Shown here piece after piece: positions 1-64,000 of a DNA stretch of 64,000 bases. The position numbers and the translations under genes were made by a program. Location of the stretch: assembly GCF_026151205.1 (NCBI RefSeq), contig NC_087073.1, positions 10,266,636 through 10,330,635 of the forward strand, in the 5' to 3' direction. This DNA comes from Bolinopsis microptera. Lineage: Eukaryota. Numbering within the stretch: the first letter of the stretch is position 1; the number at the start of each line of letters is the position of its first letter. Under the pieces are notes generated by a model that saw only the letters and a program-made list of their open reading frames with translations, searched no databases and was not told the origin of the DNA.

Positions 1-270
1 AATTTTCAACTGTTATTGATATTGTAACACATACAAATTATCCGTTTTCTAATCATGGACTAGAAAATGAATTCTCAGGGAACATATCTTTTGCAATGCC
101 GGAGCCGATTAGAAGAGAGAGGAAGAACCGGAGTGGATCAGTATTAGCGAGCATGAATCCCAGAACAATGAGCATGAAGAAGAAGGAGGAGGATAATCAC
201 GTGGAGAGAATTGAGGTTCCTTATCTCTGTCCTATCGTACTACGAAAAGAGGTGATTTTTAAATCGTGTT
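1..270 (+). CDS. Open frame from the window edge to a stop at ~270 (about 90 codons). Possible terminal exon of an upstream gene, product unknown.
   Basis: No stop codon from the window start to ~270 in this frame. No recognisable domain. Confidence 0.15.
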
Positions 271-3260
271 GAATTTTTTGCTCAAGCACATGCTGATTTT
301 TTGTTAATTTCAAAAGTCAACGAAGATTACATTTCATAAAATTGTAAACCCATGATGATTGATCTATTGATGATTTTTGTTTGATGCAAGTTATAAGTTA
401 TAAGTTTAGGTAATTTTGGATATCACAAAGTTAACGCAAAGATTCAGAAATCAGGAAGATAAATAATTTGAAGATTAGATTATGAAAATGAGTTTTCTAG
501 TTTTGAAGCTTCGTACATCTGCCCCCACCAAATGCCTGGCTGGATACTGTGCTGATATCCCCTAATATTTTACTGTAAAATATATCAGTATTTAACTTAC
601 TGATTTACTGGCAGGTTGAGTGCGTTTGTGAGAGTGACGGACCAGGAGAGATGGTTAAAGACGACCTGGCCACCTCACATACCATCCTCTTCTGGAACAT
701 GGTGTGGTGGTTCTGCAGGGAGAACCTCTCCAGCAGTCTCCCTCTCTACATTCCTCAGGCTTTTAGGCATCTCCACCCTAAAGGATATGTACGTGGACAA
801 TAAGAGTGTATTGAAATAGATAATAATAATAATAATAAGAGTATTAAGGGAGAATATAAACAGATTATTAACACACTGGAGAGTATTCTCATGTTTAGTG
901 TTCTATCTTGTTGGCTGGCCGTAGTTCATCTATTTAACTGGTTATTTCCCCTTCCTATGTAAGCTAATATCCTCATCACTTCAGCTGTGTCAGAGTGTGG
1001 AACTAAGTACTCAATGGTGCAAGACCGCGCACTCGCTCTACAATAACTTTGCGGAGTTATCACACAATAAGGATCTGCCTCAGTGCACGCAACTGTGGCG
1101 TGTAGTTGAGAACTTTATGCAGGATGATGTGAGTTGGGAAACTGAGAGAGGATATTCGTCATTTTGTGTGCAATAGGAGCACCAGTTGTAAAACTTAAGT
1201 TAACTTTTTATCAAATTCATCGTTGATAACTGATATCATTAACAACTTCATTCGCTCTGACAATGAATATCTTAATGACATTTCTACTTGTAACAACACG
1301 ATAACCCCAGCTGCAAAGTGCGGTGAACCTACTCGTAGTCCACCGAACAGAAGCCCACATTAATTTGTACCGTGAGTTGCTCTACCTGGGATGCAGATAT
1401 AAAAACAGTTTCTCTAATCTCCAGTTTGACGAGGATTACACTTCGTGTCTCGCTCGAATTCCTCAGGTATGATTAAAATGTGAAATATTCAGCTCGCTTC
1501 CTTTGTAACGTGACTTTTTTTCGCTAATTTTTCGCTAATTTTGATTATATTTTTGTAATGTAACCGGCGCCGCAACCTCTGATAAAAGTTTTTCTCTTTG
1601 AAAAGGTTCGACTACAACTGCCTTTCGAGTTGGAATTGTCGGATAGACTACATTCGAATTATAGTCCCACGGACGAGGATAAAATCAAACGATTGGTAGT
1701 GTGACCTTTACATTAATGTCAGCTGCGTACAATTAACTTTCCCCCTTTTTTGGTGGAAAGTTTTTAGTACATTTTTGGTCTTGTTGTGATCTTCATCAAA
1801 TTTTATACTCTTGAATGTGTATGTGTCAATAACTTATCAATCTTTTTGCTGTACACTCTCAGGTTTAAGCTTTCACTTAGTAGTCAGTATTGTAGCCACT
1901 TATAAAAGTTAGTGAAACTAAGCATCATAAATTTGTAGCCACGTGAAACATTTCAACTTTATAGTATACTAATATTCTCCCCAATTCTACATAGAATGCC
2001 TGTAGCTTTCTGATTTCCATTGACCGTTACACTCTGCTAACAACGGATGACGGATTGCATGTTTACTAAATCATAGAACTCGATAACTCTATATTATAGA
2101 TTCTATGATGATGGTAGACTATTATTGGTAACTACTATTAATAAAACATTAACTTAAAACCAGTAGCGGGTTTGACAGTTAGCGCAACAGCATGGGTGAT
2201 ATTATGTATTGTCAGTCATCCAGAACGGATACGCTAACCCGCTCATCATTTCAGATATCCTCCAATCGACTTCATCCAGACGATGTCCCGATGAAGCAAG
2301 CAGATATTCACTGTCGTCAAATGTTCTCCTGGTTGGGTTTATCTATCTGAGCAACACTTCCCACGCCTCAAACTCTCACGCGTTACACTTAACGCGTGAG
2401 GTGATGCGTTATAAAATATAAACATTTTGACGTTGAGGGAAAATGTGACGTCTCGGTAAAGGGTCCTGGTTTTCTTGTTTATTGTTTTTACACATTTTTA
2501 ATTTTGGACACGGGACGAAGCTGTAAATGTATCAATATATTATCAGATCAAAGTTAAAGTACCCAAATTTACATGGACAATTTTAACTGTATAATAATTT
2601 TTATCATCGAACATGTTAATTTAATGTACAGTACGGTTCAATCTCAATAAGTTTCTTAGTAACAAAAGCACTGTAATCAATTTAAAGTATTACATACCAT
2701 ACTATCTAGGATCTTAGACTATTCTCGAAACTTGTTGTCAGATGAAAAATGGCGCCTAAATTTAACTCATCTGATATTATGAACTCAATAATAAAGCTAA
2801 TGCCATGGTTGAAACCTTTCTTTTCTTACGAGATTGAACCCAAACAAAATCTATGTCTTGTCAGCGCAACTGTTTGTCAATTAACTTATAGACGTGTAAT
2901 GTTTTCAAATGATGTTTTAAAACTCTTTATCTTATCGCAGACTCGATAAGTTTTCATTATAATTCTGGTTCTAAACTTTAACGACCAATGTTTTGGTAAT
3001 TGTGTCTAGCTGCTAATCTTGATGAAAGTTCAACGTAAAACGATTAAAAAAGTAATTTCATCTTCAGAACTAGGCACAGTTAACATATAAATATTCGATT
3101 GGAATGAGGGGGCAGTTATAAGTTGGGAAACAGAGTTTATTAAAGAGTGTGTCCTGTCAAGCTGTTTGATTAATTTATTTGTTTTTATCTTTGTAAATAG
3201 AGTCTAATTATTAAATTGATTTTAAAATTCCTTGTTTTCGTTCTCCAAAACCAACTTATA

Positions 3261-3328
3261 TACTGGGGACTTCAGGCTTTTCTGTTCATAAATATACGGC
3301 GGAATGACAGACTGATCCCAGCCCAGTA
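3261..3328. mobile_element. ~68 bp hairpin MITE, TACTGGGG...CCCAGTA family, copy 1
   Basis: Terminal inverted repeat TACTGGGGAC / CCCAGTA. The internal CGGCGGAATGACAG motif is shared with copies at 3816, 16357 and 56720. Confidence 0.4.
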
Positions 3329-3815
3329 AGGTCACGACGTGATACAAGTACATATAATACTACTATACCGTGGCCAAACCTAATCTCCCAATTTCCCGAT
3401 TACCGATTCGAAATAGTTTATTTTTTCCCGATCCATGACTCAAGTGCCGAAGGCACAAAAGAGTCAAGGACAAGGGTTAGCGATCGAGTTTTTTTTTGGG
3501 ATATGGTAGCTTTGCGACCGTACCTGCGTGCGAGCGTGCGTGTCTGCGTACGTTTCGCCCACGTGTCTGCCTGCGCAAAGTTATTTTGCGCGAAAATCTG
3601 AATTAAACAATTGTTGGCGCGCGGTGCTGAAATGTTCAAGTACATTGTTAATTTCATCATGTACGCATCCCGCTAGGGACTAATTGATAGCATATTATTA
3701 TTATTTTGAGTTAGTATTACAATTTTGCACAGATCCGTGTCAGGTTGCATAAACAATAAACATATGGTTACATAGAAATATACACGATTTTCAAATTAAA
3801 TATGGAATTATATCA

Positions 3816-3892
3816 ACTGGGCGGCGCTCGGCCTGTCACTCCGCCATATCTGCATGCTTATAAACAGTAAAGACTGGGGTCCACAGGTGGTA
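3816..3892. mobile_element. Same short MITE family, copy 2, opposite orientation
   Basis: Reads ACTGGGCGGCGCTCGGCCTGTCACTCCGCC ... GACTGGGGTCCACAGGTGGTA. This is the reverse complement of the 16357 copy's ends. Confidence 0.35.
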
Positions 3893-4379
3893 TGGAATAT
3901 GATCAAATACTCCATCACGGATCGGGAAATTGAGCGGCCATCCACAAAAGAAAAGCGGCCGCATTTCTTGTTAAAAATAGACCTGATCATTAGAATGAAT
4001 CCCAAAATCTAAGTAAGCTAAGATGTAAAACATCCAACCTCTTTTTAGTTTGTAACATTAAAACAATATATACTTAGATTTTGAGCACATTTTTGAATAG
4101 ATCTGAGCAATTATAAAATGAATTCAAACATTTTACTAATACCAAACCTCCACTTCATATTAAACAAAAATAAGAAACAATTGAAATTTATGCTTGAGTA
4201 TTCATGAGTTTGGGTTTTATGTGTTTTTGCACATACAATAACAATTATGCTGTGCTTGGCATCGTGCAATATGTACAAAGTCCTTTGCTTGTAGTTGTGT
4301 ATCTGTACTTTACCTGGCACCCCAGTCCCTGTGCGCGGCGCTCTTTTCAAGCTTCCTGAGCAAGCTCCTGAACGATACG

Positions 4380-5068
4380 TTAGAGAAGCGAACAATAAAC
4401 TAGCACGCTAGGTAAATCTGTACTGTGTTTTGATCTGAGATCTAAATGTGATTTCAAGTGTGACCCCCATTTTCCTGAAAAATTACACTTTGGACACTGG
4501 AAAGGGCGCTCTCCCGTGTGTTTCCTCATGTGAACTTTTAAATACTTACTACATCTCGCTGAGTAATTGCATTTGTCACATGTTTGTAAGGTTGTTCTGC
4601 GGAGTGGGTTCTGAGGTGACACTTCAAGTTTCCCGACCAATTTGCTGAATAGTCGCACTTATCGCATTTATATGGACGTTCTCCGGTATGCTTCCTCATG
4701 TGGATGGTCAAGATATTTCTTCCTATTGGCATTGCCGCATAATCGCACTCTGTGCAGCGGTAAGGACATAATCTGTAATCCTTTATTGTGGGTAGTTAAC
4801 TTTAATGCATGAGTAAGGTATATTTCCAATTCCTAATTGCGGCTGCGAAATCGCATTGGTCGCATTTGTAGGAACGTTCTCCGGTGTGGATTTTTACGTG
4901 TTTCGCCACATTGTGTTTTGAATTTGACACCGAAGAATAATCACAATAATCGCATTTATAAACTGGTTTACCATCGTGACAAGGCTTGGCGTATGTGTGA
5001 GTTAACTCGTGTTTAGTTAAGTTGTTGTTGAATTTTGTAGCGATAAGAGATGAGATAAGAGAGGTCAA
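4380..5068 (-). CDS. C2H2 zinc-finger protein, several tandem fingers. Exon fragments lie in different frames, so there are introns or frameshifts.
   Basis: Minus-strand ORFs carry repeated C-x2-C...H-x3-H units with HTGERPYKC / HTGERPF linkers. Examples: YKCDYCDYS...[19 protein letters not shown] and [10 protein letters not shown]...[33 protein letters not shown]. Confidence 0.6.
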
Positions 5069-5371
5069 TAATCAATGCGTAATAAAACTACACACATCTT
5101 ACAATGACATTAATATTGTTGTAACTTTTGTCTTCATTTTCATTGTCCTGCATTTATTTTAGAGTGGGGTTACAATTAAAACGAATAAATTTGAAATCTC
5201 TAAAACCATATCTAATCATGCTAAATGATAATTTACCCAAATTAAAATCCATTGAAATATAATGTGTTACATACTGTATTATATCTTTTAATATTAATTA
5301 TCGGATATAATAGATATAAATTCTTTAAAAAAGTTGTCTATGAAACGTCCACCCCGACAAGTTCTCCGAAA

Positions 5372-6245
5372 TTATTTAACCAGGTTACAAAGAAATAGTC
5401 CCAACGGTAAAAACACACCAAGTCCTGAAATCGCAGCCATAGTTGGGATTTCACTTCCTTCCTTCAACACCAATGCTGATACGACAGTCCCCAAAGCAGC
5501 AGCAAGGCTTAAAACGATGTTGAACATCTTGGCAGACTGTTCTCCCAGGCTTCTGTTATCCAAACTCCACTTTTCGTAAAGAGAAAACTTGCTGGGGGTG
5601 TAAAGGGTAATATGAAACGTCTCGCCTATACCCATAAAAACGATTCCTATCACCAATTGGTAGGTGAAGTCAAAGAATTTGAAATCAGATGTTGTGGCTC
5701 CGAATGCCACTACTGTACCAATGTAATAGCACAAGTTTCCAACTGCCAGTGCGGGGATGACATAAAACTTCTTGATTCTACCTACTATGAAGCTCAATGT
5801 TAAAGCTGAAATGAATGCGACAATGCTGAAGATGCGCAGAAGTTTTACTGCTGAATTAAGGGAAAATGAGGAGGAATACAAGATCCTTACAGGTAGCACA
5901 TACATCATGAGATCACATACTGTATGGTTCAAGAACAGGGCTACATCAGGAAAATAGAATGCAATTTTTCGTGACCATAGATTGAGGGCCGGGCCGACTC
6001 TGTGGGACTCCTTATTTTTGGAATCAACTTTTTGTCTGCAACTTTCTGTCATCTCTATGATTTTTAGGAATGGCAGCAATAAAAGAGGGAGGATGTTGAA
6101 GGAAGCCATGCCAAAACCAACTAATACCCACCCACCAGCTACAAATAGCTCAGTGCACAATACTGCTGATAGAAATCCCCCAAATGACATGAAGCTACCT
6201 ATCAAGATCATCATCTTCTTATCTTCCTTAAGATATAAATCTATA
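5372..6245 (-). CDS. Multi-pass membrane protein, terminal coding exon. Possible MATE/MOP-type transporter; that assignment is a guess.
   Basis: 280-aa minus ORF with many hydrophobic helices. The splice acceptor ttacatttcag sits just upstream at ~6246-6256 (minus sense). Stop at 5372. Confidence 0.45.
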
Positions 6246-6421
6246 ACCTCTCCCTGAAATGTAATATTTATTACTGCTTAACTGCAATATAAAAATAAAC
6301 AAATTTAAATTTGTAATTTTTGGAAGCTTTGAACCATATGCTATGCATTTGGCACAGTTAAGGATAAAAGGTAAAAAGACAAATGACCGCAGATACATAG
6401 TAGAATAGTTCCTCACCTGAA

Positions 6422-6575
6422 CGAACACATGCATTATGCCCATTGCACACCCCTGAATACCCCTCAGTAATGCTATTGTTACGAAAATAACAGGGGCACC
6501 AGAGTTAATATCAATGAATACTCGGATCAAAGCCATCATAGAGGTGGAGATCAGGTTCAAAAGGTTCACACACAA
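6422..6575 (-). CDS. Upstream exon of the same membrane protein gene
   Basis: Hydrophobic minus ORF 6228-6575. A CAG|GTGAGG donor falls at plus ~6414-6421, after ...MHVFVQ. Confidence 0.35.
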
Positions 6576-6735
6576 ATATCTTTTGGAAAGGGACGCGTTT
6601 CTGATGGATTTTGGTAGAAAGTTGTAGATGTATGGGCCAGCAGGACAAGTTATTAGAGCAGTAGAAATGGAAACAGTGCCTGAAAATACAGTGATTTTTG
6701 GGAGTGGTTGTCTCTCGGGTTCAACGAGCGTGCTA

Positions 6736-7192
6736 AATCACTCTACAGTCGATCTTCGAAATTTTTCTAAAAGGCCCCCCCGACAGTTGAGACCAACATC
6801 ATTCGATGTATTTTCGGACGCTGATTCCGAATCACCCCCCATGATTGTAGCGCGATGCACTACTGGGTCGCGCCGCGCATCAAATAATTCGTCTATGCAG
6901 ATCGGCGAGATGCGAAGGATTGACATCGTGAATCAACCCCCATGACATAGGGTTAAAATGCTCCCCTAGCGAGATATTGGCGAAAAACTGTTTTGATCAC
7001 GTGATATGACCATATACGGAAGTTAGTCTAATTTCTCGTTAGGGTTAGGGTTTCAGCATATGCTTTTGTTAAAGATTGGGTTAGGGTTAGGGTTGGGATC
7101 AGATTAGAGGGCTATGATTTCGAATAGTCATTCAGGGCCACCAAGAGAACGTGTTTAAAAAGTCACGTGACAGTCGAGTGTAGAGTGATTAA
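6736..7192 (+). mobile_element. Telomere-repeat-bearing MITE (T-MITE family), copy 1
   Basis: TIR AATCACTCTACAGTCGA at the left and TCGAGTGTAGAGTGATT at the right. Internally it carries CGGACGCTGATTCCGAATCACCCCCATGA, degenerate (TTAGGG)n (gttagggttagggtt...gggttagggttagggttggg) and two TCACGTGA palindromes. Homologous copies lie at 28455-29087 and 50081-50510. Confidence 0.6.
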
Positions 7193-7254
7193 TCATCATC
7201 CCGGGTTCAACAAATTGCTCTACTAAACAAATAGGTGATTTTTATTTTTATTGA

Positions 7255-8457
7255 TTGTTGGATAGGATGGCAGGAATACCAGATGCCAAAGACCCAGTGT
7301 ACCCCTTTGTGTGCACAGTACCTACTTACGAAGAGTTTGAAAAGAAGATCAAAACACGACGCAATGGATCTTCACCAGGGCCCAACGGAGTGCCATACAT
7401 AGTTTACAAAAGGTGTGCCAGGCTGAGAGAACTATTGTATGCGTGTATTAGTAAACTCTGGTTATCAAACAGTGTCCCCTTGCAGTGGAGAATTGGAGAA
7501 AGCATCCTACTTCCCAAGACCACGGACCTTAGTGACCCTGGCAAGTTTAGGAACATCACTATGACTAACACCAGTGGGAAAGTGGCAATGGGTATGCTAG
7601 CTGATAAAATGCTCGACTACATGACCACCAATAAGTACATCGATACCTCTGTGCAAAAAGGCTTCCTGCGCAAGATGCCAGGATGCATAGAACACACACA
7701 AGCGCTCATGGAGGAACTGCGGGATGCAAAGAGTAAGAGAAGACAGGTGTATGCAGTATGGGTGGATCTTATGAATGCTTATGGGAGAGTACCCCATGAG
7801 CTGATAGTGTTTGCGCTTCGGCACTACAAGTTCCCGGAAGAAGTGGTCCAATATATTGTCAAGTACTACGACGAACTGGTAGTACGGGTGAAGACGAAGA
7901 AGTGGAAGAGTGAGTGGTTCTACTACCTAATCGGGTTGTTTCAAGGGGACCCGCTTTCTGTCGTGCTATTCTTAATAGCATTCAACCTACTCTTGGATTT
8001 ACTTCAGGTCGACAGAACAATGGGATACAAGCCGTCGTTCAGCTCTGAGCCAACTACAAACAGAGCTTTTGCAGATGATCTCACCCTGCTGTCTGACAGA
8101 CTCGACAAAATGAAGAGGCTGGTCGGGCAAATGGAGGAATTCTTAGCATGGACAAGGACGATGAGAGCTAAACCCAGCAAGTGTATTGCTCTCGGAATGA
8201 AGGTAGTGGACAATACCTACAGATCGTTTGACCCTGAGATCATCATTGCAAACGAGAAAGTAGCGTACCTTGGTGACACACCGATAAAGTTCCTTGGTCA
8301 CTGGATTTACGTCAACCTGGGCCAAGATGAGACGAGAGAGCTAATCACCACTCAACTTTCAGGCCAGCTGGAAAAAGTAGACATGGCGGAGCTCTCTGGA
8401 CCAAGCAAGTGCTGGATCTACAACCACATGCTAACTAGCAAAGTACAGTGGAATATT
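7255..8457 (+). CDS. Reverse transcriptase, N-terminal part of the LINE ORF. It continues in frame at 9832 once the nested element is removed.
   Basis: The ORF-track protein has the canonical LINE RT motifs 0-5, including FADD. The frame is open from the TGA stop at 7252-7254. Confidence 0.75.
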
Positions 8458-9823
8458 GGGGGGGGGGGGGGGGGGGGGGGGGGGCCAATGGCATAAATGG
8501 AGAAAATGGAGAATTACTCATGGGTTTTTCCATTTTCTCCATAGAAATAGTCTCCATTTTATGCCATTTTATGCCATTTTATGCCATTTTATGCCATTTT
8601 ATGCCATGGAAAACCTGAAAAATTTAGAATTTCGAGAAAAATTATTAAAAAAAAAGATATTTTCGGCCAATAATGAACAGAGTATCATGAAACATGGAGA
8701 AAAGTGGTTTTCAGAAAAACTTTGAAAGATGTTGACTTAAAAAATGTTCGGTCCGAGTCATTTACGAAACGTACCTCCCGTATCGAGAGCTCCCGATTCC
8801 GAGCTCGTGTTGCAAAGGGGAGGCCTATCTTCCGAGATCGCATTTCCTCGAGTCCAAAATTGTGTATCGAGGGGAAGGTGTGGACTTCGAAAAACCGAAA
8901 AAATATTTTCGGCAAATAATGAACAGAGTAGCATGAAACGTGGAGAAAAGTGGTTTTCAGAAAAACTTTGAAAAATTTTGACCGAAAAAATATTTTCGGC
9001 TTATAATGAACAAGGTAGCATGAAACGTGGAGAAAAGTGTTTTTCAGAAAAACTTTGAAAAATGTTGACTTAAAAAATTACCCCTCGCTCGGTACACAAT
9101 TTTGGACTCGAGGCTTCCCCCTGGTAATGCGATCTCGGAAGGCAGGCCTCCCCTTTGCAACACGAGCTCGGAATCAGGAGCTCTCGATACGAGAGGTACG
9201 TATCGAGAATGACTCGGGCCGAAAATTTTCCAAGTCAAAATTTTTCAAAGTTTTTCTAAAAACCACTTTTCTCCACGTTTCATGCTACCCTCTTCATTAT
9301 GAGCCGAAAATATTTTTTGGTTTTTCGGTTTATCGAAGTCTGCACCTACCCCTCGATACACAAATTTGGACTCGAGGCTTCCCCCTGGTAATGCGATCTC
9401 GGAAGGCAGGGCTCCCCTTTGCAGTGCGAGCTTGTTTCGACTGTCGAGGATGTAGGTCTCACTTCTCAGTGCCTATTACTCTCCCCTATTACTCACTCCT
9501 GCTGTAGCCTGTAGAAATAACTTTACACTAGGCTTGAGTGATTATGAGTTTGCCTGAAGTGTGCCTCTACTAACCTAGTATAAGCATCTAGTAGCCTACT
9601 ATGAGCTTTCATAAGCTTGTTACGCCCCTAGTAAGCGTAAATAAACATGTTAGGATGTCCAATTTAGGTGTTAAATGGTATTAAAGATGAAATTTCGAAG
9701 ACAAAATTCATGGCATAAAATGGAGAAAATGGAGAATTACTCATGGGTTTTTCCATTTTCTCAATAGAAAAAGTCTCCATTTTATGCCATTTTATGCCAT
9801 TTTATGCCATTGGCCCCCCCCCC
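8458..9823. mobile_element. Foldback-type DNA element with homopolymer termini (G27 ... C10), inserted into the LINE RT ORF. Element A of the polyG/polyC-capped family.
   Basis: G run at 8458-8484 and C run at 9814-9823. Inverted subterminal blocks CCAATGGCATAAATGGAGAAAATGGAGAATTACTCATGGG... mirror ...CCATTTTATGCCATTGG. (TTTATGCCAT)n tandem copies sit at both ends. Internally there are ~75-bp tandem units and a long inverted repeat (8760-8880 versus 9090-9200). The 8-bp direct repeat GGAATATT appears at 8450-8457 and 9824-9831. Confidence 0.7.
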
Positions 9824-9831
9824 GGAATATT

Positions 9832-11181
9832 ATGATATACAACCTCCCAGTATCATTCATCCAGACACTAGAGGCTCTTTGTACCAGATACTTGAAGAAA
9901 TGGCTTGGAGTTACTACTTCCATATCGAATAGTGTGCTGTACAGATCAAAAGACCACTTTGGACTATCGTTAAAGCAGATCTCCAACCTGTACAAATGTC
10001 TACAGGTGTCCAAGGCCTATATGCTGAAGACATCGGTTGACCCCAAAGTGAGGGAGGTTTTCGAGTACAGAGAAAACACCAACAGAGACAAGAAGAGATG
10101 GGACTACACCAAGGAGCTGACTAATAGGGAGAGAGACCTCTACTTCAAAGAACTGATTGGCTACGTGCAGACCAGGGAAGGAGCCGGTATTGGATTCGGT
10201 GATCAGAGGAGGAAGAAGAACAAAAAGGAGCAACTGGTGGAGATAATTAAGTCTCTGAAAGAAGAGGAGCTCCTTCAAACTCTCTACGATAAGAGAGTCC
10301 AAGGAAAGTTTCTAACCTGGGAGAACACCATGCAGCTAGACACTGGCTGGCAAAGCCTGCTGTATACCTTGAGCCCTGAGCTGACAAAGTTCCACCTAAA
10401 TGCCATCCACGACGTTGCAAGTACACCTAGCAACCTCCAGCTTTGGAACTACAGCTCCACGAACAACTGTCCCCTCTGTGGGCGTCAGCAGTGCAACCTA
10501 AAGCACATTCTAACGTGTTGCCCAGTGTCGCTTAAACAAGGAAGATATAATTGGAGACATGATCAGGTGCTCAGGGTTATCGTGCAACCAATTGCAGAGA
10601 AGCTGAGGGAGACAAACAGTGCTACCCCAAAGACAGAAGTGAAGAGAGAGTGGAGGAAGTTCGTATCCGGAAAAGGAACCTACAGGAAACCCGAAGTACG
10701 GCTTACAGAAGAACCTCATCTTCTAGAGGAAGGTAACGACTGGAAACTAGTGTTTGATGAGGACGAAAGGACAAGACAATTCCCCCAACATATTGTCAAC
10801 ACAGCTCTCAGACCTGATGTGGTAATATACTCTAACACACTCAGGAAAGTCATCCTGATAGAGCTGACCTGTGGAAACGAGGAGAACTTTGAGGACCAGA
10901 GATCCCGGAAAGAGAAGAGATACGAAGAGCTAATGGTGGAGATCGAGACCGCAGGCTGGGAAGGATATCTCTTTACAGTAGAAGTTGGATGTCGTGGATT
11001 CTACCACCACACATTACCCCGAATTTTCAACTTCCTTAACATCACCCGGGCAAAGAAGAAGAGGGCACTTAACACAACAGCGGTGGTGTCCCTGAAAGGT
11101 TCCTACACTATCTGGCTTAGTCGCTACAACAAGACCTGGAGTGACAACTGGCAGCTGGCCGAAAGACCCTGCCCAGTTTAA
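9832..11181 (+). CDS. LINE ORF C-terminal part: RT thumb, CCHC zinc knuckle and restriction-like endonuclease
   Basis: ORF 9784-11181. The frame is continuous with 7255-8457 when 8458-9831 is excised: cag tgg aat att | atg ata tac reads QWNI|MIYNL. Confidence 0.7.
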   Translation: MIYNLPVSFIQTLEALCTRYLKKWLGVTTSISNSVLYRSKDHFGLSLKQISNLYKCLQVSKAYMLKTSVDPKVREVFEYRENTNRDKKRWDYTKELTNRERDLYFKELIGYVQTREGAGIGFGDQRRKKNKKEQLVEIIKSLKEEELLQTLYDKRVQGKFLTWENTMQLDTGWQSLLYTLSPELTKFHLNAIHDVASTPSNLQLWNYSSTNNCPLCGRQQCNLKHILTCCPVSLKQGRYNWRHDQVLRVIVQPIAEKLRETNSATPKTEVKREWRKFVSGKGTYRKPEVRLTEEPHLLEEGNDWKLVFDEDERTRQFPQHIVNTALRPDVVIYSNTLRKVILIELTCGNEENFEDQRSRKEKRYEELMVEIETAGWEGYLFTVEVGCRGFYHHTLPRIFNFLNITRAKKKRALNTTAVVSLKGSYTIWLSRYNKTWSDNWQLAERPCPV

Positions 11182-12325
11182 TCCTGATGAACAGCTGAAC
11201 GTTGGGCCCTTAAAACGTCGTTGAAAGCTACATCTGGGGTCGTAAGTCCCAGACATCAGAAGAAGTCAGAGAGTGTAGAAGATTCTGCGTCTGAAAAGAC
11301 TAGAGAATTGAGGTAAATATAGTTGGTTTGGTCCCATAACTTTTATATAAGAGGGTCATTTCGGACTCGATGCAAACTCTCGATGAATCTTCTGGAACTA
11401 CAGTTATACGTAATTCGAAAATTTTATGTCCGAGGAAGCTTGAAAGCTTGGAAAATTGTAATTGAATTTGAATACGGACTATGTTGTAGGTTTATAACCT
11501 ACCAGGACGCGCGCCGAGTATGGAACAAATATTTTACGAGTATCACACGTTAAGGTCTATGTAATCCAACTCACCTATTATGGTACTGATACCAGCTTTT
11601 TCAAGGAAGTCTAAATAAAATCCGGAGGGATACACTCGGGTCATATATACGACGCACTGTCCAAGGCAAGCAAAGATCACTATTGTCATCATATGAAATG
11701 TTGTCATTTCTGCAAATTTTATGGTTAATAAATAATAACATAATCTCAAACTTTTATCATTTTGAATTTTAAGTCACCGTACTAATGAAGTCACCGGAAT
11801 AACGAGGATTTATACTTTCGTGAGCGGTAAAAAAACAAAAAATAAACATTTACCCTCCAAACGTTCCTCGTCATCTGATGTCACCGGTTTGTCGTCATCG
11901 TTCCCTTCTGAAGTATCACCAAAAGCAATAATTTCCAACGTCTGGCTAGGGTCTGAAACTATGATTTATCGTCAGCTTATCGTTAAATTTCTTCGAATTG
12001 CAAATGGAAGCACCATTTGCTATTATATTTAAAAAGTAACGATTCAACCCTTACTTAACCGGAAAAAAGCAAGTAACGTGAACATTTTCAATTTTTCTAA
12101 TCATATTATGTTTTGTTTCGAGCAGATTCACTTCCAGAATTATCGAAGTCCTCAATGTTCAAAACAGAATTCGCTATGACCAAGTTTTCGTTTAAAATGT
12201 TTCTGTCTGAAAATGACTCTAAAGTCTAATGATAAAAATGCAAATGTTACTCTAATGATTTAGCCCATTCTCCATGAAGCAGCAGTATGTGGGCGCTAAA
12301 ATAATGTAGGAATCTTGACAGGAGA

Positions 12326-12721
12326 GGTCACTGGTCACTGGTCACTGGTCACTGGTCACTGGTCACTGGTCACTGGTCACTGGTCACTGGTCACTGGTCA
12401 CTGGTCACTGGTCACTGGTCACTGGTCACTGGTCACTGGTCACTGGTCACTGGTCACTGGTCACTGGTCACTGGTCACTGGTCACTGGTCACTGGTCACT
12501 GGTCACTGGTCACTGGTCACTGGTCACTGGTCACTGGTCACTGGTCACTGGTCACTGGTCACTGGTCACTGGTCACTGGTCACTGGTCACTGGTCACTGG
12601 TCACTGGTCACTGGTCACTGGTCACTGGTCACTGGTCACTGGTCACTGGTCACTGGTCACTGGTCACTGGTCACTGGTCACTGGTCACTGGTCACTGGTC
12701 ACTGTGCACTGGTCACTGGTC
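12326..12721. repeat. Microsatellite (TGGTCAC)n, about 56 copies
   Basis: A perfect 7-mer tandem array is directly visible. It sits inside a ~120-bp flanking duplication (12140-12300 versus 12850-12960). Confidence 0.95.
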
Positions 12722-13220
12722 AAAGGATCAGGGTGTTGTCAAATCATAGAATTTAATCTATGTTTTATCTAAAACTCGATAAATCAAAATCGGCAAAACA
12801 AACATGTAGCATGTATAATTAAAAATGTATATTCACTCACAGTCCTCAACGTTCAAAACAGGATTTGCTATGACCAAGTTTTCGTCTAAGATTTCTTCTG
12901 TCATGACTCAAATGATAGAATGTAGCCGATTCTCTGTAAAGCAGCAGTTCTTCGTCAACAGGAAAAAACAGAAATTAGAAGAGTAAAATCTTTTGATTTT
13001 TAGTAGTTTAAATTCTGTTTAATATTCATATCCATGGGAAATTTATTTCGTTTATAACTATGTCTATTCCCTCTCAGACGGTTATTTAGTGGTCATGGTA
13101 TTTTGTGGCCGAGCAGTAGCAGTACTGCCAGTACGTTACTTTTGAAGACCCAATGACCACTCATGCTGTCAACCATTATTTTGTATTTTAAACTATCCAT
13201 TTTTCCCAGCTACCCGCTAC

Positions 13221-13437
13221 GCAGCTCTTCGCGCTTTATTCAGTGGGCATGGTAAATATTTGAGGCTGATTGTTCCTGTAAATAAAAAACTTTAGGAAAA
13301 TATGACTGATGCACTCCTTGGGCAGGAGATCTTCGCGCTTTATTCAGTGGGCATGGTAAATATTTGAGGCTGATTGTTCCTGTAAATAAAAAACTTTAGG
13401 AAAATATGACTGATGCACTCCTTGGGCAGGAGATAGT
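13221..13437. repeat. Tandem duplication, 2 copies of ~108 bp. A 33-bp Lys-codon-rich tandem array follows at 13440-13560.
   Basis: cttcgcgctttattcagtgggcatggtaaatatttgaggctgattgttcctgtaaataaaaaactttaggaaaatatgactgatgcactccttgggcaggagat occurs twice in tandem. Confidence 0.7.
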
Positions 13438-14429
13438 CTTTTTTAAAAAAAGGGGGCTCCGGCAAGAAACGTGAAGCTAAAAAAAGGGGGCTTAGACAAG
13501 AAACGTGAAGCTAAAAAAAGGGGCTCAGATAAGAAAAAGGATGACAAAAATAGGGGCTCAGATAAAGAAAATAAAGTTACAAATAGGGCTTCAGATAAGG
13601 AAAATGAAGGAAGAAAAGCCAAGTTTGATAAATGTGAGAAATTCAATGAAGTTGTATCTGCGACAAACTCGGTTTTGGTTACAGCTAGTTGTGAGTTGTG
13701 ACTTGAGTGAAGTGCCCTCCTGGTCTAACGCGTACGGACTACTGGTATTTTATTTTTGTTTAATTTATAAATTTAAACTTAAGGAGCTCAACAGCGACAA
13801 ATTAATACAATAAATTGTTATTAGACAATAAACTATCGCACAGATTATATTCAACGATTATTCAACGATTAAACTCCCAGTAAATTATCTGAACAGGTTT
13901 TATGCAGAATATGCACGGAAACATAGTGATCGCTTTCAATTAGAGAAAAGAAGCTGCATCGCTTGTTTATGCTTAGAATTATAATAGTTGTACGTTTTTT
14001 CAGGAAATTGAAAGCTTGTACTGTGGGGAAGAAGAAACAATTACATAAACAGTGAACGAGAGTAAAGCTGTAAAAAGACTACAAAGTTCAGCACCTCCCC
14101 CAGACGTTCTTACTAAACAGGTATCCTCATTTCTTAATCCACTGCTCACTGTTCAGTAGTTATAGCCTCTACTTCCCACTACCATTCTAAGTAAACCTAA
14201 GTAAACCACAATTTCCCTGCTCAACAGTCTATAACCCCCCACTTTACTAATCGAACAAGTACGTCCGCAATTAAATGAGGGTATTAATTTGTCCATTTGT
14301 TGGCGAAATTAGGTAACTTGCATCCCGCTGCTGGCTTCTTTCTAGTTTCAACGAAGACAGAACCCGGTTCGCAAATAAGTGTCCATGTCCCTAGAGGCTA
14401 GAACCCTATCACTTTTTCTAAAATATGTA

Positions 14430-14640
14430 AATAGTTATAATCTTGCTAAGTTGGTAAGTCCGCCTGCTTCTTATTCGCGAGGTACCAGGTTCGATTCCCA
14501 GCTGAACTACCGGCCATGGGGTGAGCGTCGTTGAGCTAAGGATTCTGAGTGATTTATGCAGCCCCCCGGTCCACTCAGCCGATTGCTCGAGAAATCGGGT
14601 GTGAGGGTTAAATGAGGAGCTGCCCATTGCAGTGAAGTCT
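14430..14640 (+). mobile_element. tRNA-related SINE-like sequence, or a tRNA pseudogene
   Basis: Perfect Pol III B-box GGTTCGATTCC at 14488-14498 and an A-box-like TAAGTTGGTAAG about 40 nt upstream. The context ...GCGAGGTACCAGGTTCGATTCCCAGC resembles tRNA-derived SINE heads. It does not fold into a clean cloverleaf. Confidence 0.3.
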
Positions 14641-14689
14641 CGGGCGAAGTATGGTACACACTACCTTAACCGTTACTGGCCTAATTAAT

Positions 14690-15450
14690 TTTGATCATAG
14701 TTCTAAAATGCGTCAAAAAGCGCTTGTAATCGTTTATAATCGCTTATTAGCGACAGTTAAATACGATAACATTTATGATACTTTATAATCATTTATAATC
14801 GCTTATAATATAGATCTCGTAATAAGTTTTCTTGACAATTTATTCCTCGTTTCAAATAGTTAAAAACCGCTTATAATCGTTTATAATCGCTTATAGACAG
14901 CAAATAAATAAGCGCTTATAAACTCTTTTCAGTAGGAAACTTTCAAGAAAAGCGTTTATAAGCGCTGATCATAGTGAAAATATCGCTAATTATTATCAGA
15001 TTTCGAAAAATCGGTTATTGTCGCTTATAATCGTTTTATAATCGATTTAAACCTCTTATTGGCTTAAAATAAAAAAGCGTTTTTTAACCGATTAGTAGGC
15101 GCTTTTTAATTTGTAACTTTCCCTAGTGAATATAATCGCTTATAGTCGATTAAAAACGGTTTAAAAACGGTCCAAAAAACGATTTATAAGCGTTTTTTTG
15201 AAAAGCGCTTACGGAGCGATTATAATCGCCAACCCTAAAATAAAAGCCATTTTTATTTACTAATATTTTTAATACTACACTTATTTTTGCTTTTAAAGCG
15301 CTTATAGTTATAGTCGCTTTTGCAAAAACATCGTTTATAATCGGGACCGTCTATTGGCATAAAATAATCGCCAATAAACGGTCGGTTTTCGAAATAAGCG
15401 TTTTTTTAGCGTTATTGTCAAAAATCATTTGTGGAAACTTGCTTATAGTT
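14690..15450. repeat. Low-complexity dispersed or tandem repeat region built from CGCTTATAATCG / AAGCGCTT motifs
   Basis: Dozens of copies of gcttataatcg(c/t)ttat and the palindrome aagcgctt. Confidence 0.5.
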
Positions 15451-15635
15451 ATAAATTACATTACACCGCGTAAACAAAATCACGGACCATATAATATTTT
15501 GTGGTATCTTATCAGTTAAAGTTAGGACGGCTAAAACGTGCAAACGACCGTTTTGTTCATAGTTTTAGCCGCTTATATTTTTGCTGATCAACAATGTCTC
15601 TCGAACGGAGTTTAAACTTCGCAGTGCTCGTTGTT

Positions 15636-15844
15636 TTAGCTGACAGAATGATGGGATGAAGACTCGGCTGAGATTAACTTTATTTGCTTATCTGCGTCCC
15701 CTTGGCCAGGGACATTGGTATTCCTGCATGAGAATATTCTTCGGAGCAACTTCCGTGCAGCAAATAATGTTATGAGAACTGTTGTAAGGAAGAAAAAACC
15801 AGCTAGGATCCACGGAACCAACGGAGCGGATTTGTTTCCTGAAA
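15636..15844 (-). CDS. Terminal exon encoding a transmembrane helix plus a short cytoplasmic tail, from a type-I membrane protein
   Basis: Minus-sense acceptor tgtttcag, then ...NKSAPLVPWILAGFFFLTTVLITLFAARKLLRRIFSCRN...HHSVS and a stop at 15636. Confidence 0.45.
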
Positions 15845-16131
15845 CATTGGATTTTTTCTATAAATATCCATGCTAAAAACTAAAGCTTTTTAGGACGTTG
15901 CCCATTGTATTGAAAAAAGCCTGAAACAGGTACAACTCTGAACCAATTACTTTTAGGTCAAATTTCAGTATTAAACGAATTTAATGTTAAGATATATGCA
16001 CATAAAGATTCGAACCAATTATATCCCGAAATATTAAGATACTACACAATCGAACTTGGGAACATCTTTAAACTCTTAACTCAATAAACATCTGTACCAC
16101 TAAATAACCTGTAGAATCTAAGTTGCTGACA

Positions 16132-16291
16132 GGAGCACCACATTCAGTCCTCTCAGAGTTAGCTACCTCTCCAACATGACACGGGGTACAGGAAGTAGCA
16201 CCTTCGTAACTAATAGTGTCTCCCTCGCACTGGTTACAGGTGGTCTTGTTAGGAGACCTGTAGGTTCCTGCTGCACAGGCATCTGAAATAA
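16132..16291 (-). CDS. Cys-rich extracellular exon, TNFR/ephrin-receptor-like (GCC2/GCC3-type). Probably the same minus-strand gene as 15636-15844.
   Basis: Minus-sense acceptor ttatttcag, then ACAAGTYRSPNKTTCNQCEGDTISYEGATSCTPCHVGEVANSERTECG. The spacing is C..C..G.Y...C..C and the exon is phase-1 symmetric. Confidence 0.45.
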
Positions 16292-16356
16292 GGTTTATAA
16301 TTGCTACTGTAACGTACATATCTATCAGCTTCTATTGTCTATAATATATATTATCT

Positions 16357-16463
16357 TACCTGGGGACCCCAGGCTATAATGTTCATAAACATTATAGAAT
16401 AGAATATCGAATAGAGATTCGAATAGAGATTCGGCGGAATGACAGGCTGAGCGCCGCCCAGTA
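16357..16463. mobile_element. Short MITE, TACCTGGGGAC...CCGCCCAGTA family, copy 3
   Basis: TACCTGGGGACCCCAGGCTATAATGTTCATAAAC...CGGCGGAATGACAGGCTGAGCGCCGCCCAGTA. Lies in an intron of the minus-strand membrane gene. Confidence 0.4.
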
Positions 16464-17346
16464 AATATTATCTCGAGAGTCGTTCAAGATTGCTAATAAA
16501 CACAAGGGTCTGTTTTCAGACACAGTCACGGATAAGTAAATTTTTTGCGAAGCCACATGCCCTTTACGTGATTCTCTTTTTTGATCCCCTGCCTTCAAGT
16601 TCAAGTGTGTCAACAAAGGTGAAAATCGTAGGAGAATACCCTTTCCAGTGTATAACTCTTACCCAGGTATTAAATAGAGCGAGCTTCTAAACGTGTGGCT
16701 CTTCTATTTTCTATTTACTAATTACGATTTTCTAATTACGAGAGCCACACGTTTAGAGGTCGATTAAGTGAATCTCACACTCCGGTGATCTGGTTTCATT
16801 GTTCTGAGAGAATCCTCGAGACAGTATTAAAAGATCGTTGCCATTGGTCAATCCTCGAGTCTTGGCCATGGGATTGGTTGACCCGTTATCAGCAACAGCA
16901 AACTAAATATAGAGCAGCCTGGAGATTATAGCGGACCCAGTTTGCTTTTTCAGTTCTCTTAGTTTGCTGCATTAGTTTCTCTGTAACCACTTTAGATTTG
17001 CATCTTTCCTCAAGTTTGTGACATAGAGCTCACTTATTGAGTTGTTGGTAGCAAGAACTCGCTAGCTCTCAACCCAGAAATTTTTTTCGCTGATAAGCAT
17101 TTCATTCAAAACTCTTCTATTTGCTTATCTTACCTAAATTTATTTGGTCGAACATTACTGGCCAGGTTCAGGGCCATAAATATAATTATGTCAGCTATTT
17201 TAATATCAACCCAAATTAGGTTCAAGTGTCGGCTACCATGTATGTTCGAAGAAATCTTGTGTAATCCTTTGTATTCTACTAAATCAAGTTATGAAATAAA
17301 ATATAAACCTATTACAGCAGAAATATTGAATTAAATGGTTTGACAG

Positions 17347-17499
17347 ATGATGATTTGTCAACACCTTGTAAGAGAAAAACACCGTGGCCCGAAGAAACGG
17401 AGCAACACGTCTAGAGAAAGTATTCACTCCATTGGGATCCTGACGATTCTATTCCTGACTACATTCCTTGTAGGACCCGCAAACGCAGGGGAAGGTAGG
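17347..17499 (+). CDS. Candidate first exon (hydrophobic signal/anchor) of the + strand paralog of the secreted-protein pair
   Basis: ...SIGILTILFLTTFLVGPANAGE then donor G|GTAGGA in phase 1. This matches the phase-1 acceptor at 18661 and parallels ...STADDE-G|GW in the minus paralog. The true start codon is uncertain. Confidence 0.3.
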
Positions 17500-17566
17500 A
17501 ACTTGTTTTATGATCCATTTAGACTTGTTTAAGTGATCACGTGATGCTTCGATTAATGGTAATTGG

Positions 17567-17680
17567 TAGGATAAGTGTTATGGTTAGAGTTAGGTTTGTG
17601 GTTTGCTTTGAGGTTAAGGTTGGGGTAAATGGGTTAATATACCAGTTCCGAAGCAAAAGGTTCTGGACAGGACGTCGTGC
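17567..17680. repeat. Left copy of a ~115-bp direct repeat flanking an intronic minisatellite. Related to the T-MITE internal region.
   Basis: taggataagtgttatggttagagttaggtttgtggtttgctttgaggttaaggttggggtaaatgggttaatataccagttccgaagcaaaaggttctggacaggacgtcgtg. Repeated at 18376-18490. A TCACGTGA palindrome sits just upstream at 17538. Confidence 0.7.
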
Positions 17681-17740
17681 CAACCCTTGGTGCGTCGTGT
17701 CGTAGAGCTAATCGTCGATTACAACAGACCGAGCAACTGC

Positions 17741-18095
17741 AATGTGCTGCATTGTGCTGCATTGTGCTGCATTGTGCTGCATTATGATTCATTGTGCTCT
17801 TTGTGATTCATGGTGCTGCATTGTGATGCATTGTGATTCATTGTGATTCATTATGATTCATTGTGCTCTTTGTGATTCATGGTGCTGCATTGTGATGCAT
17901 TGTGATTCATTGTGATTCATTATGATTCATTGTGATTCATTATGATTCATTGTGCTCTTTGTGATTCATGGTGCTGCATTGTGATGCATTGTGATTCATT
18001 GTGCTGCATTGTGCTGCATTGTGCTGCAATGTGCAGCAATGTGCTGCAATGTGCTGCAATGTGCTGCAATGTGCTGCATTGTGGTGCCACTGCAT
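17741..18095. repeat. Minisatellite, 10-bp unit CATTGTGCTG with variants (CATTGTGATT, CATTATGATT)
   Basis: About 35 tandem 10-mers are directly visible. The antisense and sense poly-HCAA / CNVL ORFs (17940-18230) are artefacts of this array. Confidence 0.9.
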
Positions 18096-18375
18096 GCGCC
18101 AGGACATTGAGCTACTATCCCGGACACAGAAACAAACACTGCTATGTCTACTGTAGAGCACACCTTTTTGTAGTAGTAATAGAGTAAAAGGTAGCACACT
18201 TATTGGCCACTTATGGCAGCAAGGGGCCATGTTAACTCGGTAACATGTTCATTGTGTAAAAATATAAATATTGCTCTGCTCGCCGAGATTAGGCAATATC
18301 TAATCATCTGATTAAGATAACATCATGTGACAAAGATAGCCTAGAAGATGAGACGATTAACCTAACCAATAAGAG

Positions 18376-18490
18376 TTAGGATAAGTGTTATGGTTAGAGT
18401 TAGGTTTGTGGTTTGTTTTGAAGTTAAGGTTGGGGTAAATGGGTTAATATACCAGTCCCGAGGCAAAAGGTTCTGGACAGGACGTCGTGG
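18376..18490. repeat. Right copy of the ~115-bp direct repeat
   Basis: Near-identical to 17567-17680. Confidence 0.7.
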
Positions 18491-18660
18491 ACACTATTTA
18501 TTTGTTCACGAAGTAATGTACTTTCATAATATTACAAAGTTAGCTTCACCGTGCCATTTAATAGGGTAACAATAAACAAATAGTTCAACAATATACTAAA
18601 CTTCAAATGAAGGAGTCATATAAAACAACCAATTTGCAGACTGTACTGTATATTTTTCAG

Positions 18661-18773
18661 GCTGGAAAGGAATTAACCATGGAACGAAGTATATATTCGA
18701 CCTTGAGGGCACTCCATTAGAGATAAAGACAAACTCGGAGAATAGATTTGACGTCCGGTCTTACACAACCGGG
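18661..18773 (+). CDS. Exon 2 of the + strand secreted-protein paralog
   Basis: Acceptor tatttttcag, then (G)WKGINHGTKYIFDLEGTPLEIKTNSENRFDVRSYTTG and donor GGG|GTAATG. Homologous to minus exon 24670-24915 (TPLEIRTNSE). Confidence 0.55.
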
Positions 18774-18892
18774 GTAATGGCGCTTATTTGCGAAGTTTCT
18801 TAAAGATTGTAATCGGTAAATTTATATGGTATGAGTACGGTGGCCATTTCATCAGAAATAATCTTCAATCTATAAAGTTCGTCAATTTTCAG

Positions 18893-19225
18893 GGTTCTGA
18901 GATAGGAACTCTGAAGATACACACGAATAGCAAGCAGTACTACATTGCTAAATGCAGCGACGGTGGCAGATCAGGTCGAGGAAGCTACAGTGGTGCAAGT
19001 GGTAAAAATGGTATTTGGAAAATCTCCAAAACATCGGGTGACTATCCCAGGCTAGTTGCTTCCTTCAATGATATTGATAACGAAACGATCAACATCAGAA
19101 TGTCCGACTCAACATGCAAATATAGCAATTGGAGAGACTATTGGAGAATGGACGTAGAGATAATCTCGTTCGATGACGAAGCCGCAACTCAATATAGAAT
19201 GGGTAAACAAGATATAAAGATATAA
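18893..19225 (+). CDS. Exon 3 (terminal) of the + strand paralog
   Basis: Acceptor tcaattttcag, then GSEIGTLKIHTNSKQYYIAKCSDGG...IWKISKTSGDYPRLVASFNDIDNETINIRMSDSTCKYSNWRDYWRMDVEIISFDDEAATQYRMGKQDIKI and a stop. Homologous to minus exon 24287-24542 (VWRITLVKTSS...DVTEIEFEVYDTASDFYR). Confidence 0.6.
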   Translation, partial: GSEIGTLKIHTNSKQYYIAKCSDGGRSGRGSYSGASGKNGIWKISKTSGDYPRLVASFNDIDNETINIRMSDSTCKYSNWRDYWRMDVEIISFDDEAATQYRMGKQDIKI

Positions 19226-19319
19226 TAAAAAGCACTTATAGTTGAGAACCCAGTCAATGAATAATGATAAAGTGAAATTAAATTGTACAAATATCCCACT
19301 TGTAACTGGACACGTTTTA

Positions 19320-19508
19320 CAGAAGGTTGCCATACAACTCCAAGTTCATGGTCGTTAACTAAAGTGTCTCCCCAACTACCTGTACTCAGAGACACAGAGC
19401 TAACAGTAACGTGTACCGACCCTGCAACTTTCAACGAAGGAAGCAGCCAAGTTACCTGCACTTACGAAAGCACTTACTCATTTTCTGGAAATGTGCCCAA
19501 ATGCAAGT
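19320..19508 (+). CDS. Sushi/CCP (complement control protein) domain exon, phase 1-1. Gene assignment unclear.
   Basis: (E)GCHTTPSSWSLTKVSPQLPVLRDTELTVTCTDPATFNEGSSQVTCTYESTYSFSGNVPKCKL(G). Spacing C...C..G....C...W.....C. Acceptor ttttacag and donor TTAG|GTGAGG. Confidence 0.5.
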
Positions 19509-19730
19509 TAGGTGAGGTGTTTAAATCAATATGCTTATATCATGGATTGAATATCTACAGCTTGCTTTAGGTAACAGTAGCTTGCTGATTGTGTTTAAAA
19601 CCTCTCTTTGCTAGATTGGCAAAAATCAAAACCATTGACGGATGATACGTGTCTACATTTTTTCGGACAAAGCGCTGCGAAGTAGTGCACGCCGGGTCAG
19701 TCCATGCCATTAACGATGAACAAACTGCAA

Positions 19731-19942
19731 ATCATTACATTAACAATCGTAGGCTGCACGGAACAGAATCCTAGCTGGAAAGGTATCCAATCGACGAAGA
19801 GTTTTCCGGTGGTACAAGGAACTATTATTCAAATGACATGTTCTGATTCGGCAGCTTTAAAAAGAGGGAGCGACACAATGACCTGCTTTTCAGGAACAGA
19901 TTTCACTTCTTCTATTCCCGAACCAAGTTGTTCAACACCAGG
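19731..19942 (+). CDS. Second Sushi/CCP domain exon, phase 1-1
   Basis: (G)CTEQNPSWKGIQSTKSFPVVQGTIIQMTCSDSAALKRGSDTMTCFSGTDFTSSIPEPSCSTP. Acceptor atcgtag and donor CAG|GTTAAT. Confidence 0.5.
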
Positions 19943-20185
19943 TTAATTAAGGCCAGATTACAGGCCAAAGCAAGGTCTTACTAACGAGGCACTGATCCAA
20001 CCATGATGCATCCGACAGCGCGCGTACAATTAACAAACATGTAGCTGCAGCCTAACAGTAACAGCAACTCTGGCCGAAACGTAACTTTATTCTGAGTTAT
20101 GTAACTGCATTTATCGTCTCGACGATATAAATAAAGCAGTTTTTGTCGATTAGTCGTACAATTGAAAATTCCAACGATGTATCCT

Positions 20186-23100
20186 ATCAATTTGGTTTGG
20201 ACACATAGTAAGACAGCACAAATATAGGTGAATTCTTCGTATATTTACATCTCTAGCCTATAAAAATAAAATTAGGTTAGACTAATGAAAGCAATTTAAA
20301 AGTTAACAACTTGAAAATTCAAAACAGATTTTAATCTGAAACTTTACTAAAGAGCTCAATGTGCTAGGTAGAATGGACAACAGAGCATAACAGATTATTC
20401 AGCGAGTAACTACAATCCTATTTAACCCAAAAATATTAGTTCTAAATTTTGAAATAAGAATGCTCTCTTCTCTATCAAGTTCTGTTGGTCGGACTTTTCT
20501 TACTACACCTAATTTAAAAACTCCCATAGTGAAATCAGATTTATGCGCTAGAAAACAATGCATGGAAAGTGCCGACTTCTCAAATGACAATTCATTATCA
20601 ATTTTAAACTTGTTTCTGTGTCCATTCATTCTGATATGAAATGGAGAAACCGTTTGGCCGAAATAGGTATCGTCTTTTAGGCTCTGGGGAAGTTTATTAC
20701 AAATTTGGCATTGGGCGACATAAATTATATTGCTGTCCTTACATGTCAACCGGAAATCCAGAGTTAAATCCAAACCATTGACAGTGATAACTTCGTTGGA
20801 GTTGAACAGTTGGGGACAGGTTGCACAGCCTCTCCCCCCACAGTTTTGGCTTACGGTGAAAGAATCCGTTTCGGAGCACGAACTGAGTTTTCTATTGCGC
20901 ACTACTGTGTTGCCTATAGATGGCTGTTTACGTAGTGCAAACAATATCTGTACGTCTCCGCATAATTGTTTGATGTCCTCACTAGTAGAGTGTACCAACT
21001 TCCTAAGTTCAGTGACCTCTTTGAAAAATTTCACTGAAAAGACAACTTTGTCAGTGATTGGCTTCTTTTCTTCCCTCTCATACAAATCGTGTTCTATTGA
21101 CCTCAAGACTGCTTCAGGCTCTGTTTCCGTTAAGGTCCCCTCCTTGTGTCCACTTTTCATTAGGTCTTCTTTAAGTTCCTCCAGGTCCTCCACACAGGTG
21201 TGATCCTGCGAATTTCGCTTGATCACTCGGATCATCTGTGAGAATACTACTGATTTAAAGACGTGGTTTGGGTGGAAACTATCAGTATTAAGGTAAAGCC
21301 TGGCATCAGTCTCTTTCTTAAATAGTCTGTAGTCGATGTTGTTGTTCTCCCCCAGGGAGAGTTCTACATCCAAGTAGTTAACTGATTTGCCAAACTGACA
21401 ATCACCGAACTGAATTCCAAATCGTTTTGCGGCTTCATTTAGTTTCGACACAAAAAGATCAAATTGCCTCCTGGAGCCCTTCCAAATTCCAAAGACATCG
21501 TCGATGAAGCGTCGCCAGAATAAAATAAGACTCCATAGCTGTATCATTTCAGGCCAGATGTTGATGAATAGCACCCAATGAAGCATGATATCAGCGACTT
21601 GACGCGAAATACAATTTCCAGTTGGGATACCCTTTTTGCCTGTGTACACATTTTCTTGAAAAGTGACAAAGGAGTTTGTGAAGATAGTCTCCGTGAATGT
21701 TTTCAGAATAGCCTTTCGTTTATCAATCATAGTACTACCGTTCAGGGCATGTTCCAATGCAGACATAGCTATTTCAGGTTTTATGCTTGGATACAGACTG
21801 ATCACGTCTAAAGTAAACAAGTTGATGGTGCTATATTTTGACATGTCTGCAGATTCATTAAGGTTTTTTATGTTACTGAGAAGGTCTGGTGTATCCAGGA
21901 GAAACTCCTGTTGGCAATAAATCCTACTTACATCTGTTAGGTATGGGCTAACCCACTTTTCTAGCCTGTAAAGGGGGCCTTCCTTAGTGGCATGGACAAG
22001 CCTGGTAGGGGGAACTATTTTCCCCTCAATCTGTTGTGGACTTAATTTATGCAGCTTAAATAAAGGGTACACATAAGGGACTACTGGTTTGAATACATGT
22101 GCATGCATTTGGTTATTATTTTCATTAAGTCCAGTAATGAGTTTCTTGTCTTTTTCTGTGATTTTCCCCTCTGATAAAGCCAGAAGAACTGCATCCTTAA
22201 CATTATTCTTCACATCTGTCATTTTCTCTTCAACTGACATTTGGGAATGAGCAAAGTTATCTCTGTCTCCTAAGTTCCTTTGAACACATTCCACAGCTTC
22301 CTTATAGTCAAGAATCAAGGTCGATCCTCCTTTGTCAGCTTTGGTGACAAAGATGTTCTCATCTTCTATATTTTTCAAAATCCATCTCTTCCCTCTCCTC
22401 TCTGCTGGTGTCAGGTTAGACTTCGGGTCAGCAGGCATGAAGCTGTTTACGAAACCCATCAGTTTTGTTTTTATTTCATCAAAGAGCGGGTTGCTGTACT
22501 CAGGATGCCTTCTTGAAGGTATCCTTAAGCCAGGATGTTCGTCTTCGTTGAAACTATTGTTCTCAGTTGGGTTATCATGAAAGAACGCCGTCCATGAAAC
22601 TTTACGTAAGAACTCTTTGGTGTCATACTGAAGGTCTTCCTTACTTGCCTTTTTACTTTCCACAAAGTTCAAGCCTTTGGCCAGATACAAAAATGCTATA
22701 TCGGGGACTTCTACATGGGACAGATTTCTCACAACTGTGGACGATATCTCCTTGACTCTCTGTTCCAACCATAACTTTTTCCGGTTCTGCTTGTTTTTCT
22801 GGTAGCGTTTGCGCCCGGCCTTCTTCTTTTCGGCAGATGCTTTTCTCCACTTCTTGCGTTTGGAATTTGAAGAAGGAGGGTTGGCTTCTGTTCCCTGTTT
22901 GTTGAGATGAAACTGAATTTTCTTTTGGTGGGTTTTCCTGATGCGCTCACGAACCTTTTCAGCCTTGTTTTGAAGGGATTGCAAAGTTGGTCCGGAATCT
23001 TCAACAAGTTTAAGCAGTTTGCTAAACTGTTGGCCCAGCTTAACAATATCTCGATTAGCCTCGACAACTGAACACTCCTTGAGAATGCGTAATCTTGCAT

Positions 23101-23841
23101 CCTTTAAAATGGCTGTCTTCTTCAACTCCAAGTCCCTATAACTAAACTGTTTACCAATGTCAGGCTTAACACTCGACAGAATTCTCGATCCCAATAACTC
23201 CCTGCTATCCATAATACCCAGAATCAGGTGCAGCTGCATCTCTCTTTTGATAAGTTTTTCATTAATCGCATGTAACCTAATTTTGAAATCATCTGTATCA
23301 CTTGGCTCCATAACAGGTCTTTATGACACTCGAAACACAGACTGGTCTTAACGTGTTCACACGAAAACAGGGGGGTGTTCAAGTATCTCCTCAGATCCAC
23401 AGATGATGATGTTAGGTTTGTGCCGTCTCCCTATGTGTCAAGGGGGTTGTCATGTGTCAAATCAATTTGGTTTGGACACATAGTAAGACAGCACAAATAT
23501 AGGTGAATTCTTCGTATATTTACATCTCTAGCCTATAAAAATAAAATTAGGTTAGACTAATGAAAGCAATTTAAAAGTTAACAACTTGAAAATTCAAAAC
23601 AGATTTTAATCTGAAACTTTACTAAAGAGCTCAATGTGCTAGGTAGAATGGACAACAGAGCATAACAGATTATTCAGCGAGTAACTACAATCCTATTTAA
23701 CCCAAAAATATTAGTTCTAAATTTTGAAATAAGAATGCTCTCTTCTCTATCAAGTTCTGTTGGTCGGACTTTTCTTACTACACCTAATTTAAAAACTCCC
23801 ATAGTGAAATCAGATTTATGCGCTAGAAAACAATGCATGGA
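20186..23841 (-). mobile_element. Penelope-like retroelement (PLE): one full unit plus a partial tandem pLTR copy at its 5' side, with a target-site duplication
   Basis: The 970-aa ORF carries RT motifs (FIDDVFGIW) and a C-terminal GIY-YIG nuclease (IIYVAQCQICN...TYFGQTVSPFHIRMNGHRNKF). 23459-23841 is a near-exact duplicate of 20186-20568, the typical Penelope partial tandem. The direct repeat AACGATGTATCCT lies at 20173-20185 and 23842-23854. Confidence 0.8.
20399..23311 (-). CDS. PLE ORF: reverse transcriptase plus GIY-YIG endonuclease, apparently intact
   Basis: Uninterrupted 970-aa ORF. Domain motifs as above. Confidence 0.8.
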   Translation of the reverse strand: MEPSDTDDFKIRLHAINEKLIKREMQLHLILGIMDSRELLGSRILSSVKPDIGKQFSYRDLELKKTAILKDARLRILKECSVVEANRDIVKLGQQFSKLLKLVEDSGPTLQSLQNKAEKVRERIRKTHQKKIQFHLNKQGTEANPPSSNSKRKKWRKASAEKKKAGRKRYQKNKQNRKKLWLEQRVKEISSTVVRNLSHVEVPDIAFLYLAKGLNFVESKKASKEDLQYDTKEFLRKVSWTAFFHDNPTENNSFNEDEHPGLRIPSRRHPEYSNPLFDEIKTKLMGFVNSFMPADPKSNLTPAERRGKRWILKNIEDENIFVTKADKGGSTLILDYKEAVECVQRNLGDRDNFAHSQMSVEEKMTDVKNNVKDAVLLALSEGKITEKDKKLITGLNENNNQMHAHVFKPVVPYVYPLFKLHKLSPQQIEGKIVPPTRLVHATKEGPLYRLEKWVSPYLTDVSRIYCQQEFLLDTPDLLSNIKNLNESADMSKYSTINLFTLDVISLYPSIKPEIAMSALEHALNGSTMIDKRKAILKTFTETIFTNSFVTFQENVYTGKKGIPTGNCISRQVADIMLHWVLFINIWPEMIQLWSLILFWRRFIDDVFGIWKGSRRQFDLFVSKLNEAAKRFGIQFGDCQFGKSVNYLDVELSLGENNNIDYRLFKKETDARLYLNTDSFHPNHVFKSVVFSQMIRVIKRNSQDHTCVEDLEELKEDLMKSGHKEGTLTETEPEAVLRSIEHDLYEREEKKPITDKVVFSVKFFKEVTELRKLVHSTSEDIKQLCGDVQILFALRKQPSIGNTVVRNRKLSSCSETDSFTVSQNCGGRGCATCPQLFNSNEVITVNGLDLTLDFRLTCKDSNIIYVAQCQICNKLPQSLKDDTYFGQTVSPFHIRMNGHRNKFKIDNELSFEKSALSMHCFLAHKSDFTMGVFKLGVVRKVRPTELDREESILISKFRTNIFGLNRIVVTR

Positions 23842-24286
23842 AACGATGTATCCTGACATGATGTGTCCGATAGAATTAGAAACTAAAGTTTTCTCCATAG
23901 TTATTAACCAAGATATCAAAGTTAGAGTTTCCCCTCAGAAGAAGGCTCGTGTGATCTACATTCCTTAGGGTGGCATTCCTTAAAGATCGGAGAGAAGGTT
24001 TGAGTTTTTAATTTGGGGATTCAAAACTTTAACTTGAGGTTGTGGTCTTTAAGTTTATGTTTAATGCATATGTTGACTGAATAATAATTATTTAAACGAC
24101 AACCTCAACGATTCTCATAAGTGTTATCATTATTGTTTCCGTAATAACGTGAAGTGGATAACGTGAAATGGATAAAATGCTAGGTAATAAATCGATTCTA
24201 TGGATTAAAACTTGGTAATGACAGCTTAGTAATCCGTCGGAGCAACAAAAAAATGGGGCTTGCCGTTCATTATACACCGAATAAAT

Positions 24287-24542
24287 TTAGACTATGTTAA
24301 AACAAAATGTGATTACTTTTCTGCTTTTAGGTTTGTTAGTGTAACCTGGCTGAGGTCTGTAGAAATCGGATGCAGTGTCGTAGACCTCAAACTCTATCTC
24401 TGTTACATCCCTACTCCAGTCTTTGGTCCACGACTTGTCTCCACATGTAGCGTCTGAGAAAAGGAAATCGAGCACCTCCACCTCGTCGCAGTGTAGAACC
24501 AATCTGATACTCGAGGTCTTAACTAATGTTATTCTCCAGACC
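24287..24542 (-). CDS. Terminal exon of the minus-strand secreted-protein paralog
   Basis: Minus-sense acceptor ctaaacag, then VWRITLVKTSSIRLVLHCDEVEVLDFLFSDATCGDKSWTKDWSRDVTEIEFEVYDTASDFYRPQPGY...NIV and a stop. Confidence 0.55.
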
Positions 24543-24669
24543 TGTTTAGAAGATAATCGTCATGTTCGTGTCTGAGTTCAATTAATGAGTAATTCGGTGG
24601 GGCTAATTGCAGATATTTTTTGAATATTTCTGATATTTTTGCGTTTCGTCTTAGCATTCATGGCGCATA

Positions 24670-24915
24670 CCTTTTCCGTATCTGAGGAACTGATATTTAC
24701 GGGTAAGTCAATGCTATCCGTGCTACAATCCCAAATCCAGAACTTTACGGAAGAGCCGAAACTGAGGTTGATGCCTCCTGCATAGTGTCCCTCTGAAGTG
24801 GAAAAGAACACAGTCACCCTATCATTACTATCCAGCTCACTGTTTGTCCTTATCTCCAGAGGTGTGGTCTCCAGATGGTAGTTGTAGTACGCATCACGTT
24901 CTATTGACAGCCAGC
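24670..24915 (-). CDS. Middle exon of the minus-strand paralog
   Basis: Acceptor ttaaaccag, then (G)WLSIERDAYYNYHLETTPLEIRTNSELDSNDRVTVFFSTSEGHYAGGINLSFGSSVKFWIWDCSTDSIDLPVNISSSDTEK and donor AAG|GTATGC. Confidence 0.55.
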
Positions 24916-25317
24916 CTGGTTTAATTGTAAAAATTAAAGCATGAAGGTGTTCATTAGCTGATTATGCAGTGAGAAAGTGAATCTGAATAAACTCAACTAA
25001 GTATATCCAGTATACAACTAATCAAACCTTGATAAAATATTACAACACTACAAATCTATTACATTTATTGAGTATCGTGTAGTGGAATGGAAGCATTTTA
25101 ACCAGGTGTAGTCAGTTCACACCCTCATGGCTCCATAACATGAAGAGTTTGTTTTAATTTTAGATAAAAAGCTCGATCTGGGAGTCGTCGAGGAGAAAGG
25201 GCTTTTTTTCTGTGAATCAAAATTTTTGATTTACATGAACATCAACAAAATGTTTGGTAAATGGCGTTGAAGGATGACAATTTTAGATCAGACGGACAAT
25301 AATCATGAAAAATTCAC

Positions 25318-25375
25318 CTTCATCATCAGCTGTAGAGCCAATGGATAGAAGAGATAACAGAAAGATCATCACCAT
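25318..25375 (-). CDS. First exon (signal peptide) of the minus-strand paralog
   Basis: ATG at 25375 (minus sense), MVMIFLLSLLSIGSTADDE then donor G|GTGAAT in phase 1. Confidence 0.45.
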
Positions 25376-26011
25376 ATATACTGATTCTGTTTAATCTAAA
25401 CCCTTGTGGTTTGGGATTGTAACAATAACGGGAGAGCTGGGGTAATGTGATAATTTCAATGATAAAGTTTGTGTATACCTAGACGTTGGGTCCAATAAAG
25501 AACAACACAACTCAGGGAGTAACAAACTTGAATAACCTTGAATAATATACAATATACATCCAGCTTCAAACACGAGCAAGATACATGTAAAAGCTAACAC
25601 AAGTAAAATGTCGAGAATCGAGAGTCGAGACAAAATTACTTACTCTTGACTTACAAAAGTTATAAACGAATTTCAAATACTTGTGCTGACTTTTACGAGA
25701 CATATTTAAAAGTGTGAACCTCAAAAAACTTCAATCAACGAGTACATGCACAGTGTGTATTACACGCAATATCTAGAGAAAGGTGACTAAATGCTTATGG
25801 CTACTATAATCGGTACACATTTCGTAGTTCAACATGATCGTGTAAATAACTGAGAGGGTGTAGACTGTAGTTCGTGAGGTAACTTAATATTTAAAATATT
25901 TTATGCATAACTTAATCGGTAATACCATAAATTTAGTTTCGATAACCTAAATGTCATTAGTTTCAGTTATATAATGAAAATTATATTGTGAATGAACTGT
26001 AGATATTGGTA

Positions 26012-26110
26012 TACCTTATCGGACTTTATTTGGACGGACATTACTTGAACGCTGGAGGCCCTAGCTCGTTCATCTTAATGTCCGTTCAAATAAAGTCCGT
26101 TCAATTAATG
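26012..26110. repeat. Short hairpin (inverted repeat) element
   Basis: ggactttatttggacggacattacttgaacg pairs with cgttcatcttaatgtccgttcaaataaagtcc. More GTCCGT(T/C)CAA copies follow. Confidence 0.5.
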
Positions 26111-26788
26111 TCCGTCCAAGTTAAAGTCCGTTGAATTTTTTTCAAAAATTTTTTCATTTCGAACTTTTTGTCCAGAATATGACAATTTTTTAATTTCAGT
26201 CAATTTCAATAGCTATCATCAGACTAAACTATATTGTTGAATTAATAAAAACAAGGTATTATAAAATTTTAACAATCTGAATTGTAAATATCACATTATT
26301 GCATGATCACTATCTTGAAGTTGATCAGAAGTTCACATATCTTTCTGTACCTGGAAACCAGCCAGTTCATGGGAAGGAGCTGGAGAAGAGAAATCCCTAA
26401 AGACAGACACCTTGTTGCTCTGGAGATGAGTGTCTGCAAGGTGGGTGCAAATTTCCTATCTTTCTATCAACAAGGCCGGTGCTTTATATGAATCATAAAG
26501 TTATACCTTTATATACCGGGTACCTTGATGTCAATGCTAAATTATGGCCAATATATTCATTTTGTCTGAGATAAGTAAAATGTGTAAATATTTCTCGATA
26601 TCAGTAGGCAATTAAGATAGATTGAATCAATACTTCACACTGTCGACTAAAATTAAATTTTCGTTTGTATATCCACTAACATCTCTCTATTTCCAAGCCT
26701 TCTTCTGTGATCACAGAAGCTACTTTTCCTTTCTTTCTAGTCCCAATTTCGTCGTCATGAACAGTATCAGACAGTATCTGCCCTATTC

Positions 26789-27666
26789 TTAGCTCAACTC
26801 CAAACTCAGTAGGAGTTGTAATCTTCTCGTCTCCGATCTGTGTTGCAGCAACAGCTGCATTTGTTTTTCCTCAGTCACTTCTATATTTTGAAATTCAGTC
26901 TCTTCTTGCTGAACCGATCTTGTGCGGAGGCTGTCAAATTCTGATAAATTAGATACATGAGTAAAAAGTTTCTGAACTGGAGCTCCGATCAGTTTTGAAA
27001 TAGTGTCGCCATTTATCAGTGGATTGATGACTGAGTTTATGGGCAGTATGAGCATTGAAAAGAAGCTGTGGCATCAATGCGTTCCAGAGAGTGTAGAATG
27101 CAGATAACAATAAAAGGAATCCAGCATAGGAAGATAGTTGCCACAATAAAAGCTATCTTCCTATTCATTTTCCTTGTCCGTCGAGAGGCCTGCTTTTTAG
27201 TCTGGGTATTTGATACGTTTTTTGAGGAGTTGCTGGAATTTAAGGCGATGAGAAGATACGAAGTGGAGATGAAAATGAAGCAAATGGAATTGAGAGCTAT
27301 ATCATTATAGTATGCTCCAGACAAATAGTTTCTGGGGATCGTCTATGTTGACAAAGTATTTAAAAAGACATACTACGTCGTTTCCGTAGAAATTAAGATT
27401 GATGATCGTAGCAGTGTGATCTACATACATTCCATCATGTGAGATTTGAGAACATGCCTGCAACTATTTCCCAGCTCAACGTCGTTTCTCTCATACTGCA
27501 TACGTTCGTAGTACGTCTCCAGAACCGGCAAAATGTCTCTCTTGTTTGCAGTTCCGATAAAAAATCGCAGTTCATCAAGGAATTTAACCCCGTTAACGAA
27601 GAAATCTTCAAATATCTCGATGATTGGAATAATGGAAACCGAAATTGATGCAACAAGGAGCAACAT
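26789..27666 (-). pseudogene. Rhodopsin-like (class A) GPCR, intronless, with frameshifts between TM segments. Probable pseudogene, or assembly indels.
   Basis: TM6 with the CWxP motif (RKIAFIVATIFLCWIPFIV). TM7 with an NPxxY-like motif (LPINSVINPLIN). TM5/ICL3 (YLLIALNSSNSSKNV...RRTRKMNRK). The segments lie in three different frames: ORFs 27421-27666, 27037-27324 and 26789-27055 overlap or abut without splice signals. Confidence 0.45.
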
Positions 27667-28454
27667 TGCCCCTGCTATAAGTTTAGGCGATGTTGGATGT
27701 GATCCAAGTTACTCTGCCTGGTGTCTTTTTTGAGTTCCAAACAATACAAAGTCTGACAAAGCTTAACACAGTCATGGAGAATAAATAAATCTGTGATCCG
27801 ATAGTGCTGACAACGCCAATAACTGAATACTCAGTGCTTGTCATCCACTTCATTTGATCTCTGCAGTATAATCCATCTTTTGAGGTGATGTTAATGTTAT
27901 CATAGACTGCTATGCTGAGAAGTCGAGAAGATAACAGCCCACTAGGAAGTCACCAAAAGAAATCAAAATCACTAAACATTTGTTGACCATAACAACAGCG
28001 TTTTTACTGGTACCCAGCTTGCGTAGAGACTTTATGATTATTAATATTATTACAATAGATAGTTTTTGGGAGTTCCAAATAGTTTCTGATTATTCTGATT
28101 TCTTGCGACAAATGATACTGCACTGTTAGAATAAACGACGTTTCAAAGTAACAACTTCGTACTCATGCTAATATTATTATTATATATATTATATATATTA
28201 TATAATATTATTACGTTTGCGATGATATATAATAATAGCCGATATCCCGATAGACCATGACAGAATTTTAATGATAAGAGTTGCCCAGAAATTTTTTCAG
28301 CAGTGATCGTTGCATTCATTTGTGTTATCCAAGCAATCAAATTTCCCATCGCATTTTTTAGTCATCGTTATGAAATCATCTGGATCACATCTGATCGAAG
28401 TGATTTGTACCGCTCCTACTAAATCGCTCGCCCAAATTTTAAGAAAATTCTTGT

Positions 28455-28519
28455 GAAAAGGCCCTTTGGGCATAAAAAGTGATCTGGATGGGTGTATTTT
28501 TGGACGCTGATTCCGAATC

Positions 28520-28552
<33 letters not shown>

Positions 28553-29087
28553 ATGACGTAGGGTTAAAATGCTTCCCTGGAGAGTTATGGGCAAAAAACC
28601 ATTTTGGTCACGTGACAGGCTAGTAAAATACGAATTCGATTGTTTAGGGCCCGGGTTAGGGTTAGAGTTGTGGTAAGGGTTATGGTTAGCTTCGGGGTTA
28701 TGGTTAGGATGATAATTAATCACTCTACACTCGACTGTCACGTGACTTTTTCAACCCGTTCTCTAGCTGGTCCTGAACGACTATTCGAAACCCTAACCCT
28801 CTTATTTGATCCCAACCCTAACCCTAACCCAATCCTTAACAAAAGCATATGCTGAAACCCTAACCCTAACGAGAAATTAGACTAACTTCCTTATACTGTA
28901 TACGGTCATATCACGTGATCGAGACAGTTTTTCGCCTATATCTCTTCAGGGGAGCATTTTAACCCTATGTCATGGGGGTGATTCGGAATCAGCGTCCGAA
29001 AATACATCGATTGAAGTTGGTTTCAACTGTCGGGGGCCCTTTTAGAACAATCTCGAACTCGAAGATCGACTGTATGTAGAATGATTT
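28455..29087. mobile_element. Composite T-MITE locus. A forward partial copy (28455-28717) is fused head-to-head to a complete reverse copy (28718-29087), with more TTAGGG-like sequence downstream (29100-29180).
   Basis: Homologous to 6736-7192 in both orientations: GGACGCTGATTCCGAATCA...ATGACGTAGGGTTAAAATGC forward, and its reverse complement at 28940-29010. TIR ATTAATCACTCTACACTCGAC lies at 28718. TCACGTGA occurs three times. Confidence 0.6.
28522..28552. repeat. 31-nt poly-C homopolymer inside the T-MITE TIR-proximal motif GAATCA(C)nATGAC
   Basis: The same position has C5 in copy 1 (6893) and C4 in copy 3. This looks like a homopolymer expansion. It produces the spurious poly-Gly ORFs 28297-28554 and 28439-28741. 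Confidence 0.9.
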
Positions 29088-29394
29088 AGTACGCTTGTTA
29101 TGGTTAGGGTTAGTATAGGATTGGGATTAGGGTTTATGTAAAACCGTTTTGTACGGCTGCAAAACCATAAAAACCAAAGTCACGTGAAATTTTCATTTGA
29201 TGCATCGCCACAATAATATAGCATCAACCCAATCACAAACTTGGAAATACTCGATACATTTTAGTTTGTTATTAATATTACGAACAAAATTATATTTATT
29301 AATATAAATATTGTCTGGAGACCTGATAAAAAACGTACAAGATAATAGTAATTGTTGGAAACTAATCTAACATACATATAGTATTATTGGATGT

Positions 29395-29760
29395 GCAGCG
29401 TGGCCCAGTTGCTAATTGTCCATTGTTAATGGACTAGCCCGGCGCGCGCTACTTTATACCGCTACTTTATAGCACTTACTTGCCGTTGGCCTTGACCATT
29501 GGTAATGGTCTGGCCCGGCGCGCTACTTCGTAGCACGTGCCATCGGGCCATAACATTTCGAGAAGAAAGCGGCGCGCGCTACTTTGACGGATGTTACTCG
29601 TCTAAATTGCTTGACGGATGTTACTCGTCTAAATTTCTTCGAAGTAGCGCGCGCCGCTTTTTTCTCGAAATGGCCCGGTGGCAAGTGCTACGAAGTAGCG
29701 CGCGCCGAGCCAGATCATTAACAATGGTCAAGCGCTACCTCGAAAAAATTTAGACGAGTC
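29395..29760. repeat. GC-rich compound palindrome (nested inverted repeats)
   Basis: Repeated CCGGCGCGCGCTACTT / AAGTAGCGCGCGCCG(G) arms lie around a centre near 29620, where TTGACGGATGTTACTCGTCTAAAT occurs twice. The outer arms GGCCCAGTTGCTAATTGTCCATTGTTAATGG and CCAGATCATTAACAATGGTC are also inverted. Confidence 0.6.
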
Positions 29761-30995
29761 ACCACGTGATACAACGTCCTGGTAGGTTGTAAACCTAAAA
29801 TTCCTAATATTGACCGCGGTCGACGAGTCCAACCCAGCTAGTGCGCATTTTGGTAGGGTATAAACCTACAAGCTACTAGTATTTTGAAAATTTAAACAAG
29901 TTATATCATTTGTCAAGATTTAAAAATTGAGCGGTTTTGTAATTTTTTGTCGATTTCACATTCAACATTGGAATAGAACAGTAACAAATATTAAAAATTT
30001 AAGCACGATTCTTTAAAAATTTAATGAATGCAGCCCACATACAATTTAATGTACACGTTTTGAGTTTATATTTGTATCAGAGGTGCGAAAAGGAACTTTG
30101 TTAATAATGTAATCTTGATTTGAACTTGGAGCCACAAGGCCAGGGTGATTTTCAAATGTTTCCTCGCTGTATCGTTGCCCAAACATTTTAGGCAACTTAT
30201 TAGCTAGCATCTTTTAAAAGATATTAGCCTCTCTTCCATTCCACCGTTGTTAATACTGTTCTTTTGTCAGACATATTAATCAGTTGGTCTGTCGACAGTC
30301 GAGATGGAGGCTTATAGAATATATTGGAGACCAGTATATATATATTTTACTAACTGCATTTAGCTAGTTTATAGTAAATACACACGATCGCAGAATAGAG
30401 GAGTACAATTGGGCTCTTTGTTCTGTGACCGTGTTTCCTCGGTGGGCCGACAGGTTTTTGTTGTGTAGTAGTGCTGGGGAAAAAACACGCTTTAACTATC
30501 AATGAGAGTAAATATTTTTAATTCTCGACCTTAGTGTGAAGGTTAAATGACATGAGGGGCTCTGCCTTGACAATTTTATATTCTAGTACACTAGCACTTG
30601 TTATTTGGGTTAATGGTTAATGGTTATGATAGTTAAAATATGACCATAAGCATCATTTAAAACCAGAAATCAATATATATATATAATGCTGTACAATGTG
30701 GTGAAGGCCCGATATTTGCAGCTTTTCTGTAGAACAGAAATATCAGTAAAACAAAAATATAATTTGTATGCCAATTTTATTCTTTCTTAAAGTTAAGTTG
30801 TTTGCCCCCTGGAAATAGACGAACAATCAACAAATAACTGCGACTGTGTCATTGCCCCAGTATTATGCCCAATTTTGTCATAGAATTAGCATATCCAATA
30901 TCCATGGCAATAATGATTGTTCCCCCACGAAATCTACATGCATTTTCCTGAAGTTACTCCACAATAATTTATTTTATACTGCCTTCAATTATTAA

Positions 30996-31027
<32 letters not shown>

Positions 31028-32379
31028 CACCCTGATTTTTTTGTGAAACTTGGTTTCGAGATAGCAGTTGATCAACAAACTAAGACCGGTGACCGAACTT
31101 GTGAGGGGGTCCCGGACCCCAACCGCCAAACGGTGCCCGCGGGGCAGCCACGCCCATATTTGGTCCAAATTAGGCCCAATTTAGCCAAATACCCTGAACA
31201 TGCCCAAAATACAGATTTTAGGTGCTTTACTTGTAGCTAGTGGTCTCCTGAACTCGTATATGAATTTTCATCAAGATTGGACAAAAAATGACTGAGTTAT
31301 GAGCCAAAAACCATATGACCATATTTGGGCATACGCTCCAAAATTCATAGATTTTGGCCCATTAATTGGTCAAATATCATTATTTTTGAATGAAACCAAC
31401 TTTATATGGAAGGTAAGCCTATACTACACATTCTCTATGATTATCAGCTTAATATCTACCTAACTGTGGATTCTGTGTTCAAATAATCGCAAAAAAAGAA
31501 CAAAATCGCCTATATCTCAGTTCGCGATATTTGCAAAAACTGATTTCGCTCAAAACAATAGAACTCAATAGGGTTTCAATATTTTTACATGAAATTTTCA
31601 GAATCAACGTAGAATCGCATTTCGACCTTAAGTTTTGTATTGGAATTTTGAGTTAGGCCTTTAAAAAAATTTGGCGGCCAAATTCCAAATTTTGCAATGC
31701 GAAATTCAGAATTTGGCCGCCAAATTTTTTTAAAGGCCTAACTCAAAATTTCAATACAAAACTTAAGGTCGAAATGCGATTCTACGTTGATTCTGAAAAT
31801 TTCATGTAAAAATATTGAAACCCTATTGAGTTCTATTGTTTTGAGCGAAATCAGTTTTTGCAAATATCGCGAACTGAGATATAGGCGATTTTGTTCATTT
31901 TTTGCGATTATTTGAACACAGAATCCACAGTTAGGTAGATATTAAGCTGATAATCATAGAGAATGTGTAGTATAGGCTTACCTTCCATATAAAGTTGGTT
32001 TCATTCAAAAATATTGATATTTGACCAATTTATGGGCCAAAATCTATGAATTTTGGAGCATATGCCTAAATATGGTTATATGGTTTTTGGCTCATAACTC
32101 AGTCATTTTTTGTCCAATCTTGATGAAAATTCATGTACGAGTTCAGGGAACCACTAGCTACAAGTAGAGCATCTAAAATCTGTATTTTAGGTATGTTCAG
32201 GGTATTTGGCTAAATTGGGCCTAATTTGGACCAAATATGGGCGTGGCTGCCCCGCGGGCACCGTTTGGCGGTTGGGGTCCGGGACCCCCTCAAAAGTTCG
32301 GTCACTGGTCCTAGTCTGTTGGTCAGCTGTTATCTCGAAACCAAGTTTCACAAAAAAATCAGGGTGAACCCCCCCCCCC
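30996..32379. mobile_element. Large near-perfect palindromic foldback element with homopolymer termini (G30 ... C11), flanked by TTAA. Element B.
   Basis: G run 30996-31025 and C run 32369-32379. The two ~680-bp arms are about 95% identical as reverse complements around a centre near 31688 (GGCGGCCAAATTCCAAATTTTGCAATGCGAAATTCAGAATTTGGCCGCC). TTAA at 30992-30995 and 32380-32383. Confidence 0.75.
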
Positions 32380-32443
32380 TTAATGTTTTTTAGATTTTTC
32401 TATGTAGTTGAATTGATTCGCCAATTTGTTTTAGCTTCATGTT

Positions 32444-35325
32444 ATGGCTGAAATCCTGGATGAAGATATTCTAGCCAATATATACTCTGAAGCCAAGAAA
32501 TGCGAAGAAGATGGGTTTTTAGATGAAGCACTCTCACTTTACCAAGACGCATTCAATCTCCGAGAATCAGAGTTTTCAAAACTAGCTATTGATAGACTGT
32601 CAGATATGATAAATACTAAATTGGCTTCTAACTTTGATGCATCACTTCATCTCAAAGCATCTCCACGCTTCCAGTCTACCCCATACTCCACTCAAGTAGA
32701 TGATGTAGCTTTAAATGGACCATCTGTTTACGGTGGTTCAAGGACAACACCTGTAAGATCAGTCTTAAAGAATAAGAACTTGAACATAAGTGGTATTAGT
32801 CAGCCAAACAATATGACAATAGCAGTACAAGAAGGTGAACAATCATTTGATGCTGGCCATTACAACAACCTCATAATTGAAGCTCGCTCACTTTATAAGA
32901 ACAGCAAGCAGCTTGAGAAAGCCCTTGAAAAATACAATGAAGCTTATTCCTTACACCAAGATGCAAAATTGTACAAACGGATACTAAAAATTAACCAAGA
33001 GCTAAAATTAAAGCAGGTTCAGACATATGTTGAAACGTCAGCAAAAGAATCAGAATCTGATAAGGAGGACCTGATCGATCAATATAACAACCTTGTTATC
33101 AATGCTAAAGCTTGCTTAGAATCTGACAGAGCAGATGAAGCTCTTCGACTATATCAAGAGGCTTACAAGGTTGACCCTTCTGAAAAACTTCTTCAAAAGA
33201 TAACTAAATTAGAAGAGGAATTAGCTCCGGCTGATAACAGCACTAGTGTAGACGTCGAGCAATACAACAATCTTATCAAGGAAGCAAAAGCAAAGCTGAA
33301 GGAGGAAGACTATGAAGGTGCCCTTTTGAAGTATGAAAATGCAAATGAGATTAATCCTACGGAGAAGCTGCAAAAGAGAATAGACAAGATCAAAGACTTC
33401 ATTGAAAATGATGATGAAGAAGATGATGATGATGATAATTATGAGCAGGTCACTCCAACAAATGATCCTTATCCATCAAACGATCAAGATTTGAATAAGT
33501 CTGTTGTTAAATCTGAGGTTGATGAACATTGCAATAGCTTGGTTAAGAATGCTCAAATTTGGGAGGGGAAAGATATGTTGAGTGAAGCATTAGATGCATA
33601 CAGAGAAGCTCAAAATTTAAAGCCCTGTCCTTATTTTGTTCAGAAGATCAACGATTTAGAAAAGAAGCTTGTTATCAATGATAACAATGAAAATGATGAT
33701 GAATCTGAGCTAAATGTTGAACATTATAATCAGCTCATTATCCAAGGAAGGGAGCATCTTAATGATGGCAATTTGTCAAAAGCTTTAGAAGCTTACAATG
33801 AGGCGCATAATCTGAATCCCTCTGAAAAGCTTTCAAAGAGGATCACAAAAATCGAACAAAAGTTGTCTGCTGAATTAGAAAAGGAGGATGAAGAACCGGA
33901 GATAGATGATGAAATCAGGGATTATTATGAAGCTACCATTGCAGACGCCAAGAACAAGGAAGACAAACTTCTGTACGATGAGGCAATCGCTCTTTATGAA
34001 GAAGCTCATGAACTGATTCCAAGTGACAACATCTCCCAAAAAATTGCTAGTTTGGAATTTAAAAGGGACTCCGAAAGAGATCCTCAAGATCACAAGCCAT
34101 CTTCAGTACAGAGCCTCAATGATCTATCGGCTGATGACAAAGCAAAGTACAATGAGTTGATAGTCAAAGGGAAATATGCTCAGAAAGAGTCAAAAATTGA
34201 AAAGGCTCTCAGTTATTACAAAAAGGCTGCTCAAATTTATAAGAATGAGAAACTGGGTACTAGAATACAGAAACTGGAAACGTTTTTGAAAGAGGAAGCT
34301 GAGAACGAAAATCTCTACACGGATATTGGTGATGGCCTTTTCCTTACAAATGATATCCACGACAAATTGTATCAATACCAGAGGGAAGGTGTGAAATGGA
34401 TGTGGGAGCTTTATCGAGCTGAGCATGGTGGCATTCTTGGAGATGATATGGGTCTTGGTAAAACGATTCAAACAATAGCTTACTTGCAAGCCCTGTTTCT
34501 GATGGAGGAAATTTCGACAGCCATGCTGTGTATGCCTCTGTCACTTATCAATAACTGGCAGGTAGAATTCAAAAAATGGGCTCCAGAAATCCGTGTTGAA
34601 TTGTTTCATGGCTCAAAGAATGAAAGAGAAAGAAATGTTAAGAAAGTCATCAAAAGAGGGGGTGTTATCTTGACGACTTACGGGATTATCGAGAAAAATG
34701 TAGAGTTCTTGGTTAACACCTCGTTCAAGTGGGACTATCTTGTGCTGGATGAGGGTCACAAAATCAAAAATCCCACCAAAACCAGTAAAGCTATGAGAAA
34801 TGTGCCGTGTAATCATAGGCTCCTTATTTCTGGTACACCTATTCAGAATAATTTAAAAGAACTTTGGGCTTTGTTCGACTTCGTGTCCAGAGGTAAACTT
34901 TTGGGAACCATGACAACTTTTAAGATGAACTATATAACACCTATCGAAAGAGGTAGAGAAAAAGATGCCTCCAAAGGGGAAGCTAAACTTGGAGCTAAAC
35001 TTGCAGAAAATCTCAGAAAGGTGATTGACCCCTATTTCTTGCGTCGGACAAAGGCTGAAATCAAGAAAAACGGCAATGATGCCTCCAGCGGAGTAAGCAA
35101 GCTTGGAAAAAAGAACGAGCTGTGTGTCTGGCTCCAGCTGTCAAATGTGCAACTCAACCTCTACAAAGCTTTTTTGACTCTCGATTCAGTTCGGGATGCA
35201 ATGAACTCTTCTAAATCCCCACTCGCTGCACTTACTGTTTTAAAGAAGATATGTGATCATCCCAGACTTGCTACCAAGTTTGAGGCTCTACGAGAAGTTA
35301 TGGATGCAGAAAGTATGAGCATGAA
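32444..35325 (+). CDS. ERCC6L: ERCC6L/PICH-like SNF2-family DNA translocase, coding exon 1. N-terminal TPR-like repeat array plus SNF2 ATPase N-lobe.
   Basis: ATG at 32444, with the splice acceptor tttgttttag just upstream at 32423-32432. Seven or eight ~50-aa repeats of the form [HQ]YNNLIxxA...AL..Y.EA..L.PSEKL.KRI.KIE, then a DEGH-box helicase region: LYQYQREGVKWMWELY...GGILGDDMGLGKT...LVLDEGHKIKN...LLISGTPIQNNLKELWALFDF. Donor ATGAA|GTAAGT. Confidence 0.8.
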
Positions 35326-35442
35326 GTAAGTTTTAAAAGTTAGAGAAAGGAAATTAGTCTAGTTGTGTTGTACTTTCTTGTGACTTTGACTTTCGAGTTA
35401 ATACTCGTGATGTTAATAAATCTGTTAACTCAATTATTTCAG

Positions 35443-35641
35443 ACCTGAGGATCATCAGAAACTCCTTTCAACAGTTGAGCTTCCTAAAGATCCAACGGAT
35501 GACATTCTTCAAAGAGAAAGCTGTAAACTAGAGTTTGCTCTAGGATTGCTGGATCTTCTGGCTGCAGATGGACATAGAACACTTTTATTTTCAACCTCTC
35601 TCAAGATCCTGAATTATATCCAGTCGATGATAGCTGACAAG
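35443..35641 (+). CDS. ERCC6L: ERCC6L-like exon 2
   Basis: Acceptor ttatttcag. (K)PEDHQKLLSTVELPKDPTDDILQRESCKLEFALGLLDLLAADGHRTLLFSTSLKILNYIQSMIADK. Donor AAG|GTATTA. Confidence 0.7.
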
Positions 35642-35796
35642 GTATTAAATAATAGATAAATATCTTCACATGTAAATTCTAACGTTTTGCTTTTCGAATA
35701 AATTCATTTCACGTCCGTTCAATTAGATATTTATCGAATTTTCAGTTCGTCATTACTTATTATACCGTAATATTCCTCTTATATATTTAACTGCAG

Positions 35797-35959
35797 GGTA
35801 TGCAATATTTGCGGATAGATGGTTCCATCAACAAGCCAGGTGACAGACAGGCAATAATCGACTCATTCAACACTGACATGAGATACACTGTTTTATTACT
35901 GACAACTCAAGTTGGAGGTGTTGGGCTCAACCTTACCTCCGCTGATAGGGTTATCATCT
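35797..35959 (+). CDS. ERCC6L: ERCC6L-like exon 3, helicase C-terminal domain
   Basis: Acceptor taactgcag. GMQYLRIDGSINKPGDRQAIIDSFNTDMRYTVLLLTTQVGGVGLNLTSADRVII. Donor T|GTAAGT. Confidence 0.7.
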
Positions 35960-36185
35960 GTAAGTTATTGTCATTTCTGTCGTCCTTTTTGTAAGTTTGG
36001 GTGTTGTGTGATCGCTTTTAGCAGCATTCTTTCGAAATTGAACGGTAAATTATCACTGAAACTGTAGGAAACTCAAGCAATGGGACGATGTTTGACTGCC
36101 ATTCTGTACTTAATGATAAAGCTAATATTTACTGTGTACTATAACAGCTGCTCTTACATAAAACTAACTGATATAACGTTTGCAG

Positions 36186-36375
36186 ATGATCCTAGCTGGA
36201 ATCCAGCTACTGATGCCCAGGCTGTAGACAGGTCTTATAGGATAGGACAAACAAAACCAGTCATTGTCTACAGGCTTCTTACCAGTGGAACTATCGAGGA
36301 GAAAATTTACAGGAAACAAGTGTTTAAAAACAGCATCACCCGGCAGGCCACTGGAGAATCATTAGATCCAATCAG
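36186..36375 (+). CDS. ERCC6L: ERCC6L-like exon 4, SNF2 motifs V-VI
   Basis: Acceptor gtttgcag. (Y)[62 protein letters not shown]. Donor AG|GTATGC. Confidence 0.75.
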
Positions 36376-36565
36376 GTATGCTACTTGTCACCTCAATTCA
36401 AAAATGTTGTTTTTAAGAGCAGGGAACAGGCTTTAGTTTCTAAGAAGGCCTTCCAACCCCCTTATAAGATTTTCCAAGCTTTTAAACTTGGTGTCCAATA
36501 TACTTTTGCCAGTAAATGTTATTCAAGGGATTGTATACAATAACAATTAATTTTAAAACGTGCAG

Positions 36566-36714
36566 GTACTTTACGAACCAAGAGATCTCACAGTTATTTG
36601 AGCTGGGGAACACTTCGGTGAGTGAAACCTGTACTCAACTTGAGGAACTGCACGGAGCTGCCAGGAATCATTCTGACCAAGTTAAGAGTGACTTGAAGGC
36701 TATCGAGGAAATGG
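36566..36714 (+). CDS. ERCC6L: ERCC6L-like exon 5. The 3' end is uncertain; an alternative donor GTGAGT lies at 36619.
   Basis: Acceptor acgtgcag. (R)YFTNQEISQLFELGNTSVSETCTQLEELHGAARNHSDQVKSDLKAIEEM. Donor G|GTAAGT. Confidence 0.55.
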
Positions 36715-36867
36715 GTAAGTTCGTCCACTGAAATCTAACTATCCTACATTAGTGAGTTTCAATGAGTCAAGGCATAAACTAGTTGGTTTAAAAAAAGTTT
36801 AACAACATTCCCAATTAAACAGCTTAATTTGGTTATAGTTTTAAGTTTTAACGTATTGTTTTGCTAG

Positions 36868-36959
36868 GTGCCATTGCCTGCAGTGACCATGATTTACTCT
36901 TTTCACATGAGGAAGTAGTGGAAAATACTCCCGAGGAGCGCCAGTTCGTAGAGGACAGG
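36868..36959 (+). CDS. ERCC6L: ERCC6L-like exon 6
   Basis: Acceptor ttttgctag. (G)AIACSDHDLLFSHEEVVENTPEERQFVEDR. Donor AGG|GTAAGA. Confidence 0.55.
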
Positions 36960-37980
36960 GTAAGATCCCTTCTGTTTAATACGGTCAGAATTAGTTGTTC
37001 AAACTTACCGCCCCCTATAAAATGTATCTCAGATCAATAAAAATTTGTGTCATCAGACTTGAACTCTTTTGAAGGATCAACAAGAATTGTTCTTGAACTG
37101 TCACAATAACACTTGAACTGTCACAATAACACTGTCACAATAACACTGTCAAAATCACTGCATTATGTAGCGCGCGAACGCCTAACCTCTTAATTGTTGA
37201 TTCGCGCGAAATTCAAAATCTTAAATTTATTTAAATTATTAGCTCATCGCATCGCGCGCGTCGACCTTATCACATGTTAATATGATATATGATATAATTA
37301 CGTTATGACTTTATGAGTTCAGCCATACATGTCATGTCGGTTGTGATTTGTGAAAATAGGAAACACCTGGATAAGAATAGGATCACATCGAATCACCAAG
37401 TGTATAATGACTGATGAGTCACGACTCCAGCTAGTTTTTCTAGCTTCAGGGGAGGTACAGCTTTTCAGAAGGACGATTTCTGCGATTTCAATCAGATAGG
37501 ATATCTCGGATTTTATCAATCCTTACGCCGATCCGGCTCCCCTGACCCCTAGGATACAGCTGAGCGGCGATAGGATGTGTAAGTTCCGAGAGGCGATAGG
37601 ATTCGCTCTCGGACCCGATAGGAAACGTAAAACCTATCGGATCCGAGCGCTAATCCTAGCGGAGAAATGATTTAACGATTCTGGTCATGCTGTACAGCAT
37701 GACCAGATGGCGAACTCACCTGCTTGCCAAATTGCTTTAATTGTGGTCTGAAGTAAGTACTGGGTTCCTGGATAGGGTTCTCAGTATGGTCGCAGGCTCT
37801 AATCTCATTCGACAGCAGGCTACTGTAACTGATCAAAACGAAAGTCTAGAGAACACCTGAACGTTGCCGCGATTTTCACGAAGTTGTCACACACTGTTTA
37901 AATCACTCGATTACCGTGTATGATAAATTAATTACAGGTATCCGATACAGTTCGACTCCATTTAATGGATGTATTTGCAG

Positions 37981-39187
37981 GTACAACAAGCGAAAAGGCA
38001 CATGGCTGCTGAAGCAGCGGCAGCTGGACCAGTTCCGTTCCCTAACTACACAGCCCCTAATCGCAACACACACAACCCTAACCCAGGAGCTACTGCTGTG
38101 CCACTAGGTGGGGGAATGAGAGCACCTTGGGAGCCTACTAGAGGGCACAGTATGTGGAATAATAAGGAGGCGGAAGTTGAGGCTGTTCGTAAAGATATCG
38201 AGAGGGTCGAGATAAGAGCTAGAGAGTCTCCTTATTTCAAAGAATCGGAGGGCAGGACAGCAGAGGTCATAACAATTGACGATGATGATGATGAAAACGA
38301 AGTTCAAGTCAAGGAGACTAAAGAAGCGAAGAAACTTTCATTGACTGATTACAAAAACAGACAGATGAAGATATTCGATTATGTCGACAGTCCGACCCAA
38401 GAATCTCGTGAAATCCCAAGTAGTCCTACCTTCAAAAGCCCAAGTAGTCCTACCTTCAAAAGCCCAAGTAGTCCTACCTTCAAAAGCCCGGTCAGGCCAA
38501 GAAGGTCCATCAAGAAGAACGTGGTTACACCTAGGAAATCGCTCAGTAATCCAGTGGGTCAGATAATCGCTAACCATATCCAGAACACTCCTAAAAAGAA
38601 GTCTGCATATAGTGACGATGAAGTTGAAGATGATCTGGAGAATTCCAGGTATGACAACCTGAACAAGCCGCCTTGTTTGGACGATTCTGAAGATGAGGAT
38701 GATTATTATGATGGTCAAGAAGAGCAAGAAGCAGATGAAGAACACGAACAAGAATCCAAAGAGGAGCAAGCGGCCGATGTTGATGACGATGAAGAATATG
38801 ACGAAGAGGAAGAAGAGGAAGAAGAGGATGAAGAGGAAGAAGTCGTAGAAGTCGTAGAAGTGGAAGAAAAGGTTGATGATCTAGAAGGCTTAGTCAAGAG
38901 CTTAAAGTTCAACTCGCCTCACAGCTCGGATCAGCCAGCTAATCAGCAAATTGAAAAGACTACGGAGATCAATCGGAGACCACCCTTGGAGCCCAAAAAC
39001 CTCTTAACTGAGAAACTCAAAACACAGGCCACAGAATCTGAAGTTAGAACTCCAAACCTTCATCAACTTGACCCTCGGCAACAAGATCAGTCCAAGTCAC
39101 AGCCGAGAAAAGAGGAAAAGTCAAAAAGAAGTTCAAAAGTCGACAAAGAGAACAAACAACCGGCCTCATCTAAATCCTCCAACTCAG
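37981..39187 (+). CDS. ERCC6L: ERCC6L-like large C-terminal exon: low-complexity acidic region, three tandem SSPTFKSP motifs, K/S-rich tail. The 3' boundary is tentative; the ORF runs to 39315.
   Basis: Acceptor tatttgcag at 37980, in frame with exon 6. Long ORF 37969-39315 with D/E-rich stretches (DDDDENEV, EEEEEEEDEEEEVVEVVEVEE). Candidate donor CAG|GTTTTT at 39187. Confidence 0.5.
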
Positions 39188-39332
39188 GTTTTTACAGGCT
39201 ACAGAGTTTTATATCTTCAGTTTGTTTTACAGAACAAAGGTCAGCTACCTTTATCTTGAACTTCAATTACAATTTAAAATTTAAGAACCTAAAATTCTGT
39301 ACTACATTTGAATAATTTCATTTTCAATTCAG

Positions 39333-39453
39333 TGAACTGTACGTGCGGCCGTTTACAAGCTGCGTTGGCAAAAGGATACAAAGTGACGAAATGCAAATGT
39401 ATGTGCAGTCCTACTGAGGACGAAAAATACAATCGATATCTTGAACGTGGACT
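39333..39453 (+). CDS. ERCC6L: ERCC6L-like penultimate exon (Cys-rich). Tentative.
   Basis: Acceptor ttttcaattcag. (V)NCTCGRLQAALAKGYKVTKCKCMCSPTEDEKYNRYLERG. Donor CT|GTAAGT. The phase is compatible with the 39187 donor. Confidence 0.35.
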
Positions 39454-39625
39454 GTAAGTTTATCGAAATTGATTTGGAATAAAAGTATTTTGGAATACTT
39501 TAAACTTAAACTTTATGACTTATACTCAGAATCAATAATTCAATTTATCTTTCAACATATTAAAATCAAGCTGCACAGTTAAACGCTACCTTCGTTTGCA
39601 AAATAACGTTATCAAAATAATTTCA

Positions 39626-39790
39626 GATATTTTATCAGTAATTTTATATCGAAAAACACCAGGGAACATCAGAAAGCCGGTAACGCAGGAAAAGCTCTAC
39701 AGTATTACAAAGCAGCTCTTCAGTACAGAAATGATGATACCATTGTGCAAAAGGCGTATCTCACACTTAAAAAGCAGCTGAAGAGCTAGT
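39626..39790 (+). CDS. ERCC6L: ERCC6L-like terminal exon encoding a C-terminal TPR, as in PICH. Tentative.
   Basis: Acceptor aataatttcag. (L)YFISNFISKNTREHQKAGNAGKALQYYKAALQYRNDDTIVQKAYLTLKKQLKS, then TAG at 39788-39790. Confidence 0.4.
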
Positions 39791-40789
39791 GAGTGGTAAC
39801 TGGAACGAACTCTAATTCAGGAAAAATTCAAACTGAAGCTACAGTCGTGGCGACTTTCGGATGAACATAAAAGAGAATTGTGAAGGAGATGTGTTTGAAT
39901 CCTTTAGTTTTAATACATCGAGGAAAAATCGTAAGGAAGTAATGTCTGCTTTGAACTGTTACTCATTTGAGCTAAATTGAAAGATTGTTATTTATTTTAT
40001 GTTAGCTAATGAAGCACAAAAAGACCGAATATATACTAGATTTCAAAACAACTAAACATCACGCCAAGATTAATCAGTCCTCTTCGTTAACATTAGTTAA
40101 TATTAATGGTGGCAGCTTTATCCTGCTTACTCTCACCGTGCTAGTAGACCTTGCATTCTCTGTAATGAGTTGTTTTTAAAATTGAATTTCTTAATGGACA
40201 AACGTTATTTTAAGTACTTAGTCTTGAAGCCAAAGTGGTTGGCTGGAATTTAGTCTTTTATCTGAAATAATTCTGTATCTTATGTATTTGATCAAAATGT
40301 GAATTTTAGCTAATTTTGTTAACACCTTACGTAATGGCATGCCTTCGTCCTCATGTTGAACATTTTCTCCCTTCCTGTAATAAAACCCAATGAAACCATT
40401 CATCAACCTATAATTTGGGTGGCTTCAAACAAAAGGAGTAAGAAAATTGATAGTCAAGGTACCACAACTTGTAGACTTTGGAAGTGAACGTATCTTAGCA
40501 AGACGATAGTATGCTATTATTCCTGCTGTCACTTACTCAGTTTCGCTGGGAAAGTTAAGTAGACGGATTATAACAGATTCCCGGCTTGTTTGATCATCGA
40601 ACCAAGATGAGTCTGCTTTTCTTGACATTACTTTTCTTTTTCTTTGTCCGAATAGCTCGTAACTTTCATCCTTCGGACAATCAGAAATTAGTTTTATTAA
40701 ACCATGCACTAACGGAAAAATTAAAAATACATCTTCTCAGTTCTATACTATAGATAAGCATGATTGTTTTCTGAGCTTACTTCAGACAT

Positions 40790-41285
40790 AGATATAGGAG
40801 GGAGCGACACGTAGTCTCCATCAACTCTCTGCCGGTTCAGTCTGTGCAGCTGTCTTGTCAGTTTCCCTTCCGTCCTCTTCAGCTCCTTCTCCTGCTGCCT
40901 CAACAACGTCATGTTCCCTTCATGCTCCTGAGAAGTGAGAGTGATCAGTCTCAAATAAAGGAATAACCGCAGTTTGGTATTTATCCAAGAAATTATTCAT
41001 TTTATCTATGAACAAAATGGAGACAGTCACTTCGCTAGTCTTCTCCATCAGGAACAGTTAAAACATTTTAAGCCTTTGTCGCCATAAAGAACTCATAGAA
41101 TCAAGCAGCAATATCAAACACGTAATGCCGGAGCCTGAATTATTTATTCCGAAAGGAAAATACGACGAGCTACCTTCTCGATTCCGAGAATATATTTAGA
41201 AAGTTTTCTCTCCTGGTACTCGTTCTGTTTCTTGGCACTGTCCTCCAGCCTGTGACTTCGCTCCTTTATCGCCTTCAGGTTACAA
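40790..41285 (-). CDS. Possible coiled-coil protein exons on the minus strand, of unknown identity
   Basis: Minus ORF 40748-40954 reads LLRQQEKELKRTEGKLTRQLHRLNRQ. The segment 41190-41285 reads RLQDRCNLKAIKERSHRLEDSAKKQNEYQE on the minus strand. Confidence 0.2.
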
Positions 41286-43334
41286 CGGTCCTGAAGTCGA
41301 GAATTGAATATCAGCTAACTTCACCTATCATTGATTCCTAACTTCCTGTTGATTGGAGAGCGAACTTATTTACATAGTGCTGTTTCCTGACAGTGTATTC
41401 TAGTGGGAGGTGAAGCATATTTTTGGCACGTGCAGTGATCTGGGGGACGGGGTTTGACTGGTCAATAGTGGTAGATGATTGGTTTATTGCTGTCACGTGT
41501 CAAAACGATATACCTGACCTCCCCACCATGCATCAGAATCCACGTCTATATTTAATCAAAGCAAAATATTTTTCCAGTTAATCAAATCAAAACATGAAAA
41601 AAGAAGTGTAACAAAAAGATTAAATTATGACATTACTGGCCCCATAACAACTGTGCGAACAATTTAAAGAACTTGTAAACTTGTGTTACTTGTCATGGTG
41701 CATCAAACACCACCACCCCGGTTCAGTACGGATTTAATGGGGGATGCGGGGAGTAATACTGGACCATGTTATGTGAACTGTGGTCTGCACTCATATTAGT
41801 GTGGTGGAAGACATCACATCGTATTTGTTTTGATAATGATACTGAAACAGTTGGGGGGGGGGGGGGGGGGGCGTCCAACCCGATTTCCGATATGAGGGTT
41901 GATGAGGCCAAAATCGGAATCGGAAAAATAGGAAAATTGAGAAATTTACTGAATCGATCTCTAAAACCTCTCAGAAGTGATATAATTTAACCAGAACCCC
42001 TACATATGCTATGTATGCTATATGAAAACGAACCAATTGTACATTCCAATAGTATGTTTTATGTGTATTCCCATTTCCCACTGCATGCATGATGCAGGGG
42101 CTAGTATGCTCACTACTAGTTGGAGTTATCATGTACTCCCAGACCCGAGTGCTTTGGTCTCTTGTGAGATCGATTGTTTCTGCTCATTGATTCTATCCCT
42201 GTTACTTGTTATTATGTATTAGTAGTAGTACAACACTGGGTACCGGGTTATATTTTGTGGTCCGGTCTTTAAACATACCATAATATCACTATACTTAGTA
42301 TACTGCACCTTAAGGCCACAGGGGGGGGGGGGGGGTCGAGGCCTCAAAAAATGCAAAAAAATATTATGCTTTGAATTAATATATATTTTTGTGGCGGATA
42401 CTTTGCCACCACTCATTTGTCTGTAGCTATTTTACTTTTTTTAATAAATGAGGTTAACCAATTCTTCCGAAATTGGCTATGCAATATTGAGGGTAACGAA
42501 ATTGATGCCTAGAATTGATTTCATGCCAAGATATTTTGTTGTTTCGATCAACAAATAATGAATCCTAATTCTGTTTCGCAATTGGTTGAAAATGAAGGAC
42601 CCAAAGTGGGTAAAAACGAGGTTAACCTCTTATTTCATTGATATCGAGAAGGACTGAGATGAAAGTTATCATCATTCATAAAGTAAGTTCAGTGCATTTT
42701 AATTTCAAAACGTATCTCGTACTAATGTATTACTTCAAATCTACAGAAAATCTAAAAAATGAGGTTAACCAGGTAAATTGTGACCACTATAAAACATACA
42801 TAATTGTCTAATTTTTAATCGAACTCAAGACATTAGTAAGTTATATATTTGCTGGGAAGATTGATCACGAGAAAAATATGATTTGAAACAACTATTCCTT
42901 GCAAGCAATATTGACCATTAACATACGATAAAATGAGGTTAACCAACTTATTTCAATTTGTAATACAGCAACTTTAATGGAACCTTAATAGCGGTTAACC
43001 TCACATTTGAATATCAGTTAACCTCAAATTTGCATCATTAATATGCAGTACTTGCAGGAAATGGTGTTTCAGGGATTTAATCTCCTTAAGTGTATCAAAA
43101 ACTACAGTATATAACATATGGAACTACAAATACAAGCCATACCATGTGTTTAGTGACTAAAGTTAACCTCATTTTTTTGATGAATCGATGATGGAGGGCA
43201 GAAATATTGATGCCATTACAACTGAAAACTACTATTAGTTTTGTTTTTATAGTTTTTGTGTTATATCAGCAGTTAAACTTTGAGAAATATACAAATAAAG
43301 GCAAAATACTCAAAAATCACAAAACATAAAAAAC

Positions 43335-44566
43335 TAGGCTATCCATTATCGGTATGAAATCTTTTATCTAGATAAACAGATAAAGATTTAGGTTTTATCT
43401 AGATAAAACCGATAAAACCGATAATTTTTCTGCTGAAGGCCAAAGCCTAAATGTTTTCCAAATTTCGCAAAAACTAATTGTCGACTTTTATTACTGTTTA
43501 CCAGTAATCTTGCTAAAGTACCACTTCCTTTCTTTTGAAAATATTAGAGCATCAGTTTTCTTCTCCGGGGAGCAGAAGTGCACCAGTTTTCTTCAAAACA
43601 GTAGACCAACGGTTTTCTTCGCCTAAGAACAGTAGTGTACTACCAGTTCTCTTCAAAACAGTAGACCAACGGTTTCTTCTCCTGAGAACAGTAGTGCACC
43701 AGTTCTCTTCAAAACAGTAGACCATGAACGGTTTCCTTCTCCTGAGAACAGTAGTGCACCAGTTCTCTTCAAAACAGTAGACCAAGGGTTTCCTTCTCCT
43801 GAGAACAGTAGTGCACCTGTTCTCTTCAAAACATTATCTGACCAAGGGTTTCCTTCTCCTGAGAACAGTAGTGTACTACCAGTTCTCTTCAAAACAGTAG
43901 ACCAACGGTTCTCTTCTCCTAAGAACAGTAGTGCACCAGTTCTCTTCAAAACAGTAGACCATGAACGGTTTCCTTCTCCTGAGAACAGTAGTGCACCAAA
44001 TACCAATTCTCCTCGAAACAGTAAAGCATTTAAAGTGATTCAGTGAACCGTTTTCTTATCCTGTTGATAACTTGGAGCAACAGATTCCTACTCCTGAAGA
44101 CAATGTTTCACGCCCAGAACACTTACGGAATTCAATTGAGTGCCCTGCCGGTATTTTTGACTCTCGTTAACAGTAACATGCTCGTTCCCGTCTCCAGAAT
44201 GATTATAAGGTAAAACGCCAGCACTCTCAAGAGAACAATGTCAATAACCTTCTCTGGATTTCAACAGTTCATACAGTTCTACAGTTCCAAAGGTATACAA
44301 ATGTAAATAAACCTCTTAAGCTCACATCTAAGTAAACTACCTCTTCTATCATACTAGAAGACGTTTGGGACTGTTTCTTGGATTACTTAGGAAGGCAAAA
44401 ACACTGATATTTCTTTACAATTTTACGGTATTGTGGAAGTATTTTCGGTAATATCTAGTGAATTTTTATACCGATAACAATATGTTTTATCTAGATAAAC
44501 AGATAACTTTTTTTAACGAATTATCGGATATAATTATCGGTTACGATTATCGGAGTGGATAGCCTA
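43335..44566. mobile_element. hAT-like MITE with an 8-bp TSD, nested in D. Element E.
   Basis: TIR TAGGCTATCCATTATCGG ... CCGATAATCGTAACCGATAATTATATCCGATAA...GGATAGCCTA. Subterminal TTTATCTAGATAAACAGATAA occurs in both arms. Perfect 8-bp direct repeat TAAAAAAC at 43327-43334 and 44567-44574. Confidence 0.65.
43535..44010. repeat. Minisatellite, ~56-bp unit x ~8, inside element E
   Basis: Unit agttctcttcaaaacagtagaccaacggtttcttctcctgagaacagtagtgcacc. The ORFs 43552-43785 and 43653-44006 are artefacts of this array. Confidence 0.9.
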
Positions 44567-45381
44567 TAAAAAACAGTTTTTTGCCTCTCCTGAAAACCTC
44601 GAATTTTAGACTTTAAAATCTATCTTCTCCTAGAGCTTTTATCCAATTCACCTCAAATTTGGAACATACGTTCCTGACATAAATTTAAAAGTTTGTTATG
44701 TAACGATTGTTGTAATTTTGCTCCTAACTCTTTTTATGAGGTTAACCGTTTTAAATTTTGTAACCCGTACTTATGGTTAACCTCATATCTCAGCTTTGGA
44801 GCAAGATATCAAAAATCGTTACATAACAAAAACTCAAAATACCTTGAAAAACATTTTTGCCAAGTTACAAGGTTCTAAGTCGTAAACTGTAAAAGAAGAT
44901 AGATTTTGAACACGATTTCATTTAAAGTTTTCATTTACAATAGAATTACAGGTAAACCTCAAAATTCAACGCGCGATATCTTCAAATAGGAAAGTTTGTT
45001 TTCAGTAAGGACAAAAGCATTTGAAAATTTAGATCGAGCTCTACAACATATCTCAAAATCTCAAAATTGACCTCGGACCCCCCCCCTGTGGCCTTAAATG
45101 TATAGTCAAGTACGTTTGTAGCGTGATCGGTGGTACATGCTTGGCTTTAATAAACATGTCTGTAGGTACATATATAGTAAACTATATGGCAACACATAAC
45201 GGTCCATGGCAAGTTTAAATTATTATCTAATGTGCATCAGTATTGTATAATCCAGTGTCGAAAATTGTTTCTTCCATTCAATATAAAGTTTTGCTTTATT
45301 CTTTATTTATCGTCTCAATTTTGTACATTTTGTGTGGTTATTTTTTCTCAAATTAGTTTTGAAATTTCTTGTTCATTGTAA

Positions 45382-46531
45382 TTGATCAGTTTGTGCAGGG
45401 CGTTGGCCTCTGCTTTTCTGTTAATCTCAGAATTCTTTTCACTATATCTTCTTCCAGGTCTCATGCCAAAATATACTGATATGGTGGAGACACCTTCACC
45501 ACCTGGTATTACCAGTCAGAAAACAGCCCGATCAAACAAAATAGCAACCAGAAAACAGCCCCAGAATAAGGGCAACAAACTGAAGATAAAACTCCGTGGC
45601 CGTCTCATAAAGAAAGGAAAAGTTGAACAAAGCACCAACAAGAAACCTAAAGATTTATCCGAGAAGAAGGCACCAGATGTTGGCAGTGCATCCGGAAAAT
45701 CCAAGCTTAATCCTAGAAAGAAGAAAAGAATTGCTACGATATCATCAGACTCAGATTCAGAGGCAAATGTGCAGCTGAACAAGAAAAATGTAAAGGATTT
45801 GTCACAGCGCCAAAAACTTAAAGCTGTGACAAATCCTTTACATAAAGAGGAAGGACAAACAAGAATACAAACAGCGAAAGACTTTATGGCTATCGTTAAA
45901 ACAGCTAATTTCCTTGCTAAACTCGATAAAGACCCCACGTATTCAGATATAAGCAAAGTTTTTGCCAATTTTGATATGACCCTATCCAAAACTGTTATTG
46001 ATGATGTTTTCAAACGGCGTTTTACAAAAAAACCCAGTAAGAAACTCCATTTATTTATGAAAGGGGCAATTCATGGGTACCCCGAAAATCTTAATCGATT
46101 TCAGTATCGGCGAAAGCCGCAGAACAGACCTGTGTTGAAACCCACACCGGAGCCTGAGAAGACTACAAGAAAGTTTGAAAGTTTCAAAACTTGCAAAGAA
46201 GCACTCTGGACTTTCTTATGCAACAGTCTTTTCACTCGGCATTACTGCCATAGAAAAGTTTGGTCCTCACGTCCTTGATGACGATTATAAGTTGGAAGCT
46301 CTTGTAGAGGCAGAGCTATGCAAATGGAGGCAAGATAAACTTCTATTCTCATTCGGAAATCTCCCATCGGCTGAAAAGATAAGTGTGCCAGAGGCTGTCA
46401 CAGAAGTCAGCAACCTTCTCGTGATTAGACTTAAGACTACTGTAGATGAGCTCAACAATCCAGTCTCTCAGGGCTGCGGTTCAGATCAATCGGACGGTGA
46501 TCGTGTGTTTAATTTTTCATTTATAGAATGA
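45382..46531 (+). CDS. Lys-rich ORF pair (298 aa and 118 aa, separated by one apparent frameshift near 46180-46280) of unknown function, inside element C
   Basis: Long open frames reading KKGKVEQSTNKKPKDLSEKKAPD... and ...LEALVEAELCKWRQDKLLFSFGNLPSAEKISVPEAVTEVSNLLVIRLKTTVDELNN. No recognisable transposase motif (no DDE/BED signature seen). Confidence 0.25.
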
Positions 46532-48520
46532 TTTCAGTACTGACACTTTTTGACTAAACCCAGATTGCCGTGATCAGACATCGCATCAGCATGTGATTAT
46601 GGTGGTCAGCTTTTTTACTACATTAAATGAAATGGTACTGTAATCTGTATCATGTATATATTGCTCTGACCACACCTTTTTTAATGATTCATCAATTTGT
46701 TGTTCCATGCCAGTACAGTGGCATATTAGATTTGGTTTTTAAATATTTAGATTTTTAAGTATCTTATTAGATTTTATGTTGTTAAATTGGTTTTTTAAGT
46801 TATTAAATTGGTTGTTTGACTGACTTTTTTTGATTGTTTATTATGTTCTTGTTTAAATTGTTTAACTTTGAACTTTATTTACTGTAGATTTTTACAGCCA
46901 GTAACGGCAGTACGGGATTTTGATTATTAAATCTCTTTTTCAACCTTATAATCAAATATTTTAATCCATTGTTGATTGTTCTGTATTGACTTATTATATA
47001 TTTTCTAATTCGATATACATGATTTTTACTTTACACTGATGTTTCACTTGAATATTTGTGTCTCTTGATAACAATTACAATTTCTGCTGAAGATTGTTCT
47101 TTGATCTTAGAATCAATTTAAAACAAAATATTAAAAATTAACCATTACAGTGTGCACAGCTCAATTGAAGTTTCAAAATGCAATATAACATAAAGCCATT
47201 GTTACTATTTGGTTTGGGGTTCTGGGACCACCACCAATCAATTTCTTGTCATATTTAAGTACAGAAATAGCTACCTATATCGCCTAGAAACCTCAGAGGA
47301 AAGATTTAAATTTTCCCGATTTTCCCGATATAAGGGTTAATGATGAATGAGGCCAAAATCGGAATCGGAAAAATCGGGTTGGACCCCCCCCCCCCCCCCC
47401 CCCAACAGTTTAAAGAGTTTGGTCTCTGCACTACCCCGAAGACAAACTTTTAAAAATTTTACGAACCTTGATAGCATTCGCCATAATTATCAACAAGAAA
47501 CAAAACAGCTGGCAGAAAGAAGTAGAACTTCTCATATCAAACACATCTTAGCAAACAGCATGATACAAAGTATGTGATCACCTCGTGTCATAAACTGAAT
47601 TTTTACTATTAAGAGTTAATATTAAGTGATATTAAGAATTAAACTTTTTTTAATCTACCTGCAAATTCGATCTTATTATCCAGTACAGACTGCAGCAGGC
47701 CCTGCGTGTTACGGACGCGGTAAAGTTAAACACATTTAAATCAGAATCTGTTTTTCATTTTTAATGTTTTTAATGTCACCGCCTGGAATTATTTTGTACT
47801 ATGCAATCTTTATCTATTGTTAGAATTTGATTTGAACAAGATATAGTGACTATGATAATTTAAGATATTGATTGAATGCAGCTTATTGACGATCGTGCAG
47901 CTTATTGACGATCGTGAGGTAACGATGGTTGATTAAATTTAAATTCATCACGCTTGGCTTGAGAACGTTGAATATCCCTATTCACAAAATTGAAAATAAT
48001 ACATAAATTATTGAAAGGATTCTTAATCCTAAGATAAAGAATTCGATTAGATAGTTAGATATATCAAGCACATGAGTTTGCTTCAGTGATCAGTTCGTTG
48101 CAAATATTAAATTCGCCAAGTAACAGATCTTAAATTCATGTTGCAAAATTATAGGTTTCTAAACTAACTTTTTAATTACCTACATGGCGATTCGTGATTT
48201 ATTTATAACGATAATTTCACTTTCTTAAAGTTTAAATAAAAGATAATTCAATTTCTAATTTAAAGTGGGTAGAAATATTAAATCAAAAGTGTTTAACATT
48301 TTAATGTCCGATCAACCAATCGATGAATACATATCATTTAAATTGGGTAGGATTGCTATTTGAGTATTAGTATTAGCATTAGCAATTAGTGATTGGTCAA
48401 CTGCACAAGCCCATGTTTATTTATAGATTACCTTAATTCCCAAAAATTTGGGCGACAAAAAATTTGAGCGGGCCTCTCGCCCAAATTTTTTGCAGACCAA
48501 ATTAATTGCATAATAATTGC

Positions 48521-48625
48521 TGTACGGCAAGTTAAACAAGGATCTGAAACTACTAGGTTCCGTACAGACTCAACTCTGCACCCGTGTCAATATGTTCATT
48601 ATATGCAAGCCTCTTGATTTATAAT
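48521..48625. repeat. ~105-bp direct repeat, copy 1
   Basis: tgctgtacggcaagttaaacaaggatctgaaactactaggttccgtacagactcaactctgcacccgtgtcaatatgttcattatatgcaagcctcttgatttataa. Repeated at 48838-48945. Confidence 0.7.
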
Positions 48626-48837
48626 CACCGAGTCTAGTAATTGTTTAAGAGAGTTCTCTGGCAGTTACGAACCTCGAGAGACTGTGGGATACTGAAGGGA
48701 AAGGAAGCAGTTCTAACGAGCTCTTCTCAAACACAAGGATATATTCTTGTGAACTCGGCTAGTATATATGAAGCATTTGTCATGGAGTTGTAGAGGGAGT
48801 TATGTGCCTCGCCGGGCTAAAGTAGAGGATGACCTTG

Positions 48838-48945
48838 CTGTACGGCAAGTTAAACAAGGATCTGAAACTACTAGGTTCCGTACAGACTCAACTCTGCACC
48901 CGTGTCAATATGTTCATTATATGCAAGCCTCTTGATTTATAAATC
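48838..48945. repeat. ~105-bp direct repeat, copy 2
   Basis: Near-identical to 48521-48625. The spacer between them is ~215 bp. Confidence 0.7.
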
Positions 48946-49040
48946 TTTTCCGTCTGCTAAATTTTTTGCTAACCAAACTTTTGGCATTTGGCCTGTGGCC
49001 CTGAAATCTATAGAAAGATGGCTTTTTCTTCATATCCAAG

Positions 49041-49636
49041 CGGGGGGGGGGGGGGGGGGGGATCAGGTACCAAGTGCCGGACATCACGTCGACTAAGTGT
49101 AGTTTTGGATATTTTTCACTAGACCCACCCACCCCCTTTGCGGTACTAACTGTTTTTTTGGATAATACGTAAGACACCCACCCCTTTTGCCGCCTTTTGC
49201 GGTACTAACTGTCGAAAAATCGTGGTACTAACTGTTTTTTGGTATATAGAATAAGATACCCACCCATAAATTGCTTTAAACAGCTCATTAAACATTGGAA
49301 ATGGGAAAATTATACCCACTATTTAGTAGGGGTTTTGTTTTCAATGTCGTCGAATTAGCTAAAAAGTTACACAAAAAATTTTAAAATTACAAAAAACCCA
49401 AAAAAAAACTCAAAAAAACCTCAAAACCCATTCCCAAAATTGAAATTTGAGGTAAAATGGTTTTTTTTGGGGTTGGACACCCAAAAAATTAACCCCTTAG
49501 TACCATGTACTAATTGTTTTCCTGGAAAATGGGCAGTAGACCCACCAGTTAGTACCATGTACTAACTGTGTTTTTGGGAGAAAAAATGACCCACCCACCA
49601 CCGTCATGTCCGGTACTAAGTGTATGATCCCCCCCG
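49041..49636. mobile_element. ~600-bp MITE with homopolymer termini (CG20 ... C7G). Element F.
   Basis: CGGGGGGGGGGGGGGGGGGGGGATCAGGTACCAAGTGCCGGACAT at 49041 mirrors ATGTCCGGTACTAAGTGTATGATCCCCCCCG ending at 49636. Internal tandem CCCACCC...TTGCGGTACTAACTGTTTTTT units. Flanking direct repeat ATCCAAG at 49034-49040 and 49637-49643. Confidence 0.65.
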
Positions 49637-50080
49637 ATCCAAGTGAAATAATATTTAAAATTTTAGTTTTCCAATTCTGCTTAAAATTGAAAGCAAAATG
49701 ACTGGAATAATAAGGAATAATAATGAACTAAGGCAAATATCTAACTGAAATTTTAGTGGAAAATCGTTCATTTTTGAAGAATTTGTGCCCAAATTTTCGG
49801 TCGCCCAAATGAATTCAAATTTTCTGCCCAAATTTTTCGGGCTCAAATAAATTGTGCTCAATATAATGGCACACAAATTTTTGGGAACTAAGGTAAAACT
49901 TTAACAATTCTTGTTTTACCAGGATCAAGCATCACATGGTATGTACGGCCACCCAGCTATCACAAAGTTTAATTAAGTTGCGCACGAATCGGAGTACAAA
50001 GTTGCATGAGATTGTCACATATTTCCCTCGCTCTATTTTGACGAGCGCGCTAATATATAACTCACTCTAATTAAATATAG

Positions 50081-50510
50081 AACTCACTCTAAACTTGATA
50101 TTCGAGATTTTTCTAAAAGGGCCCCCGACAGTTAGCTGGAACCATCCAGAAACAATGTATTTTCGGACGCTGATTCCGAATCACCCCATACCGAATCACC
50201 CCATTCCGAATCACCCCATACCATGACATAGGGTTAAAATGCTCCCCTGGCGAGATATTATTATTGGCGAAAAAACTGTCTCGATAACGTGATATGACCG
50301 TATAAGGAAGTTGGTCTGATTTCTCGTTATGGTTAGGGTTTCACTTTCAGCATATGATTATGCTTTTGTTAGGGATTGGGTTCGGGTAAGGATCAGATTG
50401 AGATTAGAGGATTGGGGTTTAGAATAGTCGTTCAGGGCCAGCTATAATTATAGAGAACGGGTTGAAAAAGTCACGTGACAGTCGAGTGTAGAGTGATTAA
50501 TCATCACCCC
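50081..50510 (+). mobile_element. T-MITE copy 3
   Basis: Collinear with 6736-7192: ...TTTTCGGACGCTGATTCCGAATCACCCC (with a triplicated ATACCGAATCACCCC), ATGACATAGGGTTAAAATGCTCCCCTGGCGAGATATT, TTAGGG-like tract, then AAAAAGTCACGTGACAGTCGAGTGTAGAGTGATTAATCATCA. Confidence 0.6.
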
Positions 50511-50984
50511 TATTTTGATCAGGGCTTATTATGGGATTGGTCAACAATATTGTTTAAATTGAATAAAACCGCGCTGGCGTGCTTACCTTTCTCGTCAGAC
50601 CCATTATTCAACCTTTTCTGAGTGCCAGCACAGGTGCAAAACACTTTGGTTTCATATTATCTTTCTGGATGAGAGCTGACTTATTATAGATTTATAATTC
50701 TCTCGTGACTCTTATAAATTCACTGTAAATAACATTATTAGCATTAACGTTACTTTTTCACATTTTATGACCGCATACAACTTTAAGTATAATTTTATTT
50801 TTAACTAGATGCTAGGATTGGCTTACACATGTCTATATGCAGCTGCTAACTTTGCCCTTGAAATACCTGTAGTTGTACAAAGGGAAGCCATTCCATAACC
50901 ATTCGATATCCTGTGTTTGTTATCGAGTTTTTAATTCCGTTTAAAAAAGATCGTTTAAATTTGAAGCTGGAAAATAATTGAGTG

Positions 50985-51060
50985 ATGAAGCCTGGACAGA
51001 AGACAGCGAATTCTAGTTTTTTGCTATCTGATGCTAGCTGCACTGAATCCTCGGACGGTG
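50985..51060 (+). CDS. Exon 1 of a small 2-exon gene, product unknown
   Basis: ATG at 50985. MKPGQKTANSSFLLSDASCTESSD then donor G|GTGAGG. Confidence 0.35.
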
Positions 51061-51167
51061 AGGGCCACTTTTGCCAGCATATTTCCCCCAAAAGTGTGAT
51101 GATTTATGTGTCCAAATCTAATCATATGCCGTGTACGGAAAATTATTATTAAAGTATTCCAATTCCA

Positions 51168-51641
51168 GGCGGCTGCGGAGCTAGGAATGTAAAACCGTCG
51201 GACGATGTTACTCGACTTATCATCGAAGGATTGAAGCATAACGGAGCAACACTTCCCGCATCCTTCGCTCCGTTTGTCGACAAGTCAAAGATAGGCTCAC
51301 TTCCAATGACTCCAGCTAATCAGCCAGTCGTTGGTTACAGATTAGGAACAATGGCCCCAAAAACTAAGAAAGTTACTAAGGTCGCAGGAAACAGACGTAA
51401 GAAATGTCCTAAGAAAAGGAGACAAGTCATCAAACCGCCTCCTCCAGAATCATCGGATAGCGAGTCCGCTATTGTGATAGGTTCCGAATCAGAAAAAATT
51501 TCTGATGATACTTCAACGTCTGGACAACTTGTCTCTTCGAGTGCTAGTATGAAGAACAATGAAAATAACAAGAAATTGGAAAAATTGTCCGTCGCTAATG
51601 GCAATGCTAACGTAGTATTGGGACAAAAAACGAAGTTGTGA
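51168..51641 (+). CDS. Exon 2 of the small gene: basic and Ser-rich, with a KKCPKKRRQV NLS-like stretch
   Basis: Acceptor tattccag in matching phase. ...GCGARNVKPSDDVTRLIIEGLKHNGATLPASF... continues to the stop at 51641 (ORF-track 51231-51641). Confidence 0.4.
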   Translation, partial: GGCGARNVKPSDDVTRLIIEGLKHNGATLPASFAPFVDKSKIGSLPMTPANQPVVGYRLGTMAPKTKKVTKVAGNRRKKCPKKRRQVIKPPPPESSDSESAIVIGSESEKISDDTSTSGQLVSSSASMKNNENNKKLEKLSVANGNANVVLGQKTKL

Positions 51642-52432
51642 TTTTACGAACTAAAGTAGTTGAATCATTCGGCTTAGTTTTGACAGTTTAGCAGTTAGCT
51701 CTTAAAGTTTAATTAATTATAATGTTGGAGGTATTCAAAAGAGCAACATTTAACTTGTTCATACCGATATTCATATACTATTATTAACAGTAACAGCCAA
51801 CTGTGGTTAAACGGTGACAAAACGGTTACAGATTACTTTAAAACCAACAAATATTAATATCAAGAAAGTGATTTAATGTAATTGGAGCTCAAAATATATC
51901 ATTAAATTAGAAAATATCATTTAATTACGTCGCCAAATCTCATAAAAAGACAGTGCTAATAAAACTGATACTTGACAACACTCCAGCATCCTAGCAACGA
52001 CATTGAAAGTGCTGGAACACGAAGCAAGAGTGAAAGTGTGGTTAAAATATTTACGTTACAGTAAAATATTATCAGGAATATTCATTATTTAGGTATTTTA
52101 TCATTATGAACACTCCTCCTAGTTGCACACCATCATATATGCATTTGAAATAGCGGACTAATCAATAACTAGGTAACGGCAATAAATGTTATATAATTTA
52201 TGTTGTGCTCTAACTCTAAAATTCTTGACTATAAATACAGCTACTATGTCTATAGTTAGTTATTCAATTATGGAATTTTTATATTTAGGCTTGATCGAAC
52301 AGCGAGGATCAGGATTCAGGGGGTCCGGTCATTATTTCAGTTCACACACGAAACTGAATTGTATGGTCATATCAACCCGGCCGGCCTACAATTGCCAATT
52401 ATTTTGAACGACCTGGCCTCTTTGTCAATTGT

Positions 52433-52685
52433 CAGTGGCGTAACGTTGCCTGTTGGCCCCCCCCCCCCCCCGCCGAAAAAGGGCCCCTCCCTTTTCGACG
52501 CCCCTTTTAAGAAGATTTTACACCAGTAAAAGTGTGTTTCTAGAGCAAATCGCGCAGTTTTGCTAGTACCTCAGTTAAGCTGTTCAAAATTGTCACACAT
52601 TCAAACGACGATTTGGCGCCCCCCCCCTCCCCTAAGAGTAAGATCCCCTAACCCCGGTCGGCGGGGCCCTTCGTTTCGCCACTGC
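52433..52685. mobile_element. ~250-bp MITE with a C15 homopolymer in its left arm. Element G.
   Basis: TIR CAGTGGCGTAACG...GGCCCC(C15)GCCGAAAAAGGGCCCC on the left. The right end ...GGGGTTAGGGG / CCCCTAACCCCGGTCGGCGGGGCCCTTCGTTTCGCCACTG is its reverse complement. Confidence 0.5.
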
Positions 52686-55600
52686 TCTTTGTATGCCTAT
52701 CAGTTTAGTGTTTACTAGCATTTACTGACTCTGAGCATGGCGATTGGATAATTGGCGAATGATAATATTAATGTTGTTGCCAAAATATACTTATAGAAGC
52801 GTGCTACAAAATCGATGACTTTCAGCCAAAATGGCTAAAACAAGCCTCCCATGAAAGCCATCACACAAGCAAACATATTGATATATTAAGTTGCATTGTT
52901 ATTATTTGAAAGAAACTTACCGGTGACTCTATAAGTATAACAATACTGTCACTGAGAATAGGTCGACCTATATATTCATATATCCTGTGCAAGTTATATT
53001 GTACAATGTAACTGCCTTTTAACAAGGTACTGGGTAGGTAAGGTTTGTCAAAGTACAGGGCACCTGTACACTATGTGTACGTAATTATACTAATAACTAG
53101 GTCCCAAACGTGATGGTGTTCCTACTTCTTCTTCTTCTGCTCCATCAATACATTCTATCTCTCAAATGTTTTGCAATAAAAATTGTGAAAATAATTAATT
53201 CTGTCCCATAGTTATTTTCTTGATATTTACAATCGGGACGCACAGTCTGAACCTGAGTAATCTCATGGGAATATATCTATTGATATTCGGTGTGCAAATA
53301 TGACAGTGACACTGACAGTGACAGTGGACACATGTGTCGGCTAGGCTACTGTTAAATCGCAAAAATTTCATAATAAGTAGATTTATAATTACGAGTGGTA
53401 GCAGAATGTGTTTTTAATAACTTTAATTGAGGAATATAGGCAAGTATATTTTCTTAATTACAGCTTGACGAACCATGAAATATCATCAACTGCAATATTT
53501 GGCGAAAACAAACTATTTTATTGCGAAAAACGATATATCCTCCGACATGTGATCAGACTCAGAGTCACAAAATAGTGCGCAAATCGCACGACTATCACAT
53601 ATGATATATTATCAATTATTAATAGTTACGACAGCACTATATTGCGACACGGAATTTCTCATTCAATTAAGCTGATCGACGTTTTAGAATTATTTAAAAT
53701 TATCCAAACTTAATTGAAGAGTATTACTAAAGTATTTCAATCTTAGAATACACATGATATTATCAATATCATCAGTATGAATATGTTAGTCCTACTCCTA
53801 GCTCCATCTTCAAGTTCATAACAGTCCAAACTGGTCACTCCAACTCCAAGAAGGTCTAAATGGTTAGGTACTTGATTCGTGTTACAGTGACAGTGGAGTT
53901 GAGCTAGAGAAGTGTCATATTAAATATTTATGGTACGTTCGAACAGTGAATCTAATCAATGTGGACTCTTCGCTGCGGACAGAGTTTGGTATTTTTAGTC
54001 TTTTAACTACAACATATAAAGATATAAGGCATGATTGTCATGGCACCTATTGTCACTGTTTTGACTATGTGTGACTCATGGTCATCCCCATAACTATAAG
54101 ATCAGATTTTTTGTGCTTGTAAATGTAATCGAATAGCGATGAAGTGCCTGAATCCTACTTTGTTGGGACAGCACAATATTGCGAACCGATACTTGTAGTG
54201 CTGTCGCAACATAGTGCGGTTACTAGCCATCCTCTCATTATATTTTGCAGTTTCCTGGCTTTCCCGATCCCGGAGTTTTCACAATGTATGATAGCTGTCG
54301 GTCTATTTAGGTTATCCATTTACAAATCTCCTACGACCATTTCAAATCTTAATTATAATACTAAATGGAAGAAATCACCAAATTACAAATAATTTACATC
54401 AAAATACGTTGCCTAAATTTCGTTTTATTCACCAATACGTCTTATACTTATAGTCTTAAGGGGGCATACACCAAAACAGTGGTTTGTGCTGTCCAACCCA
54501 AATGACCTCATAGGCAGTTCAGTGACCCTCTAGCGCACCGTTTCCACACAAAAAACTATTTTGAGAATACCTATTTTTGTAATCGAGCATGTTCTGGTTA
54601 AAGTGGCATTTTCGGAAAAACACAATTTGTTTCATGGAGAGGCTATAAGTTAATAATTTCTTGCGGTATCGGGTTAAAAGTTTGCTCGCCGTCTATTCAC
54701 ATCTATTTCAAGGTGTGTGTAAAATATCGAATTACAGAGTAGTTCGCTGTTTATTAGTCTCATAATTGAAATACTGATAGTTGGATAATATCCGGTTGGA
54801 AGAGACAAGGACAAGTGAAACAAGGAAGTTAGGAGTAAGGGCAAACTTTCGGCGTCAACGCCATCTTCAGGCTAAAATTGGTATAAATGTTAGTAATAAT
54901 TATAAATGCTTCTATACTAGTTAAAATGCTAAATTGGAATTACACACACTGAATACAGGTTACATCAAATGGTATTATATTATATTACATTGAAAATGGT
55001 GATGTACACACGTTTAACACTCTGTCCAAGTACATAATATCTACTTAACATAAGGGTCGTGTGCTATTTGTTTAAATGTGTCTTTGAATATGTTGTAAAA
55101 GAAATCCCTTAAGCTTCTCGCACTCTTCTTTATTATTGATACTAGGTTTAAATAAATTAATGTAGTAAGCTTCTGTCACTTTTCGTTTAATGGTGCTATA
55201 TAAGTATATTTCTAAAATATCGAAAGAAATTTCTGGTTCTAAGTTATTGCGAAACTCTGAATAATGAGCAGCCAACCCCTTATCAGGACTAGCAGGAACC
55301 CGTATAACCCTAAACTGCTAAAGTGGTGTCAAGACTCAAGAGACTAAAATAATTATTACCTATTTAATTCGCGTTTTTGACACCACTTGGGGGTCCAAAT
55401 TTTGGGCTCTAAAATCATTATTCCTTGGCCAATTTTTATTTTTTCATGCTGATTTGGAGGCCATAAAATTATTTGACCCAGTCAAAAAAGTTTCAGTTGT
55501 ATATCTTTTACGGTTTTTACGGCAAGTTGCGTTAAAGTTGATGCCGTGGTGTCAGTAAAATGGCACGGAAACGTCTCGCTTTATATATAGTAAGATAGGT

Positions 55601-56719
55601 TAAAGGCCTGTTGACTGCTCTTCGATGCTCTGAAAATCTATCGTGTGCTGTTCTACTCGTTTCCCCTATATTATATAATTCTTGACATAATATACACGTG
55701 ACTTTGTATGTGTGTAAAATCTTGATATCGTTTCTAAAAAGGCTGCGTTTTTATAAATTTTTAAAGTCAAAAAGCTGAAATTGTCCTTTTCACTTTTCGG
55801 GCTTATTTTAACCAAAAAGTCAGTCAGGGAAGATCGGATTGTTTTGATGCTTGACATGAAATTGTTCTCTGAATTCTGGCGCAGTTTTTGATGTCCTCAA
55901 AAATGTGATTACTAATTTTTCTTCAGATCTATTGGACCTCAAAGCCAAACAACAAATTAAGGCACATTATTCGTTTTTCATATTTACTGATTTTTCTAAA
56001 ATTTTGATAGGAATGTGCTAGTGACTTTACGAAGGGTGCAAAATAACCGCAACAATATTTATGTTGTACGACCGCCCACGTGCAAATAGATGAGAAATAG
56101 GTAGTTGCAAAGTAACCATGGTAACGTTGTTAAAATGTGTACGTGCAAGTGCAAGGATTTGAGAGGGGCATTTTAATCGTTTTTTGTTATTACGTGGTGT
56201 TCAGTGCGAACTATATTTAATTGGCTGTATCTTCGGTTGTGATGGATATTTGTTGATGCTATAAAAACTGACAACCAAAGAATACTATTAGCTTCCTCCC
56301 TGTGACCACAGGCTCTCTAGTTTATATATAAGTTATTAACAACAAAACACCCTAAAATGCTTCTCTTTGAAGTTATGGGAGAAAATGTGATTTTTTGACT
56401 TTGCAGATAAAAAATGACTTACTGGGTATTTCGGCCCAGGAAGGTCGTAGAGACTTTTCCGATACAACAAAATTTGCCTAGTAGTCACTAGTCATAATCA
56501 TATTTATGTACAACTTATGAAGCAACTTATGAAGCAATATAGGTATGCTTTAAACGGTTTGGTCTTGACGCAGTTCATAATGTCCGCCTATGCCCAGTAC
56601 AGACTCCTATCTTGTCCTTTTTGGATTCTATGAGACATAAGCGGATCGTGTCAGTGTCACCCGACCAAGATTATAGCCTAAGAGTCTGGTCCGTGATTTC
56701 TGCGATATAATTCAATCTA

Positions 56720-56848
56720 TACTGGGCGGCGCTCAGCCTGTCAGTGTCATTCTGCCGAATTATCTCTATTCGGTCATGTTTATGAAAATTATAGCGGATG
56801 ATATTGCTCAAACAGAAGTAGTAGTACCACTGGTGATTCTGCACTGGT
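56720..56848. mobile_element. Short MITE, TACTGGGCGG family, copy 4 (reverse orientation). Right boundary approximate.
   Basis: TACTGGGCGGCGCTCAGCCTGTCAGTGTCATTCTGCCGAATTATCTCTATTCGG is the reverse complement of the 16357-16463 copy's end. The far end resembles CACTGGTA. Confidence 0.3.
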
Positions 56849-59800
56849 AAATAAACGGAAATATACCGGTTGGCGGTTAAGAAGGTAATATTCCTAAAAA
56901 TTACCCTCTCTTCATCCAGTTATTTGCGTGCTAGTTACTAGATCGGCAACGATGACGAAGAGATAAGAAGAGATAAGAACAAGCAGACGTTACATGCAAC
57001 ATGTTGAGGGATGCTCGACATTTGGCACAGGCGATAGCATTTGGCAACCAACTTTAGACTATATATATGTGGTTATGGATAATATTCATTGATCGGGGTT
57101 TTTAATCTTTTATGACATTGCGATACAATTTTTATACGTATTGACTTTTAGTCCTTTATCTTTTTGTTACGAATTCATCAAATCATTTTTCTAAGTCTTG
57201 GCTAATAGTAATTAAATCTCTAACTCAAAGCATCTCGCCGCGACAAATATCATTCAGCTGTAATTGTATCAGTTGTATCATGCCCACAGCCCATGGGTCT
57301 ACTATTAGTAGTTTACTACTAAGTACTAGTAGTACTAATCTAAGATCAACTGTTCCACATGATCATATACAGCCTATCAGCGTAGGTGAGATAAGCATGT
57401 TCGAGATAAACCCGATTAGATTGCACCTTGACCATTGACGTAATCATCTTTAAGCTTTCCCATTTAACATTTATATTAATCAGCGAAAGGTAATTTTCTT
57501 TTCATAGCGTAGTTGGTCAAATACAGTTATATTTTCTGCGTCCCATAAAATATTGTATTTGTTGCTCAACTACTCCTACTATATACTCTAACAGGTCAAA
57601 TACCTTTCAGAGTCGAAGTTGACTGCATTGAAAAACAACGCGATAACAGATAAAAACTCTCGTGATCGTAGTATTACAGCGGCTCCTGAAATCAGAGTGT
57701 TTTATTTCATTGCCCTAGTTTTTATGCGAATTTTCCTGCTGGTGTTTCCGTGAATGTTCTATTTGCTCTATGAAGCTTTTGTTGGTATGTTTGCGCTTCT
57801 CTAGTTGTGGAATTTTCGAGTTAATATTTGAATCATACGATTACGAGCTTGTTACAATCATCACGTTACAATCACCTCATCAATCTGACGAACAAGCATC
57901 CTACATAGTTAATAGTACATCAGCGATCAACCAACGAGGTCCGGGGATTGAAGCAATCGCCAATCGATTGTGGTGCGACAAGGCACTTTCTATATTTAGT
58001 AACGTGATTGTTACACGCTCTGATACTTAATCCTTTAATACGACATACGTTGTTGTAACAAGCTCGGATGGTTGGTCCTTTGGTCGATACGTCACGATTG
58101 CTACAAGCTATTATGTCTTTTCCTCTTATTGCTAGTTGGCAGTTGCTGCTTGCTTCATGCTGGCCCCCAAAACTCATAGTCCCTTGAGTAGGTCGTTACA
58201 ACAGCACGCGGCCATTTTAGCGCGCATCACGTGACACTGAATACCACGTGCACACGACCATTGCAGCTGAAATAGTAACCACATTGCGCGCTTACATTTC
58301 CAGTTTGTAGCTGTACACTGCAAGTACATTTTAAGTGTAATACACTGAAACCTCCTGCTTCGTTGCAAATGTAACGTTGTTATTGAGTTGTTGCGACATG
58401 TTCTCCAAGTTCTTTGCTTTAGTCTGCTATTTTTATCTCAGCTACAGTCTACACTGTGTACCTCAGTCGTTCTGGACGGACCAGAATTAATTACCAGTAC
58501 TAATATCATTGATCTTGACACTTTCCGACCGGATTGTTTATAAGATCACGGTCCTTTTCATCAATTCAATTTTATCCCGATACTCATTTTCATTGTCATT
58601 AGTGACTTTCTTTAGTTTCAATAACCAATGTTAAAGTTTCTTATTCGGTGTTCGCCTGCGACGGATCGAGATCTTATTTTTTAAAGGGGTGGGTTAGATC
58701 GAGGCGATTGCATTATTAGAGAAATTTGTTCACCCTAGGACCAGGATGTCTACTCATTTTGTTACTTATACAATATTTATTTCTGAGGTCAACATATTGT
58801 TATTAAATCTTTAGTCTATATTGTTAAATTTGAGCAAAGTTCAAGCTGGGCACAATAATTTTGTAGTTAACATTAAAAAGTTTGGGGGAAATAACCGTCT
58901 TGCACACTCCCGACCACTGTCCACTTTAACTCATTTTTTTCATAGAGTGATGGAAAAAATTACATTTGAAGCACAAAGAAGCTGTGTTTAAATATTCAAA
59001 AAACTTTCGTCCTCCACCCTTGCTCGACGTTGCACACCTCTCGTGAACGCGATCAAAAGGGGTTGCAGCGTGTGTCAACTCCACCCCTGGCCACTCCCTC
59101 GTACAGAATGTTACTATAAATAGTAACATAACGTACTGGTTTAACATATACAGTATTTACATCTACAATGCTTACATTTTTTCGTAAGTGCTATACTTAC
59201 TAAAGTAATGAATCATAAATAATAAACTCTTCCAGTTTCGAGGATTCAAAATGCCCAGCTTATACGATGTCGGGATTGTCGTATAAGGGGTAATTTCCAA
59301 GAGTGTCTGATTATTATGTCCTTTGAATGTATAATATTATTTACATGCTCGGGAGGAAAGCAGGTACTTGTTCCAAATTTCATACACACGTAGAAATTTT
59401 AATGCGGTGACACCTGCAATGAAGATTAGATTAGATTAAGAATAATAACATAAACATCATCACTAGTTTTAAACATTCTTTCTGATTTCCTCATTATCAG
59501 AACTGTGAAAATTTCACAGCCTTCGTCATTAAAAAACAAACAAATTCTATAACTAACATAATTGTCATAATTTATTTACATATAGTACGTAGAAATTAAA
59601 TTAATGAGTTTTTTTTTTAAAGTTTTAAAAGTTACGTAAAAACCGTTAATAAAAAAATAAAATAAAATAAAAACAAATTCATGAGATATTTATTCCTTTC
59701 TCTTGGCAACACACGGATTTTTATATAAATATGAATGAATCACAAACGAATTTACTTGCGGGACTAAAGAAAATATTAGAAGAGATCTAAAAATGCTGTA

Positions 59801-60470
59801 ACAGACTTATCTATTGGAAAATGTCTATGAAATAGCAATTTTCATTCCATCTGTACATAAACATACACTATCGATCAAGAATAATAATAACATAAATGAG
59901 TGTAAGGAAATATCACGTATTTAGTTATAGGTACACCCCGGCTCAATTTACTGTAACACGCCGGTAATCGTTAATGACTGGTGCCCTCCACGCCGGGCAA
60001 GAGACAGGCACGTAGTGCTGCACGCCGGATCGCTCCTGAAAACAGCAGCCTCTGATGCAGCAAGCCTGAGCGGCATGATTTATACCTGTAAATGCATACG
60101 AACTCTTCAAACAGGCTATTTTCTTGATAATCATGCGTTAGACCGTCCAATCTCTTAGTTTTTAGCCTTAAAACACGTCGATTGGCAGCTAGTTTCATAT
60201 GTACTACTTTTCCGCTGTGTTGTATAATTGTCGTACTGTTCACCATGTACATTGTTGTAAACTTTACTATACATTTCTGCGTCTTCCAAAAGTTCATAAT
60301 TCTTAAGTTATTTGCTTTTGTATTTACTATGTTACTATACCCTTCAGCTGCAGCCTACTTTCTGGAAGTAGGCTGGCAGTTCAATCATCTGCTCCTTTGT
60401 TCTGCTAGTGTAGTTGTTGAAACTTTGTACATGACAATTACTCGATTACAGTTAATGATCAGATGATGCA

Positions 60471-60564
60471 ATGAGTGAGGGTAAAGGCATAGTAATCTCA
60501 GGGCTTTCGGGCCGCTTTCCTAATTCTAACAATGTGGATGAGTTTTGGGACAACCTTGTTGCTG
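60471..60564 (+). CDS. FASN: Fatty acid synthase (animal type I FAS) exon 1, ketoacyl synthase N-terminus
   Basis: MSEGKGIVISGLSGRFPNSNNVDEFWDNLVA(G) aligns to the animal FAS start, of the form M..VVIAGMSGKLPES.NLQEFWDNLIGG. Donor G|GTAAGT. Confidence 0.85.
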
Positions 60565-60818
60565 GTAAGTTCTTAAATGTGCACAATTTAAATTGTACAA
60601 TGCATGAATGCACATTGATCATCCAATGAAGATGTTTCATTGCTTCCGAAGCAGTTATGATTCACATACCATTAATAAACTATTTTAATTTGGCGCATTT
60701 CAAAAAATGTTGGCATTTAGTAGTTATCAAACGAATCATGTACCTACTACATACTGGCTCACTAGGCTTACACCGGGCATTGTTCGTTTAACTAAATGAT
60801 AAACCCATTGTTTCGCAG

Positions 60819-61014
60819 GAACGGACATGATCACTGATGAGCCGAGAAGGTGGCCTGCTGGAATATTTGGTCTGCCGGAGAGAGCTGGACTTCTCCACGA
60901 CATAGATTCCTTTGATGCCTCCTTCTTCGGGGTCAGTGCCAAGCAGGCCCATCAGATGGATCCTCAGCTCAGAATTTTACTGGAAGTTGCTTACGAAGCA
61001 ATACTTGACTCAGG
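60819..61014 (+). CDS. FASN: FASN exon 2 (KS)
   Basis: [64 protein letters not shown] matches the animal FAS pattern VDMVTDDDRRW...[26 protein letters not shown]. Confidence 0.85.
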
Positions 61015-61279
61015 TTAGAAATAAGGATTATCTACATATTTGAATTTATAATTATCATATTATGGGGTTTCTAATAGCATTACAAATATATCAAGGTGTG
61101 ACTACGAAGCCCCTCCAGTAAATTTTAAACCCTGACTTCAAACCCTAATTACACGAGATGTTATAGGATGATTCCAAATTGGTAGCCAAATTAATATCTG
61201 GTTAATGATTCCCTGATTATGATAGCCCCCATACATAGTACTATTCTGTTAGGATAACTACCCGACTATTTTATTCCAG

Positions 61280-61638
61280 GATACCACCCGAGCGAGCTAA
61301 AAGGTAAGAAGATAGGTGTGTATGTAGGCGGATCCTCCTCTGAAGCTTACGATGCGTGGTCATCAAACGCTGACGCCCAAACAGGATATGGTTTACTCGG
61401 CTGCTGCCGGTGCATGCTTGCTAACAGAGTAGCCTTCACTTTCGACTTCAGAGGACCCAGTTATACTCTGGACACTGCCTGCAGTTCCTCCATGTTCGCT
61501 CTGGATGCTGCTTTCAAAAGTATCCAGCTTGGAGAGTGTGACATGGCTCTGGTGGCGGGGGTTAACCTTCTGTTAAAACCTAATTGTTCCCTAGACTTCC
61601 ACAGACTTTCTATGCTTTCCCACGATGGCTCTTGTAAG
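61280..61638 (+). CDS. FASN: FASN exon 3 (KS active-site Cys)
   Basis: ...FDFRGPSYTLDTACSSSMFALDAAFKSIQLGECDMALVAGVNLLLKPNCSLDFHRLSMLSHDGSCK. DTACSSS is the KS catalytic cysteine motif. Confidence 0.9.
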
Positions 61639-61803
61639 GTATGTGCCATATGGTTCAGACTTGGGAACAAGCCAGTTTCAAAGTTTTAATACGAATACTT
61701 ACGCTATGGAAATTTATTGACAGATATGCTGGTCGTTGAGTAGGGGGTTTTTGTGATGTCCTAACTAACTTTCCTTTTTCATAGACTGACTCACCCGTTT
61801 CAG

Positions 61804-61928
61804 GTATTTGATGAAGGAGCTAACGGATATGTTAGAGCTGAGACAGTTTCTGCAGTAGTTTTATGTAGGGAAAATCTCTCCAGAAGAGCCTATGCGAGAA
61901 TTCTTGGCACCCGAACAAACACTGATGG
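61804..61928 (+). CDS. FASN: FASN exon 4 (KS)
   Basis: VFDEGANGYVRAETVSAVVLCRENLSRRAYARILGTRTNTDG. Confidence 0.85.
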
Positions 61929-62123
61929 GTCAGTCCTTAACCTGAATTTAGGGCAATTTTTCACCGTCCTTAGTCCTTATCCTGAATCGTGGGCTCTTTT
62001 TTACTGCCCTGAACTTATGCTCATGTAGTTCTAACCAATTTTCAAGGGAGAACCACACCCTCCCTATGTCAAATAATTGATTCTTATAAGTTATAATAAT
62101 ATTTACATTCTAAACCTGTGTAG

Positions 62124-62253
62124 TTACAAGAGTACTGGGATAACGTATCCGAACCATGAGATACAGGCTGAGTTGCTGAGCGACCTGTACGAGGCAGCTG
62201 GGGTTTCGCCTGACGATGTGTACTATCTTGAAATGCACGGGACTGGAACTCAG
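62124..62253 (+). CDS. FASN: FASN exon 5 (KS His motif)
   Basis: YKSTGITYPNHEIQAELLSDLYEAAGVSPDDVYYLEMHGTGTQ. EMHGTGT is the KS HGTGT motif. Confidence 0.85.
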
Positions 62254-62362
62254 GTGACATTCTTTACTTGAAATTCTTGTCTTTCTGCCGAATTTCAAAA
62301 TATTTTGAGTATTGCACGCACCGAAAGTAGATACATATAAACTATGTTGTTTTCCATCCCAG

Positions 62363-62575
62363 GCTGGTGATACACAAGAGATGTTGGGAGTTGAGAAGTA
62401 TTTCCTGGATAATGGGGCCCGATCCTCTGACGCCCCTCTTTATGTTGGCAGTGTTAAGAGCAACATGGGCCACAGTGAGCCTAGTAGTGGGGTGGCAGCC
62501 CTTACTAAGATACTCCTGTCATACCACTACAAGAAGATACCAGCCAACATCAACTTCAACAAACCCAACTCTAAG
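62363..62575 (+). CDS. FASN: FASN exon 6 (KS second His motif)
   Basis: AGDTQEMLGVEKYFLDNGARSSDAPLYVGSVKSNMGHSEPSSGVAALTKILLSYHYKKIPANINFNKPNSK. Confidence 0.85.
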
Positions 62576-62765
62576 GTTTCTTTTATTTAATTAAGGGATT
62601 CGTTCATTTTTGGGATTTAGCCATGAACTTGGTCATTAAATTTTGAAACGAGACAGGTGGAGTAAAATAGGGTTTCTATCCTGGCGGAGCAGGTTTAATT
62701 AACGTGTCAATATCAAATAGTTAAAGTTTATCGAATGTTTAAATATTAAATATGCACTTTTCCTA

Positions 62766-62889
62766 GTTGAAGCCACTCGTTGATGGAACTGTTGTACCTG
62801 TCACATCGCATTTAGAGCTACGATCGGGGGATATCATCGGAATTAACTCATTTGGATTCGGTGGAGCTAATGCTCATGTCATTTTACAG
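62766..62889 (+). CDS. FASN: FASN exon 7 (KS C-terminus)
   Basis: LKPLVDGTVVPVTSHLELRSGDIIGINSFGFGGANAHVILQ. Confidence 0.85.
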
Positions 62890-63076
62890 GTTAATAACTT
62901 GATTACGGGAAACATTTCAAATTCATAGAATTTGAAGTTTTGAAATCTCTGAGAATATTTTAAGTTTCCGAGAATTCTTAGTCTAGTATTATATTAATAG
63001 TTAAGTTAATAAAAAGTTAATAAAAATATGAATAGTTAAGTTAATAAAAGGCTGAATCTAACTCGCAAAACCCCAG

Positions 63077-63235
63077 GGAGTATCGGGAGATGAGCCACGA
63101 CCTGTAAACTCGGAGATTCCCATCCTTGTTCCGTATTATAATCGGAGACCAGAACAAACCCAGTCAGCGCTGTGTCAGATTAGAGATGAGCACGTTACCC
63201 ATGACAAACTCAGCTACCTTCACATGATATCTCAG
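63077..63235 (+). CDS. FASN: FASN exon 8 (KS-MAT linker)
   Basis: GVSGDEPRPVNSEIPILVPYYNRRPEQTQSALCQIRDEHVTHDKLSYLHMISQ. Acceptor ccccag, donor CAG|GTTAGC. Confidence 0.7.
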
Positions 63236-63346
63236 GTTAGCGAGCTTTTATCTATGTTTCTGTGAAAAAAGAACAGCTTATTTCACACTTGGCAGTCTAG
63301 TGCAGTTTAGAGAATCCTATGTAGACAATAAGTTTGATTTATTCAG

Positions 63347-63528
63347 GGTTCTGCTGCAACAAATGTTACAAGAGGATTTGTTATTTTAAACGGAGTAAAG
63401 AAAGAACCAATAGTAGCTGAGAGTAGCCCTGCAGCAGAGAAACGGCCCTTGTGGTTCGTAATGACTGGTATGGGGGCACAGTGGCACGAGATGGGAAAAG
63501 ACATGCTCAAATACGAAACATTTAGACG
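63347..63528 (+). CDS. FASN: FASN exon 9 (MAT N-terminus)
   Basis: ...KRPLWFVMTGMGAQWHEMGKDMLKYETFR matches the animal FAS pattern PLWFICSGMGTQWRGMG. Confidence 0.8.
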
Positions 63529-63636
63529 GTACGTAAAATGTGAACTGGTAAAATACTTATTAATGGTGTTCAAATAGCAAGGTCAATTTACTGGCTATTT
63601 GGTAAAGTTATTGAGATTTTACAAATAATACTTCAG

Positions 63637-63907
63637 GTCAATAGAAGAGTGTTCCGGAGCGCTAGCCTCTGTTCCAGGATGTACAATAGACCTACACCAC
63701 CTGCTCACCTCCCCCGCAGCCGAGCTGCAGAGTGCAGAGAACGCATTTGTCGGGCTGTGCGCAGTCAGATAGGTCTGGTGGACCTGCTGTGCGAGTTTGG
63801 GTTGAAGCCTGATGGGCTTTTGGGGCACAGTGTAGGGGAACTGGTGTGTGGGTACGCTGACGGCTGTTTGGATGCCGGACAAACCATCTTAGCTAGTTAC
63901 TTCAGAG
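63637..63907 (+). CDS. FASN: FASN exon 10 (MAT active-site GHSVGE). It contains an apparent 1-nt frameshift near 63766-63767.
   Basis: ...SAENAFVGLCAV then a frame change, then QIGLVDLLCEFGLKPDGLLGHSVGELVCGYADGCLDAGQTILASYFRG. The gene continues beyond the window end. Confidence 0.75.
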
Positions 63908-64000
63908 GTACTTCTTACTTTAGTAATGTGAACAAGCTCTCACAAGGAAACATCTCCTAATTGTTAAAATCATCAGATTGTTAGATCATCAGTTTATTGG

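Follow-up and report, generated by a model that had tools for sequence, protein, structure and literature searches.

A probable MITE family of lobate ctenophores with an internal TTAGGG-like tract

Mutator DNA transposons typically generate target-site duplications of 9-11 bp. Telomeric repeats are carried at the termini of some mobile elements, such as the Athena and Terminon Penelope-like retroelements of rotifers, which attach at chromosome ends. The TTAGGG telomere motif is in use in ctenophores. It is also the general telomere motif of animals (PMC13605101). Merlin elements make 8-9-bp duplications and have terminal inverted repeats (TIRs) of 24-462 bp with a terminal 5'-GG, and highly imperfect TIRs are on record for them (PMC8101967).

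Here we analysed a 64,000-nt stretch of the Bolinopsis microptera genome (NC_087073.1, positions 10,266,636 to 10,330,635), which we refer to as the window. An earlier note, made from the letters alone, had described in it three loci of a mobile element with telomere-like arrays and palindromes. All the features it described were found at or near where it had placed them, each above chance. The dispersed repeats are very probably a non-autonomous class II (cut-and-paste) DNA transposon family of the MITE type in lobate ctenophores, whose TTAGGG-like cargo is passive. The three loci do share one element; the window, however, holds four copies rather than three, designated A, B1, B2 and C. Their features are as follows.

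6716-6724: left target-site duplication of A (CGGGTTCAA), a 9-mer with one other occurrence in the window, at 7202
6725-7201, + strand: full-length subfamily-1 copy A (477 bp, foreign insert counted), with ends CGAGCGTGCTAAATCACTCTACAGTCGA ... TCGAGTGTAGAGTGATTAATCATCATCC
6845-6929, + strand: foreign insert of ~85 bp in A at the C-run hot spot (TTGTAGCGCGATGCACTACTGG...), a gap in B2 and C
6997-7004: central TCACGTGA of A, end of the conserved core
7037-7125, + strand: telomere-like tract of A, with two perfect (TTAGGG)2 dimers
7163-7170: subterminal TCACGTGA of A, adjoining the 3' TIR
7202-7210: right target-site duplication of A (CGGGTTCAA)
17534-17669, + strand: GATCACGTGAT and then a degenerate GGTTAG-type tract, a distant relative or a fragment; matches the family profile at nhmmer E = 5e-4
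18370-18489, + strand: second degenerate tract, 94% identical to 17560-17679; nhmmer E = 0.63 only
28411-28697, + strand: 5' part of copy B1, subfamily 2, starting CGCTCCTACTAAATCGCTCGCCC; older, interrupted by B2
28522-28552, + strand: C31 homopolymer at the C-run of B1, C5-C7 in all other copies
28698-28706: target-site duplication of B2 (TTATGGTTA), within the telomere-like tract of B1
28707-29097, - strand: full-length subfamily-1 copy B2 (391 bp), inserted into B1
29098-29106: second target-site duplication of B2 (TTATGGTTA)
29107-~29195, + strand: 3' part of B1, the remaining telomere-like tract and AAAGTCACGTGA; 3' TIR lost or degenerate
50033-50041: left target-site duplication of C (CTATTTTGA)
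50042-50509, + strand: copy C, subfamily 1, old, 5' end degenerate and partly duplicated; ortholog at L001 21154-21543, with synteny on both flanks
50176-50222, + strand: 15-bp tandem triplication (CCGAATCACCCCATA x3.1) at the C-run hot spot of C
50510-50518: right target-site duplication of C (CTATTTTGA)

The element is ~375 bp long (family range 360-480 bp), has a GC content of 45%, and begins with 5'-CG and ends with CC-3'. Every family copy conserves CGAGCGTGCTAAATC at the 5' end and GATTAATCATCATCC at the 3' end, and all 13 copies that include the 5' end start with CG or CA. The TIRs are imperfect and 27-28 bp long; their arms match at 22 of 28 positions in subfamily 1 and 21 of 27 in subfamily 2 (21 of 28 in copy A), and in subfamily 1 complementarity between the two ends is only weak over the outermost 11 nt. 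The consensus has no coding capacity, its longest stop-free stretch being 53 codons, and thus the element would have to be mobilised in trans. A search of the element against Rfam gave no match, its folding was no better than that of shuffled sequences (z = +0.7), and no covariation was seen in the core. Inverted-repeat ends, target-site duplications, small size, lack of coding sequence and many dispersed copies in several genomes bear out the MITE-type family proposed in the earlier note. Its TIR boundaries, however, were too short: the true ends lie 11 nt further out on each side, where they are flanked by 9-bp duplications.

These duplications are perfect at five independent insertions, with boundaries that are consistent across copies: A, B2 and C in the window, L011 (AGCTCGGCG) and L002 (TTCACGGGA). 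By chance, a 9-bp match would arise within +/-3 nt of both ends with a probability of 6.7e-4 per element. A clean duplication is missing in three of the eight full copies; no duplication is seen in L003, L008 is 3'-truncated, and that of L001 matches at 6 of 9 positions, with 87 extra bp in the 3' flank. Furthermore, the empty state of the B2 site can be seen in its paralogs, the subfamily-2 copies L011 and L012, which read GCTTCGGGGTTATGGTTA-GGGTTA and contain TTATGGTTA once. The element would thus be moved by a transposase making 9-bp staggered cuts, a signature of two superfamilies, Mutator and Merlin. The duplication appears to point to one of these, an assignment that depends on its length alone because no autonomous partner was found: 56 ORFs of at least 130 aa in ~225 kb of ctenophore DNA contained no DDE-transposase domain and no DDE_Tnp_IS1595 protein (Merlin).

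The same boundaries bear on two other readings. In copy A the inner repeat has TAA on both sides (gtgcTAA/ATCACTC ... GAGTGAT/TAAtcat), as in a Stowaway- or Tourist-type MITE that ends at (TT)AATCACTCTACA..., with a TA/TAA duplication and a Tc1/mariner or PIF/Harbinger transposase. This assignment is extremely improbable, since the TAA/TTAA and a further 8-10 nt outside it are conserved in all copies and therefore belong to the element and not to target DNA, and unique 9-bp duplications lie at the longer boundaries of the five insertions. It is just as hard to credit that the copies are not transposons, but subtelomeric or interstitial-telomere pieces spread by segmental duplication, recombination or repair, with incidental inverted repeats. 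Such an origin would fit the single orientation of the telomere-type hexamers and the local clustering of copies, as in the nested pair at 28.5 kb and in L011 (three copies or fragments within 3.5 kb) and L012 (two within 0.8 kb). However, all copies share the same sharp ends, their flanks show no relationship to one another, the 9-bp duplication is unique and differs per site, one insertion has a paralogous empty site, and copies are dispersed over several genomes.

We next consider the telomere-like cargo of the MITE family. Full copies carry 2-5 perfect TTAGGG hexamers on a single strand, against a background of 0.09 per 400 bp, with at most 2-3 units in a perfect row and 0-1 CCCTAA on the TTAGGG strand of the tract. 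Perfect (TTAGGG)2 occurs in the window only inside A and B2. With at most one mismatch allowed, GGGTTAGGGTTA has 12 occurrences in the window (0.26 expected), 11 of them within copies. The palindrome TCACGTGA occurs nine times (7 within copies) against 0.59 expected, a count reached in 0 of 100 shuffles. The earlier note had given each element two or three palindromes; intact copies have two, and in C one of the two is mutated (TAACGTGA). It had also taken a consensus lacking TTAGGG tracts as the mark of local secondary expansion. Every copy covering the region carries the tract in the same place and orientation (14 aligned copies, two subfamilies, at least three genomes or metagenomes), indicating ancestral cargo rather than local secondary expansions. 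The tract already existed in the ancestor that the two subfamilies share, and it is probably carried passively and altered by slippage and point mutation. The telomere-like sequence that the earlier note reported at 17.5-18.5 kb gave a weak but significant profile match (17534-17669), and a 10-bp minisatellite lies between its two degenerate tracts, 17560-17679 and 18370-18489.

Subfamilies 1 and 2 have in common the outermost ~16 nt, a 103-bp internal core ending in TCACGTGA, the telomere-type hexamer tract and a second TCACGTGA beside the 3' repeat. The core is 89.3% identical between the subfamily consensuses, compared with 53.8% for the 5' part and 55.2% for the 3' part. The inner TIR arms differ between subfamilies and are complementary within each, both arms having changed together. 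One copy each was found in L001 and L002, which belong to different ctenophore assemblies, and further copies lie on ten marine metagenome contigs; the latter were retrieved by a core 22-mer, so this part of the small sample is biased to conserved cores. Copy density is uneven: four other ctenophore loci, 90 kb in all, yielded no copies, and neither did the 21 kb of L019. The helicase in the window is 95% identical to that of L001, 80% to that of L002 and 78% to that of Mnemiopsis leidyi (L002 versus M. leidyi, 88%), and the host lineages therefore differ. Sampled copies are at least 9% different from one another, with no sign of recent activity. The segment that holds copy A (~6703-11369) is absent from the sister species locus L019, and copy A arose after the split from that species.

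Copy C is common to the window and the sister species (L001), and both of its flanks align (86-87.5%). The two orthologs are 85% identical, the same as the flanks; the hexamer tract is decaying in both, and the palindrome lost differs between them (GATAACGTGAT in C, GTCACGAGAC in L001). This pair, the only orthologous one available, argues against host-level constraint. It weighs on the idea that the family is a mobile protein-binding platform whose core the host keeps as candidate regulatory or chromatin-architecture elements, bound by T-flanked E-box factors (TCACGTGA), Myb/TRF-type proteins (TTAGGG) or ctenophore architectural zinc-finger proteins (CpG-bearing core). The better conservation of the core and both palindromes (89% versus ~54%) suits that idea, as do the genes nearby: A lies just upstream of an MFS-transporter gene, B 3.3 kb upstream of an SNF2/TPR helicase gene, and a region conserved with L001 lies ~0.7 kb from C. 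There is also precedent, in that placozoan Mutator TIRs hold a loop-anchor motif and looped promoters in Mnemiopsis are TE-rich (PMC12221973). On the other side, the sole orthologous pair decays neutrally, a cis requirement for transposition explains the conservation between subfamilies equally well, and the Mnemiopsis loop motif, compared by description alone, is described as GC-rich (PMC12221973), against 45% GC in the element. We consider such a platform improbable. Since inserted copies appear to drift neutrally, the core and palindromes are most likely conserved as a cis requirement of source copies, perhaps as binding sites for the transposase or an accessory protein, and use of inserted copies by the host is the less likely cause.

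At the 28.5-kb locus the subfamily-1 copy B2 has inserted into the subfamily-2 copy B1, which is older, within the latter's telomere-like tract. The locus had been read as a head-to-head composite; instead, two copies of different subfamilies are nested, the outer one truncated at its 3' end, with no recognisable target-site duplication and 90% identical to the metagenome copy L011. The long hairpin proposed there agrees with our analysis, in which a single strand would fold in this way (z = -6.8). The C31 run is present in the assembly as reported and lies in B1, but it is not peculiar to the element, long G/C runs being frequent across the ctenophore loci examined. The C-run site differs in length in 5 of 14 copies and is a hot spot of instability, with expansion to C31 in B1 and a 15-bp triplication or foreign filler DNA elsewhere. 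The insert of copy A belongs to another repeat family, and the same sequence abuts copies in L005 and L011.

Long-read assemblies are at their least reliable in homopolymer length, and the window contains eight G/C runs of 14 nt or more, so C31 could be an assembly or base-calling artefact. We regard this as unlikely. Long G/C runs were also found in five of six ~20-kb ctenophore loci (four ENA assemblies), and in three cases a pair of runs makes up the matching G(n)/C(n) termini of an element that lies between short direct repeats. For two of these elements there are empty sites in the sister species, and together these elements and their empty sites indicate that long runs are real in these genomes. 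Moreover, the same site is unstable in other ways in other copies. It is the exact length of 31 alone that is uncertain.

Overall, the MITE family is of an ordinary type among mobile elements, and it is the cargo that is unusual, a decayed TTAGGG-type stretch and two TCACGTGA palindromes. Like MULE-type MITEs, it is small and non-coding, with TIRs, a 9-bp duplication of the length usual for that superfamily and arms that co-vary by subfamily. Unlike them, its repeats are short and imperfect at the very ends and no MULE transposase or long same-ended relative was found here; such MITEs do not typically have a telomere-type tract inside them or a core that is more conserved than the repeats. It resembles the non-autonomous elements of Merlin (IS1016-related) in having 8-9-bp-class duplications, TIRs of at least 24 bp (PMC8101967) and a 3' end ...CC-3', which is GG on the other strand, whereas its 5' start is CG/CA and not the GG expected of Merlin. 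Placozoan Mutator elements are likewise DNA transposons of an early-branching animal with a short motif of protein-binding type (a candidate here) near genes (PMC12221973), and the duplication class seen here is compatible with them. In that different phylum, however, the loop-anchor motif lies in the TIR and the link to loops rests on Micro-C and ATAC (PMC12221973), whereas the conserved block here is internal and the element is known from sequence alone. As in short interstitial telomeric sequences, a few tandem TTAGGG units with degenerate variants occupy internal chromosomal sites, but these repeats are part of a transposon and copied along with it, neither laid by telomerase at a break nor the relic of a fusion. 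Like the Athena and Terminon elements, finally, it is a mobile element carrying short stretches of the host telomeric repeat, although here the carrier is a TIR DNA transposon, its tract is internal and its sites are internal.

Comparison of the copies showed that a single element is common to the three loci around 6.7, 28.5 and 50 kb, as the earlier note had proposed. The inverted repeats that it described are present, but similarity between copies extends 11 nt past them on both sides. At these longer boundaries unique 9-mers are duplicated exactly around three of the four copies in the window. The copies, and the gene next to copy A, are as follows.

5259-6701, minus strand: MFS-type transporter gene, homologues with PF07690
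6725-7201: copy A, 9-bp duplication CGGGTTCAA
28411-28697 and 29107-~29195, forward strand: copy B1, subfamily 2, interrupted by B2
28707-29097, minus strand: copy B2, 9-bp duplication TTATGGTTA
50042-50509: copy C, 9-bp duplication CTATTTTGA

The element starts with CGAGCGTGCTAAATCACTCTACAGTCGA and ends with TCGAGTGTAGAGTGATTAATCATCATCC, and apart from the subfamily-2 ends its terminal sequences are CGAGCGTGCTAAATC...GATTAATCATCATCC. The terminal inverted repeats match at 22 of 28 positions in subfamily 1 and at 21 of 27 in subfamily 2 (21-22 of 28 for copies starting CGAGCGTGCTAAATCACTCTACAGTCGA). The subfamily-1 consensus is 375 bp long, and the copies measure 360-478 bp, or 651 bp including a secondary insert, within the limit of ~800 bp for miniature inverted-repeat elements (MITEs). 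Coding capacity is absent, the longest stop-free stretch in the consensus being 53 codons. Perfect 9-bp duplications, found in five of the eight full copies, also flank two copies of subfamily 2, at L011 (AGCTCGGCG) and L002 (TTCACGGGA); allowing ±3 nt at each end, the frequency expected by chance is 6.7e-4 per element. The three full copies without a perfect duplication are those of L003, which has none, L008, which is 3'-truncated, and L001, where six of nine positions match and the junction holds 87 extra bp. The duplications of copy C and L011 span exactly 9 bp, and the bases next to them mismatch on both sides.

The family was followed beyond the window, which is eukaryotic in character, having ~38% GC, retroelement ORFs and split genes. 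An ORF of 961 aa at 32444-35329 encodes an SNF2+TPR helicase that is 95% identical to one ENA protein, ~80% to two others and 78% to a protein of Mnemiopsis leidyi; these matches place the source among the lobate ctenophores. DNA was fetched around two of its homologues, in a sister species (L001) and in a second ctenophore assembly (L002), whose helicases are 79% and 88% identical, respectively, to the M. leidyi protein. L001 and L002 have one copy each, and when JGI metagenome contigs were scanned with a core-derived 22-mer, ten marine contigs proved to carry copies. All sampled DNA, in which the source genome is represented by 64 kb, contains ~19 copies or fragments. Three of 13 loci have more than one copy; as a sign of clustering or self-targeting this is not clearly over expectation at the local density. 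Copy density is uneven, since no copy was found in four other ctenophore loci chosen as retroelement-bearing (L013-L016, 90 kb) or in the 21 kb of L019, from the sister species. Two matches in viral contigs are attributable to chance, lying in ~57% GC phage contigs without a profile match, and the viral-contig scans gave none for the terminal repeat. The copies form two subfamilies.

Subfamily 1: A, B2, C, L001, L003, L008 and several partial copies
Subfamily 2: B1, L002, L011, L012; ends CGCTCATACTAAATCGCTCGCCCAAA ... TTTGGGCGAGCGAATTAGTAAAAGCC

Related sequence noticed earlier at 17.5-18.5 kb was recovered as well: the family profile matches 17534-17669 weakly (E = 5e-4), where a degenerate GGTTAG-type tract comes after GATCACGTGAT. 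The tract has a second, 94% identical copy at 18370-18489. These sequences are distant relatives or fragments, not copies.

The 28.5-kb locus, read in the earlier note as a head-to-head composite, is instead a nested pair: B2 sits within the telomere-like tract of B1, an older copy in forward orientation. The ends of B1 differ from those of B2 (it starts CGCTCCTACTAAATCGCTCGCCC...), and its 3' repeat is lost. When B2 and one TTATGGTTA are taken out, the sequence matches other B1-type copies (GCTTCGGGGTTATGGTTA-GGGTTA in L012), so that the L012 junction is a paralogous empty site for B2. A long hairpin is still predicted for the locus as a single strand (-137.6 kcal/mol, z = -6.8).

By every testable feature the family is a MITE, and a real, fairly well-defined and new one: it inserts with a 9-bp duplication, does not code for protein, has two subfamilies with co-varying repeats and carries ancestral cargo. 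Our literature searches yielded no account of this family, of MITEs in ctenophores or of any that carry telomeric repeats. The length of the duplication bears on its class. A TA or TAA duplication at the boundary first proposed is excluded, as those bases are conserved element sequence. The same bases, TAA beside the inner repeat, might otherwise have indicated a Tourist element (PIF/Harbinger, 3-bp TWA) or a Stowaway element (Tc1/mariner, TA), and the true duplication is 9 bp; a hAT-type MITE would have an 8-bp duplication, and the repeats of copy C and L011 are exactly 9 bp. The family is therefore none of these three. The 9 bp of five insertions agrees with Mutator (9-11 bp) and also with Merlin (8-9 bp). 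Merlin elements have 8-9 bp duplications and terminal repeats with terminal 5'-GG (PMC8101967); here the 3' end gives GG, and at the 5' end every copy has CG or CA. We infer that a DDE transposase, of either the Mutator (9-11 bp) or the Merlin class, would mobilise the family in trans. No transposase domain (MULE/MURA or DDE_Tnp_IS1595) was found in 56 ORFs from ~225 kb, a sample far too small to exclude one. As ctenophore repeats are poorly catalogued, the ends, the 9-bp duplication, the two subfamilies and the dated insertions should aid genome annotation.

Two insertions could be placed in time. Copy C is orthologous to L001 21154-21543 in the sister species, with flanks on both sides aligning at 86-87.5% and the copies themselves 85% identical; the insertion is thus older than the divergence of the two species, and its drift matches that of the flanks. 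The central palindrome has been lost in C (GATAACGTGAT) and the subterminal one in L001 (GTCACGAGAC), and the hexamer tracts are eroding in both. The comparison shows neutral decay after insertion, and this sole orthologous pair speaks against host constraint. Copy A is younger. In L019 the equivalent of window position 6701 lies ~80 bp from that of 11370, and a 4.7-kb segment (~6703-11369) comprising a retroelement and copy A is missing. Because the sister species is without the entire segment, this gives timing rather than a clean orthologous empty site for A. The segment stands immediately upstream of the 5' end of the MFS transporter gene, whose product is 83% identical to that of L019 and which a Bolinopsis microptera protein matches at 70% over half the length. 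Insertion of A into a reverse-transcriptase ORF was considered and rejected, the reading frame being discontinuous across the site. The identity of A to B2 is 91%, and no sampled pair is closer; the sample thus holds no young copies that would point to present activity. Given the shared C and the absent A-bearing segment, insertions of this kind could be used among lobate ctenophores as presence/absence markers.

The gene at 49-3226 is 29 kb from the helicase gene in the window, and its match in L002 is 3.4 kb upstream of the helicase gene (window 3226-30198 compared with L002 6634-10001). Repeats (MITE A, retroelements, minisatellites and the MITE B pair) make up nearly all of the extra DNA before the helicase; a single MFS-transporter gene lies between them. 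L002 has a subfamily-2 copy of its own in this intergenic region, inserted independently; its opposite orientation and different duplication rule it out as an ortholog of B1. Between the core and the telomere-like tract of this copy is a very GC-rich insert of ~290 bp (L002 8370-8660), packed with short palindromes (GCTGCCGCGAAGCAGCAGC..., GCCACGCGAAGCGTGGC...).

TTAGGG is the putative telomere motif of ctenophores. A tract of TTAGGG-like hexamers is present in every copy that covers the region, and therefore goes back to the ancestor shared by the two subfamilies. The earlier note had left room for local secondary expansion of these arrays; in this sample the consensus carries the tract. Full copies contain two to five perfect TTAGGG and 6-14 hexamers with at most one mismatch, against a background of 0.09 perfect hexamers per 400 bp. 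The hexamers are always on the plus strand of the element, where CCCTAA occurs zero times or once. Within the window, GGGTTAGGGTTA with at most one mismatch occurs 12 times compared with 0.26 expected, 11 of them inside copies. The tract is short, with no more than two to three perfect units in succession, and perfect (TTAGGG)2, internal tandem repeats as in interstitial telomeric sequence, is confined in the window to copies A and B2. TTAGGG is the general animal telomere motif (PMC13605101). This telomere-repeat cargo is unusual and is carried passively. The family is one source of internal TTAGGG-like matches and should be masked when telomere repeats are scanned for chromosome ends or fusions.

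The C31 expansion reported earlier is present at 28522-28552, in B1. In most copies the run between GAATCA and ATGAC is C5-C7, and it is C6 in L011, the closest relative of B1 (90% identical). The same site bears a 15-bp triplication in C, a foreign insert of ~85 bp in A (6845-6929), an insert of ~70 bp in the L012 subfamily-2 copy and 6 extra nt in L001, so that it is altered in five of 14 copies. Homopolymers of G or C of 14-31 nt occur about once per 10 kb, and long runs are found in the window and in five of six ctenophore loci of ~20 kb (four ENA assemblies).

Window: 8458, 28522, 30996, 41853, 42321, 47384, 49042, 52457
Other loci: L001 5434, 19634; L002 15675; L013 2232; L014 (4 sites); L015 4015

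The C31 expansion fits this genome-wide tendency; sequencing error may affect its exact length only. Several of the 14-31-nt runs are the ends of three further elements, which have G(n) on the left, C(n) on the right and matching inverted sequence after these runs.

41853-47403: G19-CGTCCAACCCGATTT...AAATCGGGTTGGA-C20, flanks AACAGTT
30996-32379: G30-TTCACCCTGATTTTTTTGTGAAAC...C11, flanks TTAA; wholly palindromic, 682-nt arms
8458-~9822: G27-CCAATGGCAT...ATGCCATTGG-C10, flanks GGAATATT

The sister species has empty sites for the first (L001 ~19690) and the second (L001 9938/9943), and the third lies between two retroelement ORFs (7255-8496, RVT_1; 9784-11181, zf-RVT). Their flanking repeats are of different lengths (4, 7 and 8 bp), and inspection of the 5.5-kb element at 41853-47403 revealed no transposase ORF. 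We know of no transposon class with homopolymer termini.

Other repeats accompany the family. Direct repeats of 300 bp with 99% identity (20177-20476 and 23452-23751) bracket an ORF of 970 aa on the minus strand (20399-23311). The ORF has no Pfam match, and many ctenophore homologues (up to 94% identical) carry PF28514 (DUF8422) and PF26215 (HTH_animal). The unit at 20177-23751 has the look of a retroelement-like repeat that was active recently; its GIY-YIG-like C-terminus suggests that it may be Penelope-like. About 220 bp downstream of B1, a nested palindromic element of ~316 bp (29416-29731) holds four copies of a GC-rich motif (GGCGCGCGCTACTT / AAGTAGCGCGCGCC), and related sequence is found twice in L019 (16967-17450). 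A further repeat family, with the terminus TTGTAGCGCGATGCACTACTGG(G/A)(T/C)CGCGCCGCGCATC, is found within or abutting MITE copies at three different positions.

Window 6845-6929: the insert in the C-run of A
L005 ~1320-1374
L011 ~2122-2171 and 3228-3272

Long mini- and microsatellites occur at 12326-12722, 17737-18087 and 43530-43998 in the window and at L019 677-2412; their units include (GGTCACT)x57, (CTGCATTGTG)x35, whose higher-order periods are 30 and 69 bp, and eight copies of a 60-bp unit. The sequence at 14086-14156, single in the window, forms ~26 tandem repeats in L019, spaced 65 bp apart.

An alignment of 14 copies from both subfamilies revealed which parts of the element are conserved. 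Four parts are common to both subfamilies: the outermost ~16 nt, with 11 of 16 identical; a core of 103 bp containing TTCGGACGCTGATTCCGAATC (AATCGATGTATTTTyGGACGCTGATTCCGAATCAC-Cn-CATGACrTAGGGTTAAAATGCT...GrTCACGTGA); the hexamer tract; and the AAAGTCACGTGA that precedes the 3' repeat. The subfamily consensuses are 89.3% identical in the core, compared with 53.8% in the 5' part and 55.2% in the 3' part, and the inner repeat arms differ between subfamilies and are complementary within each. The paired palindromes described earlier are likewise well supported, as TCACGTGA occurs nine times in the window compared with 0.59 expected, seven times inside copies. An RNA gene or an RNA-derived (SINE-like) element was considered and rejected: the core has no Rfam match at the gathering score, with a lone sub-threshold match over the poly-C run; its consensus folds at -1.5 kcal/mol with 0 compensatory pairs; and a single copy has no unusual fold.

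Between subfamilies the core and both palindromes are strongly conserved, and the old inserted copy has decayed; the best reading is a cis requirement of the source copies rather than host use. Of all the features, the conserved internal core alone could lead to mechanism, either the cis-requirements for Mutator/Merlin-type mobilisation or binding sites borne by transposable elements. We also considered, as an improbable alternative, that the family would be a mobile protein-binding platform, its CpG-bearing 103-bp core, two T-flanked E-box palindromes (TCACGTGA) and telomere-repeat tract being retained in transposition-competent lineages by recruiting host DNA-binding proteins. Candidate binders may include bHLH-Zip proteins of USF/MiT type, telomere proteins of Myb/TRF type and the loop-tethering zinc-finger proteins of ctenophores. 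If such recruitment occurred, the element would bring ready-made sites for regulation or chromatin anchoring, together with short internal telomere seeds, into the neighbourhood of ctenophore genes as it spreads. In Mnemiopsis, insertions of transposable elements are abundant in loop promoters, and CTEP1/2 bind a GC-rich motif with two CpGs (PMC12221973). In placozoans the motif of chromatin-loop anchors is located in Mutator terminal inverted repeats (PMC12221973), and a protein-binding role for the ctenophore family would parallel that arrangement.

What the first reader, a model, noticed from the sequence alone, without database searches (positions are those of the whole stretch)
8450..9831. 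A homopolymer-capped foldback element sits inside the retrotransposon RT ORF, and precise removal restores the reading frame
Deleting 8458-9831 (the element plus one copy of GGAATATT) joins ...cag tgg aat att | atg ata tac aac... into ...KVQWNI-MIYNLPVSF.... This fuses ORF 7255-8496 and ORF 9784-11181 into a single RT-CCHC-RLE polyprotein. That is near-proof of a transposition event with an 8-bp TSD. It also shows the foldback elements were active after the LINE inserted.
Basis: seen in the sequence. Interest (0 to 1): 0.65.

Follow-up and report, generated by a model that had tools for sequence, protein, structure and literature searches.

The report
Poly-G-capped transposon splitting a LINE
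A 1.37-kb non-coding DNA transposon with poly-G/poly-C ends has jumped into a dead LINE retrotransposon in a comb-jelly genome; the nested insertion is ordinary, the homopolymer ends are not.

Summary
Bases 8458-9823 (1366 bp) are an insert bounded by G27 and C10. It has a perfect 23-nt terminal inverted repeat (G10+CCAATGGCATAAA) and a perfect 8-bp duplication, GGAATATT. Removing the insert plus one GGAATATT gives one 850-aa ORF. That ORF matches residues 303-1152 of an intact Bolinopsis microptera LINE protein at 844/850 identity with no gap. A related LINE (80% nt identity) reads CAGTGGAATATAATGATA straight through the site. The LINE is a 5'-truncated R2-type element (RT, CCHC, restriction-like endonuclease). 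The insert codes for nothing and is modular: two ~105-nt hairpin end modules in direct orientation, 10-bp subterminal repeats, and an internal foldback of ~260-bp units. Those units form a satellite array in a related ctenophore assembly. The best reading is a non-autonomous cut-and-paste transposon. Its superfamily is unresolved: Merlin-like or Mutator/foldback-like are the best guesses, and hAT is disfavoured. The caps look like inherited terminal sequence that lengthens by slippage. Interest is modest.

The parts
7255..8457 (+). 5' part of a 5'-truncated R2-type LINE ORF (RT domain), up to and including the left copy of the target duplication
   Evidence: RVT_1 hit at residues 87-350. Collinear with P0001 from residue 303.
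8450..8457 (.). Left target-site duplication, GGAATATT
   Evidence: Uninterrupted relatives carry a single copy of this site.
8458..8484 (+). G27 homopolymer cap (left terminus of the insert)
8485..8497 (+). Left TIR core, CCAATGGCATAAA. With 10 G it forms a 23-nt perfect inverted repeat with 9801-9823.
   Evidence: I7. The same core is conserved in 8 family termini.
8485..8611 (+). Left terminal module: a hairpin plus 5.4 copies of a 10-bp subterminal repeat (CCATTTTATG, 8554-8607)
   Evidence: DNA fold -22.8 kcal/mol, z = -4.2.
8638..9432 (.). Internal modules A (~108 nt) and B (~81-130 nt) in direct and inverted order. The main foldback arms are 8647-8847 and 9123-9323. The 9088-9432 part is homologous to a 261-bp satellite in L016.
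   Evidence: (D2, D4, I1-I6).
9433..9705 (+). Single-copy, non-palindromic segment of the insert, conserved in related copies (L006, L015)
9706..9813 (+). Right terminal module. It is a direct repeat of the left module (98% identical), is itself a hairpin, and carries 3 copies of the 10-bp repeat. It ends in the TIR core TTTATGCCATTGG (9801-9813).
   Evidence: DNA fold -25.9 kcal/mol, z = -6.8.
9814..9823 (+). C10 homopolymer cap (right terminus of the insert)
9824..9831 (.). Right target-site duplication, GGAATATT
9832..11181 (+). 3' part of the LINE ORF (thumb/linker, CCHC zinc knuckle, restriction-like endonuclease) through the stop codon
30996..32379 (.). Second capped element, E2: G30 ... 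C11. It is a near-perfect 2 x 682-nt palindrome (96% complementary, 1-nt centre) with TTAA on both flanks. It ends 65 bp upstream of a TPR+SNF2 ORF.
41853..47403 (.). Third capped element, E3: G19 ... C20, TIR TCCAACCCGATTT..., 7-bp duplication AACAGTT. It contains E4.
42321..45086 (.). Fourth capped element, E4, nested in E3: G15 ... C9. Here the inverted repeat extends 11 nt outside the caps (TTAAGGCCACA / TGTGGCCTTAA).
   Evidence: (I8).
49042..49635 (.). Fifth capped element, E5: G20 ... C7, with an imperfect 27-nt TIR. The 7-bp duplication ATCCAAG lies 1 nt outside the caps.
   Evidence: (I1).

Best explanation
The insert is a non-autonomous class II (cut-and-paste, TIR) DNA transposon of a family specific to lobate ctenophores. 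It landed in a dead, 5'-truncated R2-type LINE copy in Bolinopsis microptera.

**Shown.** It has defined termini (G-run + CCAATGGCATAAA). It created an exact 8-bp duplication of GGAATATT. It has no coding capacity. It belongs to a family found in other ctenophore-derived contigs with the same capped ends.

**Inferred.** A DDE-type transposase supplied in trans binds the TIR core and the 10-bp subterminal repeats (ATTTTATGCC). It excises the element and joins its 3' ends to target cuts staggered by 8 bp. Repair of the gaps makes the duplication.

**Superfamily.** This is unresolved. My best guesses are Merlin/IS1016-like (terminal 5'-GG, duplications of 8-9 bp) or Mutator/foldback-like, as proposed for Tetris. 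hAT is disfavoured.

**Caps.** The poly-G/poly-C caps are an inherited part of the inverted termini, about 9-12 nt as a base state. They lengthen independently at each end by replication slippage. That explains G27 against C10.

**Internal modules.** The ~260-bp internal modules are the same units that have amplified into a satellite array in a related ctenophore assembly.
For: - **Termini and duplication.** Exact 8-bp duplication and 23-nt perfect TIR. Chance rate about 2e-5.
- **Empty site.** An intact paralogue P0001 is 844/850 identical with 0 gaps. Fifteen homologues are gap-free at the junction. DNA of a related LINE is uninterrupted at CAGTGGAATAT(A)ATGATA.
- **No coding capacity or known RNA.** No Pfam domain in the insert ORFs. 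No Rfam family reaches its threshold.
- **Family membership.** There are 205 spurious-ORF hits to the internal modules in ENA contigs.
- **Satellite link.** A 261-bp satellite made of the same modules, at least 29 copies, sits in L016.
- **Slippage.** An internal C5-6 run of an unrelated MITE family is C31 in one copy.
- **Caps are not universal.** A canonical hAT MITE in related contigs has 8-bp duplications, the TIR CTAAGATGTGAAG, and no cap.
- **Cap polarity is specific.** Five of the six G runs of 6 nt or more in the window are left termini of TIR elements. The opposite-polarity control gives 0 of 11.
- **Merlin candidacy.** Merlin has terminal 5'-GG, 8-9-bp duplications, and has been reported in ctenophores (PMC8101967).
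Against: - No autonomous copy or transposase was found in the window. None could be retrieved from the related contigs, so the superfamily and the trans-mobilisation are inferred only.
- The long terminal modules are direct repeats, not inverted, which is atypical for classic foldback elements.
- Sister capped elements show 7-bp duplications (E3, E5) or only TTAA (E2, E4). One transposase type may not explain them all.
- The two caps of this young insertion differ by 17 nt, which requires fast slippage.
- L015 carries a cap-less, cyclically permuted arrangement of the same modules. L003 joins an E2-type TIR to an E1-type end. Simple cut-and-paste does not explain either.
Confidence: 0.8

Rival explanations
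1. The caps are not inherited terminal sequence. They are made or remodelled at each mobilisation. One route would be template-independent tailing of excised ends. Another would be a sliding-back step of protein-primed replication, which needs terminal nucleotide reiterations. Unrelated elements would then all acquire G(n)/C(n) ends.
For: Five elements with unrelated TIR cores all carry caps. Two kinds of flank occur: 7-8-bp duplications and TTAA. Cap lengths at the two ends of one element are very unequal, 27/10, 30/11 and 20/7. L003 shows an E2-type TIR without its own cap, followed by an E1-type end plus C12.
Against: An internal, non-terminal C run expands from C5 to C31 in situ, so slippage alone can produce long runs. 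The interrupted cap GGGAGGG recurs in three family termini, which suggests inheritance, although those copies may not be independent. E1, E3 and the orphan run at 52457 share a (T)CCAA motif right after the cap, as expected for a conserved templated TIR tip. A canonical hAT MITE in related contigs has no cap.
Confidence: 0.1
2. The insert is a non-autonomous hAT element, since 8-bp duplications are the hallmark of hAT.
For: The 8-bp duplication. Short subterminal repeats, as in Ac/Ds. A hAT dimerisation-domain fragment lies among E1-type modules in L017 (Pfam 30.9 bits).
Against: That fragment belongs to a separate ~630-810-bp hAT MITE. It has its own canonical TIR (CTAAGATGTGAAG), its own 8-bp duplications at three sites, and no cap. 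It simply inserted into an A module. E1 termini do not fit the hAT YARNG consensus, and GGAATATT does not fit nTnnnnAn (both consensus patterns from my own knowledge). The capped elements E3 and E5 have 7-bp duplications. No full-length hAT related to the fragment was found.
Confidence: 0.08
3. The insertion predates this LINE copy. A source LINE that already carried the insert was transcribed and retrotransposed, so the element was not active at this locus.
For: Nothing direct. The duplication and insert would be copied faithfully through RNA, so the structure alone cannot exclude this.
Against: The intact copy P0001 and every other homologue recovered lack the insert. A 1.4-kb foldback with G27 would be a poor template for transcription and reverse transcription (my inference).
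Confidence: 0.04
4. The feature is an artefact or a coincidence: an assembly chimera, or unrelated sequence that happens to be flanked by an 8-mer repeat.
For: Long homopolymers are hard to sequence, so the exact cap lengths (27, 10) may be imprecise.
Against: The exact duplication, the perfect TIR and the exact restoration of a protein 99% identical to a paralogue. Independent assemblies from other samples contain the same capped termini.
Confidence: 0.02

Closest known systems
Tetris (Drosophila virilis foldback transposon) and its relative DAIBAM (PMC4079207)
   Same: Both are non-autonomous and modular, with no ORF. Duplications are 8-9 bp. Internal tandem units of ~220 bp (Tetris) or ~260 bp (here) also occur as kb-scale satellite arrays. 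In both cases no autonomous partner was found, so the superfamily is inferred from duplication size alone.
   Different: In Tetris the tandem repeats lie inside long inverted termini. Here the true inverted terminus is only 23 nt, the long end modules are direct repeats, and the ends are homopolymer-capped. Satellite formation is seen here in a related assembly, not in this window.
Merlin superfamily (IS1016/IS1595-related DDE transposons)
   Same: 8-9-bp duplications, a conserved terminal 5'-GG, TIRs of 24-462 bp, and reported presence in ctenophore genomes (PMC8101967).
   Different: No DDE_Tnp_IS1595 transposase was linked to this element. Runs of 9-30 G go far beyond 'GG'. The sister capped elements have 7-bp duplications.
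Drosophila FB and Mutator-related foldback elements (e.g. Tm1 of root-knot nematodes, PMC3169594)
   Same: Extensive self-complementarity, modular subrepeats and non-autonomous copies. Most foldback elements are assigned to Mutator (statement in PMC4079207).
   Different: FB and Tm1 have long inverted termini built of subrepeats and 9-bp duplications (the 9-bp figure is from my own knowledge). E1 has short inverted termini and an 8-bp duplication.
Galileo/1360 (P superfamily foldback-like elements)
   Same: Foldback-like architecture with 7-8-bp duplications (my own knowledge; cited as an exception to the Mutator assignment in PMC4079207). That range matches the 7- and 8-bp duplications of E1, E3 and E5.
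   Different: No THAP-type transposase and no P-like terminal sequence was found. Not tested further.
Telomere-bearing elements (TBE1/Tec) of spirotrich ciliates
   Same: Transposons whose inverted termini end in a simple G/C-rich repeat (telomeric C4A4/G4T4). This is from my own knowledge and is offered only as an analogy for 'capped' transposon ends.
   Different: Those caps are telomere repeats in Tc1/mariner-related elements with 2-3-bp (TA/ANT) targets. Here the caps are pure homopolymers with 7-8-bp duplications. The host's telomere-like motif in this window is TTAGGG.
R2-supergroup non-LTR retrotransposons (the host element)
   Same: RT plus C-terminal CCHC plus a PD-(D/E)xK restriction-like endonuclease. 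The best solved relatives are R2 proteins. The 5' truncation is typical of target-primed reverse transcription.
   Different: About 25-30% identity to R2 over the RT region (my estimate from the alignment). Some relatives carry protease domains (UCH, C48), as in NeSL/Utopia-like lineages (my own knowledge). Site specificity was not examined.

Membership tests
Class II TIR transposon (non-autonomous) | Terminal inverted repeats | tested here: met
   23 nt, 100% complementary: G10+CCAATGGCATAAA (I7).
Class II TIR transposon (non-autonomous) | Target-site duplication of fixed length, with an empty site available for comparison | tested here: met
   GGAATATT occurs twice. A single copy is present in intact relatives at protein and DNA level.
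Class II TIR transposon (non-autonomous) | Multiple dispersed copies sharing the termini | tested here: met
   Eight termini in the window plus four independent contigs. 205 module-derived ORF hits.
Class II TIR transposon (non-autonomous) | A cognate transposase encoded by an autonomous relative | not testable with these tools
   None in the window. The B. microptera genome could not be retrieved.
Foldback (FB-type) elements | Long inverted termini composed of subrepeats, making up most of the element | tested here: not met
   The ~105-nt end modules are direct repeats (D3). The long inverted repeat (201 nt, 88%) is internal (I1). E2 in the same window does meet the criterion (682-nt arms).
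Merlin | 8-9-bp duplication and terminal 5'-GG | tested here: met
   8 bp, and the termini start with G runs. Criteria taken from PMC8101967. Sister elements E3 and E5 have 7 bp.
Merlin | DDE_Tnp_IS1595 transposase | not testable with these tools
   No autonomous copy was available.
hAT | 8-bp duplication | tested here: met
hAT | Short TIR with the 5'-YARNG consensus (own knowledge) | tested here: not met
   The termini are G(n)CCAATGG. A genuine hAT MITE in related contigs has CTAAGATGTGAAG and no cap.
hAT | hAT transposase or dimerisation domain belonging to the element | tested here: not met
   The only hAT fragment near E1-type modules belongs to an independently inserted hAT MITE with its own duplications.
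R2-supergroup LINE (host element) | Reverse transcriptase domain | tested here: met
   RVT_1 at 1.5e-18. R2 structures at 1e-85 with a profile.
R2-supergroup LINE (host element) | C-terminal CCHC motif followed by a PD-(D/E)xK endonuclease | tested here: met
   Invariant C916, C919, H928, C933, P1031-D1032, E1047 and K1063 in 30 homologues. There is a weak direct alignment to the R2 endonuclease region (stretch 2). zf-RVT scores 23.5 bits, below its cutoff.
R2-supergroup LINE (host element) | Site-specific insertion | not tested
   Only one truncated copy was seen. It abuts an unrelated MITE.

The most novel reading that the evidence does not exclude
Lobate ctenophore genomes may harbour a previously undescribed class of mobile DNA defined by obligatory poly(dG)/poly(dC) termini rather than by a shared terminal sequence. 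Several sequence-unrelated families, with 7-8-bp duplications or TTAA flanks, would all carry G(9-30) at both 5' ends. The caps would then reflect a step of the mobilisation chemistry, such as tailing, sliding-back priming or a G-tract-recognising enzyme, and not ordinary TIR inheritance plus slippage.
Probability: 0.12. Interest if true: 0.65.

Novelty: new member of a known kind. Interest (0 to 1): 0.35.

Why it matters
The nested insertion itself is routine. It dates relative TE activity: the DNA transposon family moved after a LINE family that is still 99% identical to an intact, probably active copy. What deserves attention is the cap. In this 64-kb window, five of the six G runs of at least 6 nt are left termini of inverted-repeat elements. 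Long pure G tracts can form G-quadruplexes and are mutagenic in other animals. If the caps are an intrinsic feature of a transposon group, they would be a new terminal signature for annotating ctenophore repeats, which are poorly curated. They would also be a candidate source of fragile sites. The link between the element's internal modules and a 261-bp satellite gives a second, non-insect example of a foldback-like transposon seeding satellite DNA.

Tried and rejected
1. **hAT link.** A hAT dimerisation fragment among E1-type modules looked like a superfamily clue. Fetching more copies showed it is a separate uncapped hAT MITE with its own 8-bp duplications.
2. **Transposase in the larger capped elements.** There was no Pfam hit for ORFs or for six-frame translations of E3. 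The E4 interior and 49.6-52.5 kb were not scanned in six frames.
3. **Structured RNA.** Rfam gave only sub-threshold plant miRNA-hairpin look-alikes.
4. **Retrieving B. microptera DNA for other LINE copies.** The proteins were not on record. A related metagenomic LINE was used instead.
5. **Metagenome scan with the 18-nt terminus.** It gave 13 loci, of which only L003, L006 and L008 are true relatives. The other 10 have no extended similarity and are chance matches.
6. **Mnemiopsis sample.** One 22-kb locus has no long G/C runs, which is uninformative.
7. **Systematic search for capped pairs in related contigs.** It found none complete, only single capped ends.
8. **Literature.** No description of poly-G/poly-C-capped transposons or of ctenophore foldback elements turned up in the searchable library. 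The GC-rich motif at chromatin-loop anchors in Mnemiopsis could not be compared, because its sequence is not given in the text.
9. **Other readings.** An intron, a Helitron and a SINE were considered and dropped: the ends are not GT..AG, the element has TIRs and a duplication, and there is no poly-A tail.
Full report
**1. The observation**

The sequence is as described. GGAATATT occurs at 8450-8457 and again at 9824-9831. Between the two copies lie 1366 bp that start with G27 (8458-8484) and end with C10 (9814-9823). Just inside the runs, CCAATGGCATAAA faces TTTATGCCATTGG. Together with ten G:C pairs this makes a 23-nt perfect inverted repeat (I7). The duplication is exactly 8 bp, because the neighbouring bases differ on both sides.

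In this window an 8/8 match of flanks at a fixed spacing occurs at a rate of about 2e-5. At spacing 1366 the only such position is this one. Deleting 8458-9831 produces a single 850-codon ORF from 7255 to 11181.

**2. The decisive test**

A protein search with the excised ORF identified the organism as the lobate ctenophore Bolinopsis microptera. It also returned an intact 1152-aa paralogue, P0001 (LOC134815422). The excised ORF aligns to residues 303-1152 of P0001 with 844/850 identities and no gap. It reads ...KVQWNIMIYNLPVSF... straight through the junction.

Fifteen homologues, with identity to the query down to about 35%, are also gap-free there. At DNA level, a related LINE at 80% nt identity, on a Tara Oceans marine metagenome contig (L021), reads CAGTGGAATATAATGATATAC without interruption. 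So the empty site holds one copy of the 8-mer, and the G and C runs belong to the inserted DNA.

One qualification applies. Insert plus duplication is 1374 nt = 3 x 458, so the two halves were already in the same frame and are separated by 19 in-frame stops. 'Restores the frame' is therefore weak evidence on its own. The collinearity with relatives is what proves the event.

**3. The host element**

- RVT_1 is found at 1.5e-18.
- A 30-sequence alignment has an invariant CCHC (C916, C919, H928, C933 in P0001 numbering) followed by invariant PD...E...K residues (D1032, E1047, K1063).
- The profile's best solved relatives are R2 retrotransposon proteins at 1e-85 (single-sequence search).

The RT-CCHC-RLE reading is right. 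The copy lacks about 302 N-terminal codons. This is the usual 5' truncation of target-primed reverse transcription, so it was dead on arrival.

**4. Anatomy of the insert**

It is less a classic foldback than a modular element.

- *End modules.* The outer ~105 nt at each end (8485-8611 and 9706-9813) are direct repeats, 98% identical. Each folds into its own hairpin, with z = -4.2 and -6.8. Each carries tandem 10-bp repeats (ATTTTATGCC), 5.4 copies on the left and 3 on the right. The left arm of the left hairpin and the right arm of the right hairpin supply the inverted tips.
- *Interior.* Two unit types, A (~108 nt) and B (~81-130 nt), occur in direct and inverted order. They give a 201-nt, 88% inverted repeat (8647-8847 / 9123-9323).
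- *Unique segment.* Bases 9433-9705 are single-copy.
- *Whole strand.* It can fold at -344 kcal/mol.

No ORF has a Pfam domain and no Rfam family reaches its threshold.

**5. The family exists beyond this window**

An exact-match scan of metagenome contigs with the 18-nt terminus gave 13 loci. Three of them (L003, L006, L008, from one sampling series) share extended similarity with the insert.

I then used spurious ORFs read from the insert as a protein query. This gave 205 hits on ENA contigs up to 1.3 Mb long, evidently ctenophore DNA in long-read assemblies. Fetching several of these showed three things:

- L017 has another capped left end, G9+CTAATGGCATAAATGG.
- L015 has a cap-less copy in which the unique segment, one end module and the interior are contiguous, a cyclic permutation of the window's element.
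- L016 has a 261-bp satellite of at least 29 units, 84-87% identical to 9088-9432.

All eight family termini now in hand carry a G-rich cap immediately 5' of C(C/T)AATGGCATAAA. The caps are G27, G10, G12, G9, G7CCG6, G3AG5 and G3AG3 twice. The cap is therefore a conserved part of the family's ends and not an artefact of this assembly. Four of the eight flanks contain AATATT next to the cap. This hints at a target preference, but the copies may not be independent.

**6. Other capped elements in the window**

The window has twelve G or C runs of at least 9 nt, against about 0.1 nine-base G/C matches expected by shuffling. Nine of the twelve are termini of inverted-repeat elements.

| Element | Coordinates | Caps | Terminal sequence | Flanks |
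|---|---|---|---|---|
| E1 | 8458-9823 | G27 / C10 | CCAATGGCATAAA | 8-bp duplication GGAATATT |
| E2 | 30996-32379 | G30 / C11 | near-perfect 2 x 682-nt palindrome | TTAA on both sides |
| E3 | 41853-47403 | G19 / C20 | TCCAACCCGATTT | 7-bp duplication AACAGTT |
| E4 (nested in E3) | 42321-45086 | G15 / C9 | inverted repeat continues 11 nt outside the caps | TTAAGGCCACA / TGTGGCCTTAA |
| E5 | 49042-49635 | G20 / C7 | imperfect 27-nt TIR | 7-bp duplication ATCCAAG, 1 nt outside the caps |

A systematic scan found complementary sequence inside G...C pairs for E1-E3 at a strict threshold. It found none among 11 pairs of the opposite polarity. E1, E3 and an orphan C15 run at 52457 share a (T)CCAA motif right after the cap.

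**7. What the caps are**

Two observations favour inherited terminal sequence that expands by slippage.

- An unrelated ~470-bp MITE family ('F2') has an internal C5-6 run in most of its copies. The copies lie at 6723-7202, 28400-29100 and 50081-50510, and also in L008. In one copy that run is C31 (28522-28552).
- Genuine hAT MITEs in the related contigs have 8-bp duplications at three sites (GTGTGCCT, GGTGTAAC, ACCCTGAT), a Tam3-like TIR (CTAAGATGTGAAG) and no cap. Capping is therefore not something these genomes do to every cut-and-paste element.

The commonest cap lengths are 9-12 (C10, C11, C9, G9, G12). That looks like a base state, with 19-31 as expansions. This is an inference.

The rival view is that caps are produced during mobilisation. 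It is kept alive by three facts: the caps occur on elements with unrelated cores and two kinds of flank, the two ends of one element are very unequal, and L003 joins an E2-type TIR to an E1-type end plus C12. I give it about 0.1.

**8. Mechanism and classification**

Shown: defined ends, an exact 8-bp duplication, no coding capacity, and a multi-copy family.

Inferred: mobilisation in trans by a DDE transposase that binds the TIR core and the 10-bp subterminal repeats and makes 8-bp staggered target cuts.

No transposase is present in the window, and none could be tied to the family. Duplication length (8 bp, and 7 bp in the other capped elements) fits several superfamilies:

- *Merlin:* 8-9 bp, terminal 5'-GG, present in ctenophores (PMC8101967).
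- *Mutator/foldback:* the assignment proposed for Tetris from its 8-10-bp duplications (PMC4079207).
- *P/Galileo:* 7-8 bp (my own knowledge).
- *hAT:* 8 bp.

hAT is disfavoured. The termini do not fit its consensus, and the one hAT clue turned out to be an unrelated MITE. I lean to Merlin-like or Mutator/foldback-like, with low confidence in either.

**9. Comparison and novelty**

The closest described analogue is Tetris of Drosophila virilis. It is non-autonomous and modular, has 8-9-bp duplications, its internal ~220-bp units also form satellite arrays, and its transposase is unknown. The present element differs in three ways: its true inverted termini are short, its end modules are direct repeats, and it has homopolymer caps.

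Seven full-text literature searches found no description of poly-G/poly-C-capped transposons or of ctenophore foldback elements. I could not consult Repbase or Dfam, so 'undescribed' is provisional.

I classify the finding as a new member of a known kind: a non-autonomous TIR transposon family with an unusual terminal feature. The nested insertion is ordinary. The caps, and the link to a satellite, are the parts worth a genome-wide follow-up.

**10. Verdict**

- Observation: confirmed.
- Interpretation: supported, with two caveats. The timing claim assumes the insert was not inherited from a source LINE. 'Foldback' fits only partly.
- Interest: 0.35.
- Most novel reading not excluded: the caps are a mechanistic signature of a new mobilisation pathway shared by unrelated families. 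Probability about 0.12, interest if true about 0.65.

Noticed in passing
window 6723-7202, 28400-29100, 50081-50510; L008 480-600: A ~470-bp MITE-like family ('F2') with TIRs AATCACTCTACA.TCGA, CACGTGA motifs and degenerate TTAGGG-like arrays. One copy abuts the truncated 5' end of the LINE. The copy at 28.4-29.1 kb is two arms joined head-to-head. An internal C5-6 run is C31 in one copy (28522-28552).
   Followed up: partly
window 52457-52471 and 52619-52627; L015 1894-1911: Orphan C15 and C9 runs with no G-run partner in the window. The sequence on both sides of the C15 run is conserved in a related contig, where the run is C18. In this repeat the run is therefore internal, or the element is much larger than the window shows.
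   Followed up: partly
window caps: 8458/9814, 30996/32369, 42321/45078, 49042/49629: In four of five capped elements the plus-strand G run at the left end is much longer than the C run at the right end (27/10, 30/11, 15/9, 20/7; E3 is 19/20). The elements are symmetric, so this asymmetry relative to the chromosome strand is unexplained. Replication direction or sequencing bias are possibilities.
   Followed up: no
L003 300-372: A chimeric terminus in a related metagenome contig. An E2-type TIR (TTTCACAAAAAAATCAGGGTGAA), without its own cap, is followed by 35 nt of the E1-type right end and then C12.
   Followed up: no
L015 9906-10700: An E1-family copy without caps or TIR tips. The unique segment, one end module and the interior are contiguous. 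This is the arrangement expected from recombination between the two direct end modules of a tandem or circular form.
   Followed up: no
L016 8409-16003: A 261-bp satellite of at least 29 units, 84-87% identical to window 9088-9432 (the internal A/B modules of the insert). It runs to the end of the fetched locus.
   Followed up: yes
L022 5884-6514; L023 5783-6591; L017 18.1-19.7 kb (two copies): A canonical hAT MITE carrying a transposase C-terminal fragment (Dimer_Tnp_hAT, 30.9 bits). Its TIR is CTAAGATGTGAAG, and it has 8-bp duplications at three different sites. In L017 it sits inside an A module and was co-amplified in a ~1-kb tandem repeat.
   Followed up: yes
L019 4329-5589 and 9441-10705 (the same region is in L020): A ~5.1-kb duplicated segment in a related contig. 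It holds clusters of five C runs (C8 to C21) interspersed with TTACGTAA-type palindromes. This is another repeat family rich in long homopolymers.
   Followed up: no
window 30996-32379 and 32444-35329: The palindromic capped element E2 ends 65 bp upstream of the ATG of a 961-aa ORF with TPR repeats and an SNF2 helicase domain (SNF2-rel_dom 3.4e-70), i.e. at a likely promoter.
   Followed up: no
window 12326-12722; 17737-18087; 13226-13434; 43530-43998: Simple and tandem repeats: (GGTCACT)x57, a degenerate 10-bp array (CTGCATTGTG) x35, a perfect 104-bp duplication, and 8 copies of a 60-bp unit inside E4.
   Followed up: no
window 20399-23311 (-) and 37969-39315 (+): Long ORFs of 970 aa and 448 aa with no Pfam match. 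They are presumably host or TE genes of unknown type.
   Followed up: no
flanks of E1-family termini: window 8452-8457 and 9826-9831; L017 about 20060; L008 about 95: AATATT lies next to the cap at four of eight termini (GGAATATT twice, CACAATATTGTG twice). This may be a target preference for an AT palindrome. Some of these copies may share ancestry, so it is weak.
   Followed up: no

Follow-up and report, generated by a model that had tools for sequence, protein, structure and literature searches.

Homopolymer G runs of variable length at or near the ends of unrelated inverted-repeat insertions in a ctenophore genome

Five insertions in the 64-kb stretch of DNA analysed here (hereafter the window) carry a run of G at or near one end and a run of C at or near the other, and in all five the inverted ends start immediately inside the homopolymer runs. 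On balance they are best explained as young non-autonomous cut-and-paste DNA transposons of a lobate-type ctenophore genome, MITE-like and with one foldback among them. A homopolymer run was present in every copy that was found, and the length of the run is hypervariable. The account of the run that we favour, with a little better than even confidence, is that it is inherited as an outer part of the inverted repeat and owes its hypervariable length to an instability of G/C tracts throughout the lineage. The elements, the reading frame that one of them interrupts and an uncapped element that serves as a control are as follows.

8458-9823, no strand assigned: element A, a non-autonomous TIR element that its 8-bp TSD marks as hAT-like; G27 at 8458-8484 and C10 at 9814-9823
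7255-11181, + strand: LINE ORF (RVT_1 and zf-RVT) broken by element A
30996-32379, no strand assigned: element B, a TTAA-flanked foldback with Kolobok-like ends, 5'-GG...CC-3'; runs outermost, G30 at 30996-31025 and C11 at 32369-32379
41853-47403, no strand assigned: element C, a 5.5-kb TIR element with D nested inside it; runs outermost, G19 at 41853-41871 and C20 at 47384-47403
42314-45093, no strand assigned: element D, nested in C, in the order TTAA/GGCCACA/G15...C9/TGTGGCC/TTAA; G15 at 42321-42335 and C9 at 45078-45086, both 7 nt in from the ends
49041-49636, no strand assigned: element F, a 596-bp MITE nested in a TA-flanked element; C then G20 (49042-49061) at one end, C7 (49629-49635) then G at the other, so that the run lies 1 nt inside
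48428-49896, no strand assigned: the TA-flanked TIR element that hosts F (control), with the TIR CCTTAATTCCC... and no G/C cap

A preliminary description of this DNA had proposed five elements with G/C runs, inverted ends and flanking duplications, and this is borne out in the coordinates and in TSDs that are all exact: GGAATATT at 8450-8457 and 9824-9831 for element A, whose TIR inside the run is CCAATGGCATAAA, AACAGTT (7 bp) for C, ATCCAAG (7 bp) for F, and TTAA for both B and D. The run of D, which had been given as G17, is in fact G15. Each of the five thus has the TIRs and the family-specific TSD of cut-and-paste TIR transposons, and B alone is a foldback, with two arms of 682 nt that are 96% complementary and separated by a 1-nt spacer. 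Within element D there is also a 60-nt tandem array (43530-43998). None of the ORFs of the elements contains a transposase domain; the 298-aa ORF of element C has no Pfam match and no homologue, and no transposase was recognised in C. In ~250 kb of related loci no autonomous partner was found; the one hAT fragment there is truncated and its ends are not capped. A hAT dimerisation domain is found on one of the related contigs (L007).

All five elements are insertions, as had been supposed when they were described as genuine TIR or foldback insertions. The proposed comparison with empty sites could be made on contig L001 of a close relative, which is syntenic with the window and has neither B, nor C with its nested D, nor the element that hosts F; the flanks there are contiguous with no G/C run between them, and the empty site for B lies at ~9938-9943. 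For element A, its deletion together with 8 nt restores an intact LINE ORF of 850 aa. It follows that the runs come in together with the insertions; as the TSD lies outside the run and the empty sites lack it, the run belongs to the mobile DNA. The TA-flanked host of F is likewise missing from this contig and is therefore as young as the capped elements; as it has no cap, capping is not universal.

The preliminary description treated the five as a single family, which they are not. BLAST comparison among B, D, F and both halves of C detected no mutual similarity. At least three classes of TSD are represented, namely 8 bp (hAT-like), TTAA with 5'-GG...CC-3' ends (Kolobok-like) and 7 bp. The homopolymer end is common to unrelated families with different TSD classes and is therefore a feature of the lineage laid over more than one superfamily, as had also been suggested. 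That the capped elements instead make up one undescribed superfamily, with an enzyme that recognises homopolymer ends and leaves TSDs of variable length, would account for an end architecture shared by elements with unrelated interiors, but it is very improbable, as TSD length is fixed within a family (8, 8 and 8 in A; TTAA in B, D and the Y family described below) and differs between families (4, 6, 7 and 8), TTAA specificity belongs to particular transposases, and a candidate enzyme ORF was found in none of the elements.

The ends of piggyBac elements are 5'-CC...GG-3' (5'-CCY...RGG-3'). B and D had been called piggyBac-like and they do have the TTAA, but their ends are 5'-GG...CC-3', and B, D and Y all have the opposite polarity to piggyBac. 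Kolobok elements combine a TTAA TSD with termini of the form 5'-RR...YY-3', unlike those of piggyBac (PMC9587614). With TTAA at all three and ends of GG...CC in B, GGCCACA...TGTGGCC in D and GGGGGCC...GGCCCCC in Y, these elements look Kolobok-like from their sequence rather than piggyBac-like, although no Kolobok transposase was found among the element ORFs, B is a foldback, and a long variable G homopolymer at the tip, or 7 nt from it, is not part of the published description of Kolobok (PMC9587614).

The A family resembles hAT MITEs in making 8-bp TSDs in all three of its complete copies. Its run is followed by (C)CAATG, a sequence compatible with 5'-YARNG, the motif that stands at the very end of hAT elements; in A, however, it lies on the inner side of the G run, with 8-27 G between CAATG and the TSD, and no autonomous partner could be linked to A. 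Members of the P superfamily have a 7-8-bp TSD and 5'-CANRG termini; 7-bp TSDs are found in C, F and a further element, Z (L008:5906), and in Z only the run is followed directly by CATGAT, which looks like a P-element end but lies inside the run.

The termini recur as element ends, as further capped copies were found on related contigs (those numbered with L) from two ENA assemblies (~300x and ~19x coverage) and on two short-read JGI metagenome contigs. The A family now has three complete copies, each with an 8-bp TSD of its own; their runs are 27/10, 8/25 and 9/15, the latter two being G8/C25 in L002 (TSD GTCACGTT) and G9/C15 in L011 (TSD TATCAGAC), whilst the two metagenome contigs have A termini with G12 and G7CCG6. 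One copy of a family X has G25/C7 and a second ends in C9. The two independent copies of the Y family carry a GGGGGCC tip that is identical at all four ends and lies outside runs of 11/14 and 6/18, and both are flanked by TTAA, one of the four flanks reading TTAAA. B-like termini occur at L008:19887 (G12) and L003:13787 (GGAGGGGGATGGG), an F-like terminus with G15 at L010:4235, and a terminus at L003:7260 that, like A, has (C)CAATG directly after the run. Run lengths at the ends of the capped copies range from 6 to 30 nt, which agrees with the earlier description of them as unequal and unstable. In all, about ten capped families can be recognised, every one of them with 5'-G and none with 5'-C.

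That the runs are artefacts of sequencing or assembly is extremely unlikely. Homopolymers of such length are prone to error, and consensus error could explain part of the differences between near-identical contigs; nevertheless the same capped termini are found in the assembly of the window, in both ENA assemblies and in the two JGI contigs, and this recurrence rules out an assembly artefact. At both ends they also fall precisely between the TSD and the TIR, and the empty sites are without them.

The preliminary description had added the caveat that the runs might reflect a general tendency of G/C tracts to expand, and this can be seen directly, away from the ends of elements, at two places in the window.

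28522-28552, + strand: C31 run, internal, in the inverted repeat of a T-family element (28488-29011)
52457-52627, + strand: C15 (52457-52471) and C9 (52619-52627) within another repeat

The partner arm of the T-family element has G5 at 28974-28978, and at the same site, GAATCA-C(n)-ATGAC, six further copies or arms have C4-C6, so that the C31 at 28522 is an expansion in place. In a homologous copy of the second repeat (L002, 1430-1740) both sites are C6. Two contigs that are 99.4-99.8% identical (L004 and L005) differ at six of eight long runs (22/17, 46/36, 12/25, 17/20, 13/12 and 13/14), their 1.1-kb unit having runs of up to C46 in repeats without a TIR context, and at one site L014 and L015 have C18 and C14 respectively. 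Internal G/C runs have thus expanded in place. Long-read homopolymer error could account for the absolute run lengths and for part of the differences between L004 and L005.

The distribution of run lengths tells the same story. The window has 12 G/C runs of at least 8 nt, where ~0.2 are expected from composition, and eight of at least 15 nt, where ~2e-6 are expected, compared with only five A/T runs of at least 8 nt. Over 162 kb the counts of G/C runs drop to 6 at a length of 7 and then level off into a tail of 29 runs between 8 and 46 nt long, where ~0.5 would be expected when the expectations for each length are summed, whereas no A/T run exceeds 10 nt except for one T28. That the window comes from a ctenophore is shown by an SNF2/TPR gene, which has 78% identity to Mnemiopsis leidyi.

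An excess of long mono-G/C tracts, over both expectation and A/T tracts, is a feature shared with another metazoan group, Caenorhabditis. With ~400 tracts of at least 18 nt per 100 Mb in C. elegans, such tracts would be far sparser there than in the 162-kb sample, in which there is about one per 15 kb, the sample being a biased one. In Caenorhabditis the poly-G/poly-C tracts are maintained by DOG-1/FANCJ, and they are deleted in C. elegans without it (PMC2211496). Many of the tracts described here are transposon termini, whereas a term search of that paper returned no mention of transposons or repeats.

In the explanation that we favour the G homopolymer would be the outermost or near-outermost segment of the TIR in each family, and its length would drift fast, between ~6 and 30 nt and independently at each end, in a lineage that appears to lengthen and shorten G/C mononucleotide runs once they are past ~7-8 nt. 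Polymerase slippage would be the cause of the drift, the run would survive transposition as part of the element instead of being made anew on each occasion, and the transposases would have to put up with its variation. The wide variation in length is probably due to the readiness with which this genome expands G/C runs.

A different explanation, which we consider possible though unlikely, is that the run is regenerated at each transposition, being made or lengthened on integration. A gap-repair or strand-displacing polymerase might slip on the terminal C template and leave a G-rich 5' flap that resists removal, or there might be a terminal-transferase-like step; in either case ends should be born long, with random lengths, whatever the superfamily of the transposase. 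Several observations speak for this or against a heritable run. The canonical-looking tips, CAATG in A and at L003:7260 and CATGAT in Z, sit just inside the run, which is therefore between the TSD and what looks like the tip, and the position at which DDE transposases cut is normally fixed. A chimeric metagenome contig (L012) joins 35 nt of an A terminus to the body of B exactly at the first base after the run of B, suggesting a real DNA end at that inner edge. No end of any young copy has fewer than 6 G, no short seed was caught among the copies found, and the polarity is the same in all of the families. In all young copies both ends carry a cap, and the lengths at the two ends are uncorrelated or opposite (P = 0.05 in a permutation test for the pattern of one long and one short), and older copies have interrupted runs (CCCTCCC at L001:6266, GGAGGGGGATGGG in L003 and TCCACCCCTCCCCC in L008), as if they had decayed from a long start.

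Against this, in D, Y and F the run cannot be a simple terminal tail, as 7 nt (D and Y) or 1 nt (F) lie outside it, the 7-nt tip being conserved within each family. Together with the identical Y tips and the young uncapped TA-flanked element, this speaks against the proposal of non-templated addition at the ends in the form in which it was first made. Furthermore internal runs grow without transposition, and none of 17 G(n)..C(m) motifs in ~250 kb is a TSD-flanked G(n)C(m) footprint. The transpososome would be expected to hold the 3'-OH ends in its active site, with a templated repair gap, which would make non-templated addition mechanistically awkward. Where the run is outermost, its origin may be coupled to transposition. 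A more specific and slightly more doubtful form of the idea is that a host step coupled to transposition makes or re-lengthens the G tract on hAT-, P- or Kolobok-type elements, at their 5' ends, as they integrate, by gap-repair slippage with a quadruplex-stabilised 5' flap or by a terminal-transferase-like activity; on this view each insertion event would receive its cap as a lineage-specific mark and not by inheritance from the element, and the step would be a main source of a very dense genomic population of quadruplex-prone poly-G tracts.

Runs of at least 15 G can in principle form intramolecular quadruplexes, and the cap might have been selected, with several superfamilies converging on a quadruplex-prone 5' G tract and a free C strand that aid end melting, cleavage or replication-linked mobilisation, or that recruit a host factor. 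The same polarity and near-tip position in about ten unrelated families would fit. We regard this as improbable nonetheless, given the five-fold spread of lengths among members of a family, the occurrence of runs just as long in repeats without a TIR context such as the L004/L005 unit, and a mutational bias that by itself explains the long tail of run lengths.

Inverted ends that finish in simple G/C-rich repeats are known from other mobile or linear DNAs. The ends of the ciliate elements TBE1 and Tel-1 are telomeric C4A4 with 5'-C polarity, and protein-primed replicons have reiterations of 3-4 nt for sliding-back priming, for example 3'-CCCC in PRD1, whereas the ends described here are pure G tracts of 6-30 nt in chromosomal, TSD-flanked insertions.

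Families from several superfamilies with a variable homopolymer of this length at or near the tip would pose a problem for the rule of fixed cleavage: either the enzymes can cope with such variation, or their ends are remodelled in a step supplied by the host. In practice the runs will interrupt assemblies built from short reads and mislead the annotation of transposable elements, including the calling of TSDs and TIRs, and they are likely to be highly polymorphic markers. With G tracts of at least 18 nt at the density found in this biased sample, many of them seeded by mobile elements, the ctenophore would be a natural system in which to study the origin, spread and tolerance of poly-G tracts.

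Within the window, whose G+C content is 38.4%, there are 12 runs of G or C of at least 8 nt, eight of them of at least 15 nt, and only five runs of A or T of at least 8 nt; by chance about 0.2 G/C runs of at least 8 nt and about 2e-6 of at least 15 nt would be expected. Ten of these 12 runs form both ends of the five elements A, B, C, D and F, for which the coordinates, run lengths, inverted ends (TIRs) and flanking duplications (TSDs) of the preliminary description were re-derived as claimed, apart from the 17-nt G run given for D, which measures 15 nt.

Elements and other features of the window (L001 is a related ctenophore-like contig)
8458-9823, element A, G27 on the left and C10 on the right
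30996-32379, element B, G30 and C11
41853-47403, element C, G19 and C20
42314-45093, element D, inside C, G15 and C9
49041-49636, element F, G20 and C7
48428-49896, TA-flanked TIR element (CCTTAATTCCC...) of ~1.5 kb, hosting F, absent from L001 and without a G/C cap
32444-35329, intronless SNF2/TPR ORF of 961 aa encoding TPR repeats and a helicase domain related to SNF2, 65 nt downstream of B
20399-23311 (-), ORF of 970 aa, no Pfam match
37969-39315 (+), ORF of 448 aa, no Pfam match, conserved in L001
12326-12722, long micro- or minisatellite array, (GGTCACT) x 57
17737-18087, long micro- or minisatellite array, (CTGCATTGTG) x 35
29416-29762, clustered, nested palindromes with GCGCGCTACTTCG / CGAAGTAGCGCGC as cores (inverted repeats I7, I9, I13 and I21)

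In A, B and C the TSD directly adjoins the run, F has a single base outside it (C...G) and D has seven (GGCCACA...TGTGGCC). B is a near-perfect foldback with arms of 682 nt and a spacer of 1 nt, and a BLAST comparison of B, D, F and both halves of C revealed no similarity among them. Internally (8647-9432), A is built from inverted and tandem units of one repeat, which is found elsewhere in satellite-like arrays with BLAST-match offsets of ~190-255 nt (L006, L009, L010, L014 and L015, the first of which also has 43 T runs of at least 8 nt) and which gene callers have called as ORFs, giving 273 database 'proteins'. The SNF2/TPR ORF is 95% identical to a protein of an ENA assembly and 78% identical to one of Mnemiopsis leidyi, with homologues in ctenophore-like assemblies at 61-95%, and the window therefore belongs to a ctenophore relative of Mnemiopsis that is not Mnemiopsis itself; the 970- and 448-aa ORFs are possibly ctenophore-specific genes. 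Scans of the window for tRNAs and against Rfam gave no match.

Filled sites were compared with empty ones in L001 (assembly ERZ25073835), which codes for the 95% SNF2 homologue and aligns collinearly to 30.2-51.7 kb of the window at ~80-92% nucleotide identity. B is absent from L001, which reads ...CAATTATTGATAGTTTTTTAG where the window reads ...CAATTATTAA-B-TTAATGTTTTTTAG; the L001 site is TTGATA and not TTAA. C and the nested D are likewise absent, their site (19685-19705) being GAAACAGTT-TAGTT-TAAAGAG (AACAGTT-TAGTT-TAAAGAG), where TAGTT is additional and could be the footprint of an excision instead of belonging to a site that was never occupied; the TTGATA of the B site is a like case. 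The TA-flanked host of F (48430-49931) is also missing, and there are no G/C runs at the L001 empty sites of B, C/D and the F host. Since both the elements and the runs are missing there, B, C, D and F postdate the split of the two genomes, and their homopolymers came in with them. A splits a LINE reverse-transcriptase ORF (RVT_1 and zf-RVT) into halves at 7255-8457 and 9832-11181, and deletion of A with 8 nt restores an uninterrupted frame of 850 aa, which makes it probable that A entered a young LINE copy.

Further capped elements were sought with the translated internal repeat of A as bait, which gave 273 matches, all in ENA ctenophore-like assemblies, and through which ~200 kb of related loci were sampled; X, Y and Z denote further families found in related contigs.

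Capped copies and termini in related contigs
L002, copy of A, G8 and C25, TSD GTCACGTT
L011, copy of A, G9 and C15, TSD TATCAGAC
L001, X, G25-TGACACGTCCG...C7, with a second X copy ending in C9, TGTAAA on both sides
L008, Y, TTAA followed by GGGGGCC and the run, G11 and C14, TSD TTAA
L009, Y, tip as in the L008 copy (GGGGGCC), G6 and C18, TSD TTAA (left flank TTAAA)
L008, Z, G12-CATGATAATT... / ...TCCACCCCTCCCCC, TSD TATTATA (7 bp)
L008:19887, B-like, G12 terminus
L010:4235, F-like, G15 terminus
L003:7260, A-like, G10-CAATG terminus

A scan of JGI metagenome DNA added two short contigs with A termini, G12 and G7CCG6, so that the capped structure spans about ten families in three assemblies and two metagenome contigs. 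The worry that the runs might be assembly artefacts is answered by this recurrence in four independent data sets, although the run lengths themselves are assembly values; an artefact is barely conceivable, and capping is real, reproducible and broader than the five elements first noticed.

The TSD is of fixed length within a family and differs between families, being 8 bp in A, TTAA in B, D and Y, 7 bp in C, F and Z and 6 bp in X, and therefore more than one type of transposase is involved; that all capped elements belong to a single new superfamily is very improbable. The hAT-like character proposed for A is retained on the basis of its TSD. B and D had been taken as piggyBac-like from their TTAA, but TTAA together with the 5'-GG...CC-3' ends of B, D and Y matches the signature of Kolobok, whose termini are 5'-RR and YY-3', 'unlike piggyBac' (PMC9587614), and the term Kolobok-like therefore replaces it. 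The TSDs and TIR logic of non-autonomous Kolobok, hAT and P elements are the same as here, but no homopolymer cap is known to have been described for them. Pfam scans of ORFs found no transposase encoded in any capped element, and the 298-aa ORF of C, used as a query for homologues, matched nothing, so that neither further C copies nor a function came to light. The autonomous partner envisaged earlier was not found in the sampled related loci, in whose long ORFs Pfam detected no DNA transposase other than a hAT dimerisation domain, truncated and lying in L007 without a neighbouring capped end.

Long G/C runs also occur away from element ends, and there they vary. The T-family site GAATCA-C(n)-ATGAC has C31 at window 28522, against C4-C6 in six further copies or arms, namely the partner arm of the C31 site, another three in the window, and those of L001 and L003, whilst C15 (52457) and C9 (52619) of the window are C6 and C6 in the counterpart repeat of L002; the caveat that G/C tracts might expand generally is thus borne out. 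Contigs L004 and L005 share 14 kb at 99.4-99.8% identity, but of the eight long runs in it six have different lengths in the two, the differences being 1-13 nt and reaching C46 versus C36, and these variable runs lie away from TIR ends inside a ~1.1-kb tandem unit (L004 15750-19310; L005 9390-14020). This unit contains several internal G/C runs, with maxima of C46 and C39, and has no TIR context. L014 and L015 have C18 and C14 at one site. Across 162 kb of non-redundant sequence G/C runs become sharply fewer with increasing length, down to six at 7 nt, and then continue as a flat tail of 29 runs of 8-46 nt, and no A/T run exceeds 10 nt except one T28, which suggests that G/C runs expand and contract after passing a threshold length. 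At L001 19634-19648 there is GGGGGAA-G15-TCAGGCCATG, whose counterpart at window ~41745 may be GGGGGATGCGGGGAG...GGACCATG; the pair may represent an in-place change of a G-rich stretch, in an alignment (window 41300-41900) too divergent to fix orthology.

The most likely explanation is a combination of two known processes, and on balance we favour one in which the TIR of each family would carry the G run as its outer inherited part, with run length drifting through the lineage-wide instability of G/C runs. This explains why the TSD lies outside the run and why every copy carries a run, as well as the subterminal position of the run in D, Y and F, the identical 7-nt tip of Y at four independent ends, the five-fold spread of lengths within one family, and the absence of a cap from the TA-flanked element, which is a natural negative control for capping. 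Neither simple 3' tailing nor addition within the gap, as forms of the non-templated addition raised in the preliminary description, agrees easily with that uncapped element, with the terminal bases beyond the run in D, Y and F or, by inference, with the way transpososomes hold their ends; moreover a scan for G(4+)-N(0-8)-C(4+) footprints over ~250 kb gave 17 motifs, against ~10 expected by a rough estimate, none flanked by duplicated TSDs.

Four observations sit less easily with an inherited run and leave room for a second model, in which the run would be regenerated or lengthened at each integration, for example by slippage of gap repair where C at the terminus is the template and the G flap is structured. 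Just inside the run lie (C)CAATG in A and the L003 variant and CATGAT in Z, which we take to resemble the canonical tips of hAT (YARNG) and P (CANRG) respectively, so that the run sits where no base is expected. A chimera in L012 (JGI Ga0115564_10189070, reverse strand 710-1080) joins G12 and 35 nt of A terminus, through 1 nt, to a B body that starts precisely where B's G run ends, without TTAA and without a second run. No young end was seen as a short seed, as each had at least six G, and the polarity is always 5'-G, never 5'-C. Regeneration is nevertheless only a tentative possibility, and the more exciting reading, a host-level making or lengthening of G tracts coupled to transposition, is unlikely. 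A selected quadruplex function of the cap is more improbable again and, like a single superfamily or an artefact, less likely than either inheritance or regeneration of the run.

Among complete capped copies (window, L001, L002, L008, L009 and L011; n=10) nine of ten have one end of 6-11 nt and the other of 14-30 nt, with a left-right correlation of -0.62 (permutation P = 0.05), a weak pattern. The left run is the longer in A, B, D and F of the window and in X of L001; replication direction was rejected as the cause, being contradicted by C31, C20 and C15 on the + strand and by reversal in other loci. In A either end can have the long run, and within the window long runs keep to no single strand.

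In the literature covered, which is incomplete and does not include Repbase, no report of homopolymer-capped TIRs was found for ctenophores or elsewhere. The nearest systems, besides the non-autonomous Kolobok, hAT and P elements, are the poly-G/C tracts of Caenorhabditis, which depend on DOG-1 (PMC2211496; neither transposons nor repeats came up in a term search of that paper), and, by analogy only, telomere-bearing elements of ciliates. The GC-rich loop-anchor motif of Mnemiopsis was rejected as a candidate because it includes CpGs and its description is not that of a homopolymer (PMC12221973). The capped elements are ordinary transposons of MITE type that end in a homopolymer, which is unusual and specific to the lineage, and their genome has very many tracts of poly-G/C; such termini are surprising to transposon specialists.

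Follow-up and report, generated by a model that had tools for sequence, protein, structure and literature searches.

A probable ctenophore PICH/ERCC6L helicase carrying eight copies of the N-terminal TPR unit

Human PICH/ERCC6L is an SNF2-family double-stranded-DNA translocase acting on ultrafine anaphase bridges; during cell division this motor removes thread-like bridges of DNA. A 64,000-nucleotide stretch of the Bolinopsis microptera genome (the window) contains a gene for an SNF2 helicase with a long, repeat-built N-terminal region. We asked whether this gene is PICH, what the repeats are and what they might do.

The coding region (32444..39789, forward strand, as are all features below) was assembled in frame from nine exons, with GT-AG borders at every intron, and yields a protein of 1709 amino acids that ends at a TAG stop codon (39787-39789). 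The exons comprise positions 32444-35325, 35443-35641, 35797-35959, 36186-36375, 36566-36714, 36868-36959, 37981-39187, 39333-39453 and 39663-39789. The donor at the exon 7/8 junction is weak (GTTTTT). Using tblastn, all nine exons were matched in two related ctenophore loci (L001 and L002); in the most distant locus, L004, exon 6 gave no significant match and the remaining exons were matched. The closest named relative is a protein from Mnemiopsis leidyi. An uninterrupted open reading frame of 961 codons (32444-35329) runs from Met1 through the whole repeat array and helicase motifs I-III. At least six further ctenophore sequences keep it at a length of 920–960 amino acids, and in four of these six the residues following Met1 are very similar. 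The promoter region is unusual because of a 1365-bp palindromic insertion 65 bp upstream of the ATG.

The SNF2 core is split over exons 1–4 with canonical splice sites, as the first-pass annotation had described it. ATPase lobe 1 (aa 645-942, 34376..35269; Pfam SNF2-rel_dom, E=1e-69) contains the Walker A sequence GDDMGLGKT (GxGKT, aa 666-674, 34439-34465) and the DEGH motif (aa 769-772, 34748-34759), both in exon 1. The Helicase_C lobe (aa 996-1102, 35546..36247; Pfam, E=3.3e-21) is built up from exons 2–4, and the 11-residue SNF2 motif (aa 1093-1103, 36218-36250) lies in exon 4. Directly C-terminal to Helicase_C, an ERCC6L-specific post-helicase segment ('RYFTNQE...SDHDLLFS', aa 1143-1221, exons 4–6, 36368..36947) is a candidate PICH family domain. 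A profile of this segment, built from 88 non-ctenophore ERCC6L proteins, gave 62.6 bits (E=5e-20) for the window protein and less than 5 bits for CSB-like proteins. A PICH helicase chain was absent from the PDB matches to the window helicase.

To assign the gene, the helicase and post-helicase regions together (619 aa) were used as a database query. The best 120 matches, all of at least 512 bits, were ctenophore, ERCC-6-like-named or unnamed proteins only, and none of them was named ERCC6L2 or CSB. The best non-ctenophore matches were mostly ERCC-6-like by name (42–52% identity, 512–652 bits, coverage mostly 80–100%) and came from cnidarians, molluscs, chelicerates, echinoderms, tunicates and vertebrates. 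Human ERCC6/CSB reached 343 bits, about half of the ERCC6L orthologue scores. In the helicase core, identity was 39–41% to CSB-like sequences and 49–57% to ERCC6L and relatives. An NJ tree of ERCC6L and CSB-like sequences placed the window and Mnemiopsis proteins within the ERCC6L clade and the CSB-like sequences outside. A Pfam search of the window protein gave no match to the CSB winged-helix domain, and the N-TPR profile found PICH-type TPR units at both termini. The first-pass annotation had favored PICH over ERCC6 and suggested a phylogeny of the SNF2 domain; search, tree, post-helicase profile and terminal TPRs all agree with that choice. The gene is thus very probably the ctenophore orthologue of PICH/ERCC6L.

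For the repeats, an HMM was trained exclusively on 87 N-TPR segments taken from non-ctenophore ERCC6L proteins. It detected eight domains within the first 616 residues (aa 15-44, 139-187, 213-261, 273-320, 364-409, 427-474, 495-538 and 568-615, with scores of 21, 28, 49, 41, 7, 54, 15 and 41 bits), in addition to a C-terminal TPR. When the N-terminal 636 residues were shuffled (n=500), no match reached 15 bits and two reached 7 bits. All eight units align to the N-TPRs of other animals with one single-residue gap column only. The earlier description of 7–8 diverged repeats therefore stands as to the array, with the count fixed at eight. Its reading of each ~50-residue repeat as a TPR pair does not: by HMM, AF2 and comparison with the solved structure of the human N-TPR (5JNO), every copy consists of three helices, namely one TPR (helices A and B) plus a capping helix C.

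Module 1 (aa 9-57, 32468..32614; 21.2 bits, E=1.1e-7) is the most diverged copy, with a leucine at the position of human Tyr21, and is missing or degenerate in the alignment of the more distant sequences P0037 and P0040. Its predicted helices span residues 2-22, 26-39 and 43-68 (AF2 block pLDDT about 82–92). Module 2 (aa 139-188, including a one-residue insertion, 32858..33007; 28.2 bits, E=6.6e-10) is 74% and 66% identical to its positional orthologues in P0005 and P0040. Module 3 (aa 213-261, 33080..33226; 49.4 bits, E=1.6e-16) coincides with a Pfam TPR_14 match at 221-249, and module 4 (aa 273-321, 33260..33406; 41.4 bits, E=5e-14) is followed by an acidic low-complexity linker (pLDDT <50 for aa 324-354). 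The weakest match is module 5 (aa 362-410, 33527..33673; 7.1 bits), which has Cys at the Tyr21 position and 'PCPYF' replacing 'PSEKL'; its orthologues reach 13–23 bits with the same HMM, and AF2 predicts three helices (349-375, 379-392 and 396-412, block pLDDT 80–90). Module 6 (aa 427-475, 33722..33868; 53.8 bits, E=7e-18) is nearest to the consensus of other animals' PICH. It aligned to the human N-TPR chain 5jno_B with E=4e-4, and a Foldseek superposition of its single-module AF2 model (pLDDT 98) on this chain resulted in an rmsd of 0.8 Å (TM 0.79/0.68). Module 7 (aa 494-542, 33923..34069; 15.0 bits, E=9e-6) shares 82% identity with the P0005 orthologue and 67% with those of P0040 and P0037. 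Module 8 (aa 568-616, 34145..34291; 41.0 bits, E=7e-14) is 57–82% identical to its ctenophore counterparts, and its spacing to the 'GDGFFL' helicase entry equals that in coral and horseshoe-crab PICH. Since it lies directly before the helicase, where other PICH proteins have their single N-TPR, module 8 is probably the ancestral copy. From module 1 to 8, the Tyr21 position is occupied by IL, HY, QY, QY, HC, HY, YY and KY, with Tyr kept in six of eight.

The array is not contiguous. Start-to-start distances range from 60 to 124 residues for 49-residue units, leaving linkers of about 11–81 residues, of which some are acidic and others contain short conserved motifs. In the linker joining modules 1 and 2 (32672..32758), alignment and pattern search revealed two such motifs of putative function: QSTPY (aa 77-81) fits an S-T-P pattern, and TPVR (aa 102-105) fits the full CDK pattern. 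Pro74, Gln77 to Tyr81, Thr102 and Pro103 are invariant in eight ctenophore sequences, in a predicted disordered linker block (aa 61-130, AF2 pLDDT 28–40). The AF2 model of residues 1-650, calculated from a shallow alignment of 8 sequences, has pLDDT values mostly of 80–93 in the units and below 50 in the linkers, with a pTM of 0.21. A Foldseek search with this model yielded local TPR similarity only (TM 0.06–0.22, rmsd 28–44 Å). In the AF2 prediction, the copies thus appear as confident units on low-confidence linkers and form no superhelix.

Within the array the modules are 8–41% identical to each other, and they are 55–82% identical to their positional orthologues. The copies correspond one to one by position across six to eight ctenophore sequences. 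Relative to L001, dN/dS is 0.19 for modules, 0.44 for linkers and 0.04 for the helicase; relative to L002, pN is 0.13 with saturated synonymous sites. The modules are under purifying selection. Because of this selection and the one-to-one correspondence among ctenophores, the array is, as judged from sequence comparison, old and functional. Among the 83 non-ctenophore ERCC6L proteins with an HMM match, every one carries a single N-terminal copy (a C-terminal TPR is seen in 13 of them as well), which extends the earlier statement of a single N-terminal TPR in vertebrate PICH. The stretch before Walker A, with about 640 residues ahead of the ATPase domain here, amounts to 9–265 residues in 94 non-ctenophore matches.

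Exon 7 (37981..39187) encodes a long tail, probably disordered, which was analyzed by tblastn, four-species alignment and pattern search. Its identity is 88% in L001, 61% in L002 and 32% in L004, and the alignment shows conserved islands, among them 'LSLTDYKNRQMKIFDY' (38335-38394) and 'YDNLNKPPCLDDS' (38650-38688). Pattern matches include a SIM-like VITIDDDDDE (38263-38295), TPRK (38521-38544) and an acidic run (aa 1459-1521, 38680-38868), the poly-acidic stretch already noted in the first-pass annotation. The three SSPTFKSP repeats also noted there are present (38419-38490), but they are not conserved: a single copy occurs in L001 and in L002, and L004 lacks it altogether. They are part of a 24-nt tandem repeat (38411-38489, 3.3 copies, 98% matches), and the triplication is a recent 24-nt tandem duplication specific to this genome. 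Exon 8 (95%, 85% and 57% identical in L001, L002 and L004) contains a Cys-rich segment, NCTCGRLQAALAKGYKVTKCKCMC (39335..39406), that closely precedes the C-terminal TPR; two coral PICH proteins (P0041 and P0044) have a 'KC.C' segment at the equivalent place. The C-terminal TPR itself (aa 1659-1707, exons 8–9, 39425..39780) had been recognized as TPR-like from the letters and is matched by the N-TPR profile over aa 1659-1693 (14.9 bits, E=9.5e-6, profile positions 1-35). The same C-terminal pattern is obtained with this profile for full-length PICH of fish and corals, and P0036 ends like the window protein at this TPR.

With human PICH the ctenophore protein shares the helicase core (52% identical to a primate ERCC6L), the post-helicase segment, a three-helix N-TPR immediately before the helicase (solved for human PICH as 5JNO chain B), a long acidic tail, probably disordered, in which SIM-like and S-[ST]-P patterns occur, and the C-terminal TPR. 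It differs in having eight N-TPR units instead of one and a Cys-rich segment preceding the C-terminal TPR, as in corals. A pattern search for the human ABBA/ROB pattern F-x-[ILV]-[FY]-x-[DE] found no match in this protein, and the T1063-type S-T-P site of human PICH has no clear counterpart in the ctenophore tail. ERCC6L proteins of Montipora, Desmophyllum, Tachypleus and Mercenaria are among the best non-ctenophore full-length matches (47–49% identity, 99% coverage). In cnidarian and other invertebrate ERCC6L the N-TPR has the same position relative to the helicase, but there is one N-terminal unit each. Classical TPRs are contiguous 34-residue repeats stacking into a superhelix. The ctenophore units share the helix A/helix B signature of Hop TPR1, CTPR designs and OGT, with Pfam TPR_2 above its gathering score, and the model of one unit can be laid over 1.5 repeats of Hop TPR1 or CTPR3 with TM 0.77–0.87; they differ as single TPRs, each with its own third capping helix and flexible linkers between. 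Long arrays of look-alike units with a third helix also occur in bacterial secreted proteins (P0153-P0156, P0166 and others), with up to 16 near-full-length matches per protein to the 49-position unit profile. There the units are contiguous (spacing about 50–60 or 116–128 residues), Pfam calls generic TPR only, signal peptides can be read from the sequences, as can N-terminal parts that look Ig-like or carboxypeptidase-regulatory-like, and SNF2 motifs were not found. This likeness probably reflects a generic TPR pattern and not common descent with PICH.

Human ERCC6 is the closest solved helicase structure (E=4.6e-101) and ERCC6/CSB/Rad26 belong to the same SNF2 subgroup, so the gene could be taken as orthologous to a different helicase of the ERCC6 group (ERCC6/CSB or ERCC6L2), with independently gained TPR units. 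We consider this most improbable in view of the names among the best 120 matches, the lower core identity to CSB-like sequences and the combination of a post-helicase segment, which CSB-like proteins lack, with no Pfam winged-helix match. Moreover, the similarity of the TPR units is specifically to the PICH N-TPR profile and to the 5JNO chain, and it extends to helix C. It is just as hard to believe that the long N-terminus is a gene-model artefact, contributed by a separate upstream gene or in-frame non-coding sequence. The palindromic insertion close to the ATG would fit such an artefact, but the array and helicase motifs I-III share one open reading frame that recurs in six other ctenophore sequences, the modules are under purifying selection, and module 8 lies where every PICH has its N-TPR.

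The N-TPR of human PICH binds BEND3 BD1 with a Kd of about 1.2 µM, and the Y21A exchange abolishes this binding (PMC5737856). The interaction is required for BEND3 to stimulate the PICH ATPase, and an AAA mutant is refractory to stimulation (PMC5737856). Regarding conservation of BEND3 BD1, the paper mentions vertebrate homologues alone. Human cells need neither of the two PICH TPRs to resolve bridges or to stay viable (PMC11797016), which weighs against the docking mechanism considered next. As the single human N-TPR is a protein-docking site, the eight independently folded, individually conserved units would form a multivalent docking platform tethered to the motor, which could capture a single partner in multiple copies with high avidity or else bind various different ones. 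By analogy with the human protein, we propose this mechanism tentatively.

Self-association of the units (N-TPR/C-TPR or N-TPR/N-TPR), with the array driving oligomerisation or cooperative DNA coating and not recruitment, is rather unlikely. It would suit the C-terminal TPR, which ctenophores have retained and whose kinship with the N-terminal unit is recognisable; each module, however, has its own conserved sequence, and distinct roles fit this better than eight equivalent sites. Still less probable is a packing of all eight units into an unbroken TPR-like superhelix that would serve as one large ligand-binding domain. Pfam TPR families match the region (TPR_2 with 50.6 bits), TPR superhelices are the best local Foldseek matches (E about 1e-7), and the bacterial look-alike units are spaced at 50–60 residues. 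Against such packing stand the irregular spacing, the acidic or low-complexity, faster evolving linkers of low pLDDT, the low pTM and the poor overall fit to real superhelices.

Taken together, a ctenophore PICH/ERCC6L with an eight-copy N-TPR docking array is likely the best explanation for this locus. The protein keeps the family parts, i.e. ATPase core, post-helicase segment, helicase-adjacent N-TPR, acidic and probably disordered tail and C-terminal TPR, with the N-TPR unit of roughly 49 residues multiplied to eight copies on flexible linkers. The array-bearing PICH is a genuine variant of a known protein, conserved within its lineage and specific to it, and its docking array would concentrate factors on the DNA tracked by the motor.

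The PICH/ERCC6L gene of Bolinopsis microptera opens with a 961-codon ORF on the + strand (32444–35329), within a window whose G+C content of ~33–48% is plainly eukaryotic. Nine exons on this strand (32444–35325, 35443–35641, 35797–35959, 36186–36375, 36566–36714, 36868–36959, 37981–39187, 39333–39453 and 39663–39789) join in frame through introns that are GT-AG throughout and encode a protein of 1709 residues, terminated by TAG at the end of exon 9. The weakest junction is exon 7/8, with a GTTTTT donor at 39188. The exon 6/7 junction (FVEDR/VQQAK) continues the conserved 'IQQRVQKAQ' of primate ERCC6L. Four related ctenophore loci were retrieved, and the exon order was compared by tblastn in the closest (L001), in L002 and in the most distant (L004). 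Exons 1–9 are collinear in L001 and L002, and L004 shows the same order except for exon 6; the ends of the tblastn matches fall near the predicted exon junctions. For exons 5–9 the identity is 88–100% in L001 and 61–91% in L002, while L004 retains 57% for exon 8 and 70% for exon 9. This cross-ctenophore comparison stands in for transcripts in upholding the predicted exon structure.

A database search with the full-length protein was swamped by its acidic low-complexity tail and returned 35 hits only; the helicase segment alone (residues 623–1241, the helicase plus the following segment) was then used as query. Among named proteins, the full-length search places Mnemiopsis leidyi closest, with a 'hypothetical protein' (P0001, 79% identity), and an ORF from an ENA assembly (P0002) is 95% identical. 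The public Mnemiopsis model (NCBI ACHWQZ_G011223, 1250 aa) agrees with our protein up to where exon 6 stops; its last 29 residues ('SFLQIITGNVPVACYARPFSLHCRK...') are unrelated. Apparently it lacks exons 7–9, and with them the tail and the C-terminal TPR, because it reads into intron 6; the gene structure described here corrects it. Intron 6 (36960–37980) is 1 kb long and contains short tandem repeats with 14- and 20-nt units (37092–37155) as well as CG-rich stretches. The L001 intron aligns with it in parts only (81–93% identity). An Rfam search across 30500–41000, intron 6 included, gave no match.

Pfam places an SNF2-rel_dom at residues 645–942 (E = 1e-69) and a Helicase_C domain at residues 996–1102 (E = 3.3e-21). 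The SNF2 core motifs are intact, with both GDDMGLGKT and DEGH found in the exons to which the first-pass annotation had assigned the helicase motifs. The best non-ctenophore hits of the helicase segment are mostly named 'DNA excision repair protein ERCC-6-like' (42–52% identity, 512–652 bits, coverage mostly 80–100%) and come from corals, horseshoe crabs, bivalves, a starfish, tunicates and many vertebrates. ERCC6L-like proteins of one nucleariid and two amoebozoans rank next after the animal hits. Over 465 helicase columns the identity is 49–57% to ERCC6L and its non-animal relatives, 39–41% to CSB-like proteins and 32–35% to SWR1, CHD and ATRX-type proteins. A phylogeny of the SNF2 domain, which the first-pass annotation had suggested, was calculated as a neighbor-joining tree without ERCC6L2. 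It nested our protein and that of Mnemiopsis in the ERCC6L clade, with 100% support for the pair; deeper nodes were used as topology only. No protein named ERCC6L2 is among the 120 best hits of the helicase-segment search.

In a PDB sequence search the best solved structure was human ERCC6/CSB (343 bits). We did not accept CSB orthology from this top rank: because no PICH helicase chain is among the PDB hits, the search cannot tell PICH from CSB. Pfam found no CSB-type C-terminal winged-helix domain in our protein; the fungal CSB-like hits have PF25875, a family that we identify with the Rad26/CSB winged helix. A profile of the post-helicase region, built from 88 non-ctenophore ERCC6L proteins, matches residues 1143–1221 with 62.6 bits (E = 5e-20) and scores below 5 bits on CSB-like proteins. 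The PICH family domain (PFD) has been described as specific to PICH orthologues (PMC8565832, PMC5737856), and we assume that residues 1143–1221 correspond to it, with boundaries set by our profile and not the published ones. Hit scores, tree and post-helicase profile uphold the earlier proposal of PICH rather than ERCC6 orthology. At the C-terminus, where a TPR-like ending had been read from the DNA, the N-TPR profile described below matches residues 1659–1693 (14.9 bits, E = 9.5e-6, profile positions 1–35), and this pattern equals that of full-length fish and coral PICH. The protein is a ctenophore PICH orthologue with all parts of the family, and the architecture with TPR units at both ends now extends to ctenophores.

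The N-terminal repeats were detected with a profile from non-ctenophore sequences only, because circularity had to be avoided. Seeded with the N-terminal 58 residues of primate ERCC6L, two search rounds on non-ctenophore hits collected 87 sequences, from which a profile of 49 positions was built. All 83 non-ctenophore proteins with a match carry one N-terminal unit each, in agreement with the single N-terminal TPR assumed before for vertebrate PICH, and 13 of the 83 have a second, shorter match at the C-terminus. In the window protein the profile finds eight N-terminal units (residues 15–44, 139–187, 213–261, 273–320, 364–409, 427–474, 495–538 and 568–615), where the first-pass annotation had counted seven or eight. 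Seven of them score 15–54 bits, and 500 shuffles of the N-terminal 636 residues all stayed below 15 bits. Unit 5 scores 7 bits here and 13–23 bits in orthologues, and it is modeled as a confident helical unit. Aligned to the single N-TPR of other animals, units 1–8 require just one gap column of a single residue. Unit 6 aligns to residues 9–56 of 57 of the human PICH N-TPR crystal chain 5jno_B (E = 4e-4). Unit 8 (residues 568–616, 41 bits) adjoins the helicase, with seven more copies upstream; being well conserved and located where the single N-TPR of other animals lies, it is probably the ancestral copy. The segment preceding Walker A spans 620–665 residues in ctenophores versus 9–265 in 94 non-ctenophore hits. 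A six-frame scan revealed no further units in the rest of the 64-kb window.

The human N-TPR is a three-helix bundle, A to C (PMC5737856). An AlphaFold2 run on residues 1–650 with a shallow alignment of eight ctenophore sequences predicted three-helix runs for most units (block pLDDT mostly 80–93) with a pTM of 0.21. The segments between them (62–133, 199–207, 263–269, 324–354, 411–421, 480–485 and 545–555) have pLDDT values below 50. Modeled alone, unit 6 reaches a pLDDT of 98 and a pTM of 0.81, with helices at positions 2–14, 18–31 and 35–48. In a Foldseek search this model superimposes on 5jno_B at 0.8 Å over 41 columns (TM 0.79/0.68, rank 3) and on 1.5 repeats of Hop TPR1 or CTPR3 with TM-scores of 0.77–0.87; the E-values of 0.2–0.3 are not significant because the unit is very short. 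The 34-residue helix-turn-helix TPR signature is present both by Pfam (TPR_2, 50.6 bits against a cut-off of 27; TPR_14, 26.3 against 23.5) and by comparison of the single-unit model with TPR structures. Since the AlphaFold2 helices and the superposition of unit 6 on 5jno_B agree in this respect, each repeat is modeled as one TPR with a third, capping helix, and not as the TPR pair of the earlier reading. A Foldseek search with the whole-array model of 650 residues gave local TPR matches only, and its global superpositions (TM 0.06–0.22, r.m.s.d. 28–44 Å) are meaningless. Contiguous superhelical stacking is not predicted: the start-to-start spacing of the units is irregular (60–124 residues), the pTM is low and so are the TM-scores to TPR superhelices. 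Beads on a string is the description that suits the predicted arrangement best; that the array does not form a contiguous domain in the models is a correction to the first reading.

Within the protein the units are 8–41% identical to one another. They share 55–82% with the same-position units of P0005, another ctenophore sequence, and in P0040, too, most of them clearly match the unit at their own position best (55–69%). An alignment of eight ctenophore sequences is positional throughout: every sequence has units 2–8, and the two most distant ones lack unit 1 or have it in degenerate form. Compared with L001, dN/dS is 0.19 for the units, 0.44 for the linkers and 0.04 for the helicase; compared with L002, the non-synonymous divergence of the units is 0.13 and synonymous sites are saturated. 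The eightfold array is old and constrained, and its units are predicted to fold separately. P0152, an N-terminal fragment resembling ctenophore PICH, likewise carries eight units, among which two are near-copies of the unit-7 type; the array has therefore undergone some lineage-specific turnover. In L004 the exon that precedes the helicase holds no more than two units, of types 6 and 8. Upstream of this exon lie the contig end and, just ahead of the exon on the minus strand (L004 1359–4297), a LINE-like element with reverse transcriptase and endonuclease ORFs. Because a possible splice acceptor ('TTTCTAG', within 5098–5116) sits 9 bases before the ATG of the ORF, the two-unit exon may be internal, with further units past the contig end.

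A profile of 26 units was searched against 1.84 billion representative proteins, and the best 150 were examined. Two of these resemble ctenophore PICH, P0037 (with SNF2 motifs) and the fragment P0152; the remaining 148 have no SNF2 motifs, and many of them combine a signal-peptide-like start with long arrays of look-alike units. Bacterial TPR arrays dominate the list. Among them P0153–P0156, P0158, P0165, P0166 and others are bacterial proteins of 1400–2800 residues, mostly with signal peptides, in which the 49-residue 'TPR plus third helix' unit is matched at near full length as many as 16 times. Pfam gave generic TPR names only for three look-alike array proteins that we checked. The bacterial proteins represent an uncharacterized class of look-alike repeats, probably unrelated to PICH. 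PICH proteins having just two or three units may stand lower in the ranking than the best 150; none was found among the 83 sampled orthologues. The best hits of the helicase-segment search trace the N-TPR module back to non-animal eukaryotes; among these a nucleariid-labelled protein shows, by eye, an N-TPR-like segment, and a dictyostelid protein has a C-terminal TPR-like segment. A full-text literature search combining ERCC6L and ctenophore found no paper.

Exon 7 encodes the low-complexity tail, including the poly-acidic stretch noticed before (residues 1459–1521). Islands common to four species include 'AVPLGGGMR.PWE', 'VI[TV]I', 'LSL.DYK.RQMKI', 'TP.K.L', 'NHI.N' and 'YDNLNKP.CLD'. The SIM-like 'VI[TV]I' is kept in four ctenophore loci and is followed by acidic residues in the three closer ones; predicted SIM patterns with a hydrophobic core and acidic residues are VITIDDDDDE (residue 1321) and VVEVEE (residue 1516). 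The three SSPTFKSP repeats of the first-pass annotation are present, encoded by a 24-nt minisatellite (38411–38489, 3.3 copies, 98% matches), and are not a conserved feature. The motif is single in L001 (SSPTFKSP) and L002 (SSPVFVSP) and absent from L004, which makes the triplication a very recent event that expanded a possible phospho-motif in frame. The triple was considered as a conserved PLK1/CDK cluster, and conservation of its copy number was rejected.

The polo-box docking site of human PICH is Thr1063 (S-T-P), primed by CDK1. Pattern matching locates S-[ST]-P at residue 78 (QSTPY) and at residues 1372, 1380 and 1388 (SSPTFKSP), and full CDK patterns at residues 102, 1394, 1408 and 1428. 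QSTPY and TPVR both lie in the linker between units 1 and 2 (window 32672–32758, residues 77–105). QSTPY and the 'TP' of residues 102–103 are invariant in all eight ctenophore sequences, in a linker that is otherwise poorly conserved, modeled with low confidence and disordered. The two patterns are leads, compatible with polo-box docking and with CDK phosphorylation; in P0152, 'YGTPGE' comes closest by eye. Human PICH binds RMI1-RMI2 through an ABBA/ROB motif, F953-x-L-F-x-E958 (bioRxiv 10.64898/2026.09.10.750333). The corresponding pattern F-x-[ILV]-[FY]-x-[DE] does not occur in the whole window protein, loose matches being located solely within TPR helices; a diverged equivalent, such as the conserved 'YDNLNKPPCLDDS', is conceivable. 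Since the motif is described for human PICH only, we do not take it as family-defining. Directly before the C-terminal TPR lies a Cys-rich segment (NCTCGRLQAALAKGYKVTKCKCMC, window 39335–39406, residues 1629–1652) that is conserved in ctenophores; two coral PICH proteins have a 'KC.C' counterpart in the corresponding position. The Cys-rich segment was not seen in the vertebrate sequences we looked at and could be a small metal-binding element.

A near-perfect palindrome of 1365 bp (31015–32379) ends 65 bp upstream of the ATG. It consists of two 682-nt arms (96% complementary) with 1 nt between them and is adjoined by a G26 run (31000–31025). The upstream region of L001 is otherwise collinear and lacks the palindrome, with window positions ~30993 and ~32385 on its two flanks corresponding to L001 ~9938 and ~9943. 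Related sequence (~80% identical) occurs in the ctenophore locus L003 (~5849–6321). The palindrome resembles a foldback-type mobile element that has entered the promoter/5'UTR region; it could also be an artefact of long-read assembly.

In the human system the N-TPR binds the BD1 domain of BEND3 with a Kd of ~1.2 µM, Tyr21 is essential for this binding, and stimulation of the PICH ATPase by BEND3 requires the N-TPR contact (PMC5737856). Co-precipitation of RIF1 is abolished once the TPR regions are deleted (PMC8565832). Human cells resolve bridges and stay viable without either TPR (PMC11797016). A tyrosine at the position of Tyr21 is kept in six of the eight ctenophore units. On flexible linkers, the eight units would form a multivalent docking platform tethered to the motor. 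With low confidence we propose that the array acts as a built-in multivalent adaptor, whose non-redundant units may contact distinct partners or else share a single oligomeric one in a fixed geometry. Different partners are conceivable because each unit kept its own sequence identity across ctenophores; a single translocase molecule might then move along DNA with a whole set of bridge-processing or chromatin factors attached. As for an oligomeric partner, BEND3 is reported as an octamer, which puts multivalency on the partner side in the human system, and conservation of the BEND3 contact surface is described among vertebrates only (PMC5737856). The match in number between eight units and the BEND3 octamer is most likely coincidental. 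The main rival mechanism is self-association through contacts between N-TPR and C-TPR, a possibility raised by the authors of the human structure. The finding opens no new class of system, and none of the results speaks directly to a long-standing question.

PICH has been studied in depth as a guardian of chromosome segregation, yet its TPR units have no settled purpose: in human cells they bind BEND3 and are required to co-precipitate RIF1, and can still be dispensed with in bridge resolution and viability. Eight individually conserved copies kept under purifying selection in one lineage show that the N-TPR unit does something selectable. The array also provides a natural multivalent reagent, with eight sequence variants, in the search for the ancestral partner. 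If it is indeed an adaptor, these natural N-TPR variants could be used to identify the ancestral ligand of the module.

Follow-up and report, generated by a model that had tools for sequence, protein, structure and literature searches.

The 64,000-nt stretch of Bolinopsis microptera DNA analysed here (the window) contains a block of inverted ends and flanking duplications that raises two questions, namely whether it grew by insertion of one transposon into another or moves as a single composite, and what kind of element the outermost one is, with its open reading frame and the long runs of G and C that close it at both ends. As to the first, the locus was probably built up in three steps, each a cut-and-paste insertion of a non-autonomous TIR DNA transposon unrelated to the others, with D entering C and E entering D. 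Such a nest is in itself ordinary in an invertebrate genome and shows only that this intergenic stretch tolerated repeated insertions. As to the second, C apparently belongs to an undescribed transposon family, with G/C-run ends and a conserved gene of its own, of unknown function (ORF2).

Boundaries and make-up of the elements

Element C lies where the sequence-only reading of this DNA had placed it, with G19 and C20 caps and AACAGTT flanks (Table 1); in its left cap, G19 is followed by C and G, which makes a 21-nt G run with a single substitution. The inverted arms of C (run plus TCCAACCCGATTT) extend over 33 nt with 97% complementarity, and its left subterminal unit, which forms only a weak hairpin (DNA fold z = -1.3), matches 47315-47377 in direct orientation at 81%. 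The length of C without D is 2767 bp, and no trace of a transposase-like ORF was found in it. C is old and decayed; the family of which it is a copy consists of G/C-capped TIR transposons, and C has kept the family's second gene, ORF2.

Table 1. Positions of the elements and their parts in the window and, in the last three lines, of related elements on other contigs
Feature	Position	Strand	Description
Element C	41853-47403	+	5551 bp; inverted ends and flanking AACAGTT
C TSD	41846-41852 and 47404-47410		AACAGTT, 7 bp
C left end	41853-41886	+	G19-C-G cap and TCCAACCCGATTT
C left subterminal unit	41879-41932	+	CCCGATTTCCGAT...ATCGGAATCGGAAAAAT
C right end	47300-47403	+	subterminal unit, TTGGA and C20
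ORF2, pseudogenised	45463-46531	+	~355 aa; ATG at 45463, stop 46529-46531; one frameshift near 46200
Element D	42314-45093		2780 bp; non-autonomous TIR element; GGCCACA-G15...C9-TGTGGCC
D flanks	42310-42313 and 45094-45097		TTAA
Motif (A)AAATGAGGTTAACC in D	42445-44789	both	nine loci, none in E: 42450, 42618 (perfect palindrome), 42761, 42935, 42994, 43017, 43162, 44738, 44776
Element E	43335-44566		1232 bp; TIR TAGGCTATCC/GGATAGCCTA, 10/10
E TSD	43327-43334 and 44567-44574		TAAAAAAC, 8/8
E subterminal repeats			ATTATCGG/GATAAAACC/TTTATCTAGATAAA; short, clustered at both ends
Minisatellite within E	43530-43998		~8 copies, 57-60-nt unit
El1	8458-9823		G27...C10; TIR CCAATGGCATAAA; TSD (G)GAATATT
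El2	30996-32379		TTAA-flanked; G30...C11
El4	49041-49636		C-G20...C7-G; TSD ATCCAAG
L020 element	8123-12429 of L020		G15/C10
L022 element	4760-10421 of L022		G18/C6TCC
L023 element	6085-11504 of L023		G14/C7

The position and TTAA flanks of D also stand as first described, although its tip, reported as G17, counts as G15 (42321-42335), the right run being C9. Its arms, TTAAGGCCACAG9, are perfect over 20 nt, and its length without E is 1540 bp; no coding sequence was found in it, nor a second full-length copy, nor an autonomous relative. Of the ten or more copies of a 12-bp palindrome attributed to D, a single one is a perfect GAGGTTAACCTC, and what recurs, at nine loci, is a half-site restricted to D. 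Allowing up to two mismatches, GAGGTTAACCTC matches at ten places across the 64 kb, and nine of these fall in D; the expectation is 2.0, and none of 100 shuffles reached ten; the 9-mer half-site GAGGTTAAC occurs five times forward and five times in reverse, in D only and never within E. A TTAA duplication together with 5'-RR...YY-3' termini is the hallmark of Kolobok transposons (PMC9587614). D has both (GGCCACA...TGTGGCC) and is, judged by these ends, of Kolobok type. A piggyBac-type assignment was rejected, as the TTAA fits but the termini are GG...CC and not the 5'-CC...GG-3' of that group (PMC10045372).

The bounds of E, its TIR and its perfect 8-bp TSD were confirmed, and the chance of an 8/8 direct repeat abutting its 10/10 TIR is about 2e-5, counting the TSD alone. 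Its minisatellite, first given as 56 bp, is approximately that (TRF period 60, consensus 57 nt). E contains no ORF, and searches returned neither a transposase relative nor a second copy. The hAT TIR consensus is commonly given as YARNG; the first four bases of TAGGCTATCC fit it, and the fifth is C, not the usual G. By its 8-bp TSD, E is classed as a hAT-type non-autonomous element. The label of MITE that it had received does not hold, its 1232 bp exceeding the strict-sense limit of about 800 bp for a non-coding, high-copy element; neither C, at 2767 bp without D and with an ORF, nor D, at 1540 bp without E, qualifies, and "non-autonomous element" is the safer term for all three.

G/C caps recur on other elements and are not peculiar to C. 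El1, which has strong terminal hairpin units in direct orientation, splits an ORF for reverse transcriptase, and deleting 1374 bp (El1 plus 8 bp) brings the frame of that ORF back. El2 as a whole reads as a palindrome (arms of 682 nt, 96%) and thus has a foldback make-up, which C, D and E, with arms of 33, 20 and 10 nt, do not.

The G/C runs and the capped family

Runs of the form G(n)...C(n), of 7-37 nt, are borne by no fewer than eight elements that have flanking TSDs of several classes, and eight G/C runs of 15 nt or more were observed in the window, where 2e-6 would be expected; the literature searched yielded no description of G/C-run transposon ends. Both L007, a NODE contig of Illumina style, and contigs of long-read style carry such runs, as does the window itself. 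In L007, G34 precedes TCCAACCCGATTT, and the last ~190 bp of C are 87-88% identical to this contig, whose flank and interior differ. Additionally, a related genome (sample ERZ25073829) has elements of C's design, in L020, L022 and L023, which share the TIR TCAACCTCATTTTA, a TSD of 6-7 bp and, in direct orientation, a terminal unit of 72 nt (98.6-100% identical). These copies are mutually 96-99% identical, and that of L022 bears a hAT-like insertion with the TIR TAGGGATG... and the 8-bp TSD ATGAGGAG. Three features define the capped family: a G(n)/C(n) homopolymer closing either end; behind it a short block and a repeated ~10-nt subterminal motif, arranged in a hairpin-capable unit whose orientation is the same (direct) at the two ends; and an internal ORF2, which encodes a K/R-rich, all-helical protein.

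A longer relative, L024, on a contig that includes neither element end, is collinear with the L020 element on either side of a 4.2-kb segment, and the junction between the two is a simple internal deletion. Upstream of ORF2, this segment carries an ORF of ~600 aa with a D...D...DxxH...E pattern, read by eye and without statistical support as STDATA ... GDGD ... DMLH ... DHCEQLF, and also D..E..F...R. The ORFs of L024 and their joined 516-aa product gave no Pfam match at E values up to 10 and no match among PDB sequences. The C of the window may likewise be a deletion derivative, moved in trans by an L024-type ORF that we infer to be the transposase.

The runs belong to the element ends, are passed on with them and drift by slippage; they are not artefacts. 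It is rather unlikely that they are instead made anew at or after insertion, for which fill-in slippage at staggered ends, non-templated 3' addition or a genome-wide expansion of short G tracts are candidate routes. Such an origin would suit the widely different ends of single elements (27/10, 30/11, 20/7, 15/9), an unrelated repeat family where one copy has C31 in place of an internal C4-C6, the presence of runs in families whose TSDs measure 4, 7 and ~10 bp, and the bimodal lengths of G/C runs, where A/T runs stop at 10. However, three siblings at different loci resemble one another in their runs, with the same asymmetry each time (15/10, 18/9, 14/7), and the C subfamily is long in two independent sources (G34; G21/C20); terminal addition in particular is opposed by D and El4, whose runs sit 7 nt and 1 nt in and are therefore not the outermost sequence. 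Inheritance has an awkward side as well: the cut made by a DDE transposase should fall a set distance away from the site it binds, which fits poorly with runs of variable length. Ends transmitted at variable length therefore imply either an unusual step of cleavage or repair, or a strong G/C-tract instability specific to these genomes and focused on transposon ends.

Among TIR DNA transposons, a family with capped ends and a second gene of this kind is a new form of moderate interest. Tentatively, and at well below even chances, the capped elements may be a lineage of eukaryotic DNA transposons of marine invertebrates that has yet to be described, and perhaps a superfamily, with a 6-7-bp TSD, ends made of a long homopolymer and direct hairpin units, an unclassified DxxH transposase and a novel all-helical ORF2, the homopolymer being a working part of the end. 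In that event the run could be present during staggered cleavage as single-stranded 3' poly-C or as G-quadruplex-prone 5' poly-G, and a working role would explain its transmission, the asymmetry of the ends and its spread to, or copying by, families of TTAA type and of 10-bp TSD that share these genomes. ORF2, and beside it the transposase-like ORF that current profile libraries miss, offer concrete starting points for the classification of a transposon lineage not recognised so far, and in annotation short-read assemblers and repeat finders will mis-split such elements at the homopolymers.

ORF2 and the order of insertion

The frameshift noticed at first in the ORF of C is present, and its position was set by alignment to homologues, but the corrected length is ~355 aa and not ~400 aa. 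The protein has a K/R-rich N-terminus and two helical domains in a structural model that is moderately confident only (pLDDT 56). The homology search that had been proposed for it gave no match in Pfam, PDB sequences or a fold search, and did find relatives: four by exhaustive HMMER, and by profile search 18 clusters, one of 187 members, for hundreds of copies. The homologues are 27-32% identical to ORF2, and three of them (P0124, P0127 and P0126) are located inside the capped elements of L020, L022 and L023; these represent the one of the three lineages outside the window whose context was read, the contigs of P0122 and P0123 being too short.

These data support ORF2 as an element-borne gene, the second of the two origins put forward by the sequence-only reading; as a guess, its product might bind DNA at the subterminal motif. 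The first origin, a host gene fragment captured in a Pack-MULE-like manner (transduplication), is improbable. It could accommodate a frameshifted ORF with no known domain that is dispensable in cis, as a subfamily of the related genome in which ORF2 is deleted and interrupted has been amplified, and also the sequence L016, in which the N-terminal 79 aa of ORF2 are joined to different downstream sequence. Against it stand homologues that, at such low identity, occupy the same position in elements of the same terminal design, a TIR that has diverged together with the ORF (TCCAACCCGATTT versus TCAACCTCATTTTA), and the multi-copy state of the homologues, none of which has a source name or a precomputed Pfam domain, all coming from unannotated assembly contigs.

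The metagenome contig L016 holds a C-like sequence that crosses a single TTAA without D: its positions 1-107 match window 42195-42313 and its positions 102-699 match 45092-45699, with one TTAA between them. This empty site shows directly that D inserted into C. The order of E after D is one that we infer from E's own perfect TIR and TSD. C inserted first, at a target cut with a 7-bp stagger (AACAGTT); Kolobok-type D then entered a TTAA 457 bp from the left end of C, and hAT-type E would have entered D with an 8-bp duplication. All three are in decay, the window contains nothing able to move them, and the transposases that moved them can be assigned only provisionally.

The three-deep nest first described is thus supported, each element having inverted ends and a flanking duplication of its own, and the separate copies by which it was to be checked were partly recovered: C-like sequence without D (L016), C-type termini with another flank and interior (L007) and, for D, termini of the form TTAA, GGCCACRGGG...CCTGTGGCC, TTAA around a ~70-bp element in the related genome; a second copy of E was not found. 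A joint occurrence of C, D and E in every copy, which had been named as proof of a composite, is a weaker test than it was held to be, since the related capped element with its nested hAT has multiplied as a unit. That C, D and E form one composite that transposes as a unit, the inner parts being modules or anciently fixed passengers, is nevertheless very improbable; it draws on that element, whose hAT-like insertion lies in ORF2, on a junction peptide (QQHIEISNIPN joined to EENCGRN) in at least nine protein clusters with ~250 sequences, and on the failure to find a solo E, but the intact single TTAA of L016, the unrelated interior behind the C end of L007 and the perfect TSDs of D and E, each of a length typical of a different superfamily, speak for successive insertion. 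Finally, it is scarcely credible that the caps, and hence the boundaries of C, are sequencing or assembly artefacts, for while long homopolymers are error-prone on all platforms, so that exact lengths are uncertain and an error may account for the interruption in G19-C-G, the runs are abutted by perfect TSDs, removal of El1 plus 8 bp restores a reading frame, and assemblies that are independent and differ in type show the same cap and TIR.

Comparison with known transposons

E resembles hAT elements in its 8-bp TSD, its short TIR starting with TAGG and its subterminal repeats clustered at both ends, but it is larger than classic MITEs (1.2 kb, with an internal minisatellite). El2 shares with D the TTAA duplication and 5'-RR...YY-3' termini of Kolobok, whereas the long homopolymers present in both are not described for Kolobok ends (PMC9587614). 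KolobokP elements have terminal direct repeats of 450-660 bp that carry short TIRs of their own (PMC9587614) and resemble the direct-orientation hairpin units of C, El1 and the L020 family; the C family differs in its TSD of 6-7 bp, which is not TTAA, and in terminal units of 60-110 nt. The TTAA target of piggyBac is also that of D and El2, and in C, El2 and the L020 family the cores enclosed by the caps start, as in piggyBac, with CC(C)...(G)GG, although the termini of D and El2 are GG...CC.

The P superfamily generates TSDs of about 7-8 bp. In one description its TSD is '~8 bp' and that of Dada 6-7 bp (PMC3706591), a length class matched by C (AACAGTT), El4 (ATCCAAG), El1 ((G)GAATATT) and the L020, L022 and L023 elements (6-7 bp). 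A DxxH that follows the second D and precedes the E is common to hAT, Kolobok, MuDR, P and Dada, the C/DxxH group of DDE transposons (PMC3706591, PMC10045372), and the ORF of L024 shows a DxxH on reading by eye. The difference from the P superfamily lies in that ORF, which matches no Pfam entry, P-element transposase and THAP included, nor the solved P transposase. Dada was rejected, because it lacks TIRs and targets small-RNA genes (PMC3706591), whereas capped elements have clear TIRs and varied targets; the window contains no tRNA or Rfam match.

Other likenesses concern the form of the ends and the gene content. Galileo, of the P superfamily, is foldback-like, and El2 resembles it in this form. 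As leads only, G/C-rich simple-repeat extreme ends are shared with TBE1 of Oxytricha, a Tc1/mariner relative with C4A4 telomere-repeat ends and a 3-bp TSD, and long G/C homopolymers with Caenorhabditis genomes, where they are over-represented and, to our knowledge, not known as transposon ends. PIF/Harbinger elements carry two genes, for a transposase and a Myb-like DNA-binding protein, and the capped family is similar in having a small, helical and basic ORF2 beside a transposase-like ORF, retained in its deletion derivatives.

Structure of the nest and evidence for successive insertion

The three nested elements C, D and E lie exactly where the sequence-only reading had placed them, each with its own inverted ends and flanking duplication (see the table). 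The ends of C consist of a cap (a G(n)/C(n) homopolymer at the element ends), followed by TCCAA and by a unit composed of CCCGATTT/AAATCGG repeats, which is found in direct orientation at both ends and is decayed (fold z ~ -1). In D, the left run is G15 and not the G17 tip initially reported, and the claim of at least 10 palindromes reduces to just one perfect GAGGTTAACCTC with eight half-sites besides, all of them in D. At up to 2 mismatches this palindrome gives 10 matches in the 64 kb, nine of them in D, against 2.0 expected, a number reached in none of 100 shuffles, and the 9-mer GAGGTTAAC has five occurrences per strand in D and 0 in E or elsewhere in the window. Motif arrays are AAAATCGGG and AAAATGAGG, and the sites in D are AAAATGAGGTTAACC. 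One base separates the internal motif of D, (A)AAATGAGGTTAACC, from the terminal 15 nt (AAAATGAGGTTGACC) of the capped family of metagenome contig L020, a likeness that may reflect either shared protein-binding sites or stacked ends of TTAA elements. The minisatellite described in E is present in ~8 copies, with a unit of 57-60 nt, close to the 56 bp described. A fourth nested level around E, delimited by a GTTAACCTCAT pair at 43161/44752, was ruled out because the pair has no target-site duplication (TSD).

Apart from these details, the nest was correctly read as the product of successive insertions. The exhaustive HMMER search with the ORF of C led to a 2.1-kb ENA contig (L016) whose first 107 bases align to window positions 42195-42313 and whose bases 102-699 align to 45092-45699 (86% and 91% identity), the two being joined as ...ACTGCACC-TTAA-ATGT... 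with one TTAA. This contig is an empty site for D plus its passenger E within C-like sequence, and the insertion of D into C is therefore demonstrated rather than inferred. The insertion of E into D rests on a 10/10 terminal inverted repeat (TIR) with an 8/8 duplication directly next to it, a combination far beyond chance; no second copy of E was found. Ends of the D type (TTAA/GGCCACRGGG...CCTGTGGCC/TTAA) enclose a ~70-bp element in contigs L020 and L022. A marine-metagenome contig (L007) carries G34 followed by TCCAACCCGATTT and ~190 bp at 88% identity to the right end of C, while its flank differs and its interior is unrelated; it is the one real match among 13 in a metagenome scan for the TIR of C, the other 12 being chance matches in GC-rich bacterial contigs. 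Self-BLAST of the window returned no further copies of C, D or E, the sole matches being G/C runs, and scans of viral contigs for the TIRs of D and E gave 0 matches. The one match of the D TIR in prokaryotic genomes was judged to be due to chance. The proposal that C, D and E always occurring together would indicate a single composite element is weaker than it was stated to be, because nested composites in the capped group can later move as units, as seen in the multiplied L022 composite. The nest as a phenomenon is ordinary.

Features of the window and of related metagenome contigs (contig named where it is not the window)
Feature	Position	Ends or content	TSD
Element C	41853-47403	caps G19-C-G/C20, then TCCAACCCGATTT; arms 33 nt, 97%	AACAGTT, directly on both sides
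Element D	42314-45093	caps G15/C9, run 7 nt in from ends; perfect 20-nt arms TTAAGGCCACAG9	TTAA
Element E	43335-44566	TIR TAGGCTATCC	TAAAAAAC, perfect 8 bp
El1	8458-9823	caps G27/C10	(G)GAATATT
El2	30996-32379	caps G30/C11	TTAA
El4	49041-49636	caps C-G20...C7-G	ATCCAAG
Capped element	L020 8123-12429	caps G15/C10	
Capped element	L022 4760-10421	caps G18/C6TCC	
Capped element	L023 6085-11504	caps G14/C7	
Capped element nested in L020-family copy	L023 6467-7682	G10AG5-CCAAGGACTTTTT...C10AC37	AGGAATTAGC, ~10 bp
hAT-like insertion in ORF2	L022 5361-8100	TIR TAGGGATGTTCGAAATTTCAATATG (also given as TAGGGATG...)	ATGAGGAG
Repeat family	28411-29187, 6816-6950, 50020-50500; L020 10641-11026; L022 8599-8984	TIR CTAAATCGCTCGCCCAAAT; internal telomere-like (TTAGGG)n-type repeats	
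Reverse-transcriptase ORF	7255-11181	RVT_1 + zf-RVT; split by El1 into 7255-8457 and 9832-11181	
970-aa retroelement-like ORF	20399-23311 (- strand)	intact	
ERCC6L/PICH-like gene	32444-39315	TPR repeats + SNF2 in single 961-aa exon, 32444-35329	
Acidic/Ser-rich ORF	37969-39315	downstream of ERCC6L/PICH-like exon	

Capped elements in the window

The window is eukaryotic, transposon-rich and of 38% G+C. The ERCC6L-like exon shares 71% identity with an ENA metagenome contig and ~50% with mollusc, Nematostella (cnidarian) and Capitella (annelid) proteins, and the acidic/Ser-rich ORF ends ~2.5 kb from C. The 970-aa ORF has no Pfam match and by eye resembles the proteins of Penelope-like retroelements, its C-terminus having a GIY-YIG-like stretch (...IIYVAQC...YFGQT...). 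A perfect tandem 21-nt minisatellite at 12315-12749 encodes (TGHWSLV)n and creates a spurious 144-aa ORF. Rfam and tRNA scans of the window were empty.

Twelve G/C runs of 9-31 nt are present, when ~0.007 of at least 10 nt and 2e-6 of at least 15 nt are expected, and the longest A/T run does not exceed 10 nt. Ten of the 12 are paired as G(n)...C(n) at the ends of five TSD-flanked elements, namely C, D, El1, El2 and El4. The other two, C15 at 52457-52471 and C9 at 52619-52627, are located in a GC-rich stretch and lack any recognisable partner, TIR or TSD. Excising El1 together with 8 bp (1374 bp in all) puts the reverse transcriptase back in frame; each end of El1 has a ~100-nt hairpin unit, the two lying in direct orientation, as well as (ATTTTATGCC)n. 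El2, whose TIR (TTCACCCTGATTT) is similar to the TCCAACCCGATTT of C, is a near-perfect palindrome (682-nt arms, 96%, 1 nt between) with caps and TTAA flanks, and is therefore a foldback-type element. Together with the capped element nested in L023, these five show that caps accompany TSDs of 4, 7 and ~10 bp, the last a third TSD class.

The runs are not artefacts, because TSDs abut them and they recur in independent assemblies. The runs are inherited, sibling copies having run lengths of 15/10, 18/9 and 14/7, and they also drift. In the genomes that bear the C family, many TIR elements have long G/C homopolymer ends that are transmitted. The CTAAATCGCTCGCCCAAAT repeat family, unrelated to the capped elements and common to the window and a related genome at ~77% identity, has an internal C4-C6 in most copies and C31 at 28522-28552. 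A further run, C34 at L020 14688-14721, follows TTTTCCGATTTTGACCGAAAAATG... and resembles the right end of one more capped family, although the locus does not contain the matching left end. The low-coordinate (G) side is the longer in all five capped elements of the window (27/10, 30/11, 21/20, 20/7 and 15/9), and in the L020 family it is the cap upstream of ORF2 (the K/R-rich ORF of C and its homologues) that is longer; this bias could reflect end asymmetry or an effect of replication direction. No description of homopolymer-capped TIR elements was found in the literature that was searched, Repbase apart.

ORF2 and the capped two-gene family

The ORF of C extends from an ATG at 45463 to a stop at 46529-46531. 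The single frameshift previously noted is located near 46200, and the corrected product is ~355 aa long instead of ~400 aa. When it was searched against Pfam along with eight other window ORFs, it gave no match, nor did a word-indexed homologue search; exhaustive HMMER, the only search type to find any relatives, recovered four. One is an N-terminal fragment at 94% identity (L016), and three, at ~30%, come from contigs of Tara-type marine metagenomes, from a Logan assembly and from a long-read assembly in ENA. Their profile retrieves 18 clusters, all from ENA assemblies, one of them with 187 members. Three genes from these clusters (in L020, L022 and L023), the ones whose location was examined, each sit inside an element built like C, and the TIR and the ORF diverged jointly between two lineages, which argues for an ancestral gene of the element. 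Between the two origins offered earlier, an element-encoded protein is thus upheld and a captured host fragment is not: the ORF is the element's own conserved second gene. ORF2 is not an RNase-H-fold enzyme; our working guess is that it may be a DNA-binding or regulatory partner recognising a ~10-nt subterminal motif. In the L022 subfamily the 5' half of ORF2 is lost and the remainder carries a hAT-like insertion, yet this subfamily multiplied (its composite junction peptide occurs in at least 9 clusters and ~250 database sequences), and ORF2 is therefore dispensable in cis. Comparison with the nearby K-rich ORF at 51231-51641 found no kinship. A second ORF in L016 (900-1595), lying on the downstream side of the C-like segment, has an N-terminal domain that matches the ORF2 profile weakly (hhalign E = 0.007, probability 6%), and its motif GRGSCLFKAFS resembles OTU-type cysteine proteases.

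The L020, L022 and L023 elements are 96-99% identical among themselves and share the TIR TCAACCTCATTTTA, duplications of 6-7 bp ((C)AATTTT, ACAAAA and (C)ACATTT) and a 72-nt hairpin-forming unit in direct orientation, whose copies at the two element ends are 98.6-100% identical. Terminal hairpins are strong in this family and in El1 (z -4.5 to -7), and were rejected as a universal feature, being weak or absent in C, El4 and D.

The most complete ORF2 (P0125, 276 aa) is encoded on contig L024, which is collinear with the L020 element to the left and right of an extra 4.2-kb segment that is missing from the latter; a plain deletion accounts for the junction, which shows neither TIR nor TSD. This segment encodes a ~600-aa ORF, broken once by an intron-like gap and once by a frameshift, that contains ...WILSTDATA..., ...IGDGDPRLRK..., ...DMLHAVKKLRNN... 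and ...TSDHCEQLFSFLR.... By eye, these appear to follow the transposase-like order D, D, DxxH, E, a signature common to hAT, Kolobok, MuDR, P and Dada transposases (PMC3706591, PMC10045372). This ORF had no match when its sequence was searched against Pfam and the PDB, and tblastn found no remnant of it in the window. Between it and ORF2, L024 also carries an ORF for a RanBP2-type zinc finger (Pfam E = 2.6e-7) and a ~72-nt tandem array (3015-3236, 3524-4201). L024 is probably an autonomous relative, and C would by analogy have most plausibly arisen by a deletion that removed the transposase and spared ORF2, a history we infer for C because the deletion junction is shown for the L020 element only. 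C belongs to a capped two-gene transposon family present in several marine metagenome-derived genomes, and it is this family, its conserved second gene and its transmitted G/C ends that give the locus value beyond the nest.

Comparison with known superfamilies

The TSD of E has the length expected for hAT elements, and its TIR fits approximately. For the capped family, a TSD of 6-7 bp is compatible with P or Dada; P domains were searched for in the transposase-like ORF of L024 and not found, and Dada elements, unlike the capped family, have no TIRs. Finally, D and El2 fail the piggyBac terminal rule, 5'-CC...GG-3' (PMC10045372), and display both sequence hallmarks of Kolobok, the TTAA target and 5'-RR...YY-3' termini (PMC9587614).
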